Shown: positions 1-64,000 of the stretch, piece by piece | Position numbering within the stretch: the stretch's first letter is position 1 | How the letters are laid out: each line of letters opens with the position of its first letter | Assembly (NCBI GenBank): GCA_951812955.1 | Contig: OX638340.1 | Span: forward strand, 608,001-672,000 | Origin: an uncultured Gemmatimonadota bacterium | GTDB lineage: Bacteria > JAAXHH01 | DNA length: 64,000 bases | Reading direction: 5' to 3' | The notes under the pieces: generated by a model | What the model saw: the letters and a program-made list of their open reading frames with translations, nothing else | Databases searched by the model: none | Told to the model about the DNA's origin: nothing | Translations under genes and position numbers: made by a program

Positions 1-1
1 T

Positions 2-1033
2 GGGGATACGCACGTCACGCTGCTGTCCGGCGACACGAACCTTGTGGAGGTGGATGTGGCCGTGCAGTACAAGATAGACAACCTGCGAAACTATCTCTTT
101 GCGGTTTCGGACCCGACGATGTTGATGACCATGATCGTACGGGAAGAAATGGTCAATATCGTGGGGCAGAATTTCATCGACCTTATACTCACGTCTAACC
201 GGAACATCATCGAACGTCATCTCCACGACTTCCTCGCCGGACGTCTCGAAACGATTGACATCGGTATCGAACTCGTCGACCTGAACATCCTGGACATCCG
301 CCCCATCGAAGAGACCGTAGAGGCCTTCCGGGACGTCAACGATGCCATTTCCGAGCGCATGCAGTCCATCAGCAACGCCAACCTGCGCAGGGAGAAACTG
401 GTCGCCCGCACGAAGGGCCAGACGGAAGCGATTGTCATGGATGCGAAAGCCACGGCGAGAGAACGCGTTCTGCAGGCCGAAAGCAGTGCCGGCGCATTCT
501 CGAAACTGCTAGACGAATACGCCAAGCAACCGGCCCAGGTGGGCATTACCCGTTACTGGCAGCGGATGCGAACGATTTTCGCCGAAGCGAACCTGGCCGC
601 GGTTAATCCCGGCAACGACGCGAATATCGAAGTCAACCTGGTAGACAGCGGCACGGCGTTGACGCCGGTGGAAATGGCTTTCGATTCGCCGGAAGCGTTG
701 TCGGCCGCCGGCCCCGATTCGCTGGACAGGCCGGTTTATTCGACCTTGCCCCCGGATATTCATCGATATGAGAACATCGACAGGGACGGTTTCCTGATCG
801 AAGGCAGATTCCATAGCAGGAACACCGAACGGGATCACCTTCCCGTCGCCAGGCCTCGATCGCTCATTTTCGACACGCCTTCCATCTTCAGCCATGGACA
901 CGTGGCGACAAGCAGCACGGACACGGCGAATCAATCAGGCGAGAAGGCCATGGTCGATACCATGCACGACGAAGAAAGCGAAGAAGAATCTAAAGAGGGC
1001 ACGGAAGGGAGCCAAAGTGATCCGAAGCAATAA
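2..1033 (+). CDS. SPFH/band-7 (HflK/HflC-family) membrane protease modulator, 5'-truncated by the window edge. It has an acidic C-terminal tail (DEESEEESKEGTEGSQSDPKQ).
   Basis: The frame is open from nt 2. The translation shows the band-7 core (NLVEVDVAVQYKIDNLRNYLF...IRPIEETVEAFRDVNDAISERM...) followed by a coiled-coil C-terminus. The stop is at 1031-1033. Confidence 0.7.
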   Translation, partial: GDTHVTLLSGDTNLVEVDVAVQYKIDNLRNYLFAVSDPTMLMTMIVREEMVNIVGQNFIDLILTSNRNIIERHLHDFLAGRLETIDIGIELVDLNILDIRPIEETVEAFRDVNDAISERMQSISNANLRREKLVARTKGQTEAIVMDAKATARERVLQAESSAGAFSKLLDEYAKQPAQVGITRYWQRMRTIFAEANLAAVNPGNDANIEVNLVDSGTALTPVEMAFDSPEALSAAGPDSLDRPVYSTLPPDIHRYENIDRDGFLIEGRFHSRNTERDHLPVARPRSLIFDTPSIFSHGHVATSSTDTANQSGEKAMVDTMHDEESEEESKEGTEGSQSDPKQ

Positions 1034-2180
1034 ATCGCCCGGTCTTGCCTCGCTGGCAGCCGCCATTTTCATCACATTGCTGGCACACCCCTTGCCGGCC
1101 AGGGCGGAAACAGGCATATCCTCGGATGCCATCGTATTCGGTCAAAGCGCATGCTTTACGGGTCCCAACCGGAATCTGGGACTGTACTACAGGGCAGGCA
1201 TTCTTTCCGCATTCGAGGAACGGAACCGAGAGGGCGGGATCAACGGAAGGACGTTAAGGCTGCTTTCGCTGGATGATGGATATGAGCCGGAACAGGCCGC
1301 AGCGAACGCGGAGCGGTTTGCGGCGGAAAATGACGTCTTCGCGGTAATCGGCGGCGTGGGGACGCCGACTGCAAAGCGCATCGCCCCCGTTCTCCGCTCA
1401 GCCGACATACCCTTCGTCGGTCCTTTCACTGGCGCGGATTTCCTGCGTAATTTCGACCGGTTCCCCAACGTCATCAACCTCCGGGCCGCGTACCTGGATG
1501 AAGTCGTGACCATGGTTGATTATATCGTAAATGATCTGGGAAAGAACCGGTTCGGCGTCATCTACCAGGACGACGCCTTTGGACGCTCTGTACTTCGAGA
1601 CTTCCAGATTGCGCTCAACGCCCATGACCTGCCAATCCTTGCAAAGACCGCCCATTCCCGGAACACCCACGCGGTACACGCGGGGTTGTTTATGATCTCC
1701 AAGGCGGACCTCGATGCCATTCTGATTGTGGGATCGTATGCCGCAAACTCTGAGATCATCAACCTGTCCCACTCCCTGGGTCATGACTACATCGTTGCGA
1801 ATCTTTCTTTTGTCCTTTCCCACGAACTGAAGAAGCTGGTCGAAAACCATTCGAACAAAATCCTGGTGACCGAGGTAATACCGGATCCGAACAGCACTTC
1901 CAGCCTGGTAGTCCAGCGTTTCCTGGACGCGTTGCGGCCGGAATACGGAGAGGCCGAGACTGTCACGGCCCTGGTGAACGAAGTGGCCCTGGAAGGCTAC
2001 ATCCTCGGACGTTTCGTAATTGATGTGCTGGAGCGCATGGAAGGCGTTTTGACACGGGAACAATTCATGAACGTCGCGCTGTCTCCCGATAAAGTCATGA
2101 TCGACGACTGGACCCTGGAGTTCGCGCCCGGTACGAATACGGGGTCAAGATACATCCGGCTTACCAATCTGGGCGAATAG
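1017..2180 (+). CDS. Periplasmic binding protein type 1 (Leu/Ile/Val-binding LivJ-like ABC substrate-binding fold). Orphan: no permease or ATPase genes nearby. Paralog of the gene at 8113-9327.
   Basis: A GTG at 1017 sits in frame just before a signal peptide (VIRSNKSPGLASLAAAIFITLLAHPLPARA). PBP1 motifs are present (FGQSACFTGP, GINGRTL, DDGYEP, VIGGVGTPT). The start overlaps the 3' end of the upstream gene by 17 nt. Confidence 0.75.
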   Translation: MIRSNKSPGLASLAAAIFITLLAHPLPARAETGISSDAIVFGQSACFTGPNRNLGLYYRAGILSAFEERNREGGINGRTLRLLSLDDGYEPEQAAANAERFAAENDVFAVIGGVGTPTAKRIAPVLRSADIPFVGPFTGADFLRNFDRFPNVINLRAAYLDEVVTMVDYIVNDLGKNRFGVIYQDDAFGRSVLRDFQIALNAHDLPILAKTAHSRNTHAVHAGLFMISKADLDAILIVGSYAANSEIINLSHSLGHDYIVANLSFVLSHELKKLVENHSNKILVTEVIPDPNSTSSLVVQRFLDALRPEYGEAETVTALVNEVALEGYILGRFVIDVLERMEGVLTREQFMNVALSPDKVMIDDWTLEFAPGTNTGSRYIRLTNLGE

Positions 2181-2204
2181 CAACCTTTACACGAGGACTG
2201 ACCT

Positions 2205-2693
2205 GTGAAGAAGGTGGATGAGTTTACGGTCGAGGAAATCGGCGAGGAGTGGTTGCGCGAGCTTTACAAGGTCGTCGCGCTCCGGCGCGGTACCATGTTC
2301 AGGATGATTACTGAATCGACCCGTCTTCTCTTGTTCGGTAACGCGGGTGGCGCGGCGCTGATCATCGGCTTCATGAGCGCGGCAACGGGCGACCAGGCGT
2401 CCTCCTACCACTGGTTCAGCTTGTTTTCACTGCTCTCGTTCGCGCTAGGCACCCTTGCCTCCGCCCTGACGATGATCCTGGTGGCCGTAGTCTCGGTAAA
2501 AGAAGCCCACGGCGCCGAGAACGCGCTGAAACGTTTCGTCGATGGAGAAATCAACCGGTCACAGGTCATGTTCACCGTTGAAGAGCAAACCTTCCGTCTC
2601 GCCGATTCGGCCACCGTATCGGGTATTGTGAGTGCACTGGGGTTCATGGTGGGCGGGTTGGTCACGATAGCACTGCTTACGATTTTCTTCTAA
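2205..2693 (+). CDS. Hypothetical small integral membrane protein with about 3 TM segments. It is the first gene of a putative operon with the ZIP and CopA genes.
   Basis: GTG start at 2205, 162 aa, three hydrophobic helices. It is co-directional with the ZIP gene 74 nt downstream. No recognisable family. Confidence 0.4.
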   Translation: MKKVDEFTVEEIGEEWLRELYKVVALRRGTMFRMITESTRLLLFGNAGGAALIIGFMSAATGDQASSYHWFSLFSLLSFALGTLASALTMILVAVVSVKEAHGAENALKRFVDGEINRSQVMFTVEEQTFRLADSATVSGIVSALGFMVGGLVTIALLTIFF

Positions 2694-2766
2694 ATCGGCA
2701 CGCCGCAGTATAGCATACGTCCTCGCAGGAACATACACGCACATAGATGGTTAGGACGCTTCCGCT

Positions 2767-3642
2767 GTGTTGAATGATATTGTATTGCTTCTCCTGACCT
2801 ACTCGGCGGCGATCTTTGCCGTATCCCTTCTGGGCGGCAAACTTTCGGCCATCGTCACCATGACCCATTTCCGCACGCAACTGGTCATGAGTCTCGTGGC
2901 GGGGTTTCTGCTGGGCGTCGCCATGTACCACCTCCTGTTGCACAGCCTGGAGGATATCCCCGGACCGTATGCCGGTGAAATCGCCGTGGGGTGTGCGGTA
3001 CTTGGCGTCATCATGATTATCGTGCTGCTGCGAATATTCCGGTTTCATCAACACGAATTCGATCACGAAGCAGTGGAGACGCCGGACCAGCATGGCCACC
3101 ACGATCATCATGGTTCGGTAAACGTCAACCCCCGCAGCGTGTTCGGTGTCGCCACGGGTCTCGGGCTGCACACGGTAACCGAAGGTATCGCCCTCGGCGC
3201 GAGCATGCGTATCGGTTTGATTCATGAAGGGGAAACGATTCTTGTCGGCCTGGGGGTATTTCTGGCGATCATGCTGCATAAGCCGTTGGACGCGTACTCC
3301 ATTATAGGATTGATGAGAGTGTCGGGCTACGGCGACCGGGCTTGTACGTTGACTAACGTCGGTTTCGCCCTGTTGTGTCCGCTCATTACGATATTGACCT
3401 ACCTTGGCGTCGGCGTGTTGAGTGAACTCAACGAGCTGCATGTCGTGGGATACATCATGGCCTTCGCCGCCGGAGTCTTTCTGTGCATCTCCCTGAGCGA
3501 TCTGCTGCCCGAGATACAGTTTCACACTCACGACCGCGGAATACTCGCCGTCGCCTTCCTCATCGGGATCGGTCTCGCCTACGCCCTGTTCTATTTCGAA
3601 TCCGACACCATGCATGGGCTGGAGACGCTGGACACCCATTAG
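2767..3642 (+). CDS. ZIP-family divalent metal (zinc) transporter, ZupT-like, with a His-rich cytoplasmic loop.
   Basis: ZIP signature HTVTEGIALGAS. His-rich loop HQHEFDHEAVETPDQHGHHDHHGS. About 8 TM helices. 291 aa. Confidence 0.8.
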   Translation: MLNDIVLLLLTYSAAIFAVSLLGGKLSAIVTMTHFRTQLVMSLVAGFLLGVAMYHLLLHSLEDIPGPYAGEIAVGCAVLGVIMIIVLLRIFRFHQHEFDHEAVETPDQHGHHDHHGSVNVNPRSVFGVATGLGLHTVTEGIALGASMRIGLIHEGETILVGLGVFLAIMLHKPLDAYSIIGLMRVSGYGDRACTLTNVGFALLCPLITILTYLGVGVLSELNELHVVGYIMAFAAGVFLCISLSDLLPEIQFHTHDRGILAVAFLIGIGLAYALFYFESDTMHGLETLDTH

Positions 3643-3669
3643 CGTTCCCCCGCACTGCGAGTACTGGAG

Positions 3670-5898
3670 ATGACGACAAACTCCACGCAAGCGCAGCACT
3701 TCGACGTGGATACCGAAACCCGCGTATTCCACGTAGAGGGCATGACCTGCAGCGCGTGTTCCGCGCGGGTTGAGAAAATCCTTTCCGATGTCCCGGGTGT
3801 CGCCGCCGCCCACGTAAACCTTGCCCTTGAACGTGCGACACTTACAGTCAGGCCAACCCTGGATGTTGACACGCTGGCCGGGCCCGTGGCCGATGCCGGA
3901 TACAGGCTGACTCCCGTACAGGATGATCGATACGAACCTGAAATGGCACGCGGTCAGGCAAGCCGGGATCGTGTCGCCATGATCACCGCGATCATCGTGA
4001 CCTCCCCCTTTCTTCTGCAGATGCTGAGCAGACTGCTGCAAAGCTGGACCGGCATCGAATGGCATATGCCGGTCTACGCGGAAGCGCTGGCGGCTACTGT
4101 TCTGCAGATCGGTATCGGCGCCCGTTATTACCGGAGCGCTTTTCACGCGTTGCGCGGCGGCGGCGCGAACATGGACGTCCTGGTGGCCCTGGGCACGTCG
4201 TCCGCCTTCGCATACAGCTGGTACCTGGTGATCAGTCAGGGTTCCGGCGCGTCGGGGCAACTCTACTTCGAAGCCTCGGCGATCATCATTACTCTCGTGC
4301 TCGTCGGCAAGCACATCGAAACCCGTGCGCGGCGAAGCGCGGGCCGTGCGATACGCGAGCTGCTCGCCATCCGGCCGGTTACCGCGCAGATACGAACGGC
4401 GGACGGTACGGAGTGGGAAATGCCGGTGCACGCTTTGAAGGTGGGTGACGTCGTGATCTGCCGCCCCGGCGACCGGGTAGCCGTGGACGGCGTCGTGCTG
4501 CGGGGAGAGGCCGAAGTCGACGAGGCCCTCATCACCGGCGAGAGCGTACCCGTTCCGAAAAGCCCTGCCGACACCGCGATTGCCGGATCGTTGAATATCA
4601 ACGGCTTCATGGAAATCGAGGCCCGAGCCGTCGGAAGTGATTCGACCCTGGGCCGGGTGATCCGCCTGGTCGAAAACGCCCAGGCCGCCAAACCAGCCAT
4701 CCAGCGCCTGGTGGATCGAATCAGCGGCGTATTCGTACCTGTTGTCGTAGGCCTGGCCGTGATCACTTTTGCCGGGTGGATCCTCGCAGGGGGCGATCTT
4801 GAAACTGCTTTGATAAATGCCGTTTCCGTCCTCGTCATCGCCTGTCCCTGCGCGCTGGGACTGGCGACACCGACGGCGATCGTGGCCGGCGCCGGAGCGG
4901 CGGCCCGGGCAGGTATCCTGGTTAAGGACATCGAATCCCTGGAACAGGCTCACGGGCTGACTCACATCGTATTCGACAAGACGGGAACGCTGACCGAAGG
5001 CAGGTCAGTCCTCGCGTCCCTGGTTCCCCTGGCCGACCGAGGCGAAGAGGAGTTGCTTTCAATCGCCGCGGGGCTGCAGCAGGGCAGTGAGCATCCCTTC
5101 GCCAGGGCATTCAAGTTGGCCGCGGCCGGACGGAGCGTGTCACCCGCCGGGGTTGAACGATTCAGAAGCGTGGTGGCGCGCGGCGTCGAGGGCGAAGTCG
5201 AAGGGACGCGTTACCTGCTCGGCAACCGAAGACTCTTCCACGAGGCCTGCGGGGATACGCCACCGCCAGATTCCCCGCAATCCGGCGGCGTGTCCGCGGT
5301 CTGGCTGGCCGCCCGAGGAGATGCCGGATGCGAATACCTGGCTCGCTTCGATCTCGTCGATGCATTACGCGCCGACGCGGCTGAAGTGGTTGACAGGCTC
5401 AGGAAGCTCGGGGTAAGGATCTTGCTCGTATCGGGCGATGCGGAATCCGTAGTGGCGCAGATCGGCAGCGCGGCGGGTGTCGACGAATCGTACGGCGGCG
5501 CCACGCCGGAAGACAAGGAGCGTATCGTCGGACGATTGACGGAGAGCGGGGCGAAGGTCTGCATGGTCGGCGACGGGATCAACGACGCGCCGGCCCTCGC
5601 CCGCGCAACCGTGGGTATCGCCATGGGTTCCGGTACGGACGTGGCGATGGAAACGGCAGCGATCACGCTGATGAGACCCGAACCGGTCCTGGTGGCCGGC
5701 GCCATCGACGTGAGTCGAAGGACAATCCGGAAAATAAAGCAGAATCTGTTCTGGGCGTTTATCTACAACGTAATCGGACTTCCGCTGGCCGCAACGGGAT
5801 TCCTCTTCCCGGCGCTCGCCGCGGCCATGATGGCCTGCTCCAGCATCAGCGTCGTGCTCAACTCTATGACGCTCCGCGCATGGCGGCCCGATTCGTAA
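3670..5898 (+). CDS. copA: Copper-translocating P1B-type ATPase.
   Basis: N-terminal HMA domain (GMTCSACSARVEKIL). CPC metal-binding motif in a TM helix (IACPCALGLATP). DKTGTLT phosphorylation site. GDGINDAPAL hinge. 742 aa. Confidence 0.9.
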   Translation: MTTNSTQAQHFDVDTETRVFHVEGMTCSACSARVEKILSDVPGVAAAHVNLALERATLTVRPTLDVDTLAGPVADAGYRLTPVQDDRYEPEMARGQASRDRVAMITAIIVTSPFLLQMLSRLLQSWTGIEWHMPVYAEALAATVLQIGIGARYYRSAFHALRGGGANMDVLVALGTSSAFAYSWYLVISQGSGASGQLYFEASAIIITLVLVGKHIETRARRSAGRAIRELLAIRPVTAQIRTADGTEWEMPVHALKVGDVVICRPGDRVAVDGVVLRGEAEVDEALITGESVPVPKSPADTAIAGSLNINGFMEIEARAVGSDSTLGRVIRLVENAQAAKPAIQRLVDRISGVFVPVVVGLAVITFAGWILAGGDLETALINAVSVLVIACPCALGLATPTAIVAGAGAAARAGILVKDIESLEQAHGLTHIVFDKTGTLTEGRSVLASLVPLADRGEEELLSIAAGLQQGSEHPFARAFKLAAAGRSVSPAGVERFRSVVARGVEGEVEGTRYLLGNRRLFHEACGDTPPPDSPQSGGVSAVWLAARGDAGCEYLARFDLVDALRADAAEVVDRLRKLGVRILLVSGDAESVVAQIGSAAGVDESYGGATPEDKERIVGRLTESGAKVCMVGDGINDAPALARATVGIAMGSGTDVAMETAAITLMRPEPVLVAGAIDVSRRTIRKIKQNLFWAFIYNVIGLPLAATGFLFPALAAAMMACSSISVVLNSMTLRAWRPDS

Positions 5899-5959
5899 TG
5901 GTAATACGCTGTTCCCGCGATGATCCGGTCATCCGACCGTTCGCCGTACTGATGAAACG

Positions 5960-8116
5960 CTAGGAGGATTCCTGCGGGGCTACGGCAGGTTCGAACGGAA
6001 GGCTAATGGCCATCTCGGTGTACTCCCCCGGTTCGGAATCCACCTCGATGTTACCCCCGTGCTCGCGGACGATATCGTTGGAGAGCGCCAGACCGAGGCC
6101 TGTGCCCTGGTCGGTAGGCTTGGTGGTAAAAAAGGGATTGAAGATCTTCTCCCGCACGTGGGGCGGTATCCCCTTGCCATTGTCCTTTATGCGCACGACG
6201 ATATGATCTTCCTCGCGGCGGGTGGACAGCCAGATCGCGGGTACGTATCCGCTTTCCGTATCCGGGTCTTCTCTTTTCTCGTTGGTCGCATGGCAGGCAT
6301 TGTTCACCATATTCAGAAACACACGGGCCATTTCCTGCGAAACGATCTCAATCTTTCCGAGATCGGGGTCGAAGTCCTCGTTGATTTCGAGTTGAAAATC
6401 CGGGTTGGATGCCCTGGCGGCGTGGTACGCCAGCCGGGCATGTTCTTCCAGTAACGCGTTTACGTCCGTGGACTGCTTGTCTCCCGATCCGCGCCCCATC
6501 TGCAACATGTCCCGCACGATCCGGTTGGCCCGTTCGCCGTGTTCCCTGATCCGGCGCAGATTATCCGTAAGATCACCGCCGATTTCCCGGATGAGATCGT
6601 TCTGCGCTTCGTCGAGCGAACCGCCGCCTTCAGGCAGTTCTTCATGCAGTTCCTCCAGCAGTTCTTCCGACGACTCCGCGAAGTTTTTTACGAAGTTCAG
6701 CGGGTTCTGGATTTCGTGGGCAACGCCTGCAGTTAGTTCGCCGAGGGCCGCCAGCTTTTCCCGCATGACGATCTGGTTCTGCGCCCGCTGCAGTTCGCCC
6801 AACGTTTCTTCCAGTTTGTCGTTCTTGCCCCGCAATTCCTCCGCGAGTTTTTCCACGAGGTTCAGCCGTTGCGCTTCGATCGAATGCAACCTGAACACTT
6901 CAAGCGCCGAGGCCATGTCCGCCACCTCGTCGCGGCCGTCCAGCTCCACTTTTTGTTTCAAGTCGCCCCCCGCCATGCGCCGCATGTGTTCGGACAGAAA
7001 ACCCAGGCGACGCAGCAGGACTTTTCCCACGAACAACCAGGCGATCAGCAAAGCGCCAATCAGGCTGACCGCGTTCAGAGCGAGCAGGAGCTGTCTTCCC
7101 ACCTGGATCGTCCGGGTCGACGCGACCGTCGCGGCCTGGGTGCTTGTCTGCGCCGAGTTTACGAGATTTTCCACCTCAGCAACCAGATCGACCGCGATAT
7201 TCCGATTGTTCTCTATCAGTGCTCGCTGCTGGTCAAGGAGTTCCAGATCTTCCGCACGAATCTGAAATATCTGCTCGTTTCCGCTTCCCAGTTCAAACAA
7301 TTGAGCGAATACCGGTTCGAGCCTCTGTCTCAGTGAAGACGTACCCAGGCCGGCGAGACTTCTTTCCACTCCCCCGCTGGCCGATTCGAACCGTTCCAGC
7401 AAGGGCTCTATCCTGTCGGCGTCGACGAGATTGAAGACATTCGACAGGATCCGGGTACTGACAGTCGCCTCGGTCTGCAATTCAGCGAGGTGGCGGTACC
7501 GCTGAAGTTCCAGCTCGGAAAGATACTCCGAACGGGGCGCCGCGGGCTCGTCGATGTTCCGGTAACCCGTCGTCGTGTAAAACAGCTGGTCGTCCAGGGC
7601 CGGGACAAGAATACCGGTCAGTTCGGATTGCAGCCGCCCCAGTTCCCTTCGTAACAACTGGCTTTGTTCTTCAAGGATGAAACGGCGCGCCACAGACTCC
7701 TCGATCATCCTGATGTTGGACATCAGCGTATTCCCGCTTTCGCTGATGCGTTGAAAGCGCTCGTTTTCCATGCTGTACGCGGCGATTGCCTCCAACTGAT
7801 CCGCGAAACTCTCCCGCTCGTTGGCAATACTCGCGGTCACGGCTTCGAAAGCCTCGGGGGTCTCCGCGGCCGCCAGACGAGGAGCGGCCGCCGCCAGCGT
7901 TCCGCTCCGCTGCGCCACCCCGAAGGCCGCGGCGATTTCGGGTACGGCTACCTCGTTCACTTCGCGCTGTGCTTCACCTACCTCGTTGAAGGCGAACCAC
8001 GCCACCAGACTTGCGAACATGGTGATCGCTACCGCAGTCCCGATACCCAGGTACAGCTGCCCCGAAATTCGGGACGGGCCCTTGTCGTATAACCACAGCA
8101 GCCACTTTTTGATCAT
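5960..8116 (-). CDS. Membrane sensor histidine kinase: TM1, an extracytoplasmic domain of about 300 aa, TM2, HAMP, coiled coil, HisKA, HATPase. No receiver domain.
   Basis: H-box ELTAGVAHEIQNPLNFV. G-boxes DNGKGIPPHVREKIFNPFFTTK...GTGLGLALS. HAMP segment RRLGFLSEHMRRMAGGDLKQKVEL. Its ATGA start overlaps the upstream PBP gene. Confidence 0.85.
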   Translation of the reverse strand: MIKKWLLWLYDKGPSRISGQLYLGIGTAVAITMFASLVAWFAFNEVGEAQREVNEVAVPEIAAAFGVAQRSGTLAAAAPRLAAAETPEAFEAVTASIANERESFADQLEAIAAYSMENERFQRISESGNTLMSNIRMIEESVARRFILEEQSQLLRRELGRLQSELTGILVPALDDQLFYTTTGYRNIDEPAAPRSEYLSELELQRYRHLAELQTEATVSTRILSNVFNLVDADRIEPLLERFESASGGVERSLAGLGTSSLRQRLEPVFAQLFELGSGNEQIFQIRAEDLELLDQQRALIENNRNIAVDLVAEVENLVNSAQTSTQAATVASTRTIQVGRQLLLALNAVSLIGALLIAWLFVGKVLLRRLGFLSEHMRRMAGGDLKQKVELDGRDEVADMASALEVFRLHSIEAQRLNLVEKLAEELRGKNDKLEETLGELQRAQNQIVMREKLAALGELTAGVAHEIQNPLNFVKNFAESSEELLEELHEELPEGGGSLDEAQNDLIREIGGDLTDNLRRIREHGERANRIVRDMLQMGRGSGDKQSTDVNALLEEHARLAYHAARASNPDFQLEINEDFDPDLGKIEIVSQEMARVFLNMVNNACHATNEKREDPDTESGYVPAIWLSTRREEDHIVVRIKDNGKGIPPHVREKIFNPFFTTKPTDQGTGLGLALSNDIVREHGGNIEVDSEPGEYTEMAISLPFEPAVAPQESS

Positions 8117-9327
8117 GGCATTACGTCCCGGAGGGTATTGATGGGATGGTAACGGCCATCCTTTCCGATCACCGTGAGGAAAACGGCGTCGGAACCCTGG
8201 TTGTCCCCGGCTCCGAATTCAAGACGAAGACCGCCCATATCGATGGTCCCGGCCTGGTTCAGACTTTCCACGAGACAAGTCCGCCTTACGTCGGGACCGC
8301 AGCCTTCGAGCGCGGTGATGGCCAGTCTGCCCGCCAGGTATCCTTCGAAAGAAACGAATCCGGGTGTGGAGCCGGGCGCGTGCGCGGCGAGTGCGCGGCG
8401 ATACCGCACTGCAATGGCAATATTGCCGGCTGCAGGGAAGGGTACTACCTGGGAAACCAGTACACCCTGGCCATCGGGACCCAGCTCACCGGCCAGGGCG
8501 TTGCTTCCCACGAAGGAGATCGTCGCGAACACCGGGTTGAATCCCACGTGCCGCGCCCATGAGATGAGCGTAGCGACCGGATGGTACGCGCCGATGACGA
8601 CCACGGCGTCCGGCTTGCCGGCCTGCAGATCTAGCAGCCCCGCCTTGATCGCCGTGGTGTTCCGGGGATACACGCCGATCGCCACCGGATCCAGGTTCCT
8701 TCGATCCAGCGCTCGCCGCACACCCCGGTAACCCACCCGGCCGAAGGAATCGTTCTGGTACATCACGCCTATGCGCGTGATCCCCAGATCGCGCGAAAGG
8801 CGGTCGACGATTTCCTCGGTTTCCTGGAAATAGGAGGCGCGTAGATTGATGACGCCGGTTTCCGTGTTGTCCCTTAGGAAGATCGCGCCGGTAAATGGCG
8901 CGATATAGGGCACACCGGCCTGCGACGTGATGGGAACGGCCGAACGGGAAGTCGGCGTGCCGACCGCGCCGATCAGCGCGAATACGCCTTCGTCCTCAAT
9001 CAGCTTGCGCGTGTTTGCGATGGCGGCTTCGGGTTCGTAGGCGTCGTCGAGCGTAATGAGCGCAAGCCGCCGTCCATGTACGCCGCCCCTGCGGTTTGCT
9101 TCCTGGAAGGCCGCCTCGATGCCGAGGTTCATGTTGCGGCCGAGTTCCCTGGCAGGACCGCTGAACGCCGCCGACTGTCCGAACAGAATTTGTTCGTCCG
9201 TTACGCCGGGTTCTTCGATCTGGGAGGCGTTCGCGCCGCTGTGTGCTGGAATTAAAGCGGGAGAGAACGCCGTCGCACCAAGGGCGAGTAGTATGGCGAC
9301 CGCCCAGTGGTCACGCGTTCGTCTCAT
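8113..9327 (-). CDS. Periplasmic binding protein type 1 (LivJ-like), translationally coupled to the sensor kinase. Putative ligand-sensing partner.
   Basis: Signal peptide MRRTRDHWAVAILLALGATAFSPA. About 50% identity by eye with the PBP at 1017-2180 (FGQSAAFSGPA, GVHGRRL, DDAYEPE, LIGAVGTPTS). Four-nt overlaps with both neighbouring genes. Confidence 0.75.
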   Translation of the reverse strand: MRRTRDHWAVAILLALGATAFSPALIPAHSGANASQIEEPGVTDEQILFGQSAAFSGPARELGRNMNLGIEAAFQEANRRGGVHGRRLALITLDDAYEPEAAIANTRKLIEDEGVFALIGAVGTPTSRSAVPITSQAGVPYIAPFTGAIFLRDNTETGVINLRASYFQETEEIVDRLSRDLGITRIGVMYQNDSFGRVGYRGVRRALDRRNLDPVAIGVYPRNTTAIKAGLLDLQAGKPDAVVVIGAYHPVATLISWARHVGFNPVFATISFVGSNALAGELGPDGQGVLVSQVVPFPAAGNIAIAVRYRRALAAHAPGSTPGFVSFEGYLAGRLAITALEGCGPDVRRTCLVESLNQAGTIDMGGLRLEFGAGDNQGSDAVFLTVIGKDGRYHPINTLRDVMP

Positions 9328-9749
9328 CCATTTTCCTTCCGCTTGACGATCGTCAGGACGTTCTTGTCGTTTTCCCGGCGGTAGCTCAGTTCATCCATCA
9401 TGGTCCGAACCAGATAGATGCCGAGACCGCCGACGGGCCGGTCTTCAACCCCAGACTCGATATCCGGTTCCGGGGAGTCGGTAAGCGGGTTGAACGCCGG
9501 GCCTTCGTCCCGCAACTCGATGGTCAACGTTTCGGAATCGGAGTCCAGTACCACTTCGAATTCGTGTTCCGGGTCGTTGGCGTGGCCGTGGGTAACGATG
9601 TTGACGCCCAGTTCCTCAAGGACCAGCTTGACCTGGTACACCATGCCCGGCGGCCATTCTTCCGACTCGCCAAGTTCGTCCACGGCCTCGTAAATCCGTT
9701 CGAGTTGGTCCAGTCTGGTAGGCAGGCGAAGAGAGAGTTTTCTACGCAT
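9324..9749 (-). CDS. RsbW/SpoIIAB-like anti-sigma factor serine protein kinase (HATPase_c_2).
   Basis: 141 aa. GHKL ATPase motifs (EELGVNIVTHG, DEGPAFNP, GGLGIYLVRTMMDEL), typical of partner-switching kinases. Confidence 0.7.
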   Translation of the reverse strand: MRRKLSLRLPTRLDQLERIYEAVDELGESEEWPPGMVYQVKLVLEELGVNIVTHGHANDPEHEFEVVLDSDSETLTIELRDEGPAFNPLTDSPEPDIESGVEDRPVGGLGIYLVRTMMDELSYRRENDKNVLTIVKRKENG

Positions 9750-9757
9750 GGGCGAAC

Positions 9758-10915
9758 CTAGCGTTGAAGCACGGTGACACAGGTTATATCATCCGACTGC
9801 GCCGTCTCCCCCGCGAAATCATGAACCGCTTTGAACACGGCCTTGTTCGCTTCTTCCGTGGTGGCGGGAGGGGAATCCGAGAATACCGCCTGCAGGCGAT
9901 CCATACCGAATTCCTCGCCGTCGGCGTTCATGGCTTCGGTAACTCCGTCCGTGTAGAGCACAAGCAAATCGCCGGGCGAGACCGAGATGGCAGACTGGCC
10001 AAACTCGACGCCGGGGAAGACCCCGAGGGCCATCCCGTCGGTTCCGGGGAGCAGGGTCGAAGAGCCATCGGGATGGACTACGAGCGGGGGATTGTGTCCT
10101 CCATTGGCGTAGTCGACCTGGCCGGTTTCGGGGGTGTACACCGCGTAGAACGTGGTGACGAACATAGCCGCTTCGTTTTCTTCAGTAAGGAGATCGTTGA
10201 CTTCCTTCAATACGGCGCCGGGATCCATGGCCCCGATTGCCGATCCCTTCAGCAGGGTCCGGCTCGACATCATGAACAGGGCCGCCGGCACGCCCTTGTC
10301 GGATACATCGGCGATGGCCAGGCCGATTCTACCGCCAGGCAAGGGAAAGACGTCGAAAAAATCGCCGCCGACTTCTCGGGCGGGCTCCATGTTCGCGAAG
10401 ATCGTGCAGTGATCGGAATCGGGAAACTCGGTCGGCAGAATCGACTGCTGCATCTTGCTGGCCACGTTCAGTTCGTTCTGCAGCCGAACCAGCTTATCCC
10501 GCGACTCCAGGGCTTCGCGCCATTCCTCCATGTTCTTCAGGGTGCGTTCGATGGTTACACGAAGGTCCTGGAAATCGATAGGCTTGGTAATGAAGTCGAA
10601 AGCACCCCGGTTCATGGCCGTCCGGATGTTCTTCATGTCCCCGTATGCGGATACCACGACGGCGCGGATGTCGGGGGCGATGTTCGGTATCTGCGCCAAC
10701 AGGGTCAGACCGTCCATCCTGGGCATGTTGATATCCGATAACACCATATCGATATCGGGGATCTCGCTCAGACGTTCCAGGGCTTCCACGCCGTTCTGGG
10801 CGAAAAACAGGGTGTATTGGCCGGAACGGACATCACGGCGCAATCGCTGACGCATGAGGTGTTCGAGATCCGGCTCATCGTCCACTACAAGGATTTTATA
10901 CGGTGTCTGCGTCAT
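9758..10915 (-). CDS. Response-regulator receiver fused to a PP2C/SpoIIE serine phosphatase (RsbU-like phosphatase of a partner-switching system).
   Basis: Receiver motifs ILVVDDEPD...DMVLSDINMPRMDG...TKP. PP2C motifs (GGDFFDV, AIADVSDKGVPAALFM, YTDGVTEA, ITCVTVLQ). Confidence 0.8.
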   Translation of the reverse strand: MTQTPYKILVVDDEPDLEHLMRQRLRRDVRSGQYTLFFAQNGVEALERLSEIPDIDMVLSDINMPRMDGLTLLAQIPNIAPDIRAVVVSAYGDMKNIRTAMNRGAFDFITKPIDFQDLRVTIERTLKNMEEWREALESRDKLVRLQNELNVASKMQQSILPTEFPDSDHCTIFANMEPAREVGGDFFDVFPLPGGRIGLAIADVSDKGVPAALFMMSSRTLLKGSAIGAMDPGAVLKEVNDLLTEENEAAMFVTTFYAVYTPETGQVDYANGGHNPPLVVHPDGSSTLLPGTDGMALGVFPGVEFGQSAISVSPGDLLVLYTDGVTEAMNADGEEFGMDRLQAVFSDSPPATTEEANKAVFKAVHDFAGETAQSDDITCVTVLQR

Positions 10916-11007
10916 CGCATCCCTGGACGCCGGCGCATCCGTTCGCTATCGACGCGCCCGGCATTTGAGCAGGTTTCTACCGTGAAGCGATCGGCCCGCA
11001 CGGCTAC

Positions 11008-11346
11008 TTACTGACCGATCTTATCCACGGCTTCCGCCTGGGTATCGTGGATGGAAATGATCTTGTCAAATCCGCTGATTTCGAAGACTTCACGGATCGG
11101 GTCCGACAGGGAGCACAGCGCGAAAGCGGCATTCCGCTTCTGAAGCAATCTAGCGATCAGCAGGATGACCCTCAGCCCGGCGCTGCTTATATAGGACAGC
11201 GCTCCGAAATCAAGCAACACCTTGCTGTCGTCTTCCGCAATGGCGCCGTTAAGCGCATCCTCGAATTCCCGGGCGTTCGCACCGTCGATTCGACCTTCAA
11301 CCTTCGCAATCAGTACCTCGTTTGCTCGGTCGACACTGATCTCCAT
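11008..11346 (-). CDS. STAS-domain anti-sigma-factor antagonist (SpoIIAA/RsbV-like).
   Basis: 112 aa. The conserved phosphorylatable Ser context is LDFGALSYISSAGLRVIL, matching the DSSGL motif. A strong SD (AGGGGGA) lies 9 nt before the ATG. Confidence 0.8.
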   Translation of the reverse strand: MEISVDRANEVLIAKVEGRIDGANAREFEDALNGAIAEDDSKVLLDFGALSYISSAGLRVILLIARLLQKRNAAFALCSLSDPIREVFEISGFDKIISIHDTQAEAVDKIGQ

Positions 11347-11485
11347 GAAACCATCCCCCTTTATCAGGTTTATAAAATCACCCTATTTGGCAAAAAGGCT
11401 TTATGTACTCCAATGGTAAAACTCGGTTGCGTATCCGGCAGGTGACCCATTGCCGGCCTGATCAATTCCCTGATACGGTACCTAC

Positions 11486-12277
11486 CTATCCCGAGGCGAG
11501 AATGGGATGCAACGGTCCACCGAACGGCTCGCCCGGTTTCAGTGTCTGGTCGCCTCCTGCGTCCCATCGGCCGTTGTAGTTCACGTATTCGGGAATATAG
11601 ATGATCGCCAGGGCTCTCCTGGGCGAATCGGTACGGTTCGATGTGGCGTAATGGAACGTGCATCCGTGATGAAAGGTGACGCCGCCTGCTTCCATTTCCA
11701 TTATGACGGGTTCAACCTCGTCATCGACGTCCGTACCTTCGATTTCTTTCAGTACGCTCGCACCCTCCGTACTCAAGGGCACGGGCGCCAGCCGGCCGTA
11801 TTGGTGCGAGCCTGGTATGAACTGCATGCAGCCGTTGTCTACAGTGACATCGTCCACGGCGATCCAGGCCGACAGCGCACCCACCTGCTCCATGGGCCAG
11901 TAAGGAGCGTCCTGATGCCAGTTGGTTTCCTTGCTCCGCTCGCCACCAGGCTTGATCAGTCCATGGTCATGGTAGATGACCAGGCGTTTGCACTTCGATA
12001 TCTTACGGGCGATCTCCGCCAGGCGCGCGTCAAAGGAATACTTGCGGATTACTTCGTGGTCCACCCACAGGTTGACCATCTGGTTGAATACGCGGTTGTA
12101 ATCCTCGTCCGTTTCACGCCCGCCGCCCAGTATGCGTTCCCTCTTCTCCGCTACCGTTTTGTCCAGCGCTTCTCTCAGTTCCGTCACTTCATCCTTCGAG
12201 AAGAACCTCGGAATCCGGAGATAACCATTCTCCTGAAAAAACTCAACCTCTTCGGCGCCAATGTGATTTGGATTCAT
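11486..12277 (-). CDS. PhyH-family Fe(II)/2-oxoglutarate-dependent dioxygenase (paralog 1 of 4).
   Basis: HxD facial-triad motif in WHQDAPYW and a distal His in FHHGCTFH. 263 aa. Confidence 0.7.
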   Translation of the reverse strand: MNPNHIGAEEVEFFQENGYLRIPRFFSKDEVTELREALDKTVAEKRERILGGGRETDEDYNRVFNQMVNLWVDHEVIRKYSFDARLAEIARKISKCKRLVIYHDHGLIKPGGERSKETNWHQDAPYWPMEQVGALSAWIAVDDVTVDNGCMQFIPGSHQYGRLAPVPLSTEGASVLKEIEGTDVDDEVEPVIMEMEAGGVTFHHGCTFHYATSNRTDSPRRALAIIYIPEYVNYNGRWDAGGDQTLKPGEPFGGPLHPILASG

Positions 12278-12501
12278 GTTAACGTAGAACCCGGGATTTA
12301 ATCGAATAAATCATATATAATCCTGGTCAACACAAATCAACAATAATAAACGTTTCAATGTCACAATCCGCACAAATCAAGTAATTTAACATTCGGTCTA
12401 TATTTATCAACCCTTTTCAAGTAGAAAGGGATATTTTACTTTATTGAACCGTACCGAAAACGCTTCGAATTTCGAATTCGTACCGCCGCAAGGAGCCGAC
12501 C

Positions 12502-13479
12502 ATGCCGCAAGACCGTTATCAAATCGGTGTCCAGGACTATATCGACTACCACCGGGATGGCTACCTGGTTGCCCGGGGACTCGTACCCGACACGGAAGTG
12601 GAGGAAATCCGCCGCCATACCGAGGAACTGATGCATGGCAGGATCATCATCGACGGTGTTGAGCCACCGCCGCCTGGCCTTACTCCCGAGCAGATGGGGC
12701 AGCACTGGCTGCGTATACACATGCTCCACCGGAAGCATGAACTGCATGAACGGTACCTGCTGCAACCCCGGATTCTGGATGTGCTAGAAGCCCTGATCGG
12801 TCCCGATGTGTCGGCGCTCCAGACCATGTTGTTTCTCAAGCCGCCGGGACGTGAGGGCCAGGGTTACCACCAGGACGCCTACTATATCCCCACCTATCCC
12901 GATACGCTGATCGGTTCGTGGCTGGCCGTGGATCCGGCGGATGAAGAGAATGGCTGCATGAAGGTCATACCGGGATCACACCATGAACCAATCTATCCGG
13001 ACGAAAACAAGCTGGGCCAAAACCATACCGACGGATCCATCGAGGATCTTGCCGTGATCGCGGGCGCCAGCGCGACGGATGAATCCGTGAACGGACTGAC
13101 GCCTGTCGCGGCAAAATACGGTGGCCGCGAGGTGGCTGCCTGCATGGCCCCGGGCGACGTCCTGTTCTTCCACAGCCATCTCCTGCACCGGTCGCACGCC
13201 AACCGGACGCAGACGCGTTTCCGCAGGGCCTTTGTAAGCCACTATTGTAACGCGAGGTCATTGGTGCCGTGGAACCACGGCGCCGAATTCGAGGGGACGA
13301 CCGCGAACAATCTCCATATCCTCGCCCGGGGAAATACTCACCTTGACTACGCGTTGCCGAAGTTCGGCACCCCGTGCGACGCGCTCAATCCCAGGGAGAC
13401 GGCCCGGGGTGTCCGCCCGGCGCGCATGATGGGCGGCATGCCTGCTTCGACCGTAAAGGGTGTTATGGTAACACGCTGA
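12502..13479 (+). CDS. PhyH-family Fe(II)/2-oxoglutarate-dependent dioxygenase (paralog 2), divergent from paralog 1.
   Basis: GYHQDAYY (HxD) and FHSHLLHRS (distal His). 325 aa. Confidence 0.7.
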   Translation: MPQDRYQIGVQDYIDYHRDGYLVARGLVPDTEVEEIRRHTEELMHGRIIIDGVEPPPPGLTPEQMGQHWLRIHMLHRKHELHERYLLQPRILDVLEALIGPDVSALQTMLFLKPPGREGQGYHQDAYYIPTYPDTLIGSWLAVDPADEENGCMKVIPGSHHEPIYPDENKLGQNHTDGSIEDLAVIAGASATDESVNGLTPVAAKYGGREVAACMAPGDVLFFHSHLLHRSHANRTQTRFRRAFVSHYCNARSLVPWNHGAEFEGTTANNLHILARGNTHLDYALPKFGTPCDALNPRETARGVRPARMMGGMPASTVKGVMVTR

Positions 13480-13564
13480 TCACTGGCAGGCCGGGCCGGT
13501 GATGGCTTTTAATGTAAACGGTGACCGGAAAGATCGTTTCAACGCGGTCGGAATGCCGCATGCC

Positions 13565-14845
13565 CTAAGCCCTGAAGAGATTCCGCGCCTTGTGAATGGC
13601 GGCGATCATGACATCGATCTCTTCGGAGGTGTTGTAGAAGTAGACACTTGCGCGCGCCGTAGCGCCATAGGGCGTGCCGAGTCGCCGCATCAGCGGTTGC
13701 GCGCAGTGATGACCCGCGCGGATGGCGACCCCCTGCCGATCCAGCACGGTGGACAGATCGCTGGGATGCATGTCTTCCAGGTTGAAAGAAACGGCGCCTC
13801 CCCTGCCCGGCGCGTGGCCGTAGACGGTCAGGCCGTCAATTTCCTCGAGCCGTCCGACCATGTAGTCCGTCAGCGCTCTTTCATGGGTATGAATCTGCTC
13901 CATGCCGACAGCTTCGAGGTAATCCACCACGTCTCCGAACACGATGGCATGGGCGATATTCGGGGTGCCTGCTTCGAATTTCTCTGGTATGTCCGCACAG
14001 GTAAACCCATCGAGGCGGACTTCGTCGATCATCGATCCCCCGCCCATGTACGGATCCATGGCTTCCAGCAGTTCCTCACGCCCGTAGAGTCCGCCGATAC
14101 CGGTCGGACCGCACATCTTGTGGCCGGAGAAGGCAAAGAAGTCGCAATCCAGACGCTGTACGTCCACCGGCATGTGAGGAACGCTTTGCGCGGCGTCTAA
14201 GAAGACCAGCGCGCTGGCCTGGCGGGCCCGCGTTACGATGTCGTCGATGGGGTTGACGGTACCGAGTACGTTCGACATGTGTGCGAGGGCGACGATGCGC
14301 GTCTTCTCCGAGATCAGCCGGTCCGCCTGTTCCATGTCGAGGGACCCGTCGTCTCGAATGTCGAAATACCGGATGACAGCGCCGGTTTCCTTCGCGAGCA
14401 TCTGCCAGGGCACGATATTGCTATGGTGCTCCATGACGGACAGCACGATTTCGTCCCCTGCCCGGACGTTCTTCCGGCCCCAGGCAGTGGCGACCAGGTT
14501 TATGCCTTCGGTGGTGTTGCGGACGAACACCAGGTTCCGGGCCGGCGCGTTGATGAATCGAGCCACTCGCTCCCGGGCGCCTTCGTAGGCATTGGTCGCT
14601 TCCTCGCTGAGCGTGTGGAGGCCGCGGTGTACATTGGCGTTGAGCCTGGTATAGTAATCGTCGAGGGCGTCGAGTACGACCCGGGGTTTCTGCGACGTCG
14701 CGCTGTTGTCCAGGTAGACCAGCGGTTTCCCGTGTATCCTGCGATCTAGAATTGGAAAATCACCGCGGTACCGCAGGGCGTGTTCGTCCGACCGGCGTAC
14801 CGCTTCATCCAGTTCTCGTGGCGTCTCAACCAGCGTTTCCGACAT
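13565..14845 (-). CDS. sufS: Cysteine desulfurase SufS (class V aminotransferase, group II).
   Basis: PLP-Lys context FSGHKMCGPTGIGGLYG. SufS active-site signature RAGHHCAQP. The ORF extends to 14890, but the ATG at 14845 (MSETLV) avoids overlap with the upstream gene. Confidence 0.9.
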   Translation of the reverse strand: MSETLVETPRELDEAVRRSDEHALRYRGDFPILDRRIHGKPLVYLDNSATSQKPRVVLDALDDYYTRLNANVHRGLHTLSEEATNAYEGARERVARFINAPARNLVFVRNTTEGINLVATAWGRKNVRAGDEIVLSVMEHHSNIVPWQMLAKETGAVIRYFDIRDDGSLDMEQADRLISEKTRIVALAHMSNVLGTVNPIDDIVTRARQASALVFLDAAQSVPHMPVDVQRLDCDFFAFSGHKMCGPTGIGGLYGREELLEAMDPYMGGGSMIDEVRLDGFTCADIPEKFEAGTPNIAHAIVFGDVVDYLEAVGMEQIHTHERALTDYMVGRLEEIDGLTVYGHAPGRGGAVSFNLEDMHPSDLSTVLDRQGVAIRAGHHCAQPLMRRLGTPYGATARASVYFYNTSEEIDVMIAAIHKARNLFRA

Positions 14846-14867
14846 AGATCCCTTACCAGCCAGGTGT

Positions 14868-15182
14868 TCAGTAGTCGATGCCAAGTTCAAGCTTGGCGTC
14901 TTCGGTCATCATGTCGATATGCCAGGTCGGTTCCCAGACGATCTCGATCAGCGCGTCCGAGACCTGTTCCAGGTCCTTCACCTTGGTCTCCACCTCGGCG
15001 GGGAGCGACTGGGCCGCCGGACAGTTCGGCGAGGTGAGCGTCATCTTGATGTTCGTCATACCGTCCTGTTGCACGTCGATCTCGTAGATCAGTCCCATTT
15101 CGTAGATGTTGACCGGGATCTCGGGATCGTAACACGACTTCAATACGTCCACGATCTGCTCTTTAACGGCATCCGTATCCAT
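14868..15182 (-). CDS. DUF59 / MIP18-family Fe-S assembly protein (SufT-like).
   Basis: 104 aa. DUF59 motifs (VLKSCYDPEIPVNIYEMGLIY...TLTSPNCPAAQSL). Embedded between sufD and sufS. Confidence 0.7.
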   Translation of the reverse strand: MDTDAVKEQIVDVLKSCYDPEIPVNIYEMGLIYEIDVQQDGMTNIKMTLTSPNCPAAQSLPAEVETKVKDLEQVSDALIEIVWEPTWHIDMMTEDAKLELGIDY

Positions 15183-15213
15183 CCATAGACTCCTGTAAGC
15201 GTGAATGCGCCGG

Positions 15214-16584
15214 TTATCTTCCCGCCTTGTCCCTGGCCAACGAAAGATCCCGGATCGTGGTCTCGAAAAGCGTATCCAGCGAGGACCTGACCGCGTCGAT
15301 CCTGAGACGCCGTATCAGGTCCGCCGCAAACCCGTAGGTGAGTAGACTGCATGCGCTGTCGTGTGACAGACCGCGGGTTCGCAGGTAGAAAATCTGGTCT
15401 TCGTCGAGCTGGCCCACGGTGGCGCCATGGGTGCATTTCACCTGGTCCGCGTAGATTTCGAGCTGCGGCTTGGTGTGTATCATCGCATCGGGCGACAGCA
15501 TCAGATTCTTGTTCAGTTGCTTGGCATCCGTTTCCTGGGCGTCCTGGTGGACGAACACTTTGCCGTTGAATACTCCGCGCGACCGGCCTTCAAGGATGCC
15601 CTTGTAAACCTCGTAGCTATCGCAGTTGGGTACGGCATGATCAATCGCGGTGTGATTGTCCACATGCTGATTTCCCGTAACCAGGAACAGTCCGTTCATG
15701 CGAACCACCGCGTGCTCGCCGTCAAGTCGGGCATTGGTGTCGTTGCGGGTCAACGCGCCGCCCATGCACATGTTGAAGGTTGAGATCCGGCCGTTCCCTT
15801 CCAGGTGCAGTTGTGTGGTGGAAAGGTGCGCGGCTCCGGCGCCTTCCCGGTTGATCCGGTAGTGATCCACGTTGCCGTCCCGGCCCACGGCGATCTCAGT
15901 CACCGCGTTGGTCAGGTAAGCCTGTTCGGTGAGCCCGGTATAGCTTTCGACCACTTTGAGGCTCGCGCCGTCGCCCGCCGCGATGAGCGTACGCGGCTGC
16001 GTGGCCAATGGCGTATCATGACCGGCGGTGACGTAGTGGACGTGCACGGGCGTTTCAAGGTGCCCGCCACGGGGTACATAAACGAACAGCCCATTCTCGA
16101 AGAGTGCCGAGTTCAAGGCCGTCAGGCCGGTTCGTTCAAACTCGGCATATCGTGCAAGGTGAGGACGAACCAACTCCGGGTGTTCGACCAGCGCTTCGGC
16201 AAGGGTGCTCACCACGGCGCCACCGGGCAGGCCGTCTACACGCGACAACGCGGGCGAGAACACACCGTTCACAAAAACCAGCCGGTGCCAGTCGTCCTGA
16301 CCGAATTCGTAAGGCGCAAGCGCGGCCTCATCGAGTCGAGCTTCTACCGGCCCTGCGTGATAGGATGTTTCCGCGATGCCTCGAAGATCGGTGTATACCC
16401 AGTCTTCCCTGAGCGGGAAGGCAATCTCACGTGCGACCGGCATCCCCAGTTCCCTGAAGTGCGCCATGGCATCCGAGCGAAGCCGGTGCAGCCACAACGG
16501 CGCGTCCTGGGACAGGACACGGTCGAAAGCATCATAGAACGTGGTGTAACGAGCCGTCTCTGCCTGTTTTATTGCTTCTGTCAT
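15214..16584 (-). CDS. sufD: Fe-S cluster assembly protein SufD.
   Basis: SufBD beta-helix domain. Start chosen at the internal ATG (MTEAIKQ), which gives a 28-nt gap to sufC. The longer ORF would overlap sufC. Confidence 0.8.
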   Translation of the reverse strand: MTEAIKQAETARYTTFYDAFDRVLSQDAPLWLHRLRSDAMAHFRELGMPVAREIAFPLREDWVYTDLRGIAETSYHAGPVEARLDEAALAPYEFGQDDWHRLVFVNGVFSPALSRVDGLPGGAVVSTLAEALVEHPELVRPHLARYAEFERTGLTALNSALFENGLFVYVPRGGHLETPVHVHYVTAGHDTPLATQPRTLIAAGDGASLKVVESYTGLTEQAYLTNAVTEIAVGRDGNVDHYRINREGAGAAHLSTTQLHLEGNGRISTFNMCMGGALTRNDTNARLDGEHAVVRMNGLFLVTGNQHVDNHTAIDHAVPNCDSYEVYKGILEGRSRGVFNGKVFVHQDAQETDAKQLNKNLMLSPDAMIHTKPQLEIYADQVKCTHGATVGQLDEDQIFYLRTRGLSHDSACSLLTYGFAADLIRRLRIDAVRSSLDTLFETTIRDLSLARDKAGR

Positions 16585-16612
16585 TTCGTGTTCCCGTTCT
16601 CCCTGTGATCGC

Positions 16613-17377
16613 TTAACCGGCTGCTTCCACTTCCTCCCGAATCCACTCGTAACCTCGTTCTTCCAGCTGGAGAGCGAGGTCTTTTTCACCAGACTTGACG
16701 ATCCGGCCCTCGTACATGACGTGCACGTAGTCCGGCACCACGTAATCCAGCAGTCGCTGGTAGTGGGTGATGACGATCATCGCATTGTCGGCTGATCGCT
16801 GCTGGTTGATCCCGCGCGCCACGATCCGCATGGCATCGATGTCCAGGCCGGAATCGGTCTCGTCCAGTATGGACAGAGTCGGCTCGAGCACGGCCATGTG
16901 GAAGATCTCGTTGCGTTTCTTCTCGCCGCCGGAGAAGTCCTCGTTCACCGGCCGCCTCGCCAGATCGGGGTCCATGTCGACCTGCTTCATCTTTTCGTTC
17001 ATCAACCGGCGGAACGCACCAGCGCTCATCTCCGACTCGCCCCGGTACTTCAGGCGCTCGTTCAGCGCGGCCCGCAGGAAGTAGGCATTGCTTACGCCGG
17101 GAATCTCGACGGGATACTGAAAGGCCAGGAACATGCCCTCGTTAGCCCGCTCCTCGGGTGTCAGCTCGAAGAGGTCCTTGCCATGGAACCGTACCGTGCC
17201 ACCGGTCTCCGCGTATTCCTCGTGGCCGGCCAGGATTTTGCCCAGGGTACTTTTGCCGGATCCGTTGGGACCCATGATCGCGTGCACCTCGCCCCGGTTG
17301 ACCGTCAGGTCGATCCCGTTTATGATGTCCAGGTCCTTGATGCCGCCGCGCAGATTTCTGATTTCCAGTAATGCCAT
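16613..17377 (-). CDS. sufC: Fe-S cluster assembly ATPase SufC.
   Basis: Walker A GPNGSGKST. ABC signature FSGGEKKR. 254 aa. Confidence 0.9.
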   Translation of the reverse strand: MALLEIRNLRGGIKDLDIINGIDLTVNRGEVHAIMGPNGSGKSTLGKILAGHEEYAETGGTVRFHGKDLFELTPEERANEGMFLAFQYPVEIPGVSNAYFLRAALNERLKYRGESEMSAGAFRRLMNEKMKQVDMDPDLARRPVNEDFSGGEKKRNEIFHMAVLEPTLSILDETDSGLDIDAMRIVARGINQQRSADNAMIVITHYQRLLDYVVPDYVHVMYEGRIVKSGEKDLALQLEERGYEWIREEVEAAG

Positions 17378-17434
17378 GTTACGTTCCGTCTCCCGTTAAT
17401 GTATTGAACAGATTCCCGACTGCCGTCCGCTCCG

Positions 17435-18868
17435 TTAGCCTACGCTGCCTTCCAAGCTGATCCCCAGCAGCTTCTTCGCCTCCACGGCGAATTCCATGGG
17501 CAGTTCCTGAAACACTTCCTTGCAGAACCCGTTGATAATCATGGAAATGGCGTCTTCCGTGGATATGCCCCGGGTCTTGCAGTAGAATAACTGGTCTTCG
17601 CTGATCCGCGCCGTAGACGCTTCGTGTTCCACGCTCGCGGTGTTATTGCCCACGTCGATATAGGGGAAGGTGTGGGCACCGCAGCGGTCGCCGATGAGCA
17701 TCGAATCGCACTGGGTATAGTTCTTGGCTCCATCGGCCTTCTTCAGTACCTGGATCCGGCCCCGGTATACGTTCTGGCCGTTTCCGGCGGATATCCCTTT
17801 CGATACCACCGTGCTGCGCGTGTCCTTTCCCACGTGGATCATCTTGGTTCCCGTATCGGCCACCTGCTTGTTGCGGGTCAGCGCCACGGAATAGAACTCG
17901 CCGATCGAATGGTCGCCCTGCAGGATCACGCTGGGGTACTTCCAGGTGATGGCGGACCCCGTTTCCACCTGCGTCCAGGAGATCTTGGCGTTGTCCCCCT
18001 TGCAGATTCCGCGCTTGGTCACGAAGTTGTATACGCCGCCCTTTCCCTCTTCATTGCCGGGATACCAGTTCTGCACCGTGGAGTACTTGATCTGGGCGTC
18101 CTTCAGCGCAACCAGTTCCACGACGGCCGCGTGCAGTTGATTCTCGTCGCGCATCGGCGCGGTACAACCCTCGAGGTAGCTGACGTAGGAGCCCTCGTCG
18201 GCAATGATCAGCGTACGCTCGAATTGTCCCGTTCCGGCCGTGTTGATCCGGAAATAGGTGGACAGTTCCATGGGACACCGTACGCCGGGAGGGATGTAGC
18301 AGAAGGAACCGTCGCTGAAGACGGCCGAGTTCAGCGATGCAAAGTAGTTGTCCCTGTAGGGCACCACGGTACCCAGGTACTTCTCCACCAGGTCGGGATG
18401 TTCCTGCGCCGCTTCCGAGAAGGAACAGAAGATGATGCCCAGTTCTGCCAGCTTGTCCTTGAAGGTCGTGTGGACCGACACGCTGTCGAAAACCGCGTCC
18501 ACGGCCACGCCCGCTAGCATCTTCTGTTCCTCCAGCGGTATACCGAGCTTGTTGTAGGTTTCCAGCAGCTCGGGATCCACCTCGTCAAGGCTGTTGAATT
18601 CCGGCGTGTTCTTCGGCGCGGCGTAATAGACGATGTTCTGGTAATCGACCGGCGGATAGGCCATGTACTGCCAGTTGGGCTCCTTCATCTTGAGCCAGTG
18701 GCGATACGCCTTCAGACGCCATTCCAGCAGGAACCCGGGCTCATTCTTCTTTGCGGATATGAACCGGACTATATCCTCGTTGAGTCCCGGCGGCGCCGTT
18801 TCCATCTCGATATCGGTAACCCAGCCTTCTTTGTATTCCTGTTGGGCCAGGGTCTCAATGGCTTCCAT
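17435..18868 (-). CDS. sufB: Fe-S cluster assembly scaffold SufB.
   Basis: 477 aa. Characteristic SufB N-terminus ([28 protein letters not shown]) and the C-terminal SufBD domain. Confidence 0.9.
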
Positions 18869-18901
18869 TTTCTCTCCTTGAAACGAATGTAACCCGCCGC
18901 G

Positions 18902-19420
18902 CTAGCGGCCTATCTTGATCGTACTGCCCATCGCCTGGTCCCGCGAGGTATCCTGGGAGACCTGCTCCACCACCTCGAGTACCTGGAATTCCGTCTGCAG
19001 CAGGTCCGACAGGGATATGTGATCGAGCACACCGGACAGGTACCGGGCCAGCACCGTCCAGACGGGACGGATGGCGCATGCGTTCAGGTGCGTGCACGCT
19101 TCCAGGTGACCGGAGAAATGTTCGCACATGTGGCTGTCCGGGCTGGTGAGCACAACCCCGTCTTCCGAACTCAGGGCGCGCATGACTTCGCCCAGCGAAA
19201 TGGTGTGCGGTTCCTTCTCCAGTGCGTAGCCACCCCTGATACCCCTTACGCTTCGTACAAGACCTGACCGCCTGAGGATCATCAGCAGTTTCGAGACGTA
19301 GTCCAGGGAAATGCCTTCCGATTCTGCGATTTGACGGCCCGTGACCGGGTCACGGGAATGGTGCCGTGCCAGCTGCAGAATGCAACGAAGGCCATATTCT
19401 TCCTGGGCGGTCACTTTCAT
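18902..19420 (-). CDS. Rrf2-family Fe-S-binding transcriptional regulator (IscR/SufR-like). First gene of the suf operon.
   Basis: N-terminal wHTH (EEYGLRCILQLARH...GRQIAESEGISLDYVSKLL). Three-Cys cluster CEHFSGHLEACTHLNAC. Confidence 0.8.
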   Translation of the reverse strand: MKVTAQEEYGLRCILQLARHHSRDPVTGRQIAESEGISLDYVSKLLMILRRSGLVRSVRGIRGGYALEKEPHTISLGEVMRALSSEDGVVLTSPDSHMCEHFSGHLEACTHLNACAIRPVWTVLARYLSGVLDHISLSDLLQTEFQVLEVVEQVSQDTSRDQAMGSTIKIGR

Positions 19421-19460
19421 GCCTTTGTCTCCTCTTTCCGTTCAATTTGCCTAACTGAAT

Positions 19461-19489
19461 ATAGCAAACCGGACTTTTATGTCAAGTAT
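19461..19489. promoter_or_regulatory. Candidate Rrf2/IscR-type operator in the AT-rich divergent promoter upstream of the Rrf2 gene.
   Basis: ATAGCAAACCGGACTTTTATGTCAAGTAT starts ATAG and ends AGTAT with internal GAC...GTC. This is reminiscent of the IscR type-1 site. Judged by eye only. Confidence 0.25.
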
Positions 19490-19675
19490 TAAATCCGCAG
19501 CAGTCGGCTGGGTATCCCGTGCGTGATTTGCCTGTAACGTGTGACGACGAAGCCGGATCTGCAACGGCATGCGGAATGACCTGTTCTATCTCCTTGACAT
19601 GGGGGACATCAGAAGTTACCGTCGATCCCAATCCACTTTAATCCCACTAAGCTACTAAAAGGACATTCTCATCAA

Positions 19676-20758
19676 ATGCCCAAGAAACTGGATGTACGCA
19701 TGATACCCGGCACCCGTTCCGTCGACGCGCTGACTGGCGAAGGCTATTTCCCTGTCATCACCTGTCTGGGTGGCAATGAACTGCTCCTGGCCTACCGGGC
19801 CGGCGCAGCGCACATGGGCCTGGGCGGCCGGCTGGACGTGAGACGGTCGGTCGACGGGGGCCTTAACTGGACTGCGCCTGTGACCGTGGCCGACAGCGAA
19901 AGGGACGACCGTAACCCCGCGCTGGGTCTGGCGCCGGACGGTACGCTTGTACTGGCCTATCACTGGCAGGGGTCCTACGATGACGAAGGCGCATGGAAAC
20001 TGGAATTGGGCAGGGCCGATACTCGGGTCGTATTCTCCGAGGATGGCGGCCATACCTGGACCGGTGACGAGCTCATCGATTTCACTCCGATCAACGGCGC
20101 CTCGCCCTTCGGCAAGATCTTCACGGTAGACGGCGTCATGCACATGCTGATCTATGGCGGTTCGCCCTGCTGCGAGGCCGGATCTGGAACGGTCAGGGTC
20201 GGGCCGGCTTCGACGCCGACGTACATCCTCAGATCCAGGGACAACGGGCGATCCTGGGGGGATCCCACGCTGGTCGCACTGGGACTCAACGAATCGGACG
20301 CAGCCATCCTACCCGACGGCCGCTGGCTCTTCGTCGCCCGTTCCGAGGACCGCGCCGAACAGGCGCTTTATGCCTGCGTTTCTGAGGACGGCGGGTACAC
20401 ATGGCGCAACGTGGGACGGGTCACGGACGCAAAGGAACATCCGCCGGACATCACCCTGATGTCCAACGGATGGCTGCTGCTGCTCTTCGGGCGACGGCAT
20501 CCTCCCTTCGGCGTGGAGGGCCTGATCAGCCGGGACGGCGGGATGACCTGGGATGATCGAAGACTGGTTCTGGACGACTCCCTGCCCGGCGGCGACATCG
20601 GTTATCCCTCCACTGCCCGCCTCGAAGACGGTCGTCTGGTTACCGCCTATTACACCGCGGGAACAGCGGAGAGAAAGTGGGAGATGTTCCGTGCCGCAGA
20701 CGTAGCATGCAAGGTCGTGTCTTACGACGAGTCCAGCCTTATTGATCACTGGAGCTAA
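19676..20758 (+). CDS. BNR/Asp-box repeat sialidase-fold (six-bladed beta-propeller) glycoside hydrolase-like protein with no signal peptide.
   Basis: Five Asp-box SxDxGxTW repeats (SVDGGLNWT, SEDGGHTWT, SRDNGRSWG, SEDGGYTWR, SRDGGMTWD). 360 aa. The N-terminus is not hydrophobic. Confidence 0.65.
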   Translation: MPKKLDVRMIPGTRSVDALTGEGYFPVITCLGGNELLLAYRAGAAHMGLGGRLDVRRSVDGGLNWTAPVTVADSERDDRNPALGLAPDGTLVLAYHWQGSYDDEGAWKLELGRADTRVVFSEDGGHTWTGDELIDFTPINGASPFGKIFTVDGVMHMLIYGGSPCCEAGSGTVRVGPASTPTYILRSRDNGRSWGDPTLVALGLNESDAAILPDGRWLFVARSEDRAEQALYACVSEDGGYTWRNVGRVTDAKEHPPDITLMSNGWLLLLFGRRHPPFGVEGLISRDGGMTWDDRRLVLDDSLPGGDIGYPSTARLEDGRLVTAYYTAGTAERKWEMFRAADVACKVVSYDESSLIDHWS

Positions 20759-20806
20759 ATATCGTAATGCGCTGTCCAAGAGCAGGTTACGTATCAGGAA
20801 CCTTGT

Positions 20807-21937
20807 GTGAGACTCGTTGATTCCGGTGAAATCCGCGACGGCCGTGCCATCCCGGATCACCGCAGGAACTGCGCCTTCACCACCATCAACAGGCTGAACG
20901 ACGGCACGATCCTCGTTTCAGGCCGGTGGGGAACGGCGCGGGATTCGGTGGACGGGCACGCCTGCATCTGGGCCACGTCGGACACCGGCCGTACCTGGCG
21001 CCTTCGATATGACGGAAACGGGAAGGGGACTTGGGACGGAACAGCGGGTGAAGTCAAGGGACTGACGAGTACGGAGCTGTCCCCAGGCACGCTCACGGCG
21101 ACGGCCCTGTGGGTCGACCGTTCCAATCCGGATCTTCCTTTCATCCATCCGGAAACGCAGGGCCTGCTGCCCATGCGCATCATGCACGTCGACTCGGGGG
21201 ACGGTGGCCGCACATGGGGTCCGCCGCGCCGAATGGACACAACGCCCCACCTCGCCGCTTCCCCCTGTTCACACCATATCATCCGGTTGTCCGGCGGTAC
21301 CCTTGTCCAGCCCTACGAACAGTGGAAGGAATACGGGGACACGTCGCCGGGCCGGCCCGCCGCGAGGCTGCGGTTATCACGGGACGGTGGGCGTAGCTGG
21401 CCGGATTTCGTCACCGTGGCCCGGCATCCGGACAACAAGCTCGCCTACTGGGACCAGCGGCTGGCTGTCCATCCCGTTGACGGCCGCCTGGCCGCCACCT
21501 TCTGGACCCACGATTTCGATGCGGGCGTCGACATCGACATCCATATCGCCTACGGGTCGCCGGACGGCCGTGCGTGGACGATCCCCCGCGGCACCGGACT
21601 TCCCGGCCAGCACTGCCAGCCCCTCGCCCTTGGTGGGGATCGCCTGCTGGCCGCTTATCCGCGACGCGGGGATCCTCCCGGCATCGTGCTTTCCATCAGC
21701 GAGGATTTCGGCGAAAGCTGGGACCGGAGCCGGGATCTCCTAGTCTACGACAGCATCGCCGGCAATGAGTCCGGATCCCGCGGCAGCCGTACGCAGTCCG
21801 AATTGTGGGGTGACATGGAGCGCTGGCGCTTCGGACATCCCCGGATGGTGCGATTGCCGGACGACGAGGTGTTCGTCGTCTACTACGCGGGAGATGATGC
21901 CGTCAAGACCGCGCGGTGGGCGAGGGTCCGCGTTTAG
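20807..21937 (+). CDS. Second BNR/Asp-box sialidase-fold protein, tandem to the first, also without a signal peptide. GTG start.
   Basis: Asp boxes SDTGRTW, SGDGGRTWG, SRDGGRSWP, SPDGRAWT, SEDFGESWD. 376 aa. Confidence 0.65.
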   Translation: MRLVDSGEIRDGRAIPDHRRNCAFTTINRLNDGTILVSGRWGTARDSVDGHACIWATSDTGRTWRLRYDGNGKGTWDGTAGEVKGLTSTELSPGTLTATALWVDRSNPDLPFIHPETQGLLPMRIMHVDSGDGGRTWGPPRRMDTTPHLAASPCSHHIIRLSGGTLVQPYEQWKEYGDTSPGRPAARLRLSRDGGRSWPDFVTVARHPDNKLAYWDQRLAVHPVDGRLAATFWTHDFDAGVDIDIHIAYGSPDGRAWTIPRGTGLPGQHCQPLALGGDRLLAAYPRRGDPPGIVLSISEDFGESWDRSRDLLVYDSIAGNESGSRGSRTQSELWGDMERWRFGHPRMVRLPDDEVFVVYYAGDDAVKTARWARVRV

Positions 21938-22009
21938 CCCGGCTTCGACACTGTCTGCAGGGCAGTGCCGCTGAGGATACGGTCCGACGATCAGTGCAGC
22001 GCCTGGGGT

Positions 22010-22083
22010 GAACGACTCTGGCTCAGCCTCGCACATCCCGCCAGAGCCGCGCTTGCGGCGTTCGATCCGGGCTCAGCCCCTCA
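22010..22083. repeat. Two copies of an imperfect 25-bp direct repeat 49 bp apart. Copy 2 is the 3' end, including the stop codon, of the enolase-superfamily gene. Copy 1 is intergenic.
   Basis: ggctcagcctcgcacatcccgccag (22010-22034) versus ggctcagcccctcacatcccgccag (22059-22083). A small hairpin (gccgcgcttgcggc) lies between them. Confidence 0.6.
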
Positions 22084-23263
22084 CATCCCGCCAGGGACGA
22101 ACCATAATCCGCTCGAAACCTGCCGGATCGATGTCCACGCCGAGTCCCGGGCCCGGTGGTACCGCCACGCAGCCGTCCTCATCCAACACAAAAGGCTCGG
22201 CGAAATAACCCTTGCCGATGAACGTCCGCCCATCCTCGCGCCAGCAATTCACTTCATTGTGTTCCTGGACCAGGAAGTTCGACGCGCAGGCGTCGATCTG
22301 AATGGATGCGGCGAGGGCCAGCGGGCTTAAGGGGCAGTGCAGGGCGAGTTTCGCATAGGCGCTTTCACCCATCACCGCGATCTTGTGACACTCGGTGATG
22401 CCGCCGGCGTGGCACAGGTCCGGCTGCATCACGGACAGGGCGTTCTTGCGCAGGGCGTCGTAGAAGATCCACTTGCCCATCCAACGTTCGCCGGCTGCGA
22501 TAGGGATTTCGCTGTTGCGCGCGATGTCCGCGAGCACGTCGACCCGTTCCACGGGCATGGGTTCCTCGATGAACAGGGGCCGGTGCGGCGTCAGGGCCGA
22601 TATCATCTGTTTGGCCATCACGGGGTGTGGATTATGGATATCCACGGCCACTTCCACATCGGGCCCGGCGCCCCTGCGCACGGCGGCGAAGGCTTCGGCG
22701 ATCCGCTCCACCTCCGAGGTGGGTTCCAGTCCGGTGCCCATGCCCACGTGCAGCTTCATGCACCGGAAGCCCCACTCCTCGACAATGACCCTGGCCGCCT
22801 CCTCATGCGCCCCGGGAAAATCCACGTCCGGGTCATACGAAGGATGATAACCCGCGTCGTAGGGCTGCCCGGGTTCCACGTACCAGGGCAGTTGTCCCCC
22901 CACAGCGCGGTACATGCGTATCCGGTCGCGGCAGGCTCCGCCAAGCATGGCATGGACCGGAAGCCCTGCGGCTTTGCCGGCAAGGTCCCAGAGCGCCATG
23001 TCGATTCCGCTGATCGCGCTCATCTTCACCGGTCCGCCGACATATCCCGAACCGCCCTCGTACATGGTATGCCAGAGCGACTCGACGCGGCAGGGGTCTT
23101 TCCCGACAAGCAACGGCTCCAGGCGCCGCACCTCGGCGATGACGCTTTCCGGGTGGTTTTCCAGGTAGGGTTCGCCCCAGCCGAACAGTTCGGTGTCCGT
23201 GTGGATCTTCAGCCATACCCAACTCGGCGGAACGCGCAGGATTTCGAAGTGAGTGATTCGCAT
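22073..23263 (-). CDS. Enolase-superfamily (mandelate racemase/muconate lactonizing enzyme) sugar-acid dehydratase, D-mannonate/D-galactonate dehydratase-like.
   Basis: 396 aa. MR/MLE N- and C-domain motifs (GWGEPYLENH, MKLHVGMG, VDIHNPH, FIEEP, MQPDLCHAGGITE). Confidence 0.75.
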   Translation of the reverse strand: MRITHFEILRVPPSWVWLKIHTDTELFGWGEPYLENHPESVIAEVRRLEPLLVGKDPCRVESLWHTMYEGGSGYVGGPVKMSAISGIDMALWDLAGKAAGLPVHAMLGGACRDRIRMYRAVGGQLPWYVEPGQPYDAGYHPSYDPDVDFPGAHEEAARVIVEEWGFRCMKLHVGMGTGLEPTSEVERIAEAFAAVRRGAGPDVEVAVDIHNPHPVMAKQMISALTPHRPLFIEEPMPVERVDVLADIARNSEIPIAAGERWMGKWIFYDALRKNALSVMQPDLCHAGGITECHKIAVMGESAYAKLALHCPLSPLALAASIQIDACASNFLVQEHNEVNCWREDGRTFIGKGYFAEPFVLDEDGCVAVPPGPGLGVDIDPAGFERIMVRPWRDVRG

Positions 23264-23340
23264 GCTCGGCTTTGCTCCCTGTTCTTGATGGCATCATGTT
23301 CTGACGGTATCACAAATCGTGCAATGGCCAGGACGCCTAC

Positions 23341-24318
23341 CTATCGGCCATAGACCGTCTGGATCATCGCACGGATGTAGCCGTTCGCGTAGGCCTTGCC
23401 TGCCGGACCAGCCATTGATTGGGGGAAGCCCGGTGTGTGGTCCATGCCGAAGGGGCCGCTGTACCCGTTATCGCGGTAGGTTTCCATGGCCCGGCGCATA
23501 TCCACTTCGCCCTCGTCGATGAAAACCTCCGCGAACCTCGGCAGCCGGCCTCTGACGTTCCGGAAATGGACCAGGGCGATCTTTTTCCGGGAGGCCATCT
23601 CGGCGATGATATGGTAGACGTCCTGTGGACCCGCCAGTTCGGTCATGCAACCCTGGCAGAAGAGCATCCTGTGATATGCGCTGGGTACCGCGTCGAAAAT
23701 CCGGCGGAAATGCTCCACCGTGGAGCAGATCTGCGCGACGCCGCCCAGAGGCTCCGGTATGGGCGGGTCGTCCGGGTGGAGCGCCAGGTTTACCCCGGCC
23801 TTTTCGGCCGCCGGGACCGCGGCGCGCATGAAGGCGACCATGTTGTCCCACATCACCTCGGCCGAGACGGGCGGCTCGTGGGGCTGCGGGCGGCTCCGGT
23901 CGAATTCGGCATAATCGAAGGTACTGTACACCGCGCCGCCGCGGCCGATGTCGGAAATGGTGCGGAAGTTGCCCATGGGCTTGAAATTCCAGGCCAGGGT
24001 CGGTATCCCTGCCTTGCCCAGGCATTCGATAAGCCGGACGAAAGCGCCCAGTTCTTCGTCCCGTTCCGCCGTGGCCAGCGTGATCCCCTCCAGGACCGGC
24101 ATGAAGACGGTCTGCAGTTTCAGCCCATGGGACTCGGTCTTTTCCCGGGCCTGTTCGAAAAGCTCGGTACTGTCTTTGCCCGCACGAACGTGCCGTTCCG
24201 CTTCGACCTTCCCTCCGGTCCTCAGGTCCAGCTGGATCATGTCCACGCTGATCGCGCGATAGAAACTAAGGGTCTCGTCGTTGAAATCGGACCAGTTTAC
24301 GACATCATGCAGGTACAT
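23341..24318 (-). CDS. uxuA: D-mannonate dehydratase (UxuA family, xylose-isomerase-like TIM barrel).
   Basis: Matches UxuA blocks: FMPVLEG (cf. FMPVLDW), LALHPDDPPIPEPLGGVAQICSTVEH (cf. [24 protein letters not shown]), HFRNVRG, GMDHTPG. Confidence 0.7.
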   Translation of the reverse strand: MYLHDVVNWSDFNDETLSFYRAISVDMIQLDLRTGGKVEAERHVRAGKDSTELFEQAREKTESHGLKLQTVFMPVLEGITLATAERDEELGAFVRLIECLGKAGIPTLAWNFKPMGNFRTISDIGRGGAVYSTFDYAEFDRSRPQPHEPPVSAEVMWDNMVAFMRAAVPAAEKAGVNLALHPDDPPIPEPLGGVAQICSTVEHFRRIFDAVPSAYHRMLFCQGCMTELAGPQDVYHIIAEMASRKKIALVHFRNVRGRLPRFAEVFIDEGEVDMRRAMETYRDNGYSGPFGMDHTPGFPQSMAGPAGKAYANGYIRAMIQTVYGR

Positions 24319-24380
24319 CGATCGCCTCCAATGCTGGCGCTACGGGTTGGACGACTTCCGCTTCGACCTGACCTACGGGA

Positions 24381-24428
24381 TGGTGATCTGGTGATCTGGT
24401 GATCTGGTGATCTGGTGATCTGGTGATA
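24381..24428. repeat. Perfect 8-bp microsatellite (TGGTGATC)x5 plus one variant copy (TGGTGATA). It lies in the divergent promoter between uxuA (-) and the HpcH aldolase gene (+). Every full unit contains GATC.
   Basis: Read directly from the sequence: tggtgatctggtgatctggtgatctggtgatctggtgatctggtgata. Confidence 0.9.
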
Positions 24429-24518
24429 AGATAACCCCCCGGGCCAGTGCAGCAATTCGAAAATCGATCAGACACCACGTATATCCATATTGGGCTAACG
24501 CAAAGCGGAATCATGTAT

Positions 24519-24524
24519 TATAAT
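24519..24524 (+). promoter_or_regulatory. Candidate sigma70 -10 hexamer TATAAT, preceded by TG-T, oriented toward the HpcH aldolase gene.
   Basis: catgTATTATAATcgg in a locally AT-rich stretch. The best -35 candidate (TTGGGC at 24490-24495) has poor spacing, so confidence is low. Confidence 0.3.
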
Positions 24525-24550
24525 CGGTAGTCCGGCGCACCCGTAGGCAT

Positions 24551-24618
24551 AGCGCATCCATAGGCTAAGCGCATCCGTAGACTGAGCGCATCCGTAAGCC
24601 GGCGCATCCGAATATCGC
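24551..24618. repeat. Four tandem degenerate 17-bp direct repeats (core AGCGCATCCGTA) between the putative promoter and the HpcH aldolase start.
   Basis: agcgcatccataggcta / agcgcatccgtagactg / agcgcatccgtaagccg / gcgcatccgaatatcgc. Confidence 0.8.
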
Positions 24619-24687
24619 GTACGGAAACACGGAGTCAATCCCATCCCATTTCAATCTCGGCAGGCAAACGACACAGGAGCCCTTCCA

Positions 24688-25413
24688 ATGGCGGAACGCA
24701 ACTTGAAACAGCGCATCGGCGCGGGAGAACAGGTCATCGGCGCTAACGTCGGCATGTCCCATACAAGGGAACAGCTTAAAAAGGTAGTAGAGTCAGGTGA
24801 GTACGACTTTCTCTGGGTAGACGGACAGCACAGCGCTTTCAGCGAAGACTCCCTGGTGGAATTCTGCGACAGGGCCGATGCGCTGGATGCCGACGTCATG
24901 TTCCGCATCAAGCACACGTTTCACAGCTACCTGGTCGGTAACCTGCTCGACCTTGGGCCCGCCGGGATCGAAGTGCCCCAGGTCGAATTGGAATCAACGG
25001 TGGATGAGGCGGTCGACTTCTTCTACTATCCTCAGCAGGGCATGCGGAGCTGGGGAGGCGGAGCGCGGCGTAAAGTGGATGAACAGGGCGGCGACCGGCT
25101 GGGCTATGCCGAGTGGTGGAACAACTACGGCGTGCTGATGATGCAGCTTGAATCGATACCCGCGGTGACAGGTGCGCGGAGACTGGCCAAAGCGGGGGTA
25201 GACTGCCTGTCCTTCGGTCCAAACGATCTCATGTACAGTATCGAGGCCCATCCGCACCATCCGTTCCGCGACGTGGACGATTGCGTTCGCCACGTGGTCG
25301 AACAGCTCGCCGGTTCCGGTACGAGGGTGTGTTTCCGGAACCACCCGGCCAGCATGCGGCAGCGGTACGTTGACATGGGTGTAACGGTGTTTCTGGAGAG
25401 TCCGTCGCTGTAG
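24688..25413 (+). CDS. HpcH/HpaI-family 2-keto-3-deoxy-sugar-acid aldolase.
   Basis: 241 aa. Family blocks GANVGMSHTRE, DFLWVDGQHSAFSE, MFRIKHT, ESIPAVTGA, CLSFGPNDL. Confidence 0.7.
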   Translation: MAERNLKQRIGAGEQVIGANVGMSHTREQLKKVVESGEYDFLWVDGQHSAFSEDSLVEFCDRADALDADVMFRIKHTFHSYLVGNLLDLGPAGIEVPQVELESTVDEAVDFFYYPQQGMRSWGGGARRKVDEQGGDRLGYAEWWNNYGVLMMQLESIPAVTGARRLAKAGVDCLSFGPNDLMYSIEAHPHHPFRDVDDCVRHVVEQLAGSGTRVCFRNHPASMRQRYVDMGVTVFLESPSL

Positions 25414-25486
25414 AGGCTGCCGCCAGATAGAATTTGCCGATGCCGGCGGAGTTTTTCCCATTGCGGACGCGGTCCCCACGAATCTG

Positions 25487-27316
25487 TTATGCGCCGGGAC
25501 GCCCTCCGGCAATGTCGGATTTCGCATCGAAATCCAAAGACTGAGCCTCGTACATCTTCGCGAATAGACCACCCTGTTCTACCAGTTCCTTCGGCGTACC
25601 CGATTCGGCCAGTCGGCCCTCACTGATAACCAGGATGCGATCCGCGTGCCGGATCGTCGAGAGTCTGTGGGCGATGACCATGATGGTTCGGCCGGTCCTT
25701 GCCCGTTCGACGGCGATTCGGATCTCTTCTTCGGCCAGTGCATCCAGGGCCGAAGTGGCCTCGTCAAGCACGAGAATACAGGTCGAGGTCCGCATGAGCG
25801 CACGGGCCATGGCGATGCGTTGCTTTTCACCACCGGATAGCAGGATACCGTCTTCTCCCGCCTCGGTAGCGTACCCTTCCGGCAGATTCTCAACGAATTC
25901 GTGCAGTGCGGAAGAACGCGCGGCTCGCTCCACCGCCTCAATTTCATAGTCCGCAACGGGGTAAGCGATGTTGTCGGCAAGCGAAGCGTTCCACATGAAA
26001 ACATCCTGGGGCACGACGGCGATTCGCGACCTGAGAGAGGCCAGCGTCATCTCGCGTACATCCGTTCCGCCAATGGAAATGCTTCCGCTTTCTGGTTCCT
26101 GCATACGGGTCAGCAGGTCGATGATCGTGGTCTTCCCGCCGCCGCTCGGCCCCACGATGCCGACGAACTCACCCCCGTTGACCGTGAAGGAGAGATCTTT
26201 CACCTCGTATCCCCGTTCATAACTGAACCAAATGTCGGAAAACTCGATAGTCGGAGGCGTGATGTCGATCCGTTCCACCGGGCGTCCACGGCCGAATCCT
26301 TCCTCAGCGGGAAGCGCGAATAATCCGTCCAGGCTCTTCACGGAGACGTCGATGAGTTTTGTGCCGGTATAGGTCGCAATTACGGACCGCAACGCGGCGG
26401 AGGCTCTCGGCGTATAGGCCATGACGGCCACGAGACTGCCGATGGTGATATCACCGGCCATGGCCTGGAAAGCGCCATATCCGAGGAGGACGCCCAGGAC
26501 CAGTCCGCTGATCACTTCGTTCGGAAAGTTGAGCACGATATCGTGGAGGGCCGCACCACGCATCTTAACCCGGGCGTGTTTTTCTAATAGCCCCCCACAT
26601 CGCTTCCTGGTATGCGTTTCCCCATTGAACAGGCGTATCGTACGAAACGCGCCGACCATCTCGTAGAGGAAGCTCTCGACGGCCTTGCTCTGTTCGTTCG
26701 AACGGCGGTCCATTTCCTTCGAGTACCTGGACAGGAACCGGGTGGCCAGGTACGTCGCCGGCATCGCGACACAGAAAATCACCGCGAGTTCGACATTTAG
26801 CAGGAACACCATGATCAGCGTCCCCGCCAGCATGATCGAGCTTGTAAAGACGGGGAGCAGTTCCTGCGCGATGTACATCTCGCCGATCCGGCCGGTATCC
26901 CGCGTAACGCGAAAGACGATGTTCCCCCTGGGGATCTTTTCCAGGGCGTCCAGCCTGACATGCAGAAGGTGGTTCAGGACCGCCTTGCGCAGGGCAAGGG
27001 TAACCGACGCACCGATGCGGACCCGCAGATGTCCCTGTACGTAGGAGAAAGCGATCGCCACCAGCGGCGTGGCGACCATGGCCACCAGCAGTCTCCACGC
27101 CAGTGTTGTATCCGACTCCGGGATCGCCGTGTCGAAGAGCATTTTGAAGAACAGGGGCTGGATCAGCATGACCGCTGATCCAGCGAGCATCATGATAACC
27201 GCGGCGCCAATAGTATACTTATGTTGATACAGCGTCTGCCGAACGACTTTGGCGGCATGTGCCACCGGTTCTTTGTTCCTGTGGACTCGATTGGCTTTCC
27301 GATCGTCTGATGGCAT
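25487..27316 (-). CDS. ABC exporter, fused permease and ATPase (MsbA/type-I exporter-like).
   Basis: 609 aa. Six N-terminal TM helices. Walker A GPSGGGKTT. Signature LSGGEKQRIAMARA. Walker B ILVLDEATSALD. Confidence 0.85.
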   Translation of the reverse strand: MPSDDRKANRVHRNKEPVAHAAKVVRQTLYQHKYTIGAAVIMMLAGSAVMLIQPLFFKMLFDTAIPESDTTLAWRLLVAMVATPLVAIAFSYVQGHLRVRIGASVTLALRKAVLNHLLHVRLDALEKIPRGNIVFRVTRDTGRIGEMYIAQELLPVFTSSIMLAGTLIMVFLLNVELAVIFCVAMPATYLATRFLSRYSKEMDRRSNEQSKAVESFLYEMVGAFRTIRLFNGETHTRKRCGGLLEKHARVKMRGAALHDIVLNFPNEVISGLVLGVLLGYGAFQAMAGDITIGSLVAVMAYTPRASAALRSVIATYTGTKLIDVSVKSLDGLFALPAEEGFGRGRPVERIDITPPTIEFSDIWFSYERGYEVKDLSFTVNGGEFVGIVGPSGGGKTTIIDLLTRMQEPESGSISIGGTDVREMTLASLRSRIAVVPQDVFMWNASLADNIAYPVADYEIEAVERAARSSALHEFVENLPEGYATEAGEDGILLSGGEKQRIAMARALMRTSTCILVLDEATSALDALAEEEIRIAVERARTGRTIMVIAHRLSTIRHADRILVISEGRLAESGTPKELVEQGGLFAKMYEAQSLDFDAKSDIAGGRPGA

Positions 27317-27470
27317 GCCCTCGCTCTCCTATGGTCGTCGATTCTCACCAGTAGAGTACGAAATCGTACACGGACAGGGATCGTTCCGGCAGATTCCACA
27401 AAAAGGCAAAGCCCCCGGCGGCATTTACCACCGGGGGCCTGGATCTGCATACCTCTGGAGCGACCTGCGT

Positions 27471-28742
27471 CTATCCCTGCCCCGATCCGCCGAGGACGTC
27501 TTCCAACTCGTTCACGAACACCTCGAGTTCGTCCGGCTTCCCGATGGTTACCCGCAGGTGATTGCTCAGGAGATTGATCTCCCTCGTCCGGTACCCGGAA
27601 CCGCCCCGTACCATCACGCCGCGTTCCATAAGCGCGGAGCCCATGCGGCGGCTGTCCCGCTTGACGTCCACGATCATGTAATTGCCGTGGCTCGGTGTGT
27701 ATGCCAGTCCCAGACGGTCGAATTCGGCGGACAGGTAGTCCTTGCCGTCGCTCACGACCTCTTTCGTACGGGCTACGAATTCGTGATCGTCCAGGGCCGC
27801 GAGGGCCGCGTGCATGCCCAGGGTGCTCAGTCCGCCGCCGAAGAACCCCATGTGCGCCATCAGCATATCCATCATGCGCTGGCTGCCGATCGCGTACCCG
27901 ATTCGCATGCCGGCCAAGCCGTAGATCTTGGAAAAAGTACGGGCGACGACCACATTGTCTCGCTCCAGGGCGAGTTTCGCGGCATCCCGGTAGTCCGGAT
28001 CCCGGACGAAGTGGATGTAGGCCTCGTCGATGAGGACGATGGCCTGCGCTGGCGCCGCGTCTACGAGGGACACCAGGTCCTCGTAGGGCACGATCGTTCC
28101 CGTGGGATTGTTGGGATTGGTGACGACGATCAGGGATGTTCTTGGAGTGATTGCCGCCTTCATGGCGTCGAGGTCGTGAACGAAGTCAGCCGTCGTGGGA
28201 ACGCGGACGGTACTGACGTCCTTGCCCATCATCTGATAGGTTTGAAAACCACGCGCGACCGATCCATAACCCGGGACCGCCTCGATGCACTCCCCGCCAT
28301 TGCTCGCGGCTATTACGGCCAGCGCCTGTAGTATCGGACCGGAACCAGGCGTGACCATTACCCGGTTCAACTCCCTGAAACGCATGAATGACCGCATGTC
28401 GCTAAAGCTCAGTTCGAAATCCTCGACACCCGGAACGCCGTGTAATTTGTTGAGACGAACGGGCAGATCGACACCGAAATCGTACCGGTTGATCTTGTGC
28501 AGGTTTTCGGCAATGGCCGCAACGGCGCGTGGCGAAGCGCCCAGGGGATTCTCGTTGGCTCCAATCTGGACCCGGCCCGGTTCCACGCCGTATCCGCGGA
28601 CGTCGCCGGCCTTCTTACCGGTCGCCATGGCCTGCGCGATCTCCCAGGCCGAACCTGAGGCGAGGGCGCCGGCACCCAGCAGGGCGCCTTTCATGAATCG
28701 ACGCCGCGTAAACCCGTTTTTTAATACACTCCCGAAACCCAT
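27471..28742 (-). CDS. Class I/II PLP-dependent aminotransferase (histidinol-phosphate/aromatic aminotransferase-like) with an N-terminal twin-arginine (Tat) signal peptide. Putatively periplasmic.
   Basis: Tat motif TRRRFMKGALLGAGALASGSAWE. Aminotransferase blocks GANENPLGASP, NPNNPTG. PLP-Lys context TFSKIYGLAGMRIGY. Confidence 0.75.
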   Translation of the reverse strand: MGFGSVLKNGFTRRRFMKGALLGAGALASGSAWEIAQAMATGKKAGDVRGYGVEPGRVQIGANENPLGASPRAVAAIAENLHKINRYDFGVDLPVRLNKLHGVPGVEDFELSFSDMRSFMRFRELNRVMVTPGSGPILQALAVIAASNGGECIEAVPGYGSVARGFQTYQMMGKDVSTVRVPTTADFVHDLDAMKAAITPRTSLIVVTNPNNPTGTIVPYEDLVSLVDAAPAQAIVLIDEAYIHFVRDPDYRDAAKLALERDNVVVARTFSKIYGLAGMRIGYAIGSQRMMDMLMAHMGFFGGGLSTLGMHAALAALDDHEFVARTKEVVSDGKDYLSAEFDRLGLAYTPSHGNYMIVDVKRDSRRMGSALMERGVMVRGGSGYRTREINLLSNHLRVTIGKPDELEVFVNELEDVLGGSGQG

Positions 28743-28903
28743 GGTATGAACCTCCATTCAATGATTACTCGTAAATTGCATCGTATCTACAAAGTGTACA
28801 CCACCTAAGAGTCTGAACCTCCAACTAAAGATTGCCTGCGGATTTCCCACCATCCAAATGTGTAACGCCTGAATTCGAAACCTTATTTCGCTACCTTATT
28901 TCG

Positions 28904-30568
28904 TTACCTGATGTTGAGCCTTGCCATTTGCGTGACGATGTAGTCGGCGCAGCGGAACGCGAGCGCCTGTATGGTTAGCGTCGGGTTGCTCTTGCCGCTG
29001 GTGACGAAGGACGAACCGTCGACGATGAACAGGTTGTCCACGTCGTGGGCCTGGTTGAACTTGTTCACGACCGACGTCGCCGGATCGTTGCCCATTCGGC
29101 AAGTGCCCATGAGATGGGCGTCGCCATGGGGCACGAAATTCGGAGAGGCCACGATCCCATGGGCGCCGGCGGTGTCCAGCAGTTCGCGTGCGCGGTCCCG
29201 AAAGAAGTCGCCGAGTTTGTGCTCGTTCGGATGCACGTTGTACGTCACACGCGGTACCGGCAGGCCCCACTTGTCGTTTACGTCCGGGTCCAGGTCGATC
29301 ATGTTGGATTCCTGGGACATGGACTGCATGCTGGTAAGGGCGACCATGTACCGGGTGTAATTGTCCATGATCCATTTCTTGCGGCGGGCGCCCCACCTGC
29401 GGAGCCGGGGCATGTTCAGGTTGGCGAAGGAAATGGTTTCGCCGTCACCCCGCGGTTCCAGCACGCCTCCGCCGAAGAAACCGTACTTGTCCGGATCCGG
29501 GTCGTAGAAATCCTGGATAATGCGTGAATCCATGACGCCTTTGTACTCGTTGAGATCCTTTTCGTAGAATCCCCGGGCGGACTGGTAGTAGTTGAACATC
29601 AGGTGCCTTCCCACCTTGCCGCTGCTGTTGGCGAGGCCGTCCGGAAAGAGATTGGACTTCGACATGAGCAGCAGGCGCGGCGTATGGACGCCGTTACAGC
29701 AAACGATTACCGCGCGGGCTTCCAACCGGTGTTCACGCAGGTCTTTATCCAGATAGATCACTCCCTCGGCCCGGCCATCCTCGTCGACCACGATCTCCCG
29801 AACGCAGGCATCGGCCCGTATCTGGCAGTTGCCCGTCCTCAGCGCCTGGGGAATCATGGTAACCAGCATGCTGGACCGCGCGCCGATGGTACAGACGTAA
29901 CTTTCGCAGAAACCGCAATTCATGACCGGCGGCCGGCCTCCGTATTCCCGCGAGTTGATTGCCAGCGGCGCCGGATACGAGTGCCATCCCAGCTTCTGGG
30001 CGGCCATGTCTGCCAGGGCGCCCGAACTGGTTCGCGGCACCGGCGGCATGGGGTAGGGACGGCGTCGCGGCGGATCGAAGGGATTGGCGCCCGCCAGGCC
30101 GGATATCCCGACTTCGTATTCGGCCTTCTCGTAGTAATGTTCCAGGTCCCAGTAGTCGATGGGCCAGTCCTGCACGTCCGCGCCGTCCAGGTCGCCGAAA
30201 AGGCTTCTTTCCTTGAAATCGTTCTCGTGCAGCCGCCAGGAAATACCGGTGTAATGGAGCGTGCTGCCGCCCACCGTGCTTTGCATGTGAATCCCGTGAT
30301 CTTCAACGGCCTGATCGTCCGACGACTGCCGGTACGTATTGGGCTGATCGTGGCGATAGATGTTGGGATGGTCATGGTTATTGCTGGCGGGATGCATCGC
30401 CTGGAGTTCGTCCTGGTCGAAGTGGCGCGTCTTTTGAAATGATCCCATTTCCATGGCGACCACCTGCAGGCCCTTCGTGCTCAGTTCCTTGGCCATGACC
30501 GCGCCGGCGGCGCCTGTGCCGATGACGATGACGTCCGGTCGTCGAATCGTGGGATTGGGCAGGGACAT
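28904..30568 (-). CDS. GMC-family FAD-dependent oxidoreductase, large subunit (gluconate 2-dehydrogenase / glycoside 3-dehydrogenase-like).
   Basis: Rossmann FAD motif [22 protein letters not shown]-terminal blocks ([33 protein letters not shown]). 554 aa. Confidence 0.8.
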
Positions 30569-30581
30569 GGGGACTCCGAAA

Positions 30582-31262
30582 CTACGCTTCGCCGACGATT
30601 CTACTCTTCATCGGACCGTCATATGGCTTCCATTCGGGGTATTCGATCTCCGGAATGGTCATGTCGAATTCACTGAAAGGGGGATCGTAGCCAAAAGCCG
30701 CGCGACCTGGAAATCGGATCAGCTTCCATCCGGTCTCGCGATAGTTTCCGCCATAGGAGGGATCACTGAACATGCCCTCCATGGTATGCGTGACCAGCAT
30801 GCGCAGGAAATCCCTGGCGCCCATGGGGGCGTCGTCCGGCCAGTTCCGCGGGGACCTTGCACGGTCGATACCCATCAGGGCCCTGCGCTGATTTCTTGTA
30901 TCGAGATCCAGGAAGCCGGCTTCGTGCGAGAGCTGACAGTACCGGTCGAAAGCGGCCAGGCCGGAGACATAGGACTCCTTGTATTCGGCCCGGTGGCTGC
31001 CGAGGGCCCGGTCGATGTATACGATCACGCGGGCTTCCGCCGCACCGGGGTCGTTGTCGTCGGACGGCATGATCATCCGGGTCAGCGCGTCCACGGTACG
31101 GCCCTGGCGGGCGTCCAGGTTCTGCCAGGTGTATTCGAAGGGAGGTGTTTCCTGGGCGTCGATCGCACCGGTACGGGACAGCACGCCAAGTGTTATCACT
31201 CCACCGGTCGCCCGTGCGGTATTGGAAAGAAACGATCGGCGGGAAAACGGCTTTGACGTCAT
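30582..31262 (-). CDS. Small (gamma) subunit of a gluconate-2-dehydrogenase-type GMC oxidoreductase, with a Tat signal peptide.
   Basis: Tat motif SRRSFLSNTARATGGVITLGVLS after the Met at 31262. Lies 13 nt upstream of the GMC large-subunit gene. Confidence 0.6.
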   Translation of the reverse strand: MTSKPFSRRSFLSNTARATGGVITLGVLSRTGAIDAQETPPFEYTWQNLDARQGRTVDALTRMIMPSDDNDPGAAEARVIVYIDRALGSHRAEYKESYVSGLAAFDRYCQLSHEAGFLDLDTRNQRRALMGIDRARSPRNWPDDAPMGARDFLRMLVTHTMEGMFSDPSYGGNYRETGWKLIRFPGRAAFGYDPPFSEFDMTIPEIEYPEWKPYDGPMKSRIVGEA

Positions 31263-31460
31263 GGATTCCAGGCTCCCGACTCTATAGTTTCCATCGTTCG
31301 AATGCACATCAGGACTGTATACACATATCGCGTTGATTTATTCAATCTATCCGCTTCGAAAATACGGTTGAAAACCGGGTTGACAATAGAATTCGGCAGG
31401 GTTCTGATCGCGCGGGCAAAGAGGTTGACGGCAATACCCGCGAATCTATATTCATAAAGC

Positions 31461-32417
31461 ATGAACATTCTGAAGCCGCAGGCCCTCAAACCAGGTGATA
31501 CAATCGGGATCGTCGCACCGGCCAGCCATTCCGCGCTCCCGAGCGCGCTGCTGAACGGCCGCCGTTCACTCGAAGCCCTCGGATTCCACACGGTGACCGC
31601 ACCGCACCTGGCGGACAGGCACGGTTTTCTGGCCGGCCGGGACGCCGACCGCCTGGCCGACCTGGAAGGCATGTTCACCGATCCAGATATCCATGGAATC
31701 GTTTGCCTTCGCGGCGGATACGGGTCCGTCCGCATGCTGCAGCGCATGGATTTCGATATCGTCCGCACCAACCCCAAGGTCTTCGTCGGATACAGCGACA
31801 TAACCGCCCTCCATGGGGCAATCCATCAACGTACCGGCCTGGTCACCTTTTGGGGTCCCATGGTTGCCTCGGATATGAGTCCGGGTTTCCACCCATACAA
31901 CCGGGATGCCTTCATGAAGGCGGTTACAGGAGCCGATTCCATAGGCAGCATCGTGCATCCCGAGGACATGCCTCCCGTGCAGACCATTCATGGCGGCATG
32001 GCCGCGGGCCCTCTGATCGGTGGCACGCTTTCGTTACTCGCGGCCGCGGTCGGAACACCTTACGAATTCGAGTACGACGGTGCGATCCTGTTTTTCGAGG
32101 ACGTAGGCGAGGAGCCCCACCGGATCGACCGGATGCTGACGCAACTGCTTCAGTCCGGCAGGCTGGATTGCCTGTCCGGGATCGTAATCGGAGAATGTGC
32201 CGGGTGTGGCAGCGCGCCTGACAATCCCGCTTTCCCCTATGGCAACTTCAGTATAGAAGAAGTGTTCCTGGACCGGCTTCAACCGCTCGGAATCCCGGTA
32301 ATCTATGGCCTGGGCATCGGTCACGGGACGTTCAAGGCGACCCTGCCTCTGGGGGTACGGGCTACGCTGGACGGGGATGCACGCACCCTCGCAATCGACG
32401 AACCCGGTGTCATTTAG
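31461..32417 (+). CDS. LD-carboxypeptidase (peptidase S66, LdcA/MccF-like).
   Basis: 318 aa. S66 blocks GDTIGIVAPAS, LRGGYGS, GYSDITALH, GIGHGT. Confidence 0.7.
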   Translation: MNILKPQALKPGDTIGIVAPASHSALPSALLNGRRSLEALGFHTVTAPHLADRHGFLAGRDADRLADLEGMFTDPDIHGIVCLRGGYGSVRMLQRMDFDIVRTNPKVFVGYSDITALHGAIHQRTGLVTFWGPMVASDMSPGFHPYNRDAFMKAVTGADSIGSIVHPEDMPPVQTIHGGMAAGPLIGGTLSLLAAAVGTPYEFEYDGAILFFEDVGEEPHRIDRMLTQLLQSGRLDCLSGIVIGECAGCGSAPDNPAFPYGNFSIEEVFLDRLQPLGIPVIYGLGIGHGTFKATLPLGVRATLDGDARTLAIDEPGVI

Positions 32418-32475
32418 TCTCGACGTTCCGCATCGCCTCCCGCGCGGCAAACGGAATGTATGACAGGGAAAACCT

Positions 32476-33417
32476 ATGGTCAGTCACATCTTGCTGGATG
32501 TACCATTGCCGCCCGCCGTGCTGGACCTGTTCGAGCCCGGGGATACATTCCTTCTGCTTGACGATCTGTCCGACGGAGACGACCGGTGGGGTCTCGTCGA
32601 AGCCTATCTTACCTATGGCCATCCTCCGACGGATGGGGAAACAATGGACCGCATGCCGAACCTGAAGGTCATCAGCAACTTCGGGGTTGGTGTCGACCAC
32701 ATCGATACCGAGGCGGCCCGGGGGCGGGGCATTCCCGTAGGCAATACGCCGAACCTGCTCGACGGCGCAACGGCGGACATGACCTTTACCCTCCTGATGG
32801 CGGCGGCACGGCGGGTCGTCATAGGGGACCGGTTCGCCCGCAGCCCCGAATTCATCCATTACGATCCCAGCATTCTGCACGGATTTGAGGTGCACGGCAG
32901 CACCATCGGCATTATCGGCATGGGCAGCATCGGGAAGCAGGTCGCCAGGCGGGCCGCCGGATTCGACATGGAGATCGTTTACCACAATCGCAGGCGGGAT
33001 CCTGACGACCACATCTACCAGGCCCGGTACGTCGCGCTGGAATCGTTGCTCGATGTATCGGACTTCGTGACGTTGAACTGTCCGCTCACCGATCAGACAC
33101 GTGGACTGATCGACGAAGACGCCTTAAAACGCATGAAGAGAACCGCCGTCCTGGTCAACCTGGCGCGGGGCGGCGTAGTGGACCATGACGCCCTTTACAA
33201 CGCACTGAGCAACGACTGGATCGCTGCGGCGGCGCTGGACGTCACCGAACCCGAACCGTTGCCGAGACATCACCCGCTGCTTGGGCTGGACAACCTGGTG
33301 ATCGCACCCCACCTGGGCAGCGCGACTACGCGCACGCGCCACGCGATGGCCCGCTTGACCGTGGACAATCTCAAGGCGGGACTGGCCGGCCGGACACTGC
33401 CCAGCCGCGTCGTCTGA
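32476..33417 (+). CDS. D-isomer-specific 2-hydroxyacid dehydrogenase (glyoxylate/hydroxypyruvate reductase-like).
   Basis: NAD-binding GIIGMGSIGKQVARRA. Catalytic region LVNLARGGVVDHDAL...APHLGSAT. Confidence 0.85.
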   Translation: MVSHILLDVPLPPAVLDLFEPGDTFLLLDDLSDGDDRWGLVEAYLTYGHPPTDGETMDRMPNLKVISNFGVGVDHIDTEAARGRGIPVGNTPNLLDGATADMTFTLLMAAARRVVIGDRFARSPEFIHYDPSILHGFEVHGSTIGIIGMGSIGKQVARRAAGFDMEIVYHNRRRDPDDHIYQARYVALESLLDVSDFVTLNCPLTDQTRGLIDEDALKRMKRTAVLVNLARGGVVDHDALYNALSNDWIAAAALDVTEPEPLPRHHPLLGLDNLVIAPHLGSATTRTRHAMARLTVDNLKAGLAGRTLPSRVV

Positions 33418-33433
33418 GGTTGGTTTTATTCCG

Positions 33434-34183
33434 TTGCGGCCCGAGAGGGATGATATGGTGTTGGACTCCTCGCAGAAAAGATTCTTCATCGATTTCGGTT
33501 ACCTCGTCCTGCCCGGTCTCATGCGTGAGGAGGCACCGTGGATCATCGAAGAATTCGAGCGCGTGTTTGCCCGGGCCGGTGTCGTACATGACGGCAGCAA
33601 GCGGTCGAGCCTGGGACCCTTCATCGAACGCAGCGCCCGCCTGTGTTCGATGCTGGACAACCCGAAGGTCAACGGACTGCTCGCAGGCCTCCTGGGAGAG
33701 GACTTTAACTACCTGGGCAGCGGCGGCGAGTTGTACGTCGGCGACGGCATGTGGCATCCGGACTGTCATGGAGACCCGATACGCCAGCTCAAGTGGGCAA
33801 TGTATCTCGATCATCTGACCCAGAATACGGGCGCCCTGAGACTCGTCCCGGGTTCCCACCGGCACGGATGGCAGGGTAATCTCGACACCCAGGCGCTCTG
33901 GGGCATCGGCATGGAGGATGTCCCCTGCGTCGCCCCCGACAATGCGCCGGGCGACGTGATCGTGTTCAACCAGATGACCCTGCACAATGCCCTTGGCGGC
34001 GGTAATCGCCGGCGCATGTTGAACCTATTGGCCTGCTCATCGTGCCGTACGGAAGCCGAACTGGATTTTCTCAAGCGCAGACTTCCGGCTTCCCGCGCGG
34101 AACTGCATTGGGAGATCATGCGCGGTACCGCGACGGCCGAACGCATGCGCCACCTGGAGCAACCATGGACCCTGCTGAGCTGA
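33434..34183 (+). CDS. PhyH-family Fe(II)/2-oxoglutarate dioxygenase (paralog 3). Its 3' end overlaps the IlvD/EDD dehydratase start by 19 nt.
   Basis: WHPDCHGD (HxD), LRLVPGSHRHGW and a distal His (TLHNALGG). The Met at 33455 is an alternative start. Confidence 0.65.
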   Translation: MRPERDDMVLDSSQKRFFIDFGYLVLPGLMREEAPWIIEEFERVFARAGVVHDGSKRSSLGPFIERSARLCSMLDNPKVNGLLAGLLGEDFNYLGSGGELYVGDGMWHPDCHGDPIRQLKWAMYLDHLTQNTGALRLVPGSHRHGWQGNLDTQALWGIGMEDVPCVAPDNAPGDVIVFNQMTLHNALGGGNRRRMLNLLACSSCRTEAELDFLKRRLPASRAELHWEIMRGTATAERMRHLEQPWTLLS

Positions 34184-35853
34184 CCGGAGTTGACAAGAAC
34201 CTGACCCGGTACGGAGATACGGAGTTCAGCCGGTACATGCGCAGGGCCTTCCTGTCCTCCGCGGGCTACGACGCCGATGATCTCAACCGGCCGATCATCG
34301 GCATCGCCGATACCTCATCGGATTATACGACCTGCCATCGGGACATGCCCGCGCTGTTGGAGGGCGTCCGGAGAGGAATCACCCAGGCGGGCGGACTCGC
34401 CCTCGCATTTCCCACGATCTCGCTGGCCGAAACCCAGTTGTCCCCCACGTCCATGCTGTTCCGCAACCTGATGGCCATGGGCACGGAGGAAATGATCCGG
34501 TCACAGCCAATGGACGGCGTCGTGCTGCTCGGGGGTTGCGACAAAACCGTACCTGCCCAGCTCATGGCCGCCGTCTCCGCCGGTGTCCCCGCGATCTCGC
34601 TCGTAACCGGCGCCATGCGCACGGGCAGCTGGCATGGCGATCGCCTCGGCGCCTGTACGGATTGCCGGCGTTACTGGCTGCGGCATCGCGCCGGCGAGAT
34701 CGACCGGGAGGAAATCGGTGAAATCGAACAGGCCCTGTGCCCAACGGGCGGAACGTGCATGGTCATGGGCACGGCCTCCACCATGGCCTGCATAACGGCC
34801 ACCCTGGGCCTGATGCTGCCCGGAGGAGCCACGCCGCTTTCCGGATCGGCGGACCGACTCAGGCAGGCGGTGATGACGGGGAGACGCATAGTCGAATTGG
34901 CAAGAGACGGCCAGTCACCGGACAGGTTTCTGACCGGGGCTTCTTTCAACAACGCGGCCATCGTACTCGCCGCGCTGGGAGGCTCCACCAACGCCGTGAT
35001 ACATCTCATCGCCATCGCACGGCGGGCGGGGGTCGAACTTACGCTGGAAGACCTTCACGACGCAGCGCGTGAAACCCCGGTGCTGGTGAACTGCAAGCCC
35101 GTGGGTACGGGATACATGGAAGACTTTCACAAGGCGGGCGGCCTGCCCGTACTGTGGAAGGCCTTGCAGTCCAGGCTGAACCTGGATGCGATGAACGTGA
35201 ATGGCTTGGCACTGGGAGAGATGCTGAAGGATACGCCGGCGCCGGCCGGGTGGCAGGATAACATCGGCACGCTGGAACACCCCATCGGCCCGCCCGGTGC
35301 GCTGGTCGTCCTGCGCGGTACACTCGCACCCGACGGTGCGCTGATCAAACGGGCCGCGGCTGCTTCGGACCTGCAGCGGCACCGGGGTCCGGCGGCCGTA
35401 TTCGAGTCACCCGACGACGTTGCGGCCCGGATCGACGACCCGGTATTGGGATTGACCCCCGATCACGTCCTCGTGATGCGGAATGCCGGTCCCGTGGCCA
35501 TGGGCATGCCGGAGGCCGGTTCGCTTCCCATACCGGCCTACCTGGCGAAAAAGGACGTCGTGGACATGGTGCGCGTTTCCGATGCGAGGATGAGCGGCAC
35601 GGCCTACGGCACGGTCGTGTTGCACTGCTGCCCTGAAGCCGCCGTGGGCGGTCCGCTGGCGCTCGTAAGAGACGGAGACCTCATCGAACTAGACGTGGCG
35701 CAACGGCGCCTGGACCTGTGCGTATCCGAGGAAGAATTGACCCGGCGAAAAACCAGTCACGTACCTCCCCCTTCGCCCGAAAGAGGGTGGCGCAGGCTAT
35801 ACGCCGAACATGTCCTTCCCGCGCACCTGGGCGCCGACCTGGATTTTCTCTAG
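34165..35853 (+). CDS. IlvD/EDD-family dehydratase (sugar-acid / dihydroxy-acid dehydratase, e.g. arabinonate/xylonate/gluconate dehydratase-like).
   Basis: Family blocks IGIADTSSDYTTCH, GGCDKTVPAQLMA, CPTGGTCMVMGTASTMA, SDARMSGTAYGTVVLHCCPEAAVGGPLAL. The ATG at 34165 is preferred over the longer ORF. Confidence 0.85.
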   Translation: MDPAELTGVDKNLTRYGDTEFSRYMRRAFLSSAGYDADDLNRPIIGIADTSSDYTTCHRDMPALLEGVRRGITQAGGLALAFPTISLAETQLSPTSMLFRNLMAMGTEEMIRSQPMDGVVLLGGCDKTVPAQLMAAVSAGVPAISLVTGAMRTGSWHGDRLGACTDCRRYWLRHRAGEIDREEIGEIEQALCPTGGTCMVMGTASTMACITATLGLMLPGGATPLSGSADRLRQAVMTGRRIVELARDGQSPDRFLTGASFNNAAIVLAALGGSTNAVIHLIAIARRAGVELTLEDLHDAARETPVLVNCKPVGTGYMEDFHKAGGLPVLWKALQSRLNLDAMNVNGLALGEMLKDTPAPAGWQDNIGTLEHPIGPPGALVVLRGTLAPDGALIKRAAAASDLQRHRGPAAVFESPDDVAARIDDPVLGLTPDHVLVMRNAGPVAMGMPEAGSLPIPAYLAKKDVVDMVRVSDARMSGTAYGTVVLHCCPEAAVGGPLALVRDGDLIELDVAQRRLDLCVSEEELTRRKTSHVPPPSPERGWRRLYAEHVLPAHLGADLDFL

Positions 35854-35949
35854 CATATACAGGAACAGTAAGTTGAATGAGTTAGTTGAGACATTAAATG
35901 CCGGTCTCTTAATGCACACGAACGACGCAATCAGCAAAGGAATACCACC

Positions 35950-36696
35950 ATGGCTGAAAACCGATTTGATCTGAAACTGCGCCGAGATGAACTGGCGCGG
36001 GAAAACGGCTTCGCCGTGTGGAGAACCATCATCACAGATACGACCTGGGACCCGTCACAGACCGCCCTTGTGTTGTGCGACATATGGGATTCGCACTGGT
36101 GCCGCGGAGCAGTCGAGCGGCTGAACGCCATGACCCCTCGGATGAACGACGTGGTGACCGCCTGCCGAGACCGGGGCATTCTGATTGTTCACGCCCCATC
36201 CGACACGCTGGAATTCTACAGGGATGCCCCGGCAAGAAAAAGGGCCGAGTCGGTGCCGGTCGTGCATCCACCGCCGGACCGCGATCTGCCGGATCCCCCG
36301 CTCCCGGTCGATGCATCCGACGAAGGTGCGGATACGGGCGAGACGAAAACCTTCAGCGCATGGTCCCGCCAGCATCCGGATATCTTCATCGACCAGGACA
36401 AAGATCTCATGTCCGACAACGGTCCGCAGATCTATGCCTGCTTCCAGCACTACGGAATACGCAACATGCTGATGATGGGCGTACACACAAACATGTGCAT
36501 CCTCCATCGATCCTTTGGGATAAAGCAAATGGTCCGCTGGGGCGTTCCCGTGGCGCTGGTACGCGACCTCACCGATATCATGTACAATCCCGCGATGCCG
36601 CCCTACGTCAGTCATGAAGAAGGCACGCGCCTGGTGGTATCTTTCATCGAGAAGCACTGGTGCCCCACCGTACACAGTTTGGAAATCCTGCCGTAA
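35950..36696 (+). CDS. Isochorismatase-family (cysteine hydrolase) protein.
   Basis: ALVLCDIWDSHW resembles the LLVIDMQNDF block. GVHTNMCIL resembles the catalytic-Cys block GVxTNxCV. Assignment by eye only. Confidence 0.5.
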   Translation: MAENRFDLKLRRDELARENGFAVWRTIITDTTWDPSQTALVLCDIWDSHWCRGAVERLNAMTPRMNDVVTACRDRGILIVHAPSDTLEFYRDAPARKRAESVPVVHPPPDRDLPDPPLPVDASDEGADTGETKTFSAWSRQHPDIFIDQDKDLMSDNGPQIYACFQHYGIRNMLMMGVHTNMCILHRSFGIKQMVRWGVPVALVRDLTDIMYNPAMPPYVSHEEGTRLVVSFIEKHWCPTVHSLEILP

Positions 36697-36768
36697 TCAT
36701 ACAGCGAGAGACGGGATACGACCTTCCTGTCGCGTTCGTATCCCCGGATCGGATTCAAAGGTGAATCG

Positions 36769-37728
36769 ATGAAGCGCAGGCTGGACCTACTGTCCGTGGG
36801 GGACGGAAATCTTGACGTCTGGATGCGCGTGCCGCGCCATACCGGCGGTCTCACGGGAGGCGTGCGGGAAACCGGCATTGTCGGCGACGCCTGCCGGATC
36901 GGACCTGGGGGAGCGGCCGCGAACGTGGCCATAGGGATGGCGCGGCTCGGCGCGCGCACGGCCTTTGTCGGCGCGATCGGCGACGACACGCCCGGTGCGC
37001 AGTTCGCGGATAACATGCGGGAACACGGCGTTGATGTATCCCATCTCCACGTCATGGCCGGCCAGGCGACTTCCCTGGCCTGCATGTTCGAGACGCCCGA
37101 CCGGGAGTACGCGTTCTACGTGTGCCCGGGTCCCAGGTCCATTCCTTCCCACCGCCTCCCAAGCGGTTTCGTCCGGTCGGCACGTATCCTTTACGTAACC
37201 GGCCATGTGCTTACCGAAGAAGAAGCGACCTGCGATGTCATAATCGACGCGATGGCAACGGCACGCGATGCCGGCGTGACGGTAGCGCTGGACCCTGGAA
37301 AGTACTGGCTCAATCCCTCGCTGGAATCCCGTGTGCATGAGGCTGTGAAGCTGACGGACATCATCCTGCCCAACCGCATGGAAGCGGAGCGACTCACGGG
37401 CCGGCGCACTCCCCGTGACGCCGCCGGCGACCTGCTGGCGGCGGGTGTCGGCATTGTAGCCGTGACGATGGGTGACGGGGGCTGCCTGGCGGCGTGTGCA
37501 GACCGCATGATCGAGCGGTCCGCATACCGAACCGGGATCGTTTCCACGGTAGGCGCCGGCGACGCATTCGCCAGCGGGATGCTCTACAGTTTCCTCGCGA
37601 AGGAGAGCCTGGAGGACATGGCGTCTTTTGCGAATGCCGCGGCGGCCATCAAGATAGGCACACCCGGTGCGGCGGAAGGGATGCCCGGCGCGGATGAGGT
37701 CAGGTCGTTTCTGCGGGTAAACGCTTAA
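36769..37728 (+). CDS. PfkB-family sugar kinase (2-dehydro-3-deoxygluconokinase / ribokinase-like).
   Basis: N-terminal GG motif (IGPGGAAANVA). C-terminal anion-hole motif VSTVGAGDAFASG. Confidence 0.8.
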   Translation: MKRRLDLLSVGDGNLDVWMRVPRHTGGLTGGVRETGIVGDACRIGPGGAAANVAIGMARLGARTAFVGAIGDDTPGAQFADNMREHGVDVSHLHVMAGQATSLACMFETPDREYAFYVCPGPRSIPSHRLPSGFVRSARILYVTGHVLTEEEATCDVIIDAMATARDAGVTVALDPGKYWLNPSLESRVHEAVKLTDIILPNRMEAERLTGRRTPRDAAGDLLAAGVGIVAVTMGDGGCLAACADRMIERSAYRTGIVSTVGAGDAFASGMLYSFLAKESLEDMASFANAAAAIKIGTPGAAEGMPGADEVRSFLRVNA

Positions 37729-37747
37729 CCGGCTTACGTGTTCCGAA

Positions 37748-38845
37748 CTACTTCCTGCTTCCCGCGTAAAAAGGCAGATTCACCACCTCGGCCGGGATGT
37801 GCCTGCCCCTTATAGTCACCGCCAGGACCGTGCCGGGTTCCGCCCGATCAACGGACACGAACCCCGTCCCGATTCCATGTCCCAGCGTGGGCGAAATCGC
37901 GCCGCTGACGACTTGCCCCACCGGGCTTCCGTCGTGAACGATCTCATATCCCTGCCTGGGTATTCCCCTTTCCTGCATCCTCAGCCCGACCAGTTTTCGT
38001 TTCACGCCTGCTCGTTTGAGACGCTTGAGGGCATCCCGTCCGGTAAACGCTGGTTTCTTCAGCCTGACCGTCCATCCCAGACCGGCTTCGAACGGATTGA
38101 TCGATTCGTCGATCTCGTGTCCGTACAGCGCGAGTCCGGCTTCCAGTCGAAGGGTATCTCTTGCCCCCAGGCCGCACGGCTGCAATCCTGCCGAAGCACC
38201 GGAATCCATCAGGAGGTCCCATAGCGCGGCGGCATGCTCGGCCGGATACCAGATTTCGAAACCGTCCTCGCCCGTGTATCCGGTCCGAAACACCCTGGCT
38301 TCAATTCCCCCTATGCGGGTTACAACGAATTCCTGAAACCTTAGCGCGTCCAATCCGGCCTCCGTCAGCGGATCGAGTATTTCCTCGCTGCGGGGTCCCT
38401 GCAACGCGATGAGCATACTCTCCTCGCTCAGATCGCGTATTTCGACGTTGTACGCGGAGACGGACCGGCGAAACCAGGCAAGGTCCTTTTCCCTGTTGCC
38501 CGCGTTGGGAATGACCAGCAGACGGTCCGGCATCCGGTAAACCAGGAAATCATCGATTACGCCGCCGTCGTCAGCGCAGGCCAGGGTATACTGTGACCGA
38601 AAGGGCTTGAGCCGTTCGACGTCGTTTACCGTAATGCGATTCACGAAGTCCACGGCGTCCGGCCCGCATATCTCGACGCGGCCCATGTGGGAAACGTCGA
38701 ACAGGCCGGCCCGGGTGCGAACCGCGTGATGTTCAGTCAGAATCCCCTCGTACTGAACCGGCATCTCCCAGCCGCTGAACGGCACCAGTTTCGCACCCAG
38801 GTCCATGTGGCGCCCATACAGCGCGGTTCTGCGTAGTTCCGACAT
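37748..38845 (-). CDS. gcvT: Glycine cleavage system T protein (aminomethyltransferase). No gcvH or gcvP is adjacent.
   Basis: GcvT blocks GWEMPVQYEGILTEHHAVRTRAGLFDVSHMGRVEI and FRTGYTGEDGFEIW. 365 aa. Confidence 0.85.
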   Translation of the reverse strand: MSELRRTALYGRHMDLGAKLVPFSGWEMPVQYEGILTEHHAVRTRAGLFDVSHMGRVEICGPDAVDFVNRITVNDVERLKPFRSQYTLACADDGGVIDDFLVYRMPDRLLVIPNAGNREKDLAWFRRSVSAYNVEIRDLSEESMLIALQGPRSEEILDPLTEAGLDALRFQEFVVTRIGGIEARVFRTGYTGEDGFEIWYPAEHAAALWDLLMDSGASAGLQPCGLGARDTLRLEAGLALYGHEIDESINPFEAGLGWTVRLKKPAFTGRDALKRLKRAGVKRKLVGLRMQERGIPRQGYEIVHDGSPVGQVVSGAISPTLGHGIGTGFVSVDRAEPGTVLAVTIRGRHIPAEVVNLPFYAGSRK

Positions 38846-38897
38846 GAGATGCTCCCGGCGTCTGAGATGCTCCCGGCGATTGAGATGCTCCCGGCGT
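38844..38897. repeat. Perfect 18-bp tandem repeat x3 (TGAGATGCTCCCGGCG + 2 nt). It directly abuts, and includes, the gcvT ribosome-binding site and start codon.
   Basis: Plus strand: tgagatgctcccggcgtc tgagatgctcccggcgat tgagatgctcccggcgtt. On the gcvT mRNA this gives three copies of CGCCGGGAGCAUCUCA, the last immediately followed by the AUG. Confidence 0.9.
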
Positions 38898-39053
38898 TAA
38901 TACACAACGTTCACCCCTCGCATTTAACGCACGGTCCTTTGACGGTGTCAATACAAAAACGAGATTCGTGATGCGTTTCCGACTGATTGGGACAGACGGA
39001 TATCGCAGGTCAACGAACACGCGTCATCTATCATCAGAAGGAATAACCCGATC

Positions 39054-40841
39054 ATGATAAGAAAACACCATTTTGCCGTCACTGCACTATGCCTGTGTCT
39101 CACCGGAAAAGCCGCGGGTTCGGATGTCGTTATATCGGAGGTCCTGGCCGATCCTCATACAGAATCAAAAGGCGAGTTTGTCGAACTCTACAACGCGGGA
39201 GACGAACCGGTTGATCTCGACGGATGGCCCCTCGGTGATTCAAGGGATGTGAACGATACGATCATGGACTTCACCGGCCCACATGACATCGGCCTCGCAG
39301 GTACCGTACTGGCGCCGGGTGCATACGCGCTCGTCGTGGATCCTGATTACGAAGGAGCATACAACGTCCGGGTCGGCGTGGAAGGCGATCCCGCGAGCCT
39401 CCTTATGCTGACGGTCAAGGGCGACCGTACCCTTGGCAATGGGCTCGGCAACAGCCAGGACCTGGTCTTCATAAAGAAAGACGATATCACGATCGACCAG
39501 TTCGCATGGACCGAATCGGCGGGCGGTAACGGCATCTCCTGGGAGCGGACGCGATTGGACTTGCCCGTGGATGCAGCCAATCTCTTGTCGTCCGAACATC
39601 CCGATGGTTCGACTCCGGGGTTCAGAAACAGCACGTCGAACGATCCGCCTGCCGCACCGGAGCCGGAGGAACCCGGGGAACCGATCGTTCCAGAAGAACC
39701 GCATGAACCTGGCGGACCGGAGGACCCCGCCGAACCGACGGAGCCGGAAACGCCCACCGGGCCTGTTGATCCCGCCGAACCGGACGAGCCTGTCGAGCCC
39801 GGGGAGCCCGACCAGCCTGCTGAACCGACGGAACCCGGGGTGCCCGGGGATCCGGACGAGCCTGTCGAGCCCGGTGAGCCCGACGAACCGAACGAGCCTG
39901 TCGAGCCCGACGAGCCTGCTGAACCGCAGGAGCCCATGGACCCCGAAAAAACCGACGGGCCGACGGAGCCGGAAACGCCCACCGGGCCCGTTGATCCGTC
40001 GGAACCGATGCCTCCTCAGAACGCCGACCGGTCCTTGGAAAACGTGTTTATCAATGAAATCATGTTCAACCCGGGTCCGAACCGAACAGAATGGATTGAA
40101 TTACACAACAGGGGAAGGACCGAGATTGATCTTGCCGGCAGTATGCTGAGGCTGGATCACGTTGACCGGACGCGGCTCATTTCCTCGGATCGCCTCGTGA
40201 TCGAAGGCCAGGGGTTTCTCGTCATTGCGCACGACGCGGTCCTGTTCCATGAGACGTATCCCGGATTCGCAGGAATCGCGGTGGAAGCGGTGGGCGGTTG
40301 GGAGCGACTCCGAAACAGCGGTGCAAGGTTGTTGCTCCTGGATGCAGGTGGCAAAACCATACACGATGCGGAGTACGACGAGGAATCAAATCCCGATCCA
40401 GGCCGTTCCGTGGAACTGGTAAACCCGGACTTCGAGCCACAGATCTGGGGGCCTTCTGCCGATCCCGAAGGGAGCACTCCGGGCCGGAGGAACGCGCTGA
40501 ATGTAACTCATATCCCCGACGGAGTTTCGCTCCACGTCGCCAACAATCCATTCTCCCCGGATGGCGACAATTATGAGGACATTTGCCTGGTGACTGTTGA
40601 ACTGCCCGCATCCCACGGCATTCTGCATGCCATGGTTTTCGATATCAGCGGTCGATTTCTCAAAACGCTCATTAATCAGACTGCCGTAGCCAGCCGGCAT
40701 GTATTCTCCTGGGACGGAACGGATCAACACGGACGCAGCCTGCCCGTCGGTCCGTACATTCTATACGTGGAACAGATGCTGCCCACACTCGACAGGCTGA
40801 CGGCTTCCAAGCACGTGGTTGTGATCGCATCTTCGCCATGA
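39054..40841 (+). CDS. Secreted multidomain protein: signal peptide, lamin-tail domain (LTD), Pro/Glu-rich (EPxEP) repetitive linker, second LTD, and a C-terminal FlgD-Ig-like / T9SS-type (Por) sorting domain.
   Basis: Signal peptide MIRKHHFAVTALCLCLTGKAAG. LTD motifs VVISEVLADP...EFVELYN and VFINEIMFNPG...EWIELHN. A linker of about 110 aa built of PEP/EPT repeats, with a duplicated segment PTEPETPTGPVDP. C-terminus NPFSPDGDNYEDICLVTVELP...VFDISGRFLKTLIN...WDGTDQHGRSLPVGPYILYV. Confidence 0.7.
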   Translation: MIRKHHFAVTALCLCLTGKAAGSDVVISEVLADPHTESKGEFVELYNAGDEPVDLDGWPLGDSRDVNDTIMDFTGPHDIGLAGTVLAPGAYALVVDPDYEGAYNVRVGVEGDPASLLMLTVKGDRTLGNGLGNSQDLVFIKKDDITIDQFAWTESAGGNGISWERTRLDLPVDAANLLSSEHPDGSTPGFRNSTSNDPPAAPEPEEPGEPIVPEEPHEPGGPEDPAEPTEPETPTGPVDPAEPDEPVEPGEPDQPAEPTEPGVPGDPDEPVEPGEPDEPNEPVEPDEPAEPQEPMDPEKTDGPTEPETPTGPVDPSEPMPPQNADRSLENVFINEIMFNPGPNRTEWIELHNRGRTEIDLAGSMLRLDHVDRTRLISSDRLVIEGQGFLVIAHDAVLFHETYPGFAGIAVEAVGGWERLRNSGARLLLLDAGGKTIHDAEYDEESNPDPGRSVELVNPDFEPQIWGPSADPEGSTPGRRNALNVTHIPDGVSLHVANNPFSPDGDNYEDICLVTVELPASHGILHAMVFDISGRFLKTLINQTAVASRHVFSWDGTDQHGRSLPVGPYILYVEQMLPTLDRLTASKHVVVIASSP

Positions 40842-40957
40842 ACAGCCGGATATTCTACTTGACACGGGCTATCAGTGTCCCTTGATTTACAGTGGCTCCA
40901 CGCAAAAATGCTGCTGAACGCCAAGAGCTGAATCGGGTCGCGTACAGAGATAGCTAC

Positions 40958-41905
40958 ATGAACAATATCGTGGTTTTCAGCGGCTCTTCCCATCCTGCTC
41001 TTTCGGAAGAGGTATGCCACTGCCTGAACGTGCCGCTGAGAGCCAGTACCCTGACACGGTTCAGCAATGATTGCCTCCAGGTCCAGTTGAATGCGAACTG
41101 CCGCGAAGGTGATGTTTACATCATCCAGCCGCTGGGTCCCCCCGTGCAGGAAAACCTGGTTGAGCTGCTGTTGATGCTGGATGCCGCGCGCGGTGCGTCA
41201 GCGGCTCGCACCACCGCCGTCCTTCCTTATTACTCCTACTCGAGATCCGACAAGAAGGATGCGCCCCGAATTTCCATCGCTGGACGCCTGGTGGCCGATC
41301 TGCTGGGCACGGCTGGAGCCAATCGCATACTCACGCTGCAAATGCATCAACCGCAGGTACACGGTTTTTTCAGTATACCGGTGGATCATTTGAACGCGAT
41401 CAAAGTCCTTGCCCAACATTTCCAGCAGCGGGATCTGAGCAATACGGTCGTGGTGTCGCCGGACCTGGGTAACGCAAAGAACGCTGCCCATTTCGCGCGG
41501 CAACTGATGCTGCCGGTTGCGGCGGGCAACAAGCGCCGCATATCGGACGAAAAGGTCGTGATCGACATGATTGTGGGCGATGTTACCGGCAAAAACGCGA
41601 TCATCATGGACGATGAGGTCGCGACCGGCGGCAGCATCATCGAGCTGATCCAACGGCTGGAGGAACGCGACGTACAAAAGGTGTCCGTCGCATGTACACA
41701 CGGTGTGTTCAGCGGAAAGGCTATAGAGAGATTCGCAAACTGTTCCCGGATCGATGAGATTGTCACGACCAACACGGTTCCAATAGGCGAAGACAAGCGA
41801 CTTCCCAATATGGTGATTCTATCCGTCGCTTCATTATTGGCCGAGACGATTCGAAGAATCCATAACGGAGAATCGGTGAGCAGCCTGTTTGCCGATACGA
41901 TGTAG
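40958..41905 (+). CDS. prs: Ribose-phosphate pyrophosphokinase (PRPP synthetase).
   Basis: Prs blocks NIVVFSGSSHP, PYYSYSRSDKK, DLGNAKNA, IIMDDEVATGGS. Start at the internal ATG (MNNIVVF). Confidence 0.9.
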   Translation: MNNIVVFSGSSHPALSEEVCHCLNVPLRASTLTRFSNDCLQVQLNANCREGDVYIIQPLGPPVQENLVELLLMLDAARGASAARTTAVLPYYSYSRSDKKDAPRISIAGRLVADLLGTAGANRILTLQMHQPQVHGFFSIPVDHLNAIKVLAQHFQQRDLSNTVVVSPDLGNAKNAAHFARQLMLPVAAGNKRRISDEKVVIDMIVGDVTGKNAIIMDDEVATGGSIIELIQRLEERDVQKVSVACTHGVFSGKAIERFANCSRIDEIVTTNTVPIGEDKRLPNMVILSVASLLAETIRRIHNGESVSSLFADTM

Positions 41906-42001
41906 TTTCCGGCCGGAGGGGTTTCTCCCGGATTGCCGCCCAACGCGGAAAACCGGTCGGAATACCGAACGCGGGATTAACCAGTTTCATGGAGGAAAAG
42001 G

Positions 42002-43120
42002 ATGGATAAGATCAAACGGCGCGAGTTTCTGAAGACGGCATCAACGGCTGGATTGGCCGGTGGTGCCGCGCTTGTTGCTGGTTGCGGGTCCGGACAGGAA
42101 AACAGCGGTCCCGCCATCCGCACGGATAAGAACTACGAATGGAAGATGGTCACTACCTGGACGCCGAATTTACCCATATTGCAGGAGAGTGCGCGGCTGT
42201 TTGCAGAATGGGTGGAGGAAATGTCCGAGGGACGAATGAAGATTACGGTGTATGCGGGTGGCGAGTTGATTCCAGCCCTTGAAGGATTCGAAGCGGTGAG
42301 CCAGGGGGTGGCGGAGTTGGGACACGGCGCCTCGTACTACTGGGCGGGGAAAGCGCCTGCCACCCAGTTCTTCTCGTCGGTACCCTTCGGTATGAACGCG
42401 CAACAGGTTACGGCCTGGCTTTACAGTGGAGGCGGTTTGAAGCTGTGGGAGGAAATCTACGCCCCCTTCAACCTGATACCCATGCCCGCGGGCAATACCG
42501 GATTCCAGATGGGCGGCTGGTTCAGGAAGGAAATCAACACGGCCGACGATCTGCGCGGACTGAAAATGCGCATACCAGGCCTTGGAGGAGACGTGATCAA
42601 GCGGGCGGGTGGTTCTGCCATTTTATCACCCGTTGGAGAGATCTACACCAACCTCGAACGCGGCGTAATCGACGCGACCGAATGGATCGGTCCCTACCAC
42701 GATTACCTCATGGGTTTTTACAGAGCGGCGCAGTACTACTACTATCCGGGATGGCACGAGCCGGGAACCGTGACGGAACTCATGGTCAATAAAAGCGCCT
42801 TCGAGGAACTTCCCGCATATCTGCAGACGGTGATCCGGACCGCGGCGGCCCGCTCGACGCACTGGGTGCTTTCCGAATTCGATGCCAGGAACAACGAATA
42901 CCTTCAGAAACTGATCAACGAAGAAGGGGTACAGCTTCGGCGCTTTCCGGATGCCGTACTAACGACACTCAAGGGTTACTCGGAGGAAGTCATCGCCCAG
43001 TTGATCGAAACCGACGAAGACAGCAAGAAGGTGTACGAATCCTTCACGACTTTTCGGAAGACAGTCAGCGGCTGGACGGACCTTGGGGAGAAGATCTACT
43101 ACTCGGGAGCGATGGGATAG
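42002..43120 (+). CDS. DctP-type TRAP transporter solute-binding protein with a Tat/lipoprotein signal. Orphan: no dctQ or dctM adjacent.
   Basis: RREFLKTASTAGLAGGAALVAGCGS (Tat motif plus lipobox Cys). DctP-type fold blocks. 372 aa. Confidence 0.75.
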   Translation: MDKIKRREFLKTASTAGLAGGAALVAGCGSGQENSGPAIRTDKNYEWKMVTTWTPNLPILQESARLFAEWVEEMSEGRMKITVYAGGELIPALEGFEAVSQGVAELGHGASYYWAGKAPATQFFSSVPFGMNAQQVTAWLYSGGGLKLWEEIYAPFNLIPMPAGNTGFQMGGWFRKEINTADDLRGLKMRIPGLGGDVIKRAGGSAILSPVGEIYTNLERGVIDATEWIGPYHDYLMGFYRAAQYYYYPGWHEPGTVTELMVNKSAFEELPAYLQTVIRTAAARSTHWVLSEFDARNNEYLQKLINEEGVQLRRFPDAVLTTLKGYSEEVIAQLIETDEDSKKVYESFTTFRKTVSGWTDLGEKIYYSGAMG

Positions 43121-43173
43121 GCTGGGACCATAAGCGGAAACGGTAACGTCCGCTGGGACATCTTCCGGCCGAA

Positions 43174-43887
43174 TCATTCGAAGACGCCTGCAATTCGGGC
43201 TATCCACCCGGTCGATGCGTCACAGTACAACAGGTCGTTGCCGCATCGCGCCAAACCGTGCGGTTCCGGAAGGTCCGGAGCGATTTGTATCTCGTCGCGC
43301 ACATCACCGGTTTCGATGTCCAGTTTGGCAACGACACGGTCCATCTTGAAGACCATCCACAGGGCATCGTCCTCGGTCCTTACGACACCGTGACCGGCGT
43401 CGTAAGGCAGTGGGATGACCCTTTTTACCGACCAGTCCGGGATACGGACCTGGGTGAGTGTTTTTTCCTTGAGCGTGCTCAGCCAGATCGTGCCCGTTTC
43501 CACTGAATCATAATCCAGGCCATGGGTGCCGCCAGGCGCGGGAAGCGATCGGCGAAGCAGCGTTGCTCCTGTCAGGGGATCGACCTTGAGGATCTCGCCC
43601 GTACCGGACGGGGCATCCGTATGCTTCGGGAAGCGCCACCGTTCGCCCGGTCCGTTCGCGGCCAGCCAGAGACCGCCCTCGCCAAACGACATACCGCTTG
43701 TATTGGAAGATTCCGTAGGCAACTCGCGGATTATCCTGGAGACTCCGTACTCGTGGGGGGCTTCAAGGGCCAGTAGCGCTACTCGATCGGTTAATTGATC
43801 CACGACCCACAGGCCTTCATCGGTGACCTGCAGTCCATTGGGCGCTCCGTAAGGCGCGCGCATGTAACGGGTGATTTCGGGATTCAT
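43174..43887 (-). CDS. Small beta-propeller protein (SMP-30/gluconolactonase-like or NHL-repeat-like). Function unknown.
   Basis: 237 aa. PNGLQVTDEGLWVVDQ and repeated Gly/Asp-rich strands. No signal peptide. Weak assignment. Confidence 0.35.
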   Translation of the reverse strand: MNPEITRYMRAPYGAPNGLQVTDEGLWVVDQLTDRVALLALEAPHEYGVSRIIRELPTESSNTSGMSFGEGGLWLAANGPGERWRFPKHTDAPSGTGEILKVDPLTGATLLRRSLPAPGGTHGLDYDSVETGTIWLSTLKEKTLTQVRIPDWSVKRVIPLPYDAGHGVVRTEDDALWMVFKMDRVVAKLDIETGDVRDEIQIAPDLPEPHGLARCGNDLLYCDASTGWIARIAGVFE

Positions 43888-43979
43888 GGAATGTTCCGTG
43901 GTTATTGACGCTCGACATTAGATTCCAGGTGCTTCATACGCCCGGATGCCCGACCTGATATTGCACTCGTATGTCCTGG

Positions 43980-44948
43980 TTACTTTCGATCCTTGAGACG
44001 GGTCCAGCCTCTACCCGGGTTATATGGCTTCGCTTCGTGAAAACGGTCTCGTAATTCCTTGAAAGCGTCGGGCGTTCTGACCTCCCGTTCGGGATGACTC
44101 GAATCCCTGATTACGAAGTCCGCCTCGCTCGGATAGCAGGCCATGGTTACCGGGTCCCGTTCCGGAGTATAGGATTCCGGATCCTCCTCCGCGTTATTCG
44201 GCGCATCCATGGACTGATATCTAAGGTCCACGCTCCAGCGTACGATATCGGACCGGTTCACGAAGGAGGCATGAGGCGTCAGATTAGTCATGAACAGGAC
44301 GTCGCCCAGTTTCATCTGCAAAGGTACGGGATCGCGCCCGGGCAATTCGTCGGCCGGGATTTCCAGGTAGCCGCCGTGCCCACCGGTGTAATGTTTGAAT
44401 ACACCATTTTCATGGGCGCGCGGAATCACGTACAGACAGCCGTTTTCTACCGTCGTATCAACCAGCGGGATCCAACAGGTCACGATAAGGTACCGGTCGC
44501 AGTGGGGCAGGAAATAACCCGAGTCCTGGTGCCAGGGTACTTCCGTTCTCGTGTATTCCGGGATCTTCGGACGAATTCTGTACGCGGAAGCGCCCACGAT
44601 GTCCGGCCCGACCAGGTCGTTAACACAATCTACCAGGTTGTCGTTCCGCAACAGACCGAGCATCTCTTCCCCGCTGAATCCGCCCCCTCCCCGTCCCATG
44701 ATCATCTTCATGATCTCCTGCCCGGCTTCTTCGGATTCTTCGTATACACGCGCGAGACGGGTCTCGAATCCTGATGCTTCGTACAGATCGGACAACTTTC
44801 CTTCGCGGTGCAGACGGTGCGCTCCGTCTGCCACTATTTCGCCCAACGCGGCAATCAACGGCCGCAGTTCATCCCGCTCCAGCAGTCCTTCTTTGACCAG
44901 ATATCCCTGCGTGTTGAAATGTGCGATTTCCGTTTGTGCAAGTCCCAT
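43980..44948 (-). CDS. PhyH-family Fe(II)/2-oxoglutarate dioxygenase (paralog 4).
   Basis: WHQDSGYF (HxD), distal LTPHASF. 322 aa. Confidence 0.7.
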   Translation of the reverse strand: MGLAQTEIAHFNTQGYLVKEGLLERDELRPLIAALGEIVADGAHRLHREGKLSDLYEASGFETRLARVYEESEEAGQEIMKMIMGRGGGGFSGEEMLGLLRNDNLVDCVNDLVGPDIVGASAYRIRPKIPEYTRTEVPWHQDSGYFLPHCDRYLIVTCWIPLVDTTVENGCLYVIPRAHENGVFKHYTGGHGGYLEIPADELPGRDPVPLQMKLGDVLFMTNLTPHASFVNRSDIVRWSVDLRYQSMDAPNNAEEDPESYTPERDPVTMACYPSEADFVIRDSSHPEREVRTPDAFKELRDRFHEAKPYNPGRGWTRLKDRK

Positions 44949-45025
44949 GGTGCCTCTCGCTTCTCAAATGTACAGCGCGCGGTGCGCCAGGAAACCCGTC
45001 CGGCGGCTTACTGGCGTACCGAGCT

Positions 45026-46786
45026 TCAGATTCGCATCAGGTCAGAAACGTCCAATTCAGTTCTGGGCTGGTAGGGTTTGAGAAAACGCATGATCTCTTC
45101 CGACGTGGGCAGGTCCAGGGCTTCGCGGGTTATGGTCTTGAGCTCCTCATAGTCCGCCGAACGGATAAGGCTCTTGATCTCGGGGATATCGATCGGACTC
45201 ATTGAAAGCTCGTCAACGCCTAAACCCAACAGTATGCAGGCTGCAAGCGGATGAGCCGCCATGGCGCCGCAGACACCTACCCAGATATCGTTGTCGTGTG
45301 CGGCATCGATAATCGATGCGACCAGGCGGAGAACCGCCGGGTGGCATGGATTATACAGGGAGGCGATGCTCGGATTGCCCCGATCGGCCGCTACCGTGTA
45401 CTGGATCAGGTCGTTCGTGCCGATGCTGAAAAAGTCCACTTCCTTCGCCAGATCCTGGGCCGTCAGCGCGGCCGAAGGGATTTCGACCATGATCCCGATC
45501 GACATCGATTGATCGACAGGCACACCCGCCTCCAGCAACTCGTCCCTCGCTTCGTTAAAAAGTACCTTTGCCCTTCGGAGTTCATTTAATCCGGATATCA
45601 TTGGAAACATCAGACTTACGTTACCCTCTACACTGGCCCTCAGGATGGCTCGTAACTGTACCTTGAACATTTCCGGCCGATCAAGGCAGAGCCGGATGCC
45701 CCGTTGTCCAAGGGCGGGATTGGCTTCGTCAGGCATCTGTTTGGGCATCTTGTCCGCACCGAGATCCAGCGTGCGTATAATCACGGCATGCGGGGCCATG
45801 CGCTGGGCGATTTTCAGATAAGTCCGGGTCTGTTCATCTTCGGAAGGCAATTCGTTACCCACCAGGTACAGGAATTCGGTACGATACAGGCCGATCCCGT
45901 CCGCACCGTGATTCAAGACGTCTTCCAATTCAGCCGGCAGCTCGATATTGGCCGAAAGCTCGATGCGCCTGCCGTCCCGCGTCTCTGCCGGCAGGTCATG
46001 GAGCTCCTGCAGTTCATGCTCCAAAACTGATAACTGGGATTTCGTTTCCCTGTACCGGCTGATCGTTTCCGGATCCGGATCGAGATGGACCAGCCCGCTG
46101 TTGCCGTCGATAATGATCGTCATTCCGTCTGAAATTTCCTGCGTGGCGATGTTCGCGCCTACCACCGCCGGCACGGCCAGACCGCGGGCGACGATCGCCG
46201 TATGGGACGTCTGGCCTCCGGCGTCGGTGATGAAGCCGCACACCGCGTCGCGATCGATTTCCGCGGTGTCCGAAGGGGACAGGCTGTGGGCTACGAGCAC
46301 AGTCTCTCCCTTCATGTTCTCGATCTCCGTGTGCGCGCTACCCGTGAGCTTGGCCAACACCCGGTAGTGAACGTCTTCGAAATCTGCGGTCCGTTCTCGG
46401 AAGAATGGATTCGCAATGGAGGAGTAGCTGGCAATCCATCCTCGCATCACATCGTCGAAAACATACTCCGCGTTGGCCTTCTCCCGACGAATACGCACGA
46501 TGGTGACATCGACGACCTCCGGATCTTCAAGCACGGCCTGGTGGGTACGGAAGATCTTCAGGATGTCCTGGTCGATATCTACCGCGATGCGGCGCTGCAG
46601 TTGGGTCAGGTCGTCCAGGGCCTCATCGACCGCGGTCTTGAAGCGCTTGATTTCCGCTTCAACTTTGTCAGAGGAAATCTGACGCTGGTGAATGGCGGCG
46701 AAGCGGCGATTGTAAACTAAAGCGCGGCCGATGGCTATGCCTGGTGATGCCGGAATGCCTTTCAGCACGCGGTGCTCATCGCTCAT
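45026..46786 (-). CDS. ptsI: PTS Enzyme I (phosphoenolpyruvate-protein phosphotransferase).
   Basis: GGQTSHTAIVARGLAVPAVVG (phospho-His region) and the PEP-utilising TIM-barrel blocks. 586 aa. Confidence 0.9.
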   Translation of the reverse strand: MSDEHRVLKGIPASPGIAIGRALVYNRRFAAIHQRQISSDKVEAEIKRFKTAVDEALDDLTQLQRRIAVDIDQDILKIFRTHQAVLEDPEVVDVTIVRIRREKANAEYVFDDVMRGWIASYSSIANPFFRERTADFEDVHYRVLAKLTGSAHTEIENMKGETVLVAHSLSPSDTAEIDRDAVCGFITDAGGQTSHTAIVARGLAVPAVVGANIATQEISDGMTIIIDGNSGLVHLDPDPETISRYRETKSQLSVLEHELQELHDLPAETRDGRRIELSANIELPAELEDVLNHGADGIGLYRTEFLYLVGNELPSEDEQTRTYLKIAQRMAPHAVIIRTLDLGADKMPKQMPDEANPALGQRGIRLCLDRPEMFKVQLRAILRASVEGNVSLMFPMISGLNELRRAKVLFNEARDELLEAGVPVDQSMSIGIMVEIPSAALTAQDLAKEVDFFSIGTNDLIQYTVAADRGNPSIASLYNPCHPAVLRLVASIIDAAHDNDIWVGVCGAMAAHPLAACILLGLGVDELSMSPIDIPEIKSLIRSADYEELKTITREALDLPTSEEIMRFLKPYQPRTELDVSDLMRI

Positions 46787-47051
46787 TACACGCCTCCCGG
46801 TCCCTGTCGAACATATCGGTTATCGCCTCTATCGCAGCCGTTTCGTCCGGGCCTTCGATTTCCACCGTAATGGAACAGCCGTGTTCTGCAGCCAGCATCA
46901 TTACACCCATGATGCTCTTTCCATTAACCGGCACTTCGTCCTTGACCAGCGTGATATCCGATTCGAATCGGGAAGCCAAGCGGACCAGTTGTTCGGCGGG
47001 TCGCATGTGCAACCCTTTTCTATTCTTAACGGTAACGGTTTTCCGTACCAA
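46776..47051 (-). CDS. ptsH: Phosphocarrier protein HPr with both His15 and Ser46 contexts.
   Basis: GLHMRPA (His15) and NGKSIMGVM (Ser46). 91 aa. Overlaps the ptsI start. Confidence 0.85.
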   Translation of the reverse strand: MVRKTVTVKNRKGLHMRPAEQLVRLASRFESDITLVKDEVPVNGKSIMGVMMLAAEHGCSITVEIEGPDETAAIEAITDMFDRDREACNER

Positions 47052-47089
47052 GGCGCTGCCCGATTCATTCAGACGTAGGTGAGATGCTT

Positions 47090-48073
47090 CTATTCGTAAT
47101 CTTCCCTGCGGTACCTGACACGCTTGCCTTCCTTCATGACCTCCAGCACACGCTGATTCAGTGCCGACGCCGGGTTAATTCCCACTACCTTCAGGAGGTA
47201 CCTGAGCGCGATCACCTCGGATACGACAGTCAGATTCTTACCGGGATTGATAGGTATACGGACAAAGGGAAGTTCCGCGTCGAGTAACGTAGTGGTCTTC
47301 TCATCAAGCGCCGTACGTTCATAGTCGCCGTCGTTGTTCCAGTCTTCCAGATTCACCACCACTTCGATCCGCTTGCGCAAGCGGATGCTCCGGATGCCGA
47401 ACATGCGCGTTACGTCGATAATCCCGACACCGCGAATCTCCATGAAATGTTGCGTGACCGTGTTGCTCGTACCCATGACGATGCCGCGCCGGATTCGGTA
47501 CGCGGTGACCACATCGTCCGCAACCAGCCTGTGACCCCGTTCGACGAGATCGAGGGCCGTCTCGCTTTTGCCGATTCCGCTGCGTCCCGTGAACAGCAGG
47601 CCTACCCCATACACGTCGACCAGGGCGCCGTGTATGGTCGACATCGGCGCGAAATAGGGTTCCAGGTACTCGACCAGGGAATGTACGAAGGCGTCCGTAC
47701 TCAGCGTGGTCCCGAGGACGGCGGTCTCGAATCGCTCGGCGGTTTCGGTCAGTTCCCGAGGCGGATCCATGCCCTTCGTTATGACCATGCAGGGGACGCC
47801 CAGTTCGAACATTCTGTCCAGCGACGTGGACCGCTGTTTCCCGGACAGACTCTTCAGGTAGGTTAATTCGGTTTCTCCCAGGATTTGAATCCTGTTATTG
47901 GAAAACCGCTCGACATATCCCGCCAGCGCGAGTCCCGGCCGGTTCGTCTCCGCGTTTGTGATCTTCCTGGAAAGTCCCGTTTCACCCGTGAGCGGGGACA
48001 GTTTCAGATCGACCTGTTCTACCAGGGTCTTGATCAGCAAGGCGCGCGATTTCAAGGGCGATACCGTGGCCAT
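47090..48073 (-). CDS. hprK: HPr kinase/phosphorylase.
   Basis: P-loop GRSGIGKSE, LVADDVV, EIRGVGIIDV. 327 aa. Confidence 0.85.
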   Translation of the reverse strand: MATVSPLKSRALLIKTLVEQVDLKLSPLTGETGLSRKITNAETNRPGLALAGYVERFSNNRIQILGETELTYLKSLSGKQRSTSLDRMFELGVPCMVITKGMDPPRELTETAERFETAVLGTTLSTDAFVHSLVEYLEPYFAPMSTIHGALVDVYGVGLLFTGRSGIGKSETALDLVERGHRLVADDVVTAYRIRRGIVMGTSNTVTQHFMEIRGVGIIDVTRMFGIRSIRLRKRIEVVVNLEDWNNDGDYERTALDEKTTTLLDAELPFVRIPINPGKNLTVVSEVIALRYLLKVVGINPASALNQRVLEVMKEGKRVRYRREDYE

Positions 48074-48155
48074 CGTTATTTATCAAGGGGAAAGGTATGT
48101 ACCTGGTCCGGCATGGCAAATCCGGCTATATCGATACCGGCGCATGCCTGTCCGC

Positions 48156-48461
48156 TTACTGATTACGCCTAGTCCTGTGATCGTGCAACTTGCCATTGTG
48201 TTTTTTTATCTGGCTTTCCATCTTGTTGACCGCCTGATCGAGTGCGGTGTAGGCTTCGGCGTTCTCCTCCTTGCTGGTCAGGATGTGTCCCCCGACGTGT
48301 ACGTTCAGCTCAACCATATACCGGTATTTTTCCTGTGAGACGATAAGATCCGCACTCAGGATATTGTCGCTGTAACGGTTTAAACGGTCGATCTCTCTAT
48401 CCGCGTGCTGCTTGTATTCCTCTGCCAATTCGCAGTGGCGGGCCGTCATGGTTTTCTGCAC
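48156..48461 (-). CDS. hpf: Ribosome hibernation-promoting factor / sigma-54 modulation protein (short HPF/RaiA type).
   Basis: 101 aa with the HPF fold pattern. Sits immediately downstream of rpoN, as in the canonical locus. Confidence 0.8.
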   Translation of the reverse strand: MQKTMTARHCELAEEYKQHADREIDRLNRYSDNILSADLIVSQEKYRYMVELNVHVGGHILTSKEENAEAYTALDQAVNKMESQIKKHNGKLHDHRTRRNQ

Positions 48462-48493
48462 GTTCGCCTCCCTTCCCTGTGTTGCCGATCCGG

Positions 48494-49951
48494 TCAGATC
48501 CTTCTGCGCATTCGCGCAATGGGTATTCCCAGGTTCTCGCGGTACTTCGCCACCGTTCGCCGCTTGATCTGCACGCCCTCCTTCGATCGCAGGATGTCCT
48601 CGATAGCCTGATCACTCAGTGGCGCGTGCGCGTCTTCTTCATCGATGATCTGTGCGATCCGGTCCTTGACAGTCTTTGTTGCCAGTTGGCCGTCCGGGAC
48701 GTCTTCGGCGTTATTCGACGTTTTTTTCTTCAATCGACCATCGAAGAAAAACCTCAGCGCGTAAATCCCTCGGGGAGTCTGTACGTACTTGCCTTGCGTC
48801 GCCCGGCTGACGGTCGTTACATGCAGGCCTGCCTCGTCTGCCACCTCCTGAAGAATCATCGGTCTGAGAAAGGACAGGCCCGCATCCAGGAACTCGCGCT
48901 GGGCTTTAACGATGCAGTTCGTCACTTTCAACAAGGTAGACCGACGTTGTTCAATGGAGCTCACGAAGTGATTCGCTTCGGTCAACTTTCGCCTCACGTA
49001 CCGCCGATCCTCTTCTGTGGAATGCTCATGACGGCTCAGGATGACCTGGTACGCACGGCTGACTCGCACCCGGGGGAGGTTGCGGTCGTTGAGATACGCG
49101 ATGTATTCTCCCTCCACTTTTTCAACAATCAGGTCGGGGTGAATGGCAATTACGGATGAATCCCCGTAGGCAAGCCCGGGGTGGGGATTGAGTCCCGCGA
49201 CCACATTCAAGGCATCCCCGATTTCTTTCTCGGATGCCCCCATCTTCTTGCGAATCGAAGCGATGCGCCGCAATTTGACGTCGCGCCAGTTTTCGGAAAT
49301 CATCCGGAACGCGAGCGTATCATGCAAGTCCAGTGCATCCAACTGAAGCATGAGACACTCTCGCAGGTCTCGCGCGCCCACACCGGTAGGTTCGAGGGTC
49401 TGTACGATCTTCAGGACCCGTTCCGCCTCGTCGAACGGTAAGCCAGACTCCAGCGCCAGGTCAAGCAACGGAACATCGAACAGGCCGCTGTCGTTCAGAT
49501 TTCCGATCAGGTATTCACCGATCTCAAGATCCCGTGTGGACAGATCCAGGAGACGCAATTGCTCGACGAGGTACTGTGTGAGCGTTGCCCCCGACTTCCC
49601 CTCGCGTTCAAGGATGTTTTGATCTTCCCGTTTTTCAGACTCTTCGCGGGAATCCATCTGGTTGTGCATGCCGTCTTGTATATAGGCATCCCAGTCGATT
49701 TTATCCCGATCGGACGTCATTTCTCCAGGGTCGTCCTCACGCGTCGCATCCGGTTCCTCCGCCAGAGATTCGCCCGCTGAATCTTCCTCCGCCTCACGTG
49801 TCTCGTCTTCAAGTTCCAGCAGCGGATTCTCCTCGATTTTCGCCTTGATCTCCTGTTCGAGTTCCACCGTGGTGTACTGCAGCAGTTTGAGCGAGTACAT
49901 CAACTGTGGAGAAAACTGCTGTCTTGTCTGCGGCTGAAGCTGGAATTCCAT
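48494..49951 (-). CDS. rpoN: RNA polymerase sigma-54 factor.
   Basis: N-terminal Gln/Leu-rich activator-interacting region (MEFQLQPQTRQQFSPQLMYSLKLLQ). C-terminal RpoN box ARRTVAKYRE. 485 aa. Confidence 0.9.
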   Translation of the reverse strand: MEFQLQPQTRQQFSPQLMYSLKLLQYTTVELEQEIKAKIEENPLLELEDETREAEEDSAGESLAEEPDATREDDPGEMTSDRDKIDWDAYIQDGMHNQMDSREESEKREDQNILEREGKSGATLTQYLVEQLRLLDLSTRDLEIGEYLIGNLNDSGLFDVPLLDLALESGLPFDEAERVLKIVQTLEPTGVGARDLRECLMLQLDALDLHDTLAFRMISENWRDVKLRRIASIRKKMGASEKEIGDALNVVAGLNPHPGLAYGDSSVIAIHPDLIVEKVEGEYIAYLNDRNLPRVRVSRAYQVILSRHEHSTEEDRRYVRRKLTEANHFVSSIEQRRSTLLKVTNCIVKAQREFLDAGLSFLRPMILQEVADEAGLHVTTVSRATQGKYVQTPRGIYALRFFFDGRLKKKTSNNAEDVPDGQLATKTVKDRIAQIIDEEDAHAPLSDQAIEDILRSKEGVQIKRRTVAKYRENLGIPIARMRRRI

Positions 49952-49966
49952 GGTCTTGCCTTCCGG

Positions 49967-50740
49967 TTACTCCAGGCGGAACCGCTCGCCGAGATAAATA
50001 CGGCGCGCTTCTGGGTCATCGGCCAGGTGTTCGGCCGTTCCGGACACGTAAATCCGCCCTTCGGCCATGATATAGGACCGGTCCGTGATCTGTAACGTTT
50101 CCCGGACCATGTGATCCGTGACCAGTATGCCCAGGTTTCTTTTCTTCAGGCGCCCGATGATCTCCTGTATATCCTCCACGGCAATGGGATCGATGCCGGC
50201 AAATGGCTCATCGAGCAGTATGAATTTCGGTTCGGTTACCAGTACCCGGCTGATTTCGGTTCTACGCCGTTCGCCCCCCGATAGGGTGTAAGCCTTGTGC
50301 TTGGCCAGGTGCGCAATGCCGAAATCCTCCAGTAATGCCTCCATCTTCTGTCGCCTGGCCTTGCGGGACATGGGCAGGGTCTCGAGAATGGACATCAGGT
50401 TCTGTTCCACCGTCATCCGGCGAAAGATCGAGGGTTCCTGGGCCAGATACCCAATCCCGACGCGGGCCCTGCGGTACATGGGCCAACGTGTGATTTCCCT
50501 GCTCTTCCCGGTTTCCAGGTCATCGATCAGTACCCGTCCCGATCCCGGCTTGATCATGCCTACGATCATGTAAAACGAGGTGGTCTTCCCTGCTCCGTTG
50601 GGCCCGAGCAGTCCGACCACCTCGCCCTGGTCTACACGTAAGCTCACATCGTCGACCACGCGGTGATTCTGATAGGATTTGACCAGGCTCTCAGCTCGCA
50701 GGCACCGCACGAACCCTCCGTTTTCAACGGCTTCCGTCAT
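49967..50740 (-). CDS. lptB: LPS export ABC transporter ATPase LptB.
   Basis: Walker [10 protein letters not shown]. Signature LSGGERRR. Position within lptC-lptA-lptB-rpoN. Confidence 0.9.
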
Positions 50741-52037
50741 CGTCTTCCGGTGTGAGATAGGTCCCGTCGACCCCGCCGTCCGCGTTCACCTTGACCGGCT
50801 CGCCGCCATCCAGTTCAATCACGATTTCTTTCGCCCGGACCACGTTGTGGCCGGACGGCCCGCTTTCGAGCGTAGACGGATTGTAGTTGCTCACCGCATT
50901 CCCGTTCGCAGTTATGGTCCTGACCGCTTCGTCGTCGAAATCCACGATCATGCTACGGCCTTCAATAGTGCTGCGGTCCGTTCCTTCCGTCTTCTCCACG
51001 GCATAGGTACCCTTGGCGTTCCCGGTTACCAACGCTTTTGTAACCTTGCCGTCTTCCATTTCGAGGACGATTTCATCCCCGGCGATCTCGCTGTGGACGC
51101 TCCGAATCACCGGATTCCCGATCAGATCGATCTTCAGGCCTTCGCCGTCGAAGCGCAAGGTATCGCAAATCCCTTCCAGCGTACCCTTCACGACTTTGAC
51201 CGAATCGAACACATCGGCAGTTCGATCTTCGAATCCATAGGTCATTCCGTTCCCCGTCACCTCGATTTCGCCTTCGTCGCTTCCCAGACTCCTTACCATT
51301 CGGGGCGAGCCACTGAATCGCGCGTTTTGCGTGGCTTTGTAGTACTCCGCGTGGTCGCAGTAAATTGTCACCCCTTCCCCTTCGTCCACCACCACGACGG
51401 AATCCTCAGCCAGCGCTTTCAGCAGGGTGTTGGATTCGGTGAAATAGTACTCGAGACGAAAGCCCTCGATGTTTATCCTGCTGCTGCCCTGTTGCCAGGT
51501 CATAGCCGGCTTGCCCGTCGCGACAGCGCGATGCGGTTCCTGGGTAAATACCATTCTGTGGCCGGTCAGCACCACGCCGTCCAACTCGTCGTCGAGCTTG
51601 ACCCGCCCCGCTCCGATAGCCCGTTGATCCTGTTCGTAGTATACCGCGGCTTCGGCGCTGAACGTACTGGTCTCGCGTACCATGCGCACGTTTCCGGCGA
51701 GATGCACGATTCCGTTCAGGCGGTCATAACGTACCCTGTCACTGGTCAGCACGGTATTTCCGTGCGACAGTCGCACGGAACCGGCCAGGTCGAAAACCTC
51801 ATCGACACCGGTAGCCCGGAGGACGCCCGCTTCTTCGATTTGCACCGGCTCGCGCCGCTCCTGGCCCGCCGCCCGCGGAGTAAATAACGCAGCGAGACAG
51901 CAGACTGAAACCAGCCACGCGACATGCCTGTTTACAAGGTAGAATATACCTGAATTCCGGCTGGACGTCAAGGGTGTCTCCCCGGCGTGACGGCTATGGA
52001 AGCGATCCGAGTCGACGGGGTCATCGCGACTGCGCAT
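50724..52037 (-). CDS. lptA: LptA/OstA-family periplasmic LPS-transport protein. Unusually long, with tandem OstA-like repeats. Start uncertain.
   Basis: Repeated OstA-like beta-jellyroll segments (e.g. [10 protein letters not shown]...GNVRM; GHRMVF). Hydrophobic segment [20 protein letters not shown]. The ATG at 52037 overlaps lptC by 17 nt. The alternative ATG at 52133 would overlap it by 113 nt. Confidence 0.65.
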
Positions 52038-52632
52038 CCGGTAAAAGCTGGCCTTTAATGTTGCGTCGTATAGTCCATTGGTGCATGCCCGGATCGGCTT
52101 CAAAGCCGTCGCCTGATATGATATCCCGGTCACTGGTCAAACGAACCGCGGCATCCGTTTCAATCACGTTCGCCGCGTTTATCCAGGTCAGGGAATCGGT
52201 TTCCAGGGTGCCTCGCTCCAAACTGTAGACGTTTACATCACCCCAGACACGCAGGTCGTGGGTCTGTCCGTCGATTTCACCCCGCTCGGCTTCCAGCGTC
52301 GAGGCCATTCCGCCGTCTTCTTCGAAGAATTCAACGAAAACGCCCTCGTCGATGACGGTTACGTTGGTTTCGGAGTAATACAGCCGGTGTCCGGCCCTGA
52401 TCGTGGCTTCCTGCCTTCCATCCCGGCTAAGGTAGATCGTCGTGTTCCACGCTTCCTGGTCCGGCGACACATCCTCCGTGCCGTTCTCCGGAGCCAGCTG
52501 ATCGACGGGCCGGCAGGCAGTTGAACATATGATCGCAACCACGACCAGACTTGCCAGAAAAAAGCGGGAAAGCCTTTCCGGTGCAGGGAGATTCAGGCGG
52601 GGCCAAACTTGTGAGAGATGCGAATTCGACAT
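52021..52632 (-). CDS. lptC: LptC-like membrane-anchored LPS export protein.
   Basis: 203 aa. Single N-terminal TM anchor (FFLASLVVVAIICSTAC) followed by a beta-jellyroll. Located upstream of lptA and lptB. Confidence 0.6.
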   Translation of the reverse strand: MSNSHLSQVWPRLNLPAPERLSRFFLASLVVVAIICSTACRPVDQLAPENGTEDVSPDQEAWNTTIYLSRDGRQEATIRAGHRLYYSETNVTVIDEGVFVEFFEEDGGMASTLEAERGEIDGQTHDLRVWGDVNVYSLERGTLETDSLTWINAANVIETDAAVRLTSDRDIISGDGFEADPGMHQWTIRRNIKGQLLPDAQSR

Positions 52633-52668
52633 GACGGATTATACGCGATATCATCCGGCCAGGCAAGA

Positions 52669-53622
52669 TCAAGTTGGGCGGTCAGCAACTTGCCCGGCCT
52701 GCCTGGACGCCTTCCACCTGTCGTGCATCCATACCCACTGCGCCGGCGTTCTCCTGATGAACCGTTCCAATTCCGCGGTATACTCGCACGTCGTCCTTTC
52801 TACGTCATCCGGATTTCCTCCGGCGGGCCGGATCGGCGGGCGGACCGTTACGAGATGCGTATCGTCCGGGAGACGATGTATGGCCATGGGAACGATTGGC
52901 GCGCCCGACCGGTAGGCCAGCACCGCGGGGCCGGTGGGGGTTCTCGCGGGCCAGCCGAAAAACGGTACCGTGATGCCGGTTCCCCGTGTATCCTGATCCA
53001 CCAGCAACCCAACAACATGACCCTTCTTCAGCGCGCGAAACACGGCGGTGGCTGCCCTGTCGCGGCTCACGACGTTCAATCCGCCGCGCATCCTGTTTTG
53101 CATCAGGAGCGCGTCCAGCCTGGCATCGTACAGCGGCGCGGCCACCACGGTAACGGCAAATCCCTTGAGCGCCAGGTACGTACCCATCAGTTCGAAGTTC
53201 CCCAGGTGGGCGCTCACCGCCACGACACCTCTCCCCTCGCCAAAGGCCGATTCCAGGTACGGAAGTCCGTCGGCCCTGACCAGGTCGTCCACGTTTTCCG
53301 ACGTGACCCGCGGTATACGGGCGACATCCACGACGTTCCGTCCCAGTTCCCGGAAGACGCTCCGGCCCAGTTGCCTGATCTGCCTGCGGGACTTTTCGTC
53401 ACCGTAGGCCAATGTGAGATTGTCAAGGGTCAGGCGCCTGGACCCGCGGGCGGCCAGGTACGCCACGGCACCGGTCCAGCCGCTGACCGTCAAGGCCCAC
53501 CGTCTTGGAACCGCATTCATCAGGGCGATGAACGCACGCACCGCGTGATAGATGGCAACATTGCGCAGGCGTTTGATCAGGGAGGCCACGGCCGCACCCC
53601 AATGAAATTCAAAAGGCCGCAT
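52669..53622 (-). CDS. Lipid A biosynthesis lauroyl/myristoyl acyltransferase (LpxL/HtrB family).
   Basis: LpxL-family blocks (SAHLGNFEL, LVDQD). Internal ATG (MRPFEF) chosen to avoid overlap with kdsA. Confidence 0.7.
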   Translation of the reverse strand: MRPFEFHWGAAVASLIKRLRNVAIYHAVRAFIALMNAVPRRWALTVSGWTGAVAYLAARGSRRLTLDNLTLAYGDEKSRRQIRQLGRSVFRELGRNVVDVARIPRVTSENVDDLVRADGLPYLESAFGEGRGVVAVSAHLGNFELMGTYLALKGFAVTVVAAPLYDARLDALLMQNRMRGGLNVVSRDRAATAVFRALKKGHVVGLLVDQDTRGTGITVPFFGWPARTPTGPAVLAYRSGAPIVPMAIHRLPDDTHLVTVRPPIRPAGGNPDDVERTTCEYTAELERFIRRTPAQWVWMHDRWKASRQAGQVADRPT

Positions 53623-54439
53623 GGGGCCGCACGACTTCGTCGATCGCCTGCAACCGTTCCAGAAGAGGTTCCAGACGGTCGAGAGGCAACATGCTCGCGG
53701 CGTCGCATAGTGCCTCGGAGACACGGGGATGTGTTTCTATAAAAACGGCGTCACAGCCCGTGGCCACGGCCGCACGGGCGAGTGGCTCGATAAACTCGGG
53801 CGTCCCTCCACTCGGTTCGCTGCTCGGGCGCCCATACAGCCTTACGACATGGGTGGCGTCGAATACCACGGGATATCCGATCCGCCGCATGATGGGCAGC
53901 GACCGCATATCGGCGACGAGATCGTGATATCCGAAAGAGACCCCGCGATCCGTCAGAAGGATTTTCCTGTTACCTGTACTCTCGATTTTTGACACGACCG
54001 AAGCCATGTCTCCCGGGGCAAGAAACTGCCCCTTTTTCACGTTGACGGGTTTCCCGGTGCGGGCCAGGGCAAGGGTCAGTTCCGTCTGCATGGACAGATG
54101 CGCGGGAAGCTGCAGTATATCGAGAACTTCCGCGGCCGCGTCTACTTCCTGGAGACTGTGCACATCCGAGAGCACCGGAACGCCCAGGTCACGCACTTTT
54201 TGCAGCACGCGCAACCCCTCCTGCAGACCGGGGCCCGCGTAATAGTCCACGGAGGAGCGATTCGCCTTCGCGTAAGATGATTTGAAAACGAGCGGCATGC
54301 CCAGGCGGCCGGCTACCGCCATCAGGCGTTCAGCGGTCTCCATGACCACGGCTTCGCTTTCGATTACGCAGGGACCGGCAATCAAGGCCAGTCGCCTTCC
54401 GCCGCCGATGGCCGCGTCTCCGACGAGGATCTCCTTCAT
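53609..54439 (-). CDS. kdsA: 3-deoxy-8-phosphooctulonate synthase (KDO-8-P synthase).
   Basis: KdsA blocks LIAGPCVIES, FKSSYAKANRSS, VHDATH, GLD. 276 aa. Confidence 0.9.
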   Translation of the reverse strand: MKEILVGDAAIGGGRRLALIAGPCVIESEAVVMETAERLMAVAGRLGMPLVFKSSYAKANRSSVDYYAGPGLQEGLRVLQKVRDLGVPVLSDVHSLQEVDAAAEVLDILQLPAHLSMQTELTLALARTGKPVNVKKGQFLAPGDMASVVSKIESTGNRKILLTDRGVSFGYHDLVADMRSLPIMRRIGYPVVFDATHVVRLYGRPSSEPSGGTPEFIEPLARAAVATGCDAVFIETHPRVSEALCDAASMLPLDRLEPLLERLQAIDEVVRPHAAF

Positions 54440-55206
54440 GATGGTCCTTCCTCGGCGGCCAGCCTGCGCTCCGCCTTTTCGAGGTCCCCGGGCACGTCCA
54501 CTCCGAGCGGGGCGTATCCGGTCGGTTTCACCGCGATCCGGTATCCGTTTTCCAGGGCCCGCAATTGTTCCAGTCGTTCGATGCGCTCCAGCGGCGTCGG
54601 TTCCAGCTCGGCGAACGTGAGCAGGAAATCCCGCCGGTATCCATAGAGCCCCACGGTATTGTAGTACCGGTGTTCGCGCAGGTATTCCCCGTCCGGATGC
54701 TCACCCGGCCAGGGCAGCGGTGAGCGGGAAAAGTACAGCGCCAGGCCCTGTCCGTCGAACACCACTTTGCCCATGTGGGGATTGAGCAGGTCCTCCGGCC
54801 TGGTGATCCGGTGTGCGAGGGTCGTCATGGGCACTTCCGGATCATCGACCAGGGGCCTTACCACCGTTTCGATCGCTTCGGGTGTGATCAACGGTTCATC
54901 TCCCTGTATGTTCACGATCACGTCCGAATCCAGACCCCGGACCGCCTCGGCCAGCCTGTCCGTTCCGCTGGGATGGTCGCGCGAAGTCATGATCGGTTCG
55001 CCGCCGAACCCGCGGACCGCGTCAGCGATACGCCGGTCGTCGGTGACGACATATAGATCGGTAAGGCAGCGCGCCCGGACGGACCGCTCATACGTGTGTT
55101 GTATCATCGGTTTGCCCAGCAAGGGGACCAGCGCCTTGCCGGGGAAACGCGTAGAAGCGTAGCGGGCCGGTATGAGACCCGTTATTCTCCGGATTTCGGA
55201 TCCCAT
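54436..55206 (-). CDS. kdsB: 3-deoxy-manno-octulosonate cytidylyltransferase (CMP-KDO synthetase).
   Basis: LIPARYASTRFPGKAL, NIQGDEP. 256 aa. ATGA overlap with kdsA. Confidence 0.85.
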   Translation of the reverse strand: MGSEIRRITGLIPARYASTRFPGKALVPLLGKPMIQHTYERSVRARCLTDLYVVTDDRRIADAVRGFGGEPIMTSRDHPSGTDRLAEAVRGLDSDVIVNIQGDEPLITPEAIETVVRPLVDDPEVPMTTLAHRITRPEDLLNPHMGKVVFDGQGLALYFSRSPLPWPGEHPDGEYLREHRYYNTVGLYGYRRDFLLTFAELEPTPLERIERLEQLRALENGYRIAVKPTGYAPLGVDVPGDLEKAERRLAAEEGPS

Positions 55207-55213
55207 AACACCT

Positions 55214-55498
55214 TCAGATGACCTTGGGTACCGTGAAATGGCCGCGATCGGACGCAGGAGCGTTCCGTAACGCTTCCTCCTGGGTCAGCGACGCCCCGAC
55301 TTCGTCTTCGCGGAATACGTTCTTGAGATGCAATACGTGCGAAGTCGGACCTGCGCCTTTCGTGTCGAGCGTATTCAGCTTCGCCATGTACGCGAGAATG
55401 GCGTTCAGCTGGTCCACCAGCTGTTCCCGGTCTTCATCCGAGAACTTCAGGTGCGCCAGCGTCGCGACATGGTCCACATCCTTGACTGTTACCGTCAT
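55214..55498 (-). CDS. gatC: Asp-tRNA(Asn)/Glu-tRNA(Gln) amidotransferase subunit C.
   Basis: About 95 aa. GatC pattern (VAHLAKLKFSDEE...L...M). Internal Met (MTVTVKDV) chosen as the start. Confidence 0.65.
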   Translation of the reverse strand: MTVTVKDVDHVATLAHLKFSDEDREQLVDQLNAILAYMAKLNTLDTKGAGPTSHVLHLKNVFREDEVGASLTQEEALRNAPASDRGHFTVPKVI

Positions 55499-55540
55499 GG
55501 CATACCTCGTTTCCGGGCATCGTTTCACGAATGACCCGTG

Positions 55541-57751
55541 CTAAATCTTTTCTAACGCCGCGTACTTGACGATTACCTTCTTGGTCGTGTCGGAAAACCG
55601 GATCGTCGCCCTCAGGTCGTCCCCGCTTCCCGCGACCTGTAAGATACGCCCCTTGCCCCAGACGGGGTGTTTTACATCCTGTCCCCGGGATATCCGTATA
55701 CTGCCCGTCGGCGTCTGCACGGTACGGGGCGACGCGATATCGTCTTCGAACGGGGTATCGGAAGCCTTTTCGTCCTGCTGCCACGATGACCGCGTATAAA
55801 ACCGGCCCGTGCTCTCCCGGGTAACGAGCTCTTCGGGAATCTCGTCGATGAAACGGGACCTCAGCGAGGTCGTGGCACCTCCATATCTCCGCCGCAGATT
55901 GGCATGGGTTAGGAACAGTTGCTCCTGCGCGCGGGTGATGCCCACATAGCACAACCGCCGTTCCTCTTCCAGGTCGGCCGGGCTTTCCATCGCGCGCGAG
56001 ATGGGAAACAGGCCATCTTCCAAACCCGTGATGAAGACGATGGGGAACTCCAGCCCTTTGGCGTTGTGCAGGGTCATCAGGGTGACGCATTCAACGGATT
56101 CGTCCCAGCGGTCAATATCGGTTACCAGGGCTACTTCTTCAAGAAATTCGATCAGGCCGGTGACCGGCTGACCCTCTTCGGGCCTTTCGGTCGCCTCTTC
56201 AAGCGCGGCCATCAACTCGTTTATGTTCTGGACACGGGCCTCGGCCTCAACGTTTTTTGCTGCCTCCAGTTCCAGTTCACGAAGGTAGCCGGTCTTCTCG
56301 AGCAGGCTCCTTGCCGCTTCGGCGCCGGATATCTCATCCAGCCGCGACCTGAGGCGTAGCAGAAATTCCCCGAGATCCGCGGCGGCGCGGGCGGCCTTGC
56401 CTGAAAGCTCCTCCTCACCGGCGCGGTACAGCGCCTCCACATAGTCCATGTCCCGTTCAACGGCCAGGCGCTCCACGCGTCCCACGCTGACGGCTCCAAG
56501 GCCCCTGGCGGGTATGTTGACCATGCGACGGAAACTGATGACGTCTCTGCCGTTTACCAGGATCTTGAGATAGGCCAGGACGTCCTTGACTTCTTTCCGT
56601 TCGAAAAATCTCACGCCGCCTACAATCACGTAGGGCATGCCGGCGCGGCGCAATTCGTCCTCCAGCGTCCGCGACTGGGCGTTGGTTCGATAGAGCAGGG
56701 TGAAGTCTCTCAGAGACCTGCCGGCCCCGTTGCGCATCTCCTGGATCTTCCGGGAAATCCACCTTGCCTCGTCCCGTTCGTCCAGCGTCTCCACAAGGCC
56801 GATCTTCTCCCCGGTCGGGTTATCCGTCCACAGCTCTTTGCCCTTGCGGTCCTTGTTGTTTCTGATGACCTCGTTCCCCGCCTTCAGAATCAGCCCGGTG
56901 GATCGGTAGTTCTGTTCCAGGCGGACGACCCGCGCTTCGGGATAGTCTTTTTCAAATTCGAGGATGTTGCGGATATCCGCGCCCCGCCAGGCGTAGATGG
57001 ACTGGTCGTCATCCCCCACCACGCAGAGGTTCCTGTACTTTTTAGCCAATCGGTTGATCCATTCGTACTGGGCGCGGTTGGTATCCTGGTACTCATCCAC
57101 CAGAATGTACTGGAATCGTTCCTGATACCGGCTCAACAGGTCCGGATGCGTCGCGTATCCTTCGGCCAGCCGCATGATCAGATCGTCGAAATCCAGCGCG
57201 TTGCAGTCTTCCAGCGCTAGCTGATACGCATCGTAAACTCGGGAAACCACCTGCTGTTCGAAGAAATCACCGTGCTGATCCTTGTATTCGCCAGGCGGTA
57301 TGAGCCGATCTTTCGCTCCGCTGATATGGTTGCGCACCGCCTCCGGCGCAAAGCGTTTATCGGATATTTCCAGGTCCTTCATCAATCTGCGGATCAGCGT
57401 AAGCTGATCATCGCCGTCATAAATCACGAAATCCCGGCGGAAGCCCAGGGTCTCCGCCTCGCGGCGAAGTATCCGCGCGGAGAGCGAATGGAACGTGCCC
57501 ACCCACTGGGGGACGTCCCCCTGGACGAGCATGCGTTCTATCCGGTCCTTCATCTCCGCGGCCGCCTTGTTCGTGAACGTGACGGCCAGGATGTGATAGG
57601 GATCGATGCCGAGATTTTCGACGAGGTGGGCGATCCGGGAGGTCAACACCCGGGTCTTGCCGCTTCCGGCGCCGGCGAGCACAAGCAGCGGTCCATCGAG
57701 ATGGGACGCGGCCTTGAGTTGAGCGGGATTCAGTTCGCCAGCGAGGTTCAT
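55541..57751 (-). CDS. uvrD: UvrD/PcrA/Rep-family ATP-dependent DNA helicase (superfamily 1A).
   Basis: Walker A AGAGSGKT. Motifs II (VDEYQDT), III and VI. 736 aa. Confidence 0.9.
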   Translation of the reverse strand: MNLAGELNPAQLKAASHLDGPLLVLAGAGSGKTRVLTSRIAHLVENLGIDPYHILAVTFTNKAAAEMKDRIERMLVQGDVPQWVGTFHSLSARILRREAETLGFRRDFVIYDGDDQLTLIRRLMKDLEISDKRFAPEAVRNHISGAKDRLIPPGEYKDQHGDFFEQQVVSRVYDAYQLALEDCNALDFDDLIMRLAEGYATHPDLLSRYQERFQYILVDEYQDTNRAQYEWINRLAKKYRNLCVVGDDDQSIYAWRGADIRNILEFEKDYPEARVVRLEQNYRSTGLILKAGNEVIRNNKDRKGKELWTDNPTGEKIGLVETLDERDEARWISRKIQEMRNGAGRSLRDFTLLYRTNAQSRTLEDELRRAGMPYVIVGGVRFFERKEVKDVLAYLKILVNGRDVISFRRMVNIPARGLGAVSVGRVERLAVERDMDYVEALYRAGEEELSGKAARAAADLGEFLLRLRSRLDEISGAEAARSLLEKTGYLRELELEAAKNVEAEARVQNINELMAALEEATERPEEGQPVTGLIEFLEEVALVTDIDRWDESVECVTLMTLHNAKGLEFPIVFITGLEDGLFPISRAMESPADLEEERRLCYVGITRAQEQLFLTHANLRRRYGGATTSLRSRFIDEIPEELVTRESTGRFYTRSSWQQDEKASDTPFEDDIASPRTVQTPTGSIRISRGQDVKHPVWGKGRILQVAGSGDDLRATIRFSDTTKKVIVKYAALEKI

Positions 57752-58010
57752 TCACCGATCCCAAACGGCCGTGTGAAGGGACAGTAGATCCGGACTTGGG
57801 CTTGCGCCATCCATCTGGAAACCAAGGTGAGTAGCGCGGAAACATAATACACCCCTGTAAGAGACACTGTCAACAGAATCGTGGAACGGAAAGAGGCCGT
57901 CCGCAGTCGTTCCAATCAAAGATTCGTTGAATATACGGGCCAGCCCGGTATATTATGGCGGATCGATTTAAACCCGTATATCCGGAGCAAGAGGCGCAGG
58001 AACTCTGTCT

Positions 58011-59468
58011 ATGCTGGACTGTCTGACGGAACGCGGAACCGTGTCCGCCGACGTTGAAGCCTTCGAAAACGCACTGGCGTGCTCGCCAGAGAGCCCCTAC
58101 GGCCCGCTGGGAGCGCGATTCTCCGTCAAAAAACCGATTTATGTGGTCAGGGCTCCAGCGCGGCTGGACTGCATGGGTGGCATAGCGGACTACAGTGGTT
58201 CACTGGTTTGCGAGATGACACTCGACCAGGCCGTTTTGTTGGGCATCCAGGCACGGGACGACCGGAAGGTGGTCATACACAGCGCGGGCGTCGACGTACT
58301 CGGCATGTCGCCGGACGTTACGCTGGCCCTCGACGACCTGGCACCCGGTGGAAGTACCGTAGACTACGATACCGTAAAACGTAGTTTCTCCCGGACGCCG
58401 GAATCGGCCTGGGCAGCGTACGTGGCCGGGGCTTTCAGCGTGTTGCAGGGGGAAAGGCACGTGGATCGTTTCCCCCACGGCGCCACCATCGTGCTCGTGA
58501 GCGACATCCCGCTTCGGGTGGGCGTCTCTTCCTCAGCCGCGCTGGAAATCGCCGCCATGCAGGGACTGAACCTGCTCTACGGGACCGACCTTGACGGGAT
58601 GACGCTGGCCGTCCTTTCCCAGAAGGTGGAAAACCACGTGGTCGGCGCGGCCTGCGGCATCATGGACCAGGTCACCTGCGCCATGGGGACCCGGGACTGC
58701 CTGCTTTCCCTGTTCTGCCAGCCCCATACCGTACAGGAACAGATTCCCTTGCCGGAAGGGGTTCGTTTTATCGGTATAAACTCCGGCGTCCGTCGGGAGA
58801 TCAAGAGCTCGCGGTATACAAACAGCCGAATCGGCGCGTTCATGGGCCTTGCGATCATACGGGATAACCTGCGTTCCGGCAACGGAACGGCCTCAAATCC
58901 CCGCCTTGGTTACCTGTGCAATCTGTCCACCAGAGAATACGTGGATTTCTACCGATCCCTGCTGCCATCAAGCATCCTGGGGCGGGAGTTTACGCGGCGG
59001 TACGTAACCACGCCCGACCCGGTGACGACCGTTGACCCGGCGGTACGGTATATGGTGCGCAGCCGCGTGGAACACCCGGTTTACGAACACCGCAGGGTGA
59101 AAGAATTCACCGAATGTATCCGTTCGGCAGGAACCACGGACAAACCGGGACTTCTCGAGCGGGCAGGCAGGTTGATGTATGCCTCCGACTGGAGTTACAC
59201 GCACCGCTGCGGACTCGGCTGCGCCGAGACGTCCTGGATCGTCCGCGAGATCAGGAAACTGGGCGTTGAAGCGGGATTCTATGGCGCCAAGATAACGGGA
59301 GGCGGCGCTGGGGGAACGGTCGCCGTAGCCGGAGACGATCGCATGTTCGGCCACCTGGACAACCTGCTCGAGCGCTACGGTGAATCCACCGGTATCGAGG
59401 CACGGCTCTTTAACGGGACTTCGTCGGGCGCACTGGAATTCGGGCACCGAGTCTACCGAATAACCTGA
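58011..59468 (+). CDS. GHMP-family sugar 1-kinase (galactokinase-like). Substrate unknown.
   Basis: Galactokinase-type N-terminal motif APARLDCMGGIADYSG. GHMP ATP-binding motif PLRVGVSSSAALEIAAM. 485 aa. Confidence 0.75.
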   Translation: MLDCLTERGTVSADVEAFENALACSPESPYGPLGARFSVKKPIYVVRAPARLDCMGGIADYSGSLVCEMTLDQAVLLGIQARDDRKVVIHSAGVDVLGMSPDVTLALDDLAPGGSTVDYDTVKRSFSRTPESAWAAYVAGAFSVLQGERHVDRFPHGATIVLVSDIPLRVGVSSSAALEIAAMQGLNLLYGTDLDGMTLAVLSQKVENHVVGAACGIMDQVTCAMGTRDCLLSLFCQPHTVQEQIPLPEGVRFIGINSGVRREIKSSRYTNSRIGAFMGLAIIRDNLRSGNGTASNPRLGYLCNLSTREYVDFYRSLLPSSILGREFTRRYVTTPDPVTTVDPAVRYMVRSRVEHPVYEHRRVKEFTECIRSAGTTDKPGLLERAGRLMYASDWSYTHRCGLGCAETSWIVREIRKLGVEAGFYGAKITGGGAGGTVAVAGDDRMFGHLDNLLERYGESTGIEARLFNGTSSGALEFGHRVYRIT

Positions 59469-59493
59469 GCGGGTTGCACCGGATTCGAGGGAG

Positions 59494-60420
59494 TTGCAGG
59501 CATTGAATCGTATTCGAAAAGCGGTCATACCCATTGCGGGACACGGCATCCGCATGATGCCGGCGACCCGTGCGGTACGCAAAGCGCTGTTTCCCATCGT
59601 GGACGACCGCGGACGGGTACGTCCCGTACTTCAGTTGATCATCGAGGAAGCGCTCAACGCGGAAATCGAGGAAATCGGCCTGGTGATCGCACCGGAAGAC
59701 AAGGCCCATATTGGCGCCTACTTCTCGCGGTTGCCCGGCCCGTTAAAAAAAGTAATTGGAAATCACGAAGAATTGCTGGAAGCGGCCGAGTTGCCGGGTC
59801 GTATTGCGGATAAACTGACCATAATCACCCAGGATCGCCCCAACGGACTCGGCGATGCCGTACTCCGAGCGGCGCCCTGGATCGGCGGCGACCCTTTCCT
59901 GGTCATGCTCGGTGACCACCTGTACCTCAGCCATGAAAAAAGATGCTGTGCGCGCCAGTTGCTGGACGCCTACGCGGATCTGCAGGCCCCGGTATCGGGT
60001 TTGATCCGCAAGCCCGTAGATGCCATCGGACATTTCGGCACGGTTTCAGGTCGACCCGAACCCCGCTCGAAAGGGCTTTATGCCCTTGACGCCGTGGTGG
60101 AAAAACCGGATATAAACCTTGCGCGTGACCGGTTGCGCGTGGAGGGGCTGCCGAAAGATACGTATTACTGCTGGTTTGGCCTGCACGCCATGAAGCCTGA
60201 CATCTTCGACTGCCTGGCGCGGATGGAAAGGGACGGCGCCGCGGATGGCGGAGAACTGCAGCTGACCGGGGCGCAGGCCATGTTATCGAAGCAGCGAACA
60301 ACCTACGGACTGGAAATCAACGGCGAGCACTTCGACACAGGCTCGCCGCGTGGATACGTCGATGCCGTCACGGCTTTCGCCGATCCCGCCGGTTTTTCCG
60401 GGAATCCTGACAACCGGTAA
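59494..60420 (+). CDS. Sugar-1-phosphate nucleotidyltransferase (UTP-glucose-1-phosphate uridylyltransferase / GalU-like fold).
   Basis: N-terminal KAVIPIAGHGIRMMPATRAVRKALFPI (G-x-G-T-R-x-x-P-x-T-like) and the nucleotide-sugar pyrophosphorylase core. Immediately downstream of the GHMP kinase. Confidence 0.75.
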   Translation: MQALNRIRKAVIPIAGHGIRMMPATRAVRKALFPIVDDRGRVRPVLQLIIEEALNAEIEEIGLVIAPEDKAHIGAYFSRLPGPLKKVIGNHEELLEAAELPGRIADKLTIITQDRPNGLGDAVLRAAPWIGGDPFLVMLGDHLYLSHEKRCCARQLLDAYADLQAPVSGLIRKPVDAIGHFGTVSGRPEPRSKGLYALDAVVEKPDINLARDRLRVEGLPKDTYYCWFGLHAMKPDIFDCLARMERDGAADGGELQLTGAQAMLSKQRTTYGLEINGEHFDTGSPRGYVDAVTAFADPAGFSGNPDNR

Positions 60421-60533
60421 AACACCGGAACGTGCGCGACCGATCGCCGACCCTGAATCATTCGAACAGTTAACCCCAAGGCGGCACAGTTCGCCTTTCA
60501 TTTCGTTCAAAACACGAAAAGGAATCCTAGACC

Positions 60534-61250
60534 ATGTCTGTACCGGAAGCTCCATCACGAGAAACGCTCGAATCCCTGCTCATACCGAGCACCGCTACGC
60601 TGACTTCCGTGCTCACGGAGTACGGGCTGTATAACACCTTCATGCACGACGTCACACCGCTCGAACCCGGCGCGCGCATGGCGGGACCGGCATTTACCCT
60701 GCGGTACATACCCGGCCGGGAAGACATCACGCACGTGCCCGTGGACAATCTGACGGATATGCAGCGCATCGGCATCGAAAGCATTCAGCAGGGCGAGGTG
60801 CTCGTGATCGACGCACGGGGTGATACCCGAGCCGGCGTCATGGGCGACATCCTCGCCACGAGAATCCAGCAGCGCGGGGCCGCGGGGGTCGTCAGCGACG
60901 GCGCATTCCGGGATACTCCGGCCATCGTGGAGACCGGAATGGCCGCGTACGCCCGGACCATGAACGCCCATAACAGCAAAAGCGTACATTATCCGAGTGA
61001 CATTCAGCGTCCCATCGCCTGCGGCGGTGTAGCGGTTTTCCCTGGAGATATCGTCGTGGGAGATACAGAAGGCGTGGTGGTCATTCCGCGCCACCTGGCC
61101 GAAGAAGTGGCGGCCAAGGCCGTCGCGCAGGAAGACCGGGAAGTGTTCATCCTGGAGAAAATCCAGCAGGGACACAGCATCATCGGCGTATACCCGCCCG
61201 ATGAGCAAACCCTCGCGGAATACGAGGCGTGGAAGGCTAAAAGGGGCTGA
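60534..61250 (+). CDS. RraA-family protein (RNase E inhibitor RraA / 4-hydroxy-4-methyl-2-oxoglutarate aldolase-like).
   Basis: RraA blocks (GDIL, GAAGVVSDGAFRD, GDIVVGDTEGVVVIP). 238 aa. Confidence 0.7.
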   Translation: MSVPEAPSRETLESLLIPSTATLTSVLTEYGLYNTFMHDVTPLEPGARMAGPAFTLRYIPGREDITHVPVDNLTDMQRIGIESIQQGEVLVIDARGDTRAGVMGDILATRIQQRGAAGVVSDGAFRDTPAIVETGMAAYARTMNAHNSKSVHYPSDIQRPIACGGVAVFPGDIVVGDTEGVVVIPRHLAEEVAAKAVAQEDREVFILEKIQQGHSIIGVYPPDEQTLAEYEAWKAKRG

Positions 61251-61254
61251 ACGC

Positions 61255-63570
61255 TCAGCCGGTGGCCAAATCCGCGATTCGTTGCAGGGCCACCACCGCC
61301 AGCAGTCTCTCCTCGGCGTGCAGGGCCCTGTTCCGGCCTTCGGATTCCAGGCCCGACAGTACCCTGTACGCTAGTTCCACCCCTTCCAAACCCGCCGAAG
61401 AATCTCCCGCAGGCGCCGCATCCACGGCAGAAACGTCCGGTAAATCGGTACGCACCGTGCGAAGTACTTCCCTTGCGATTTCGACGAGTTGCTTCAGCAT
61501 CTCACCGGTTTGTTGCCGTTCGAAAGCGGCCATCGCCCGGTCGACTGCGGCCGTGTACCGATCCCTCGCATCTCGCTCGACATGTGACCAGCCGCCCAGT
61601 TGCCGGCGGACGGACCGGAATAACCGTACCGTCGACCGGTCCTGGTTCATCTCACCGGCCTGAAGCAACTGATACAGGAGATCCGGGGCGCCAAGGAGAT
61701 GCCCCGCCGACATGATCAGTACACCGCGTTCGAGACTGGTTTCGCTGGTCCTGATGAGGTCCTGAAGCCGGCTCAGTATCCCGGTATTGCCCATTCTGGC
61801 CAGCGTTTCCAGGGTAGTCTGGACGATCGCGGGGTCCCGTTCGTGTTCGAGCAGGGCTTCCAGCGCCGTCTCAACGCGCCGGTCCCCGATTCGATCGAGG
61901 GCGATTACGGCGCTTCGCCGGATGCCGGGGCGTTCATCGTGAAGCAGGGTCACCAGGATGTTGAGGCTGAGCGACGACGGCACCGAGCCCAGGGCCTCCA
62001 CGGCCTCCTCGGCGATGTCAGACGATGGGTTTCCCACGCATTCGAGCAGTGGGTTCACGGCCTCTTCCGCGCCGATCCTGCTCAGGGACTGCACTGCTTC
62101 CCGCCGCACGTTGCGATCGCTGTCATCCAGCAACGCGATCAACTCGTCCACAGCCAGGTGACTTCCGGTTTCGCCCAGTTCACGGGCCGCCCGGGCCCGG
62201 ACCGTTGGATTGCTGGATTTTCCCATGCGCACCAGGTGCCAGAGGGTCGCAATGGGATTCCCCTTGCGCACCCGGTTGATCACGTCACGGGGGGAGACCT
62301 GCGAATCGGAGACCAGGCGGGCCAGCAGGCCCATGTAGGATATTCGAAGCACCCCGTTGGCGAGGAAGAGGTATTGCAGTCCCGCGAAGGTGTAGCCGAA
62401 GAAGGATACGGCAGGTATGGAGGTACACAGTTCGGCGGCTATTCCACCGATTATGGCGCCGCACGCCGCGCATCCTCTCGATACCGCGGAGTAGCATCCC
62501 AGGAATGCGGAGCGGTTGGCCGCCGGGGCCGTTTTGACGATGAGATTGAACCGGGCCGTACCCCATCCCGCGCTCATGCTGCCGCCCCAGATCTGCACCA
62601 GCGGCACCATGACCCAGTAGTTGTCCAGCGTTACGAATCCCCATCCCAGCGGGAAAATGGCCAGTCCCGTGGCGGTAAGCGACATGACCGGCTTGTAACC
62701 GTACTTGTCCGCCAGGTAGCCCCAGAATGGATTCATGATGATCGTCGCGATAGTTTGTATTGCCGAGAAAACCGCGATCTGGGCGTAGGATACTTCGAGC
62801 GTCCGCAGCATGTAGACCGTGAAGAATGGCGCGGCGATCTGGGCGATGACGAGCCGCCCTGAAACCAGGAACATCAATTTGCGAAAAGGAGCGTGCCGGA
62901 AGGGGAGACGAAGCAGCTGGTTCGGCGGGACGCGCTCGCCCCTGCTCTTTCGCGGTTCGGGAATGCACGACCAGGCCCAGATCCCGAATCCTGAAAAGAC
63001 CACGGCCACGATGAATATGATACTGAAACCCTCCTGCGAGTCGCCCGCGGCGTATGTACTCAGGAAGAATCCCGCGCACACCGACGTGATCAGGCCGGCG
63101 GACGCCGTCAGGCTGCGCTGGCGCGCGACGAAGCGGCCGCGGATCTCGTCGGGAATCAGGTCGGTCAGCCAGGACTGACGCGCCGGAGAAACCAGGGACA
63201 TGGCGGCTTTCGATAAAGCGATGCAGGCTATGAGCGCCAGTAGTTGGTTCCCTTCGAAGAAGAGAAAGGGAATGAAGGCGATGGGCAGCCAGAGGGATGT
63301 GCTGACGCCATTGGCAAGCAGGCACAGCGTTTTGCGCCGGGGCAGGCGTTCGATAAGTAGCGGAGAGAAAGCCTGTAACAACTGACCGATGGAAATGGAG
63401 GCGGAAATAAAGCCGATCATGGCGGTGGATGCACCGAGATGCAGGGCGTAACCGGTGGTGTAAACGCCGGTGGTTATCGCGGAATGGACCGACTCGAGCA
63501 TGCCGTTCACGTTCCACATGCGCATTCCGCGCGCCGTCTGCAACCGGGTCAGTTTTCTCTCTTGTTGCAC
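61255..63570 (-). CDS. Fusion protein: an N-terminal MFS transporter (about 12 TM helices, about 430 aa) plus a C-terminal HEAT/PBS-lyase-type alpha-solenoid domain of about 330 aa.
   Basis: MFS-like loop motif (GYLADKYGYKP). Repeated HEAT units NPTVRARAARELGETGSHLAVDELIALLDDSDRNVRREAVQSLSRIG, ...DIAEEAVEALG..., ...HDERPGIRRSAVIALDRIGD. Confidence 0.65.
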   Translation of the reverse strand: MQQERKLTRLQTARGMRMWNVNGMLESVHSAITTGVYTTGYALHLGASTAMIGFISASISIGQLLQAFSPLLIERLPRRKTLCLLANGVSTSLWLPIAFIPFLFFEGNQLLALIACIALSKAAMSLVSPARQSWLTDLIPDEIRGRFVARQRSLTASAGLITSVCAGFFLSTYAAGDSQEGFSIIFIVAVVFSGFGIWAWSCIPEPRKSRGERVPPNQLLRLPFRHAPFRKLMFLVSGRLVIAQIAAPFFTVYMLRTLEVSYAQIAVFSAIQTIATIIMNPFWGYLADKYGYKPVMSLTATGLAIFPLGWGFVTLDNYWVMVPLVQIWGGSMSAGWGTARFNLIVKTAPAANRSAFLGCYSAVSRGCAACGAIIGGIAAELCTSIPAVSFFGYTFAGLQYLFLANGVLRISYMGLLARLVSDSQVSPRDVINRVRKGNPIATLWHLVRMGKSSNPTVRARAARELGETGSHLAVDELIALLDDSDRNVRREAVQSLSRIGAEEAVNPLLECVGNPSSDIAEEAVEALGSVPSSLSLNILVTLLHDERPGIRRSAVIALDRIGDRRVETALEALLEHERDPAIVQTTLETLARMGNTGILSRLQDLIRTSETSLERGVLIMSAGHLLGAPDLLYQLLQAGEMNQDRSTVRLFRSVRRQLGGWSHVERDARDRYTAAVDRAMAAFERQQTGEMLKQLVEIAREVLRTVRTDLPDVSAVDAAPAGDSSAGLEGVELAYRVLSGLESEGRNRALHAEERLLAVVALQRIADLATG

Positions 63571-63573
63571 GAT

Positions 63574-64000
63574 CTACAGTCTCCGGTTCCTGGACAGTAT
63601 CCAGCTTACCGCCGTACCGACGGCAAGATTCACGCCCAATGCCATCGGACTGATCCACATGAAGCTGACTGGGTCGCTCCCATCGGGCAGCATGCCGAAC
63701 AGCGGCCCGGAGAAGGCGATCAGCGAAGCGGTGAGGATGCCGCACACGGCGCCCGCGACGACGCCGGCCGGGCGGGCGAACGGCACGAACAACGCGAAGA
63801 CGAACAGGGCGAAAATGGGCGTCGTCAGCAGGTTCGAAGTCTTGTTGGTTACCGCCGTGATGTTGCCGGGCACCAGTTCCATCAGCGAGCTCGCGCCCAC
63901 GACAATGGCGCCGATGACGAATGCGAGCGATTTCGCCGTCCGCGTCAGCTGTTTCTCGGTCGCCGGGGATTTTCTGAACCGGCCGATGAAATCCGTCGAA
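63574..64000 (-). CDS. 3' portion of a polytopic membrane transporter (sodium:solute symporter-like C-terminus). The 5' part lies beyond the window edge.
   Basis: The frame is open to the window end. Hydrophobic helices (TTPIFALFVFALFVPFARPAGVVAGAVCGILTASLIAF...). The family call is tentative. Confidence 0.4.
   Translation of the reverse strand, partial: STDFIGRFRKSPATEKQLTRTAKSLAFVIGAIVVGASSLMELVPGNITAVTNKTSNLLTTPIFALFVFALFVPFARPAGVVAGAVCGILTASLIAFSGPLFGMLPDGSDPVSFMWISPMALGVNLAVGTAVSWILSRNRRL

What the first reader, a model, noticed from the sequence alone, without database searches (positions are those of the whole stretch)
5960..11346. Five-gene partner-switching module whose input is a periplasmic-binding-protein-coupled histidine kinase
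On the minus strand the genes run STAS antagonist, then a 92-bp gap, then receiver-PP2C phosphatase, RsbW-like Ser kinase, PBP1 periplasmic binding protein and sensor histidine kinase. The last four are fused by 4-8 nt overlaps (ATGA junctions). No sigma factor gene is in the operon. The kinase has no receiver domain, and the receiver is on the phosphatase. The implied circuit is: periplasmic ligand binds the PBP, which acts on the HK; the HK phosphorylates the receiver-PP2C; PP2C dephosphorylates the STAS antagonist; the antagonist sequesters the RsbW-like kinase. This combines an ABC-type solute-binding protein as sensor with an RsbU/RsbV/RsbW-type output. It is a recognisable relative of the HptB-HsbR-HsbA and chlamydial RsbU systems, but the operon-encoded PBP and the absent sigma make its target and ligand unknown.
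Basis: partly seen in the sequence, partly recalled or inferred. Interest (0 to 1): 0.65.

Follow-up and report, generated by a model that had tools for sequence, protein, structure and literature searches.

The report
Binding-protein-fed kinase driving a sigma-less partner switch
A real, tightly packed five-gene signalling cassette in which a periplasmic solute-binding protein probably feeds a TorS-like histidine kinase that controls a phosphatase/kinase/STAS partner switch; the cassette recurs almost unchanged in MAGs labelled as many different phyla, several from sponge microbiome studies, and elsewhere often sits beside an unusual ammonium-channel gene.

Summary
The five minus-strand genes exist exactly at 5960-11346. 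All have strong family matches: STAS, receiver+PP2C, RsbW-like kinase, Peripla_BP_6 binding protein, and histidine kinase. One detail is wrong: PP2C and RsbW are separated by an 8-nt gap, not an overlap.

New points:
- The kinase's periplasmic domain is TorS-like by Pfam, profile and fold. TorS is the kinase that senses through the binding protein TorT.
- The PP2C-RsbW-PBP-HK block keeps its order in 82 of 86 related loci. These carry at least nine phylum- or class-level labels. Identity is 50-83% and the flanks are unrelated.
- STAS is nearby in 76 of 86 loci, but its position varies.
- All catalytic and phospho-acceptor residues are invariant.
- No sigma factor or Liv permease gene accompanies the cassette.
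- In 41 of 80 loci an Amt gene adjoins STAS or the kinase. It mostly belongs to a subfamily with no adjacent glnK that is closest to ammonium receptors.

The closest precedents are TorT/TorS and B. cereus RsbK/RsbY/RsbV/RsbW. Ligand and output are unknown; the comparative data point to nitrogen or ammonium handling. I rate it a new variant of a known kind, interest about 0.6.

The parts
11008..11346 (-). STAS-domain antagonist, 112 aa. The predicted phospho-acceptor is Ser55 (codon 11182-11184).
   Evidence: Pfam STAS 3.7e-21 and TIGR00377 79.6 bits, above its 53.45 cut-off. It aligns to TM1442 and SpoIIAA with S55 on the DS*xGL serine. Y52, S54, S55, G57 and L58 are invariant in 73 homologues.
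10916..11007 (-). 92-nt spacer between the STAS and REC-PP2C genes.
   Evidence: Read from the sequence. No promoter or terminator signal above chance. The RNA fold z-score is -1.87, not significant.
9758..10915 (-). Response-regulator PP2C phosphatase: receiver at residues 8-122, helical linker, PPM/SpoIIE domain at 193-381. The phospho-acceptor is Asp61 (codon 10733-10735).
   Evidence: Pfam Response_reg 2.8e-25 plus SpoIIE 8.9e-54. D12, D13, D61, S89, K111 and PP2C D185, D203, D323, D375 are invariant in 80 homologues. The best solved relative is 3EQ2/3F7A, deposited as 'Probable two-component response regulator' and identified as Pseudomonas aeruginosa RssB in PMC12143880.
9324..9749 (-). 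RsbW/SpoIIAB-like serine kinase (GHKL), 141 aa.
   Evidence: Pfam HATPase_c_2 4.1e-29. The best solved relatives are RsbW 6M36 and SpoIIAB 1TH8. N-box E46/N50, G1 D81/G83/F86 and G2 G107-G110 are invariant or nearly so in 81 homologues.
8113..9327 (-). Periplasmic solute-binding protein (Peripla_BP_6, LivJ fold) with an N-terminal signal-peptide-like segment and no lipobox Cys. Its stop overlaps the HK start by 4 nt (ATGA).
   Evidence: Pfam 2.7e-53. Best PDB hit is 4KV7 at 7.7e-69; LivJ is only 23% identical and there is no acidic residue at the LivJ Glu226 position. Identity is about 66-74% in the listed homologues outside the window's own clade and 55-69% to the loci labelled as other phyla. 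No Liv permease is adjacent in any annotated locus.
5960..8116 (-). Membrane sensor histidine kinase, 718 aa: TM1 (about residues 21-43), periplasmic domain, TM2 (about 343-364), HAMP, HisKA (His467, codon 6716-6718), HATPase_c. No receiver or HPt domain.
   Evidence: Pfam and NCBIfam. H467, E468, N471 and P472 are invariant in 81 homologues.
7136..7945 (-). TorS-like periplasmic sensor domain of the kinase (residues 58-327).
   Evidence: PF21689 36.8 bits against a cut-off of 27. TIGR02956 (TorS) matches residues 17-447. The family profile's top PDB hits are TorS sensors 3O1H and 3I9Y over the full domain, E about 0.004. The AF2 model has pLDDT about 90 in residues 60-320, and its top five Foldseek hits are all TorS sensor structures, including the TorS-TorT complexes (3I9Y TMt 0.82).

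Best explanation
This is a self-contained signalling cassette that joins two known designs.

Input half, inferred from homology and gene linkage. The secreted Peripla_BP_6 protein binds an unidentified small molecule in the periplasm. It docks on the TorS-like double four-helix-bundle domain of the membrane kinase, as TorT does on TorS. This changes the balance of kinase and phosphatase activity of the HisKA kinase, which carries the HExxN motif. The kinase has no receiver or HPt domain, and the only receiver encoded nearby is on the PP2C protein. So His467 most likely passes phosphate directly to Asp61 of the REC-PP2C protein.

Switch half, inferred by analogy with RsbY, RsbU and HsbR. Receiver phosphorylation changes PP2C activity through the helical linker, probably switching it on. 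The PP2C removes phosphate from Ser55 of the STAS protein. The RsbW-like kinase puts that phosphate on. Unphosphorylated STAS binds the RsbW-like protein.

Output, the least certain part. No sigma factor gene travels with the cassette. The state of the STAS/RsbW pair is therefore the output. I think it more likely acts on a non-sigma target connected with ammonium or nitrogen handling than on a distant sigma factor. The reason is that orthologous STAS genes, often with RsbW, repeatedly sit directly beside an Amt gene that has no adjacent glnK and resembles ammonium receptors. Some also sit beside a CP-ATP-grasp/Alpha-E/transglutaminase amidoligase cluster. The window itself has no Amt gene in 64 kb, so this link is by orthology only.

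The cassette behaves as a discrete unit that has moved between distant lineages. Several of the carrier MAG sets come from sponge microbiome studies.
For: Domains and coordinates.

Catalytic and acceptor residues are invariant in 73-81 homologues.

TorS-like sensor, three independent lines: Pfam PF21689; a family profile against the PDB; an AF2 model with Foldseek, whose top five hits are TorS sensors including TorS-TorT complexes. TorS/TorT is an established kinase stimulated by a solute-binding protein (PMC8050422).

Gene linkage:
- PP2C-RsbW-PBP-HK is contiguous and co-oriented in 82 of 86 loci. STAS is on the held stretch in 76 of 86.
- 4-nt start/stop overlaps: PBP/HK 74/80, RsbW/PBP 66/80, PP2C/RsbW 55/80.
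- Similarity between loci with different phylum labels is confined to the cassette, and the flanks are unrelated.
- Cross-label identity of 76-83% exceeds the median within Latescibacterota of 65-70%.

No transporter partner: no Liv permease or ATPase genes in the annotated neighbourhoods. The one recurrent ABC ATPase checked is PotA-type with its own binding protein. Near relatives of the 4KV7 PBP sequence are also followed directly by HK genes.

Precedent for a two-component system driving REC-PP2C and then RsbV/RsbW: B. cereus RsbK/RsbY (PMC4574943). REC-PPM with a coiled-coil linker is a common architecture (PMC12143880).

No sigma: the RpoE and SigF probes find nothing in the window and a hit in only 1 of 86 loci.

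Amt link:
- Amt lies within 8 kb in 41/80 loci, in three distinct arrangements across seven taxon labels.
- 36 of the 41 Amts form one subfamily whose best solved relatives are the ammonium receptors Sd-Amt1 and Ks-Amt5.
- Reciprocal metagenome scan: this Amt subfamily has glnK adjacent in 0/33 loci and STAS present in 10/33. Its nearest Amt relatives have glnK in 35/47 and STAS in 0/47.
Against: - Nothing here is biochemical.
- The TorS similarity is remote: 16-19% identity and profile E about 0.004. The PBP belongs to a different family (Peripla_BP_6) from TorT (Peripla_BP_1).
- HK genes next to the 4KV7-type PBPs have unrelated N-termini. PBP-HK pairing therefore does not require a TorS fold, and docking geometry cannot be transferred.
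- The sign of every step is unknown (ligand turning the kinase on or off; REC~P turning PP2C on or off).
- The window lineage has no Amt within 64 kb.
- 39 of 80 related loci also lack an Amt nearby. In the reciprocal scan 23 of 33 special Amt loci show no STAS on the held stretch.
- The Amt subfamily keeps only part of the published receptor signature.
- A sigma factor encoded elsewhere cannot be excluded. The two single-sequence probes could miss divergent ECF sigmas.
- Spirochaetia loci lack RsbW and STAS nearby, and four of five Gammaproteobacteria loci lack STAS.
- Locus and contig counts are not phylogenetically independent.
- The taxon names are submitters' MAG labels and were not checked.
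Confidence: 0.68

Rival explanations
1. Classical anti-sigma output. The input works as described, but the RsbW-like protein sequesters a SigB/SigF-type sigma factor encoded elsewhere in the genome. Dephosphorylated STAS frees that sigma factor to switch on a regulon.
For: The kinase's closest solved relatives are genuine anti-sigma factors, RsbW 6M36 and SpoIIAB 1TH8. NCBIfam's best hits are RsbW and SpoIIAB models, and the STAS protein passes the anti-sigma-factor-antagonist superfamily cut-off. The best-studied two-component-coupled switch, RsbK/RsbY, ends on sigma B.
Against: No sigma-70-family gene was found in the 64-kb window, and only 1 of 86 related loci has one, an RpoD-sized ORF. 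None appears in the Pfam-annotated +-10 kb of L001-L006. No sigma gene emerges as a recurrent neighbour in the clustering. Matches to the RsbW and SpoIIAB equivalog models are far below cut-off: 36 against 145 bits, and 31 against 135. The cassette appears to move between phyla as a unit, which is awkward for a switch that depends on a resident sigma factor.
Confidence: 0.3
2. The PBP is an ordinary transport protein. It delivers an amino acid or similar solute to a Liv-type ABC importer encoded elsewhere. Its position next to the kinase reflects co-regulation, not sensing through the kinase.
For: It has the Peripla_BP_6 fold. Automatic annotation of homologues reads 'ABC transporter substrate-binding protein'. 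The best NCBIfam hit is the LivJ-type subfamily, at 52.9 bits against a cut-off of 477. Some binding proteins serve both transport and signalling (PMC8050422).
Against: No permease or ATPase partner lies in the window up to 41 kb, or in the annotated neighbourhoods. The PBP stop overlaps the HK start in 74/80 loci. The kinase sensor is of the TorS type, which works through a binding protein. The sister PBP clade (4KV7) is also paired with HK genes. There is no acidic residue at the position of LivJ Glu226, which binds the amino group; the LivJ sequence and its residue roles are from memory.
Confidence: 0.07
3. The REC-PP2C protein acts as an RssB-like proteolysis adaptor or pseudo-phosphatase rather than as a STAS phosphatase.
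For: The best NCBIfam hit is Pseudomonas RssB, and the best solved relative is 3EQ2/3F7A, identified as P. aeruginosa RssB in PMC12143880.
Against: The score of 116.9 bits is far below the 700-bit equivalog cut-off. The PP2C domain is full length (SpoIIE profile positions 1-188 of 192), and all four metal-binding aspartates checked are invariant in 80 homologues. A cognate kinase and STAS substrate are encoded alongside.
Confidence: 0.04

Closest known systems
TorT-TorS (E. coli, Vibrio parahaemolyticus): TMAO sensing through a periplasmic binding protein
   Same: The kinase has a TorS-type periplasmic double four-helix bundle followed by HAMP. A signalling-only periplasmic binding protein is encoded beside it, with no transporter.
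   Different: The binding protein here is Peripla_BP_6 (LivJ-like), not the Peripla_BP_1 type of TorT. The kinase is not a hybrid: it has no receiver or HPt domain. The regulator is a PP2C phosphatase, not the DNA-binding TorR. The ligand is unknown.
Bacillus cereus RsbK-RsbY-RsbV-RsbW-sigma B
   Same: A sensor histidine kinase controls a receiver-PP2C response regulator, which dephosphorylates a STAS antagonist opposed by an RsbW kinase (PMC4574943).
   Different: RsbK is a hybrid kinase regulated by the methyltransferase RsbM and has no binding-protein input. sigB is the output of that system. In the cassette studied here no sigma factor or methyltransferase gene recurs as a neighbour.
Pseudomonas aeruginosa HptB-HsbR-HsbA
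   Same: It is a phosphorelay-controlled, receiver-containing PP2C/kinase pair acting on a STAS protein whose targets include non-sigma proteins (PMC6482189, listed; the details are my own knowledge).
   Different: HsbR fuses receiver, PP2C and kinase in one polypeptide and is fed by an Hpt protein. Here the kinase is a separate 141-aa protein and the histidine kinase is dedicated and adjacent.
PDB 4KV7, 'probable Leu/Ile/Val-binding protein' (the sequence's closest named relatives are Rhodopirellula species)
   Same: It is the closest solved relative of the PBP (E 7.7e-69). It shares the family motifs FG.S.A.SGPA, VGTPT, FTGA and SFVG. Genes for its near relatives are also followed at once by histidine kinase genes.
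   Different: The adjacent kinases there are a PAS kinase or a hybrid kinase with unrelated N-termini. No PP2C, RsbW or STAS genes are nearby.
Sensor Amt proteins Sd-Amt1 and Ks-Amt5 (ammonium receptors)
   Same: These are the best solved relatives of the Amt subfamily that accompanies the cassette in other genomes: 225 and 185 bits, against about 90 for AmtB. The similarity includes the C-terminal RVS..VE.LG segment, and the twin histidines are kept.
   Different: The cassette-linked Amts are stand-alone, with no fused GGDEF or kinase module. They keep only part of the published N1/N2 receptor signature: C..E..N..[LI]Y..T..S instead of Q..E..N..D[FT]..T..[ST]. No such gene is in this window.
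STAS-only regulators acting on non-sigma targets (MlaB with MlaF, SypA, SiaC)
   Same: A single-domain STAS protein may itself be the output onto a transporter or enzyme (PMC7367683 and PMC8256260, listed).
   Different: No interaction partner is known here, and the analogy is untested.

Membership tests
RsbU/RsbV/RsbW-type partner-switching module | STAS antagonist with a conserved phosphorylatable serine | tested here: met
   TIGR00377 scores 79.6 bits against a 53.45 cut-off. Ser55 aligns with the TM1442/SpoIIAA phospho-serine and is invariant in 73 homologues.
RsbU/RsbV/RsbW-type partner-switching module | GHKL serine kinase/anti-sigma protein with N, G1 and G2 boxes | tested here: met
   HATPase_c_2 4.1e-29. 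E46, N50, D81, F86 and G107/G108/G110 are invariant in 81 homologues and G83 is nearly so (78/81). The closest solved relatives are RsbW and SpoIIAB.
RsbU/RsbV/RsbW-type partner-switching module | PP2C/SpoIIE phosphatase with intact metal-binding aspartates | tested here: met
   SpoIIE 8.9e-54. D185, D203, D323 and D375 are invariant in 80 homologues.
RsbU/RsbV/RsbW-type partner-switching module | Cognate sigma factor (or other defined target) encoded with the module | tested here: not met
   No sigma-70-family ORF in the 64-kb window and a hit in only 1 of 86 loci. None in the Pfam-annotated neighbourhoods.
RsbU/RsbV/RsbW-type partner-switching module | Reversible Ser phosphorylation of STAS and mutually exclusive complexes | not testable with these tools
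   Needs biochemistry.
TorT/TorS-type kinase dependent on a binding protein | TorS-type periplasmic sensor domain | tested here: met
   PF21689 above cut-off. Profile hits to 3O1H and 3I9Y. The top five Foldseek hits are TorS sensors.
TorT/TorS-type kinase dependent on a binding protein | Adjacent gene for a periplasmic binding protein with no transporter | tested here: met
   ATGA overlap in the window and in 74/80 loci. No permease genes nearby.
TorT/TorS-type kinase dependent on a binding protein | Binding protein of the TorT family (Peripla_BP_1) | tested here: not met
   The PBP is Peripla_BP_6. TorT is listed as Peripla_BP_1.
TorT/TorS-type kinase dependent on a binding protein | Hybrid kinase (receiver plus HPt) with an OmpR-type regulator TorR | tested here: not met
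   The HK has no receiver or HPt domain. The only receiver nearby is on the PP2C protein.
TorT/TorS-type kinase dependent on a binding protein | Physical binding of the binding protein to the sensor domain | not testable with these tools
   No complex prediction or experiment is available.
B. cereus RsbK/RsbY-type partner switch coupled to a two-component system | REC-PP2C response regulator with a dedicated histidine kinase | tested here: met
   PMC4574943.
B. cereus RsbK/RsbY-type partner switch coupled to a two-component system | Hybrid kinase with the RsbM methyltransferase and sigB as output | tested here: not met
   The HK has no receiver. No sigma or methyltransferase gene is conserved nearby.
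HptB-HsbR-HsbA | Receiver, PP2C and kinase fused in one protein, fed by an Hpt protein | tested here: not met
   The kinase is a separate ORF. The longer Spirochaetia PP2C ORF turned out to have an N-terminal extension, not a fusion. No Hpt domain was found.
Liv-type ABC importer binding protein | Encoded with LivHMGF permease and ATPase genes | tested here: not met
   Absent from the annotated part of the window (1-41 kb) and from the annotated loci. No such family is recurrent.
Liv-type ABC importer binding protein | LivJ-like residues that bind the amino-acid backbone | tested here: inconclusive
   The Tyr202 equivalent is kept (Y248) and Ser79 becomes T124. No acidic residue sits at Glu226 (F272/S271). 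The alignment is only 23% identical, and the LivJ sequence and its residue roles are from memory.
RssB (Pseudomonas) adaptor | NCBIfam equivalog score | tested here: not met
   116.9 bits against a cut-off of 700.
Ammonium receptor (AmR) class of Amt proteins, for the Amt linked to the cassette in other loci | N1/N2 signature QX6EX15NX2D[FT]X54-60TX2[ST] | tested here: not met
   35 of the 36 subfamily members show C..E..N..[LI]Y (32 LY, 3 IY) and all 36 keep T..S. The motif search mis-anchored on the remaining one, L076. The closest solved relatives are nevertheless Sd-Amt1 and Ks-Amt5.

The most novel reading that the evidence does not exclude
The cassette is the input side of an ammonium-handling switch that does not use PII. 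In this reading the STAS protein, with its RsbW-like kinase, takes the place of GlnK as the cytoplasmic partner of an Amt protein that resembles ammonium receptors. The phosphorylation state of STAS is set by a periplasmic, probably nitrogen-containing, metabolite sensed through the binding protein and the TorS-like kinase. The cell would then integrate external organic nitrogen with ammonium. The module, sometimes together with a CP-ATP-grasp/Alpha-E/transglutaminase amidoligase set, has spread by horizontal transfer among symbionts of marine sponges.
Probability: 0.22. Interest if true: 0.85.

Novelty: new variant of a known kind. Interest (0 to 1): 0.6.

Why it matters
Partner-switching modules without a sigma factor are common in genomes, but their inputs and outputs are mostly unknown. 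This cassette offers a defined, testable input: a soluble binding protein and a TorS-type kinase. It also has a small, invariant set of phospho-sites (H467, D61, S55).

It would add a LivJ-fold (Peripla_BP_6) protein to the few binding proteins known to act purely as kinase co-receptors. The 2021 review lists only an archaeal chemotaxis example for this fold.

Its conservation suggests that it senses something important in that habitat. Identity is 50-83% across MAGs with at least nine phylum- or class-level labels, several from sponge microbiome studies.

The recurrent pairing of its STAS gene with an Amt gene that lacks an adjacent glnK and resembles ammonium receptors gives a concrete hypothesis. 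That hypothesis concerns a route of ammonium sensing or regulation that bypasses PII proteins.

Tried and rejected
- Exact-sequence look-up of the window HK and of P0001 found nothing on record.
- Rfam and tRNA scans of the window were empty.
- The promoter/terminator scan of 5700-11800 gave counts at chance level. The 92-nt STAS-PP2C spacer does not fold significantly better than shuffles.
- A single-sequence search of the HK N-terminus against PDB sequences found only HAMP matches. TorS appeared only with a family profile and by fold.
- I suspected that the long Spirochaetia PP2C ORFs were HsbR-like PP2C-kinase fusions. Pfam shows an N-terminal extension instead, and RsbW is simply absent there.
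- I suspected that the recurrent 'ABC' neighbours were Liv components. The one checked is a PotA-type ATPase with its own SBP_bac_8 protein.
- I tested whether the kinases next to 4KV7-type PBPs share the TorS-like sensor. They do not.
- I tested the published ammonium-receptor signature on the linked Amts. It is only partly present.
- Literature searches found no description of this cassette. I searched for partner switching with a periplasmic binding protein, and for STAS with an ammonium transporter.
- Searches for the MAG accession numbers found nothing. The sponge origin is documented only for the jk18x bins. The PNGco and SB0670 name prefixes occur among bins that one search's paper groups as Entoporibacteria, so sponge origin is inferred for those and for the other sets.
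- Sigma-factor detection relied on two probe sequences recalled from memory (RpoE, SigF). Divergent ECF sigmas could have been missed.

Full report
**1. Is it there?**

Yes. Five minus-strand ORFs occupy exactly 5960-11346: STAS (11008-11346), receiver+PP2C (9758-10915), an RsbW-like GHKL kinase (9324-9749), a Peripla_BP_6 binding protein (8113-9327) and a membrane histidine kinase (5960-8116).

Pfam E-values run from 1e-21 to 1e-54. The kinase has HAMP, HisKA and HATPase_c but no receiver or HPt domain. The only receiver in the neighbourhood is on the PP2C protein.

- a 92-nt gap after STAS;
- a 4-nt ATGA overlap at RsbW/PBP;
- a 4-nt ATGA overlap at PBP/HK.

PP2C and RsbW are separated by 8 nt in this genome. 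Most relatives do overlap there (55/80).

The window gave no tRNA or Rfam hit. By its closest relatives it comes from a MAG lineage labelled Candidatus Latescibacterota (HK 85-91% identical). Some older records label close homologues Gemmatimonadetes.

**2. The kinase input is TorS-like**

The periplasmic domain (residues about 58-327) passes the Pfam TorS_sensor_domain cut-off (36.8 against 27 bits). The TorS TIGRFAM aligns to residues 17-447.

A single-sequence search of the PDB saw only the HAMP domain. A profile of 23 family members from different phyla placed the TorS sensor structures 3O1H and 3I9Y on top over the full domain (E about 0.004). An AlphaFold2 model has pLDDT about 90 across residues 60-320. 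Its five best Foldseek matches are all TorS sensor structures, three of them TorS-TorT complexes (3I9Y TMt 0.82).

TorS is the textbook kinase that perceives its signal through a periplasmic binding protein (PMC8050422).

The similarity is remote (16-19% identity). The binding protein belongs to a different family from TorT, so the docking mode cannot be assumed.

**3. The binding protein**

It has a signal-peptide-like N-terminus without a lipobox cysteine (sequence). Its closest solved relative is the structural-genomics entry 4KV7 (E 7.7e-69). LivJ is only 23% identical.

In a pairwise alignment the LivJ Tyr202 equivalent is kept, but no acidic residue sits where LivJ Glu226 binds the amino group. 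The LivJ sequence and the roles of its residues are from my memory, so this is only a weak hint that the ligand is not a free amino acid bound in the LivJ manner.

No Liv-type permease or ATPase gene lies in the annotated part of the window (1-41 kb) or within 10 kb in six Pfam-annotated relatives. None emerges as a recurrent neighbour. The one recurrent ABC ATPase I checked belongs to a PotA-type system with its own binding protein.

PBPs closely related to 4KV7, whose named homologues are Rhodopirellula species, are also followed immediately by histidine kinase genes. One is a PAS kinase with an 8-nt overlap and the other is a hybrid kinase. This PBP clade therefore seems to be a family of kinase co-receptors. 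Those kinases have unrelated N-termini.

**4. Conservation and spread**

The best 80 were fetched. Counting six earlier loci as well:
- PP2C-RsbW-PBP-HK is contiguous and co-oriented in 82 of 86 loci.
- A STAS gene is on the held stretch in 76 of 86. Its position varies: upstream on the same strand as here, convergent right after the kinase, or a few kb away.
- Start/stop overlaps of 4 nt are kept at PBP/HK in 74/80, RsbW/PBP in 66/80 and PP2C/RsbW in 55/80 loci.

All residues needed for the proposed chemistry are invariant or nearly so in 73-81 homologues:
- HK: H467, E468, N471 and, in 80 of 81, P472
- receiver: D12, D13, D61, S89, K111
- PP2C: D185, D203, D323, D375
- RsbW: E46, N50, D81, F86 and G107/G108/G110 (all invariant), plus G83 (78 of 81)
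- STAS: S54, S55

The carriers are MAGs labelled Latescibacterota, Gemmatimonadota, Acidobacteriota, Chloroflexota/Dehalococcoidia, Alpha- and Gammaproteobacteria, Verrucomicrobiota (Opitutales), Spirochaetia, Rhodothermales and others. Identity between labels reaches 76-83%, for example Latescibacterota against Opitutales. The median within Latescibacterota is only 65-70%.

Similarity between such loci stops at the cassette borders, and the cassette's GC content follows its host. I read this as old horizontal spread of a discrete unit. One caveat is that the MAG labels were not verified.

The jk18x bins are documented Ircinia sponge MAGs. The PNGco and SB0670 name prefixes occur among bins that one search's paper groups as Entoporibacteria. 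The RHO/IRC/COS names fit a sponge MAG study. A sponge origin for these and for the many OZ/CBD records is inference.

The sensor domain family itself is modest in size. It has 85, 283 and 752 representatives at E<=1e-30, 1e-10 and 1e-3 among 1.84 billion 50%-identity clusters.

**5. The output**

No sigma-70-family ORF was detected in the window, and only 1 of 86 loci has one. The probes were two single sequences, so they are limited.

Clustering all flanking ORFs showed only two recurrent companions across phyla.

*Amt gene.* It is present in 41/80 loci, in three arrangements:
- 19 as Amt then STAS in tandem, mostly 32-51 nt apart;
- 9 as HK then Amt in tandem, 24-45 nt apart in seven of the nine (two have gaps of 182 and 311 nt);
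- 9 embedded in the second companion cluster (the remaining 4 loci have an Amt gene elsewhere on the held stretch).

*CP_ATPgrasp/Alpha-E/transglutaminase cluster.* It is present in 16/80 loci. The abundances of these domains in marine metagenomes were reported to track urea-metabolism domains (PMC3597751).

Thirty-six of the 41 Amts form one extremely conserved subfamily with a characteristic C-terminal tail. Their best solved relatives are the ammonium receptors Sd-Amt1 (225 bits) and Ks-Amt5 (185 bits), against about 90 bits for AmtB. They keep the twin histidines but only part of the published receptor signature. None has a PII gene beside it. The two alphaproteobacterial loci with ordinary AmtB-type Amts do have glnK between Amt and STAS.

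A reciprocal scan of metagenome contigs used this Amt subfamily as the query:

| Amt group | loci | adjacent glnK | STAS on the stretch |
|---|---|---|---|
| special subfamily | 33 | 0 | 10 (8 within 1.5 kb) |
| next-closest Amts | 47 | 35 | 0 |

In the special group STAS sometimes occurs with RsbW but without the PBP/HK part. Fisher p is 1e-12 for glnK and 6e-5 for STAS, but the contigs are not independent.

So STAS, with RsbW, is the cassette part most tightly tied to this Amt. The window itself has no Amt or PII gene in 64 kb. For this locus the link is therefore by orthology only.

**6. Most likely mechanism**

The proposed chain is:
1. Periplasmic ligand binds the PBP.
2. The PBP acts on the TorS-like HK.
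3. His467 passes phosphate to Asp61 of REC-PP2C.
4. PP2C activity changes through the helical linker, by analogy with RsbY and the REC-PPM architecture.
5. The PP2C dephosphorylates STAS-Ser55, opposing the RsbW-like kinase.
6. STAS and RsbW form a complex.

Steps up to the phospho-sites are supported by homology, invariant residues and gene linkage. None is shown biochemically, and the sign of each step is unknown.

For the output I favour a non-sigma target related to ammonium or nitrogen handling (about 0.4). A sigma factor encoded elsewhere comes next (about 0.3), and the remainder is unknown.

**7. Comparison with known systems and novelty**

The input resembles TorT/TorS, but with a different binding-protein family, a non-hybrid kinase and a different regulator. 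The switch resembles B. cereus RsbK/RsbY/RsbV/RsbW, but without a hybrid kinase, methyltransferase or sigma factor. HptB/HsbR/HsbA and chlamydial RsbU are looser analogies.

The 2021 review of signalling binding proteins lists no Peripla_BP_6 protein working with a sensor kinase. Its only Peripla_BP_6 example is the archaeal BasB/BasT chemotaxis pair. My literature searches found no description of this cassette or of a STAS-Amt pairing. Every component is a known kind, and it is the combination and its associations that are new. I rate it a new variant of a known kind, interest about 0.6.

Noticed in passing
window 894-2180 (+), with 2205-2693 (+): There is a second orphan Peripla_BP_6 gene, a paralogue of the cassette PBP (232 bits). 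It is followed by a 162-aa ORF with no Pfam match. By synteny with L004 it is preceded by Band_7/SPFH genes. No ABC permease lies beside it either, and it is conserved in the closest Latescibacterota relatives.
   Followed up: partly
related loci L013-L083 (e.g. L031:10199-11581, L013:10524-11906); metagenome loci L089-L121, L162: A very conserved stand-alone Amt subfamily carries the motif CAGFTMLE[AS]GSVRTKNASMICLKNIGLY and the tail VRVS..VE.LGQD..ELGIEAYPEFVLMPEEDD. Its best solved relatives are the ammonium receptors Sd-Amt1 and Ks-Amt5. It never has glnK beside it (0/33, against 35/47 in its nearest Amt relatives). It often has STAS and/or RsbW genes beside it, and it keeps only part of the published receptor signature.
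   Followed up: yes
related loci, e.g. L041:10312-11745, L025:14105-15950, L162:5753-11240: A CP_ATPgrasp / Alpha-E / transglutaminase cluster directly follows the kinase gene or surrounds the special Amt in 16 of 80 loci, across five taxon labels. By synteny with L004 and L005 it would lie about 4 kb beyond the left edge of this window.
   Followed up: partly
L044:11262-13690, L046:10195-12323: In two alphaproteobacterial loci an ordinary AmtB-type Amt with the canonical HGE.GY tail, a PII/GlnK gene and the STAS gene lie in one co-directional row, convergent with the cassette.
   Followed up: partly
L052, L066 (Spirochaetia); L070, L077, L084, L085 (Gammaproteobacteria): These are reduced versions of the cassette. 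The Spirochaetia loci have only REC-PP2C (with a roughly 100-aa N-terminal extension), PBP and HK, with no RsbW or STAS within 8 kb. Four of five gammaproteobacterial loci lack STAS nearby.
   Followed up: partly
L075, L083, L063, L101, L105: Parts are duplicated or rearranged. L075 and L083 have a second STAS/PP2C/RsbW(/HK) set. L063 has two STAS genes flanking the cassette. The metagenome contigs L101 and L105 show RsbW-Amt-STAS-STAS and STAS-Amt-STAS.
   Followed up: no
window 2767-3642 (+) and 3670-5898 (+): A ZIP metal permease gene and an HMA/E1-E2 P-type ATPase gene converge on the 3' end of the kinase gene. The same pair sits there in L004 and L005.
   Followed up: no
window 11486-12277 (-), 12502-13479 (+): Two PhyH-family dioxygenase genes lie just upstream of STAS. 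PhyH genes also flank the cassette in distant Latescibacterota loci (L001-L003), although the STAS gene sits elsewhere there.
   Followed up: no
window 13565-19420 (-); 19676-21937 (+); 39054-40841 (+): A Suf Fe-S assembly operon has an Rrf2 regulator at its head. There are two BNR-repeat (sialidase-like) proteins, and a protein with a lamin-tail domain plus a FlgD_ig domain.
   Followed up: no
L087:8001-12078, L088:8001-12004: Near relatives (about 59-95% identical) of the solved protein 4KV7, annotated as a Leu/Ile/Val-binding protein, are each followed at once by a histidine kinase gene: a PAS kinase in L087 and a hybrid kinase in L088. This suggests the solved protein is a kinase co-receptor rather than a transport protein.
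   Followed up: partly

Follow-up and report, generated by a model that had tools for sequence, protein, structure and literature searches.

Four predicted PhyH-family dioxygenases of separate, old subfamilies at conserved positions in an uncultured marine Latescibacterota-like lineage

Introduction

When several genes of one enzyme family lie within a short stretch of a bacterial chromosome, do they form one system, and on what might their products act? This question is raised by a stretch of 64,000 nucleotides (hereafter the window) from an uncultured bacterium deposited as Gemmatimonadota (GCA_951812955.1, OX638340.1:608001-672000), in which a first-pass annotation had placed four PhyH-family Fe(II)/2-oxoglutarate (2OG) dioxygenase genes with HxD...H motifs, here called P1 to P4. 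The best explanation, to which we give a probability of roughly 0.55, is that they encode four anciently diverged, predicted-competent PhyH dioxygenases that are separate members of a large repertoire and not one system.

Results and discussion

Four PhyH-family genes with intact catalytic residues

All four reading frames exceed the PF05721 gathering threshold of 22 bits (Table 1), and a phmmer scan of the whole window in six frames found no fifth copy. The start of the third gene required correction. Its reading frame opens at TTG 33434, but the true start is most likely ATG 33455, because a ribosome-binding site (GAGAGGG) lies 6 nt 5' of this codon and most P3 homologs are 242 aa long, a length that makes P3 unusually compact compared with other PF05721 members.

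Table 1. Features of the window discussed in the text, in order of position
Feature	Coordinates	Strand	Length and sequence matches
P1, Fe(II)/2OG dioxygenase	11486..12277	-	263 aa; Pfam PF05721 PhyH 135.8 bits
P1/P2 divergent spacer	12278..12501	.	224 bp; GC 0.366
P2, Fe(II)/2OG dioxygenase	12502..13479	+	325 aa; Pfam PF05721 PhyH 139.5 bits
D-2-hydroxyacid dehydrogenase (glyoxylate/hydroxypyruvate reductase-like)	32476..33417	+	Pfam 2-Hacid_dh_C 203.7 bits; directly 5' of P3
P3, compact, divergent PhyH-fold dioxygenase	33455..34183	+	242 aa; Pfam PF05721 PhyH 32.9 bits
IlvD/EDD-family dehydratase, sugar-acid branch	34165..35853	+	562 aa; Pfam ILVD_EDD_N and ILV_EDD_C
Isochorismatase-like hydrolase	35950..36696	+	Pfam match; 3' of dehydratase, co-directional
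PfkB sugar kinase	36769..37728	+	Pfam match; 3' of dehydratase, co-directional
237-aa protein	43174..43887	-	92 bp downstream of P4; weak virginiamycin-B-lyase-like match
P4, Fe(II)/2OG dioxygenase	43980..44948	-	322 aa; Pfam PF05721 PhyH 83.9 bits

In a four-way alignment the Fe(II) facial triad HxD...H forms invariant columns (H121, D123 and H209 in P1; H123, D125 and H229 in P2; H101, D103 and H177 in P3, counted from start 33455; H140, D142 and H226 in P4). We also looked for loss of the arginine that binds the 2-oxoglutarate C5 carboxylate, which is expected about 10-12 residues beyond the distal histidine, and found it kept in every protein at a distance of 9-12 residues (R220, R241, R186/R187 and R237, respectively). 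The proteins thus share with the rest of PF05721 above-threshold HMM scores, the triad and the 2OG arginine, and they belong to its double-stranded beta-helix fold. By analogy with the family, each would hold Fe(II) by the triad and 2-oxoglutarate by the downstream arginine, and would use O2 to hydroxylate or oxidatively dealkylate a small substrate with release of succinate and CO2.

The four proteins resemble each other little, with 22-31% identity to P1 in the alignment and mutual E-values from 1e-11 to 3e-4. P1 has homologs of 52-58% identity in Chloroflexota, Gemmatimonadota and Truepera, P4 has 1680 homologs, including ones 57-60% identical across Chloroflexota, Lentisphaerae and Zixibacteria, and P3 has homologs in Poribacteria MAGs, one of them at 46% identity. 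The P3 subfamily is small, with 969 clusters (50% identity, E ≤1e-3) out of 1.84 billion. Because mutual identity is low and nearer homologs occur in other phyla (at 52-60% identity for three of the four proteins), P1 to P4 do not look like recent paralogs, and the sequences place them in old separate subfamilies. The word 'paralogs' used in the first-pass annotation is therefore misleading if read as duplicates.

Comparison with characterised enzymes

Solved members of PF05721 include human PHYH (2a1x), PHYHD1 (2opw/3obz), EctD, SnoK/SnoN, EvdO1/2, HygX, MysH and the proline hydroxylase H11, and all characterised members are distant from the proteins studied here (best scores: P1-SnoK 113 bits, P2-PHYH 83 bits, P4-PHYHD1 39 bits). 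The closest solved relatives of P1 are SnoK (E 1.7e-31) and then MysH, EvdO2 and SnoN. P2 matches human phytanoyl-CoA hydroxylase (E 1.3e-22) over 257 residues, a similarity at family level only; its catalytic residues align one-to-one with the triad and arginine of the human enzyme, which we take to be H175/D177/H264/R275, with R241 corresponding to the FRKA motif. PHYHD1 is the best solved relative of P4 (E 4.6e-9). P3 matches PDB entries only through its family profile, for which EctD is the top match; the P3 family aligns with the EctD motifs WHSD and MHGS, and its top structural neighbours include SnoK, MysH, EvdO2 and HygX. Across 46 sequences of this family R186/R187 is invariant, as are two further arginines, R50 and R129.

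None of the four proteins clustered with a single characterised housekeeping enzyme, a possibility for which we had looked, and their NCBIfam equivalog scores are all far below the cut-offs. This applies to PtlH, to the Fe/2OG halogenases of the SyrB2/CytC3 type (TIGR01762; best 57.7 bits, for P2, vs 226.3), whose HxA/G motif is not seen since the aspartate is kept in all four, and to the PhnY-type methylphosphonate/2-AEP hydroxylase (NF052437; best 57.4 bits, for P1, vs 500). A PhnY-type enzyme would be accompanied by a PhnZ-type HD phosphohydrolase, but in the window no HD hydrolase gene adjoins P1 to P4.

As targets of hydroxylation by these enzymes, the annotation had proposed recalcitrant aliphatic compounds (phytanoyl-CoA-like) or osmolyte-like ones (ectoine-like). 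The relationship of P2 to human phytanoyl-CoA 2-hydroxylase and the resemblance of the P3 profile to EctD are consistent with this proposal, as are weak matches of P1, P2 and P4 to the EctD model. However, those matches (TIGR02408; 43.4, 35.8 and 32.7 bits, respectively, and none for P3) are far from the cut-off of 336.5, a Pfam scan of the 57 window proteins found no ectABC, acyl-CoA ligase, lyase or beta-oxidation genes, and the informative neighbours of homologs are carbohydrate-related. We regard this proposal as very unlikely.

The affinities of P1 and P3 to SnoK, MysH and the Evd enzymes suggest instead that the four proteins might tailor the sugar moieties of secondary metabolites, as SnoK/SnoN, EvdO1/2, HygX and MysH do. 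Identity to these enzymes is only about 20%, however, and the same Pfam scan found no PKS, NRPS, glycosyltransferase or other biosynthetic-cluster genes. P1 to P4 are instead surrounded by the suf operon, PTS genes and rpoN, in single-gene positions that are conserved across 13 genomes. A tailoring role is thus highly improbable.

Demethylation of 2'-O-methyl nucleosides has been found across very distant branches of PF05721 (Stonkus et al. 2025, PMC12709175), and at least one of P1, P2 and P4 could be a demethylase of this kind, or of other sugars, that serves the salvage of modified nucleosides by converting the methyl ether oxidatively into formaldehyde. The FJS/PHYHD1 demethylases belong to the same Pfam family, and P4, related to PHYHD1 as noted above, shares their WHQDSGY-type iron motif. 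Activity was shown in two clades, one of which includes a Poribacteria enzyme, that are themselves only 30-52 bits apart, and P1, P2 and P4 score 36-60 bits to either. Members of each active clade nevertheless score 177-420 bits with one another, whereas our best scores are 58 bits (P1 with hPHYHD1) and 60 bits (P4 with the A. thaliana enzyme); because identity is only 22-35% and no score exceeds 60 bits, orthology to the demethylases is rejected. P3 has no match below 1e-3 to these reference sequences, which were machine-read and contain errors. In the same study human PHYH, to which P2 is closest among solved proteins, was inactive (PMC12709175). No nucleoside-salvage genes adjoin P1 to P4; a PRPP synthetase gene does lie 2 kb from P4, but on the opposite strand. 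We consider demethylation quite unlikely for these proteins.

Conserved positions and the P1/P2 spacer

Each of the four genes has its own fixed place on the chromosome, with housekeeping and sugar-acid genes around it, and in the Latescibacterota-like MAG lineage synteny extends to all four places. The gene order RsbU-STAS-P1, P2, SufS is retained in 13 species-level genomes. P1 is syntenic in 13 related genomes, and P2 has orthologs of 83-98% identity in at least 13 Latescibacterota-like genomes, including one of 98% identity on a 3.9-Mb MAG chromosome (OY762445.1). The related locus L001 retains P4 and the P3-dehydratase pair. P4 lies downstream of ptsI, and the 237-aa protein that follows it, with a Pfam Vgb_lyase score of 22.1 bits where the cut-off is 50, has the same position in L001. 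Among its homologs in general, the neighbours of P4 vary and the contexts are unrelated to one another.

P1 and P2 are divergently transcribed, as first reported, from a spacer whose GC content compares with 0.595 for the whole window and which ranks first in AT content among the 27 intergenic stretches of at least 60 bp. The short repeats noted there are also present: CACAAATCAA has just two copies in the window, at 12331 and 12371, and TTCGAATTTCGAATTCG lies at 12464-12480. However, an exact repeat of at least 10 nt appears in 5% of shuffles of the AT-rich spacer itself, the 8 bp of its perfect palindrome is the most frequent length among such shuffles, and both elements are conserved only among relatives with about 97-98% identity in the P1/P2 proteins. 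Given this lack of wider conservation, CACAAATCAA and TTCGAATTTCGAATTCG are lineage-specific and unlikely to be the regulatory elements. An alignment of 14 orthologous spacers instead showed conservation of CATATATA, ACAAATCAACAAYAATAAAC, TCAACCYCTTTTCA and the P2 Shine-Dalgarno sequence AGGAG. A 20-mer of the spacer had a single occurrence in the window, and no sigma-54 consensus match was found inside the spacer.

The P3-dehydratase pair

P3 lies in a run of co-directional genes that includes its dehydratase partner, the PfkB kinase and the 2-hydroxyacid dehydrogenase. The dehydratase gene begins, at ATG 34165, within the last 19 nt of P3, and this start is preceded at 5 nt by an SD-like TGGAG. 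A sigma-70-like promoter is predicted at 31425-31452 and no promoter-like site was found inside the co-directional run. The + strand of the run carries just one weak terminator-like site, at 35827-35842, within the terminal part of the dehydratase coding sequence. The identical overlap occurs at the related loci L001 and L039, which makes three genomes in all at 73-81% identity, and at both loci the isochorismatase-like hydrolase and PfkB genes follow the dehydratase in the same order. The 2-hydroxyacid dehydrogenase, whose NCBIfam matches are all under equivalog cut-offs, adjoins the P3 homolog in L039; in L001 and L002 one or two additional genes lie between the two.

The description of the partner as a sugar-acid dehydratase was borne out. 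Its Pfam domains score 322.8 and 184.1 bits and NCBIfam NF004784 scores 743 bits (cut-off 539). Its scores against sugar-acid structures (506 bits for 8ej0, 471 for L-arabinonate 5j84, 339 for galactonate 7m3k and 319 for D-xylonate 5oyn) exceed those against the dihydroxy-acid dehydratases of branched-chain amino acid synthesis (at most 285) and Edd (156), which places the predicted protein in the sugar-acid branch of IlvD/EDD. It does not reach the L-arabinonate dehydratase equivalog (NF009559; 653.3 bits, cut-off 882). We found no published description of a sugar-acid IlvD/EDD dehydratase gene that overlaps a PhyH gene.

These genes might form a dedicated catabolic pathway, in which a modified sugar or sugar acid is first hydroxylated or O-dealkylated by P3 and the product then passes through dehydration, phosphorylation and cleavage. 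The conserved overlap with its internal SD and the branch of the dehydratase speak for such a pathway, as does the presence within 12 kb of a galactonate dehydratase, a UxuA-like protein, an HpcH aldolase and a GMC oxidoreductase. Distant P3 homologs also adjoin MR_MLE, GFO_IDH_MocA, SDR and sugar-type ABC transporter genes, and R50 and R129 would fit a negatively charged substrate. The link to IlvD/EDD is nevertheless kept only in relatives at least 73% identical; it is gone beside a P3 homolog at 65% identity and absent from 43 of 43 metagenomic P3-family loci. Relatives have Ppx-GppA and GFO_IDH_MocA genes inserted beside P3, and an LD-carboxypeptidase heads the run, so gene order here is not pure with respect to function; because LD-carboxypeptidase and Ppx-GppA are unrelated to sugar acids, the run may be packed housekeeping DNA and not a catabolic operon. 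In addition, literature searches gave no PhyH-family enzyme that acts on a free sugar acid. A dedicated pathway is thus possible but unlikely. P3 and the dehydratase are probably co-transcribed and translationally coupled in this clade only, so that the overlap described in the annotation stands but the shared pathway drawn from it could hold only among these close relatives.

For P1 to P4 as separate enzymes, we tentatively suggest polar, carbohydrate-derived substrates (sugars, sugar acids or glycosides), because carbohydrate or sugar-acid genes frequently lie beside homologs. In addition to IlvD/EDD and the families adjoining P3 homologs, these neighbours include AKR, GH31/36, sulfatase, SGL and SASA esterase genes. 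Such evidence is patchy, as no probe gene occurs at the majority of the 43 metagenomic P3-family loci, the probes being only families already met near homologs.

PhyH abundance in the lineage

The window derives from an uncultured, marine, Latescibacterota-like MAG lineage. With four of about 57 genes (~7%), its PhyH density far exceeds what chance would give in an average bacterium, since PhyH genes make up less than 0.049% of genes outside Poribacteria and more than 1.9% within them (PMC3909097); the enrichment first pointed out is therefore real. Even at poribacterial density, at which about 1.1 copies are expected, a Poisson estimate for at least four copies is ~0.03. Multiple copies also occur elsewhere, with seven in tandem in L004 and four in L036, and 7 of 43 P3-family loci have at least two PhyH genes. 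The accounts of Latescibacterota and PAUC34f genomes that we checked do not mention PhyH.

The closest parallel is with the sponge-associated Candidatus Poribacteria, likewise a marine, carbohydrate-degrading lineage, whose genomes each hold a large and varied set of PhyH genes, most of them without an assigned function (Kamke et al. 2014, PMC3909097). The lineage studied here differs in being Latescibacterota-like, with some MAGs labelled Gemmatimonadetes. One window, together with these other phyla, suggests that it too has a large PhyH repertoire. The four genes would then be an ordinary feature of a PhyH-rich uncultured marine lineage, comparable to the PhyH expansion already published for sponge Poribacteria.

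Four divergent PhyH-family genes with intact ligands

The window contains PhyH-like ORFs at all four positions proposed by the first-pass annotation, P1 to P4, each scoring above the PF05721 (PhyH) gathering score of 22 bits, and a phmmer comparison of the four with every six-frame ORF of the window revealed no fifth copy. P3 has the weakest Pfam match of the four. Its start is most likely ATG 33455, which has a GAGAGGG ribosome-binding site 6 nt upstream; 242 aa is also the length of most of the 155 P3 homologs.

Coordinates of features in the window, with predicted ligands of the four PhyH-family proteins (P3 residues are numbered from 33455)
Feature	Position	Strand	Length	Pfam PhyH (bits)	Proximal His	Asp	Distal His	2OG Arg
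P1	11486-12277	-	263 aa	135.8	H121	D123	H209	R220
P2	12502-13479	+	325 aa	139.5	H123	D125	H229	R241
P3	33434-34183	+	249 aa as listed	32.9	H101	D103	H177	R186/R187
P4	43980-44948	-	322 aa	83.9	H140	D142	H226	R237
Signalling gene series	5960-11346	-
P1/P2 spacer	12278-12501		224 bp
Conserved spacer blocks	12296-12425
Terminator-like hairpin	12411-12430
SufB/D-family ORF (GTG start)	15214-16689	-
SufC ABC ATPase ORF	16613-17377	-
BNR_2 to UxuA-like series	19676-24318
Sigma-70-like site	31425-31452
IlvD/EDD dehydratase	34165-35853
Lamin-tail/FlgD protein	39054-40841		595 aa
Stretch without convincing gene	52134-52668		535 bp
Stretch without convincing gene	53725-54435		711 bp
MFS/HEAT fusion	61255-63570		771 aa

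In a four-way alignment of P1-P4, the HxD motif, the distal His and the downstream Arg are invariant columns, confirming that all four keep an HxD...H facial triad, and the Asp that halogenases lack is present in each. Alignment of P2 with human phytanoyl-CoA hydroxylase (PHYH, 2a1x) pairs the two proteins motif by motif at HQD, at the distal His (P2 LHRS, PHYH IHGS) and at the Arg (P2 FRRA, PHYH FRKA); the matched PHYH residues are H175/D177/H264/R275. In a P3 family alignment of 46 sequences, each of the three triad residues is found in 90% or more of the sequences and R186/R187 are present throughout, and the family profile lines up with the EctD and SnoK iron motifs. An AlphaFold model built from this alignment (pLDDT 95.5) establishes the predicted fold of P3. 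At the level of predicted protein sequence, membership of P1-P4 in the PhyH family and the integrity of their metal and co-substrate ligands are likewise established. Judging from their family, each would bind Fe(II) and 2-oxoglutarate (2OG) and use O2 to hydroxylate or oxidatively dealkylate a small substrate.

The first-pass annotation had named two findings that would speak against it, namely loss of the 2OG-binding Arg/Lys and clustering with a single characterised housekeeping enzyme. Neither holds, because alignment places an Arg in all four proteins and P1-P4 do not cluster with one such enzyme.

Its term 'paralogs', if understood as recent duplicates, was not borne out. P1 is only 22-31% identical to the others, mutual phmmer E-values among the four range from 1e-11 to 3e-4, and closer homologs are found in other phyla. 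P1 homologs that are 52-58% identical occur in MAGs of Chloroflexota, Gemmatimonadota, Truepera and Pseudomonadota, and P4, with 1680 homologs, has relatives at 57-60% identity across Chloroflexota, Lentisphaerae and Zixibacteria. The P3 subfamily is small and distinct, with 969 clusters (50% identity) at E ≤1e-3 and 68 at ≤1e-30 among 1.84 billion representatives; its members with a named source come from Latescibacteria (Latescibacterota), Zixibacteria, Poribacteria and Planctomycetes. As judged from sequence divergence, P1-P4 are four old subfamilies maintained side by side, with no local duplication.

No recorded sequence matched P2 exactly. A scan of species-representative genomes found a 98% identical P2 on OY762445.1, a 3.9-Mb MAG chromosome. 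A dozen other MAGs, whose labels are Candidatus Latescibacterota, Gemmatimonadetes or 'bacterium', carry copies that are 83-87% identical. The isolate names IRC1_bin, APA_bin and SB0665_bin look, from the names alone, like those of sponge-metagenome bins.

Comparison with characterised enzymes

Ectoine hydroxylase, halogenase, PhnY-type and PtlH identities were ruled out for P1-P4 by NCBIfam scores far below the cut-offs. The best scores were 43.4 bits (P1; cut-off 336.5) for the ectoine hydroxylase model, 57.7 bits (P2; 226.3) for the chlorinating enzyme model, 57.4 bits (P1; 500) for the methylphosphonate hydroxylase model and 29.8 bits (P4; 550) for the 1-deoxypentalenic acid hydroxylase model. 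Among solved structures, the best relatives are SnoK for P1 (1.7e-31), human PHYH for P2 (1.3e-22) and PHYHD1 for P4 (4.6e-9), and for P3 only MysH was matched (0.013).

PF05721 enzymes of two distant clades were reported in 2025 to demethylate free 2'-O-methyl nucleosides, human PHYH being inactive (PMC12709175). The bacterial clade comprises FJS, Acidisoma, Poribacteria and S. colocasiae enzymes, and the second, PHYHD1-like clade comes from eukaryotes and a virus (PMC12709175). We compared P1-P4 by BLASTP with reference sequences machine-read from the supplement of that study. The best scores were 58-60 bits at 22-35% identity, and P3 had no match below 1e-3 to these sequences. By comparison, enzymes of the same active clade reach 177-420 bits against one another, and P1-P4 are thus not orthologs of the FJS/PHYHD1 demethylases. 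Between the two active clades, scores are only 30-52 bits, and sugar-ether O-dealkylation is a plausible chemistry for distant PF05721 members.

P3 and the adjacent dehydratase

The described 19-nt overlap of P3 with an IlvD/EDD dehydratase is real: the ATG of this dehydratase, a member of the sugar-acid branch of IlvD/EDD, is at 34165, 19 nt ahead of the P3 stop, and has TGGAG 5 nt upstream. Gene calls place the same overlap in two loci from other genomes, L001 (81% P3 identity) and L039 (73%), and both share with the window the order 2-Hacid_dh, PhyH, IlvD/EDD, isochorismatase-like and PfkB. A sigma-70-like site (TTGACG-16-TATATT) lies upstream of the co-directional run holding P3; no further promoter-like site was found on the run's strand within it, and its one terminator-like site on that strand is weak and lies inside the dehydratase 3' end. 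From this arrangement, co-transcription of P3 and the dehydratase is plausible.

The first-pass annotation had read a shared pathway from the overlap. Recurrence of the overlap in L001 and L039 favours this reading, but the link is gone in a P3 homolog at 65% identity, which follows a GFO_IDH_MocA gene and has no IlvD/EDD. Homologs at 56-59% (L040:1746-8063; L041:4817-10903; L049:1773-8060) occupy a separate recurring context of DUF4159, PhyH, a fused sugar-type ABC SBP_bac_1/BPD_transp_1 protein (~800 aa), a second permease and then SDR or MR_MLE. We also examined 43 metagenomic loci of at least 6 kb bearing a P3-family gene, and none of them (0/43) contains IlvD/EDD, which rules out a deep association; a few contain GFO_IDH (4), AKR (4), SDR (4), sulfatase (3) or MR_MLE (2). 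The P3-dehydratase link is shallow.

The gene order around P3 does not form a clean functional operon, because the run also holds an LD-carboxypeptidase gene and, in relatives, Ppx-GppA. In some relatives (L001:8466-10004; L002:5319-7940), Ppx-GppA separates the P3 homolog from the 2-hydroxyacid dehydrogenase; L002 additionally carries GFO_IDH_MocA, and both genes are absent from L039 and from the window (33418-33454). Their presence is an indel polymorphism within the supposed operon.

The P1/P2 pair, its spacer and P4

Thirteen genomes share the order RsbU-like response-regulator phosphatase, STAS, P1, divergent P2 and convergent SufS, so that STAS and the phosphatase hold their position beside P1 in all of them. 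In the window, STAS comes immediately downstream of P1 in the same orientation and is followed by a response-regulator PP2C phosphatase (SpoIIE domain), an RsbW-like HATPase_c_2 protein, a Peripla_BP_6 binding protein and a sensor histidine kinase, a set that looks like a partner-switching signalling module. The P1/P2 pairing is shallow synteny, because a groundwater Latescibacterota MAG has its 73% P2 ortholog between Zn-ADH and MR_MLE, with a P3-like PhyH adjacent, and a P1 ortholog at 67% identity comes after a SASA-family esterase and lacks a nearby P2.

The spacer between P1 and P2 is AT-rich, as first noted, and its GC content of 0.366 is the lowest of 27 intergenic stretches. It holds no known RNA family, because neither Rfam nor tRNA searches gave a match anywhere in the window. 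Across 14 aligned orthologous spacers, the blocks CATATATA, ACAAATCAACAAYAATAAAC (a 20-mer unique in the window) and TCAACCYCTTTTCA are conserved within the P1-proximal two-thirds; the Shine-Dalgarno of P2 is likewise conserved. The blocks are probably promoters or operators. The short repeats singled out in the first pass are present, but outside the closest relatives neither the second copy of CACAAATCAA nor TTCGAATTTCGAATTCG is kept. Exact repeats of at least 10 nt arise in 5% of shuffles of the spacer itself and 8 bp, the length of its own palindrome, is the commonest palindrome length in such shuffles; the repeats are only marginally unusual for the local composition, and we rejected them as regulatory sites. 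Two further candidates were also dismissed: the sigma-54 consensus has no match in the spacer and occurs in the window at chance level, and the terminator-like hairpin is not conserved in relatives.

P4 lies 77 bp downstream of ptsI, and after it comes the gene of a small protein whose Vgb-lyase-like match is below threshold; L001 keeps both neighbours. In three other phyla, the neighbours of P4 homologs are unrelated to one another. P4 looks like a conserved stand-alone enzyme.

Genomic surroundings and PhyH enrichment

The window is ordinary chromosome and no island. Its housekeeping genes include the suf operon with an Rrf2 regulator, PRPP synthetase, GcvT, ptsI-ptsH-hprK, rpoN, lptB/lptA, lipid-A and CMP-KDO genes and UvrD. 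Interspersed with them are sugar-acid genes, namely those for two BNR_2 proteins, a UxuA-like protein, galactonate dehydratase (345 bits against an NCBIfam equivalog cut-off of 311), HpcH aldolase, a GMC oxidoreductase with its small subunit, 2-hydroxyacid dehydrogenase, the IlvD/EDD dehydratase, PfkB kinase and a TRAP DctP binding protein. The two BNR_2 (sialidase-like) genes are neighbours and are followed by galactonate dehydratase and the UxuA-like TIM-barrel protein. The window also encodes a protein that combines lamin-tail domains with a FlgD Ig-like domain, and another in which an MFS transporter is fused to HEAT repeats. The SufC ORF overlaps the longest SufB/D-family ORF by 77 nt, and the true start of this downstream gene is probably further inside the ORF. 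Two stretches of GC 0.57-0.61 have no convincing gene in a rough gene call and no Rfam or tRNA match.

PhyH genes make up 4 of the ~57 genes in the window (~7%). PhyH enrichment as a phenomenon is already known: PF05721 accounts for >1.9% of poribacterial genes versus <0.049% elsewhere, and the function of most of these genes was not established (Kamke et al., PMC3909097). Two published accounts of Latescibacterota and PAUC34f genomes do not mention it. At least two PhyH genes occur in 7 of the 43 P3-family loci. Seven tandem PhyH genes, with one Amidohydro_2 among them, lie in a 6.5-Mb genome (L004:2806-10583), flanked by a GH31/36-NPCBM glycosidase, an SGL lactonase-like gene, an aldo-keto reductase and a sulfatase, and a Dehalococcoidia MAG chromosome (L036:9689-13644) carries four tandem P4-like genes 29-32% identical to P4.

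Possible roles

The first-pass observation was correct and its interpretation is partly supported. For the aliphatic or osmolyte substrates that it suggested, we found no support except family-level resemblance. The neighbouring genes hint, at low confidence, that the substrates may be carbohydrate-derived and that P3 may be made together with a sugar-acid dehydratase in this clade. It is also conceivable, at roughly one chance in eight, that the compact P3 subfamily (242-280 aa, ~1000 clusters at 50% identity) forms a hitherto unrecognised class of oxygenases with a catabolic role, acting on free modified sugars or sugar acids (e.g. by O-demethylation or C-hydroxylation) and feeding otherwise dead-end sugars to dehydratase/kinase/aldolase routes, the IlvD/EDD coupling here being one instance.

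At present, P1-P4 add four uncharacterised members to a known and very large enzyme family, in a lineage of a kind known to hoard PhyH, together with synteny documented in one candidate lineage. A possible action of the compact P3 subfamily on modified sugars or sugar acids is the one thread that merits experiment. If the carbohydrate link is true, these enzymes would provide an oxygen-dependent step in the breakdown of modified marine sugars by abundant uncultured bacteria, and would help to account for the place of PhyH among the most expanded families of sponge-associated and pelagic heterotrophs.

What the first reader, a model, noticed from the sequence alone, without database searches (positions are those of the whole stretch)
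19676..25413. Tandem signal-peptide-less sialidase-fold (BNR) proteins embedded in a hexuronate/aldonate dehydratase-aldolase island
Two adjacent BNR/Asp-box proteins (five Asp boxes each) lack signal peptides. They are followed by a convergent operon carrying both an enolase-superfamily ManD/GalD-like dehydratase and a UxuA-type mannonate dehydratase. An HpcH-family keto-deoxy-acid aldolase is divergently transcribed from the shared promoter. Having two mechanistically unrelated mannonate-type dehydratases in one operon is unusual. Together with an aldolase (rather than the usual KDG kinase/Eda route) it suggests catabolism of a non-standard acidic sugar released by the intracellular sialidase-fold enzymes, for example a nonulosonic or deoxy-sugar-acid glycoside taken up intact.
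Basis: inference. Interest (0 to 1): 0.55.

Follow-up and report, generated by a model that had tools for sequence, protein, structure and literature searches.

The report
Cytoplasmic sialidase-fold enzymes beside sugar-acid genes
Two neighbouring genes encode sialidase-shaped enzymes that stay inside the cell and lack part of the normal sialidase catalytic set, and they sit beside sugar-acid breakdown genes, so they probably process an imported acidic sugar rather than strip sialic acid from host surfaces.

Summary
The five genes, their orientations, five Asp boxes in each BNR protein and the absence of signal peptides are all real.

- BNR1 keeps the Tyr310/Glu206 nucleophile pair and Arg222/Arg274. 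It has Phe-Pro-Val where the RIP arginine should be. Its N-terminal motifs resemble the P. aeruginosa pseudaminidase PA2794.
- BNR2 has His344 in place of the tyrosine and keeps only one of the three arginines.

Both belong to large, uncharacterised families that almost entirely lack signal peptides.

Across about 60 clades, these propellers recur next to NAD(P) dehydrogenases, non-orthologous pyruvate aldolases (HpcH or DHDPS type), sugar-acid dehydratases, Amidohydro_2 and aminotransferases. Relatives lose either the enolase-type or the UxuA-type dehydratase.

The enolase-superfamily gene is DgoD-like, not ManD-like. A third dehydratase (IlvD/EDD type) and a PfkB kinase lie 7-12 kb away.

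My best reading is a modular cytoplasmic pathway for an imported acidic, possibly amino, sugar, with the propellers as front-end enzymes. A lactonase-like role is the main rival. The substrate is unknown. Verdict: new variant of a known kind, moderate interest.

The parts
19676..20758 (+). BNR1. A 360-aa single-domain cytoplasmic sialidase-fold propeller. It keeps the Tyr310/Glu206 pair and Arg222/Arg274. It has F25-P26-V27 in place of the RIP motif. R41, H46 and D77-D78-R79-N80 are invariant in its family.
20807..21937 (+). BNR2. A 376-aa single-domain cytoplasmic sialidase-fold propeller with a re-tooled centre. H344 stands where the tyrosine nucleophile would be, D216 where the glutamate would be, and W233/T234 where the second arginine would be. 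R287 is retained.
22073..23263 (-). Enolase-superfamily acid-sugar dehydratase, DgoD-like, with an insertion of about 30 residues. D208, H210, E233, E259, D282 and H309 are retained.
   Evidence: NF010624, 345 bits against a cut-off of 311. ManD model, 171 bits against 550. Best solved relative is 3rr1 at 1e-77, with the motifs aligned. The gene is absent from L014, L019, L020 and L021.
23341..24318 (-). Short UxuA-family dehydratase on a xylose-isomerase-like TIM barrel, 325 aa. The motifs HPDD (181-184), C221, H251-x-R253 and D293-H294 align with solved mannonate dehydratases.
   Evidence: Pfam UxuA, 133 bits. It falls below both NCBIfam cut-offs. It aligns to 3ban and 1tz9. It is absent from L044 and lies directly after BNR2 in L029.
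24319..24687 (.). Divergent intergenic region. It holds boxes conserved across the clade (AAGATA, and TTATAATCG as a -10-like element on the + strand). It also holds two variable tandem repeats.
24688..25413 (+). Divergent HpcH/HpaI-family class II pyruvate aldolase, 241 aa. H48, R73, E155 and D180 are retained. Q47 stands where canonical enzymes have glutamate.
   Evidence: Pfam, 52 bits. It scores far below the NCBIfam equivalog cut-offs. It aligns to 3qz6 and 4tv5. Its family is widespread at 55-67% identity.
27471..31307 (-). Conserved neighbours whose functional link is unproven: a HisC-like aminotransferase (27471-28757), a GMC oxidoreductase (28904-30568) and its small subunit with a twin-arginine export signal (30582-31307).
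   Evidence: SRRSFLS motif. These genes follow HpcH in every close relative and in L044. The ABC exporter at 25487-27316 lying between them is a variable insertion.

Best explanation
BNR1 and BNR2 are cytoplasmic, single-domain enzymes of the sialidase superfamily. They belong to two distinct, uncharacterised families and act at the front of a modular pathway for an imported acidic, possibly amino, sugar derivative.

BNR1 keeps the Tyr-Glu nucleophile pair and two carboxylate-binding arginines. Its N-terminal motifs resemble the P. aeruginosa pseudaminidase PA2794. It most likely works as a retaining exo-glycosidase on a small ulosonic-acid-type glycoside.

BNR2 has lost the tyrosine and two arginines. 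It keeps a pocket of conserved acids and bases (D104, E171, K174, D216, R218, R287). It probably performs a different hydrolytic or hydrating step on the same class of compound.

The released acid sugar is then dehydrated by the DgoD-like and/or UxuA-like dehydratase. The HpcH-type aldolase would cleave the product to pyruvate plus an aldehyde.

Shown here: the fold, the cytoplasmic location, which catalytic residues are kept or lost, and the recurring gene neighbourhoods. Inferred: the chemistry of each propeller, the order of steps and the substrate.
For: - BNR1 catalytic set: E206, R222, R274 and Y310 align in register with the Glu, Arg, Arg and Tyr of sialidase 7lbu. They are invariant down to 38% identity.
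- Similarity to PA2794: BNR1 shares F25, R41, H46, D77, R79, E206 and R222 with PA2794. That enzyme is reported to cleave pseudaminic acids (PMC3658417).
- BNR2 is under strong constraint: 66 columns are invariant in 30 sequences. It belongs to a family of 232 clusters at 50% identity with E<=1e-30, nearly all about 375 aa and starting at residue 1.
- Context: the 5-gene block is conserved in 19 relatives (L010-L028). Elsewhere it appears in reduced forms:
  - BNR2 + enolase + HpcH (L044).
  - BNR2 + UxuA-like (L029).
  - BNR2 + HpaI-type HpcH (Chloroflexota, L046-L061).
  - BNR2 + DHDPS-family gene that is not DapA (Dehalococcoidia, L067-L083).
  - BNR1 + HpcH (L155).
  - DHDPS, an SHMT-like gene, then BNR1 (L122).
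- Gene density near the propeller: aldolase genes occur at 0.025 per kb within 2.5 kb, against 0.005 per kb at 2.5-10 kb. Dehydrogenases occur at 0.075 against 0.027 per kb.
- Import and related enzymes: Opp-type ABC importers, a SASA esterase, and DegT or class III aminotransferases lie next to family members.
Against: - No activity has been measured for any member of either family.
- The first arginine of the triad is missing in both proteins. BNR2 lacks the nucleophile, and position 344 varies (H, L or A) in the wider family.
- The window island has no importer and no other glycoside hydrolase.
- A glycosidase that releases a 2-keto-3-deoxy acid would not need aldonate dehydratases downstream.
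- Many family members stand alone or sit beside unrelated genes.
- The reverse test failed. Distant relatives of the window's HpcH are not next to BNR genes.
- The enrichment counts are small: 6 near against 3 far aldolase hits.
Confidence: 0.4

Rival explanations
1. The propellers act as lactonases, or as other ring-opening hydrolases or isomerases, in an oxidative non-phosphorylative sugar pathway. The sequence would be dehydrogenase, lactone, BNR, aldonate, dehydratase, 2-keto-3-deoxy acid, then aldolase. They would fill the slot normally taken by SMP30-type propeller lactonases or Amidohydro_2 lactonases.
For: - The neighbouring families match the enzyme set of Weimberg, Dahms and L-rhamnose or L-fucose type oxidative routes (the pathway knowledge is from memory). 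They are SDR, GFO_IDH_MocA and Zn-ADH dehydrogenases, enolase, UxuA and IlvD dehydratases, HpcH and DHDPS aldolases, FAH and ALDH.
- A dehydrogenase lies within 2.5 kb in 16 of 60 clades.
- The window island contains aldonate-type dehydratases, which need an aldonate as input.
- A GMC dehydrogenase exported by the twin-arginine route is a conserved neighbour.
- The proteins are cytoplasmic, with no glycan-handling genes nearby.
Against: - BNR1 keeps precisely the sialidase Tyr/Glu/Arg/Arg constellation.
- Amidohydro_2 genes, the usual lactonase family, co-occur with BNR genes in at least four independent clusters (L003, L007/L041/L042, L029, L141). Functional substitutes should exclude each other.
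- I know of no precedent for a sialidase-fold lactonase.
Confidence: 0.2
2. The BNR pair and the dehydratase and aldolase genes are only neighbours, placed in a variable locus next to the suf operon. The propellers would have an unrelated role, possibly binding rather than catalysis.
For: - The locus next to suf carries different modules in related lineages (L001 and L101: BNR1 + SDR; L044: BNR2 + enolase + HpcH).
- An ABC exporter comes and goes within the block.
- Relatives of the window's HpcH elsewhere lack BNR partners.
- Many BNR homologues have unrelated neighbours.
Against: - Aldolases of two unrelated folds recur beside the propellers in 7 clades from several phyla.
- BNR2 and the UxuA-like gene (72% and 71% identical to the window's BNR2 and UxuA-like proteins) are adjacent in a distant Latescibacterota genome (L029).
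- The pocket residues on the top face of both propellers are invariant, which argues for catalysis.
Confidence: 0.12
3. They are ordinary GH33 exo-alpha-sialidases that remove Neu5Ac from host (sponge) glycans, as automatic annotation of their homologues implies.
For: - Homologues are labelled 'exo-alpha-sialidase' or 'sialidase family protein' by their sources.
- GH33 genes are reported as enriched in sponge symbionts, including Gemmatimonadota and Latescibacterota (PMC8163846).
- Both proteins have a sialidase fold.
Against: - Neither protein has a signal peptide.
- The RIP arginine is absent in both. BNR2 also lacks the tyrosine nucleophile and the second arginine.
- No NCBIfam sialidase model is matched.
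- No NanK, NanE or NanT type genes appear among the genes annotated around the island.
Confidence: 0.05

Closest known systems
Pseudomonas aeruginosa PA2794 (PaNA), a sialidase-like pseudaminidase; PDB 2w38 and 3h6j
   Same: - Shared N-terminal motifs: F where RIP would be, Y-R-x-x-x-x-H-x-G, and D-x-R in blade 2.
- Shared N-E...R in blade 4.
   Different: - PA2794 is 438 aa. From memory, it carries an extra trimerisation domain and is exported.
- BNR1 is a 360-aa bare propeller without a signal peptide.
- Identity is low, and the C-terminal third was not aligned by sequence.
- No activity is known for BNR1.
Dfer_1899 of Dyadobacter fermentans (PDB 5hx0), a structural-genomics protein of unknown function
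   Same: - Best sequence match for the BNR1 family profile (E 4.6e-29).
- It shares the F-P motif, the N-E...R motif, the R-H-x-P-x-G motif and D-x-G-Y-P.
   Different: - Only 19-22% identical.
- Its function is unknown, so it gives no functional transfer.
- A full-text search found no paper about it.
Canonical bacterial sialic-acid use: a GH33 NanH sialidase plus the NanA lyase (DHDPS family). Also the 2,7-anhydro-Neu5Ac route, with an IT-sialidase, the NanOx oxidoreductase (GFO_IDH_MocA type) and NanA (PMC7535918, seen).
   Same: - A sialidase-fold enzyme is encoded beside a pyruvate aldolase.
- GFO_IDH_MocA oxidoreductases often lie nearby.
   Different: - The canonical enzymes are secreted and have the full Arg triad with Tyr, Glu and Asp.
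- The aldolase here is often of the unrelated HpcH fold.
- Aldonate dehydratases have no place in the known sialic-acid routes.
Non-phosphorylative oxidative sugar pathways: L-rhamnose LRA1-4, L-fucose, and the Weimberg and Dahms routes (named from memory)
   Same: The downstream enzymes match: an enolase-superfamily or other acid-sugar dehydratase, followed by an HpcH or DHDPS type aldolase acting on 2-keto-3-deoxy acids. Dehydrogenases lie nearby.
   Different: - Those pathways use Amidohydro_2 or SMP30-type lactonases and have no sialidase-fold component.
- The window island itself contains no sugar 1-dehydrogenase.
GH93 exo-arabinanase (PDB 3a72)
   Different: - It is a secreted fungal enzyme that acts on a neutral arabinan.
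- There was no sequence-level match.
- Equivalence of BNR2's E171 and D216 to the GH93 catalytic glutamates was not tested.

Membership tests
GH33 exo-alpha-sialidase | Six-bladed beta-propeller with Asp-box repeats | tested here: met
   [not shown]
GH33 exo-alpha-sialidase | First arginine of the triad (RIP motif at the start of blade 1) | tested here: not met
   BNR1 has invariant F25-P26-V27. BNR2 has F24-T25-T26, which is F-P in 61-64% of the wider family.
GH33 exo-alpha-sialidase | Second and third arginines of the triad | tested here: inconclusive
   BNR1 meets this: R222 and R274 align with the arginines of 7lbu and are invariant. BNR2 meets it only in part: R287 is present, and W233/T234 stand at the other position.
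GH33 exo-alpha-sialidase | Tyrosine nucleophile with its glutamate partner | tested here: inconclusive
   BNR1 meets this (Y310 and E206, invariant). BNR2 does not: it has H344 and D216, and position 344 is H, L or A in 99 distant family members.
GH33 exo-alpha-sialidase | Aspartate acid/base catalyst on the blade 1 loop | tested here: inconclusive
   BNR1 has H46 on that loop. It aligns with a histidine of PA2794. The invariant D77 and D78 are in blade 2. No coordinates were available to check the geometry.
GH33 exo-alpha-sialidase | Sialidase activity on sialoglycosides | not testable with these tools
   This needs an enzyme assay.
UxuA mannonate dehydratase | Family profile match and conserved active-site motifs | tested here: inconclusive
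   The Pfam UxuA cut-off is passed (133 against 23.7). Both NCBIfam models fall below cut-off (117.7 against 191; 71.7 against 199.55). The motifs HPDD, C, H-x-R-N and D-H align with 3ban and 1tz9, but the protein is about 40-90 aa shorter. It belongs to the family. Mannonate specificity is not shown.
D-galactonate dehydratase DgoD (enolase superfamily) | Equivalog profile score and catalytic or metal-binding residues | tested here: met
   NF010624, 345.4 bits against a cut-off of 311. The match is in two stretches because of an insertion of about 30 aa. D208, H210, E233, E259, D282 and H309 align with 3rr1. The score is only marginally above the cut-off, so substrate identity is not established.
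HpcH/HpaI class II pyruvate aldolase | Family profile match, catalytic arginine, and Glu and Asp metal ligands | tested here: met
   Pfam, 52.2 bits against 25. R73, E155, D180 and H48 align with 3qz6 and 4tv5. All four NCBIfam equivalog models (HpaI, the two GarL models, RhmA) score far below cut-off (38-63 bits against 369-441). It belongs to the family, with unknown specificity.
SMP30/gluconolactonase-type propeller lactonase | Family profile match and close structural similarity | tested here: not met
   [not shown]

The most novel reading that the evidence does not exclude
BNR1 and BNR2 are the first cytoplasmic glycosidase and ring-processing enzymes of a catabolic route for bacterial nonulosonic acids of the pseudaminic or legionaminic type, or for KDN. 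The associated aldolases would act as the nonulosonate lyases. The dehydrogenases, aminotransferases and dehydratases would degrade the released deoxy or amino sugar. As far as I know, no such pathway has been described. It would give these uncultured marine symbionts a defined way to feed on bacterial cell-surface sugars.
Probability: 0.12. Interest if true: 0.8.

Novelty: new variant of a known kind. Interest (0 to 1): 0.5.

Why it matters
Genes of this kind are routinely labelled 'exo-alpha-sialidase' or GH33. Enrichment of GH33 in sponge symbionts has been read as evidence that the symbionts harvest host sialic acid (PMC8163846).

The two families here are cytoplasmic and lack parts of the sialidase catalytic set, so at least some of that signal may reflect a different chemistry.

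The BNR2-type family alone comprises 232 sequence clusters at 50% identity, and none has a known function. Defining the activity would annotate thousands of proteins. It could also reveal either a new use of the sialidase fold or an undescribed pathway for acidic or amino sugars.

Tried and rejected
- **Metal site in BNR2.** BNR2 has five invariant histidines (H51, H148, H246, H269, H344), which suggested a His-ligated metal site. In 99 distant family members only H246 is conserved, and H344, H269, H148 and H51 are not. I dropped the idea for the family as a whole.
- **Direct alignment of BNR2 to sialidase 1eur.** The BNR2 profile aligned to 1eur one blade out of register. I did not use it for residue mapping. 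I mapped through BNR1 instead.
- **Reverse context test.** Three distant homologues of the window's HpcH (five contigs) have no BNR neighbour. The roughly 435-aa protein that follows HpcH in two of these three lineages (L169/L170 and L174/L175) is not a hidden propeller.
- **Enolase-superfamily enrichment near BNR genes.** The near-to-far ratio is only 1.7 on small counts. I treat it as not significant.
- **Literature.** A search for Dfer_1899 or 5HX0 found nothing relevant. Searches for sialidase-like cytoplasmic propellers linked to aldolases were also unproductive. The original PA2794 structure paper is not held.
- **AlphaFold database fold search.** The library was unavailable.
- **First gene-calling attempt.** Picking the longest ORF in these GC-rich loci was noisy. 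I replaced it with seed-based phmmer mapping.


Full report
**What is there.**
- BNR1 (19676-20758, +) and BNR2 (20807-21937, +) both match Pfam BNR_2.
- 22073-23263 (-) is an enolase-superfamily protein.
- 23341-24318 (-) matches Pfam UxuA on a xylose-isomerase-like barrel.
- 24688-25413 (+) matches HpcH_HpaI.

The block lies between the Rrf2-sufBCD operon on the left and an MsbA-like ABC exporter on the right.

BNR1 has five strict Asp boxes. BNR2 has three strict and two degenerate ones.

Neither protein has a hydrophobic N-terminus or an alternative upstream start. In the models the N-terminal residues form a propeller strand.

**Organism.** The closest public sequences are uncultured marine MAGs deposited as 'bacterium', Gemmatimonadota or Candidatus Latescibacterota. 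They are 78-95% identical across the block (L010-L028). Several isolate names suggest sponge metagenomes, but that is my inference.

**The two propellers.** BNR1 and BNR2 are only about 26% identical, but their family profiles align at 99.4% probability over the full length. AlphaFold models are confident (pLDDT 93.1 and 92.7).

**Catalytic residues of BNR1.** The family profile aligns in register with the Propionibacterium acnes sialidase 7lbu. E206, R222, R274 and Y310 fall on the Glu partner, the second and third arginines and the tyrosine nucleophile. All four are invariant in 31 sequences down to 38% identity.

The RIP arginine is replaced by invariant F25-P26-V27.

The N-terminal half aligns best with P. 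aeruginosa PA2794, sharing F25, R41, H46, D77, R79, E206 and R222. PA2794 has the highest identity of any matched sialidase (23%). A review citing the original structure paper reports that it cleaves pseudaminic acids (PMC3658417). I could not read that original paper. My recollection that a histidine replaces the usual acid/base aspartate in PA2794 is from memory.

**Catalytic residues of BNR2.** I mapped BNR2 through BNR1.

| Sialidase role | BNR1 | BNR2 |
|---|---|---|
| Glu partner | E206 | D216 |
| Second Arg | R222 | W233/T234 |
| Third Arg | R274 | R287 |
| Tyr nucleophile | Y310 | H344 |

A direct BNR2-to-1eur alignment was one blade out of register and I discarded it.

BNR2 has 66 invariant columns in 30 sequences. 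In 99 full-length representatives of the wider family, these positions are conserved: F-P (24, 25), R40, D104, E171, K174, W215-D216-x-R218, W233, H246, Q268, R287, G343-x-P345 and Y360. Position 344 varies (H, L or A).

BNR2-type proteins therefore cannot use the sialidase tyrosine mechanism. Their conserved acidic and cationic pocket still points to catalysis on an anionic substrate. By secondary-structure position these residues lie on the top face of the propeller. I could not check this in three dimensions.

**Family size and location.** The BNR2 profile finds 232 clusters at 50% identity with E<=1e-30 and 881 with E<=1e-10. Nearly all are about 375 aa and match from residue 1. Signal-peptide-like N-termini occur in 3 of 115 BNR1 homologues and in no convincing BNR2 homologue. 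Both families are essentially cytoplasmic, bare propellers, and no source gives a tested function.

**The other three enzymes.**
- *Enolase-superfamily protein.* It passes the DgoD equivalog cut-off (345 against 311 bits), and no other NCBIfam family cut-off (ManD 171 against 550). It aligns with 3rr1 at 1e-77 and keeps the D-x-H, E, E, D and H motifs around an insertion of about 30 aa.
- *UxuA-like protein.* It is short, passes Pfam but not NCBIfam cut-offs, and keeps the motifs that align with solved mannonate dehydratases.
- *HpcH-like protein.* It is divergent (52 bits) and keeps R73, E155, D180 and H48. Its own family is widespread at 55-67% identity.

All three look like active enzymes of unknown specificity.

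**Is the block a functional unit?** Nineteen relatives keep it, but they are close relatives. More telling are the reduced and recombined versions.
- Four close relatives lack the enolase gene (L014, L019, L020, L021).
- L044 has BNR2, enolase and HpcH, without BNR1 or the UxuA-like gene.
- L029 (Latescibacterota) has BNR2 directly followed by a UxuA-like gene 71% identical to the window's. They sit inside a 13-gene single-strand cluster with GFO_IDH_MocA, DegT aminotransferases, Amidohydro_2 and PhyH genes.
- A Chloroflexota clade has BNR2 converging on an HpaI-type HpcH only 25% identical to the window's.
- A Dehalococcoidia clade has BNR2 followed by a DHDPS-family gene that is not DapA (96 against 206 bits).

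BNR1-family loci from metagenomes show these arrangements:
- BNR1 then SDR.
- BNR1 then two GFO_IDH_MocA genes.
- ADH, BNR1, SDR, then a DegT aminotransferase.
- DHDPS, an SHMT-like gene, then BNR1.
- An ABC permease, BNR1, then HpcH.
- An Opp-type importer ... BNR1 ... SASA esterase.

I collapsed 168 loci to 60 clades at 70% identity.
- 16 clades have a dehydrogenase within 2.5 kb of the propeller, 7 have a pyruvate aldolase, and 5 have a dehydratase.
- Dehydrogenase density near against far is 0.075 against 0.027 per kb.
- Aldolase density near against far is 0.025 against 0.005 per kb.

The counts are small. The repeated pairing with aldolases of two unrelated folds is still hard to ascribe to chance.

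The reverse test failed. Distant relatives of the window's HpcH are not next to BNR genes.

**Wider neighbourhood.** The ABC exporter is a variable insertion. In L010 and six other relatives, HpcH is directly followed by three genes:
- a HisC-like aminotransferase;
- a GMC oxidoreductase;
- its small subunit, which carries a twin-arginine signal (SRRSFLS).

These genes also follow HpcH in L044.

Seven to twelve kb downstream lie five more genes:
- a 2-hydroxyacid dehydrogenase;
- a PhyH protein;
- an IlvD/EDD-family sugar-acid dehydratase (743 bits to PRK06131);
- an isochorismatase-like protein;
- a PfkB kinase.

**Interpretation.** I favour a modular cytoplasmic pathway for an imported acidic, possibly amino, sugar (confidence about 0.4). 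In this reading the propellers are front-end enzymes, and dehydratases and a pyruvate aldolase finish the job. BNR1 is probably a retaining ulosonic-acid-type glycosidase of the PA2794 kind. BNR2 would do a different hydrolytic or hydrating step.

The main rival (about 0.2) is a lactonase-like role in an oxidative non-phosphorylative route. It fits the neighbouring enzyme families and the presence of aldonate dehydratases. Two facts weaken it: BNR1 retains the sialidase catalytic residues, and Amidohydro_2 genes co-occur with BNR genes in at least four clusters.

Mere adjacency (about 0.12) and ordinary secreted-type sialidase function (about 0.05) are less likely. The remaining probability goes to chemistry I have not thought of.

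**Novelty and significance.** These are new variants of a known fold and kind, not a new category. The practical point is that such genes are annotated as sialidases or GH33. GH33 enrichment has been used to infer sialic-acid harvesting by sponge symbionts (PMC8163846; PMC6306507). The families described here do not fit that reading.

Noticed in passing
window 24381-24427 and 24535-24610: There are two tandem repeats in the UxuA-like/HpcH intergenic spacer: TGGTGATC x5.9 and a 17-bp unit GCGCATCCGTAGGCTAA x3.6-5. The 8-bp repeat has about two copies in relatives at 94-97% identity (L010, L091). Both repeats are absent in relatives at about 85% identity. The boxes AAGATA and TTATAATCG are invariant across the clade.
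   Followed up: partly
window 32476-37728: A second sugar-acid-like cluster lies here. It holds a 2-hydroxyacid dehydrogenase, a PhyH dioxygenase, an IlvD/EDD-family dehydratase (PRK06131, 743 bits; L-arabinonate dehydratase model 653 against a cut-off of 882), an isochorismatase-like protein and a PfkB kinase. That makes three mechanistically different acid-sugar dehydratase types within 14 kb.
   Followed up: partly
window 25487-31307: The MsbA-like ABC exporter (25487-27316) is a variable insertion. It is absent from L010, L014, L017, L018, L022, L026 and L028. The HisC-like aminotransferase, the GMC oxidoreductase and its small subunit with a twin-arginine signal are constant neighbours of HpcH, including in L044.
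   Followed up: partly
L169 8677-10008; L174 8714-10018: In two of the three other lineages examined, a close relative of the window's HpcH is immediately followed by a protein of about 435 aa with no Pfam hit. The two copies are 45% identical. They have no Asp boxes and no similarity to the BNR proteins.
   Followed up: partly
L029 1753-17136: Thirteen genes lie on one strand in a Latescibacterota genome: DUF2961, GFO_IDH_MocA, PhyH, PhyH, DegT aminotransferase, Amidohydro_2, a weak GHL10-like hit, BNR2, UxuA-like, Amidohydro_2, GFO_IDH_MocA, DegT aminotransferase, PhyH. The dehydrogenase/aminotransferase pairs suggest amino-sugar processing.
   Followed up: partly
L001, L101, L044 and window 18902-25413: The locus beside Rrf2-sufBCD carries different propeller modules in related lineages. 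L001 and L101 have a glyoxalase, BNR1 and an SDR. L044 has BNR2, the enolase and HpcH. The window clade has all of BNR1, BNR2, enolase, UxuA-like and HpcH. The window's block looks like a merger of two modules.
   Followed up: partly
L005 8369-11074; L007 8101-11131; L100, L104: A gamma-glutamyltranspeptidase gene lies directly next to BNR1-type or BNR2-type propellers in several unrelated loci. I have no explanation.
   Followed up: no
window 39054-40841: A 595-aa protein carries a Lamin Tail Domain and a FlgD Ig-like domain. A FlgD_ig protein also lies near a BNR1 homologue in L006.
   Followed up: no
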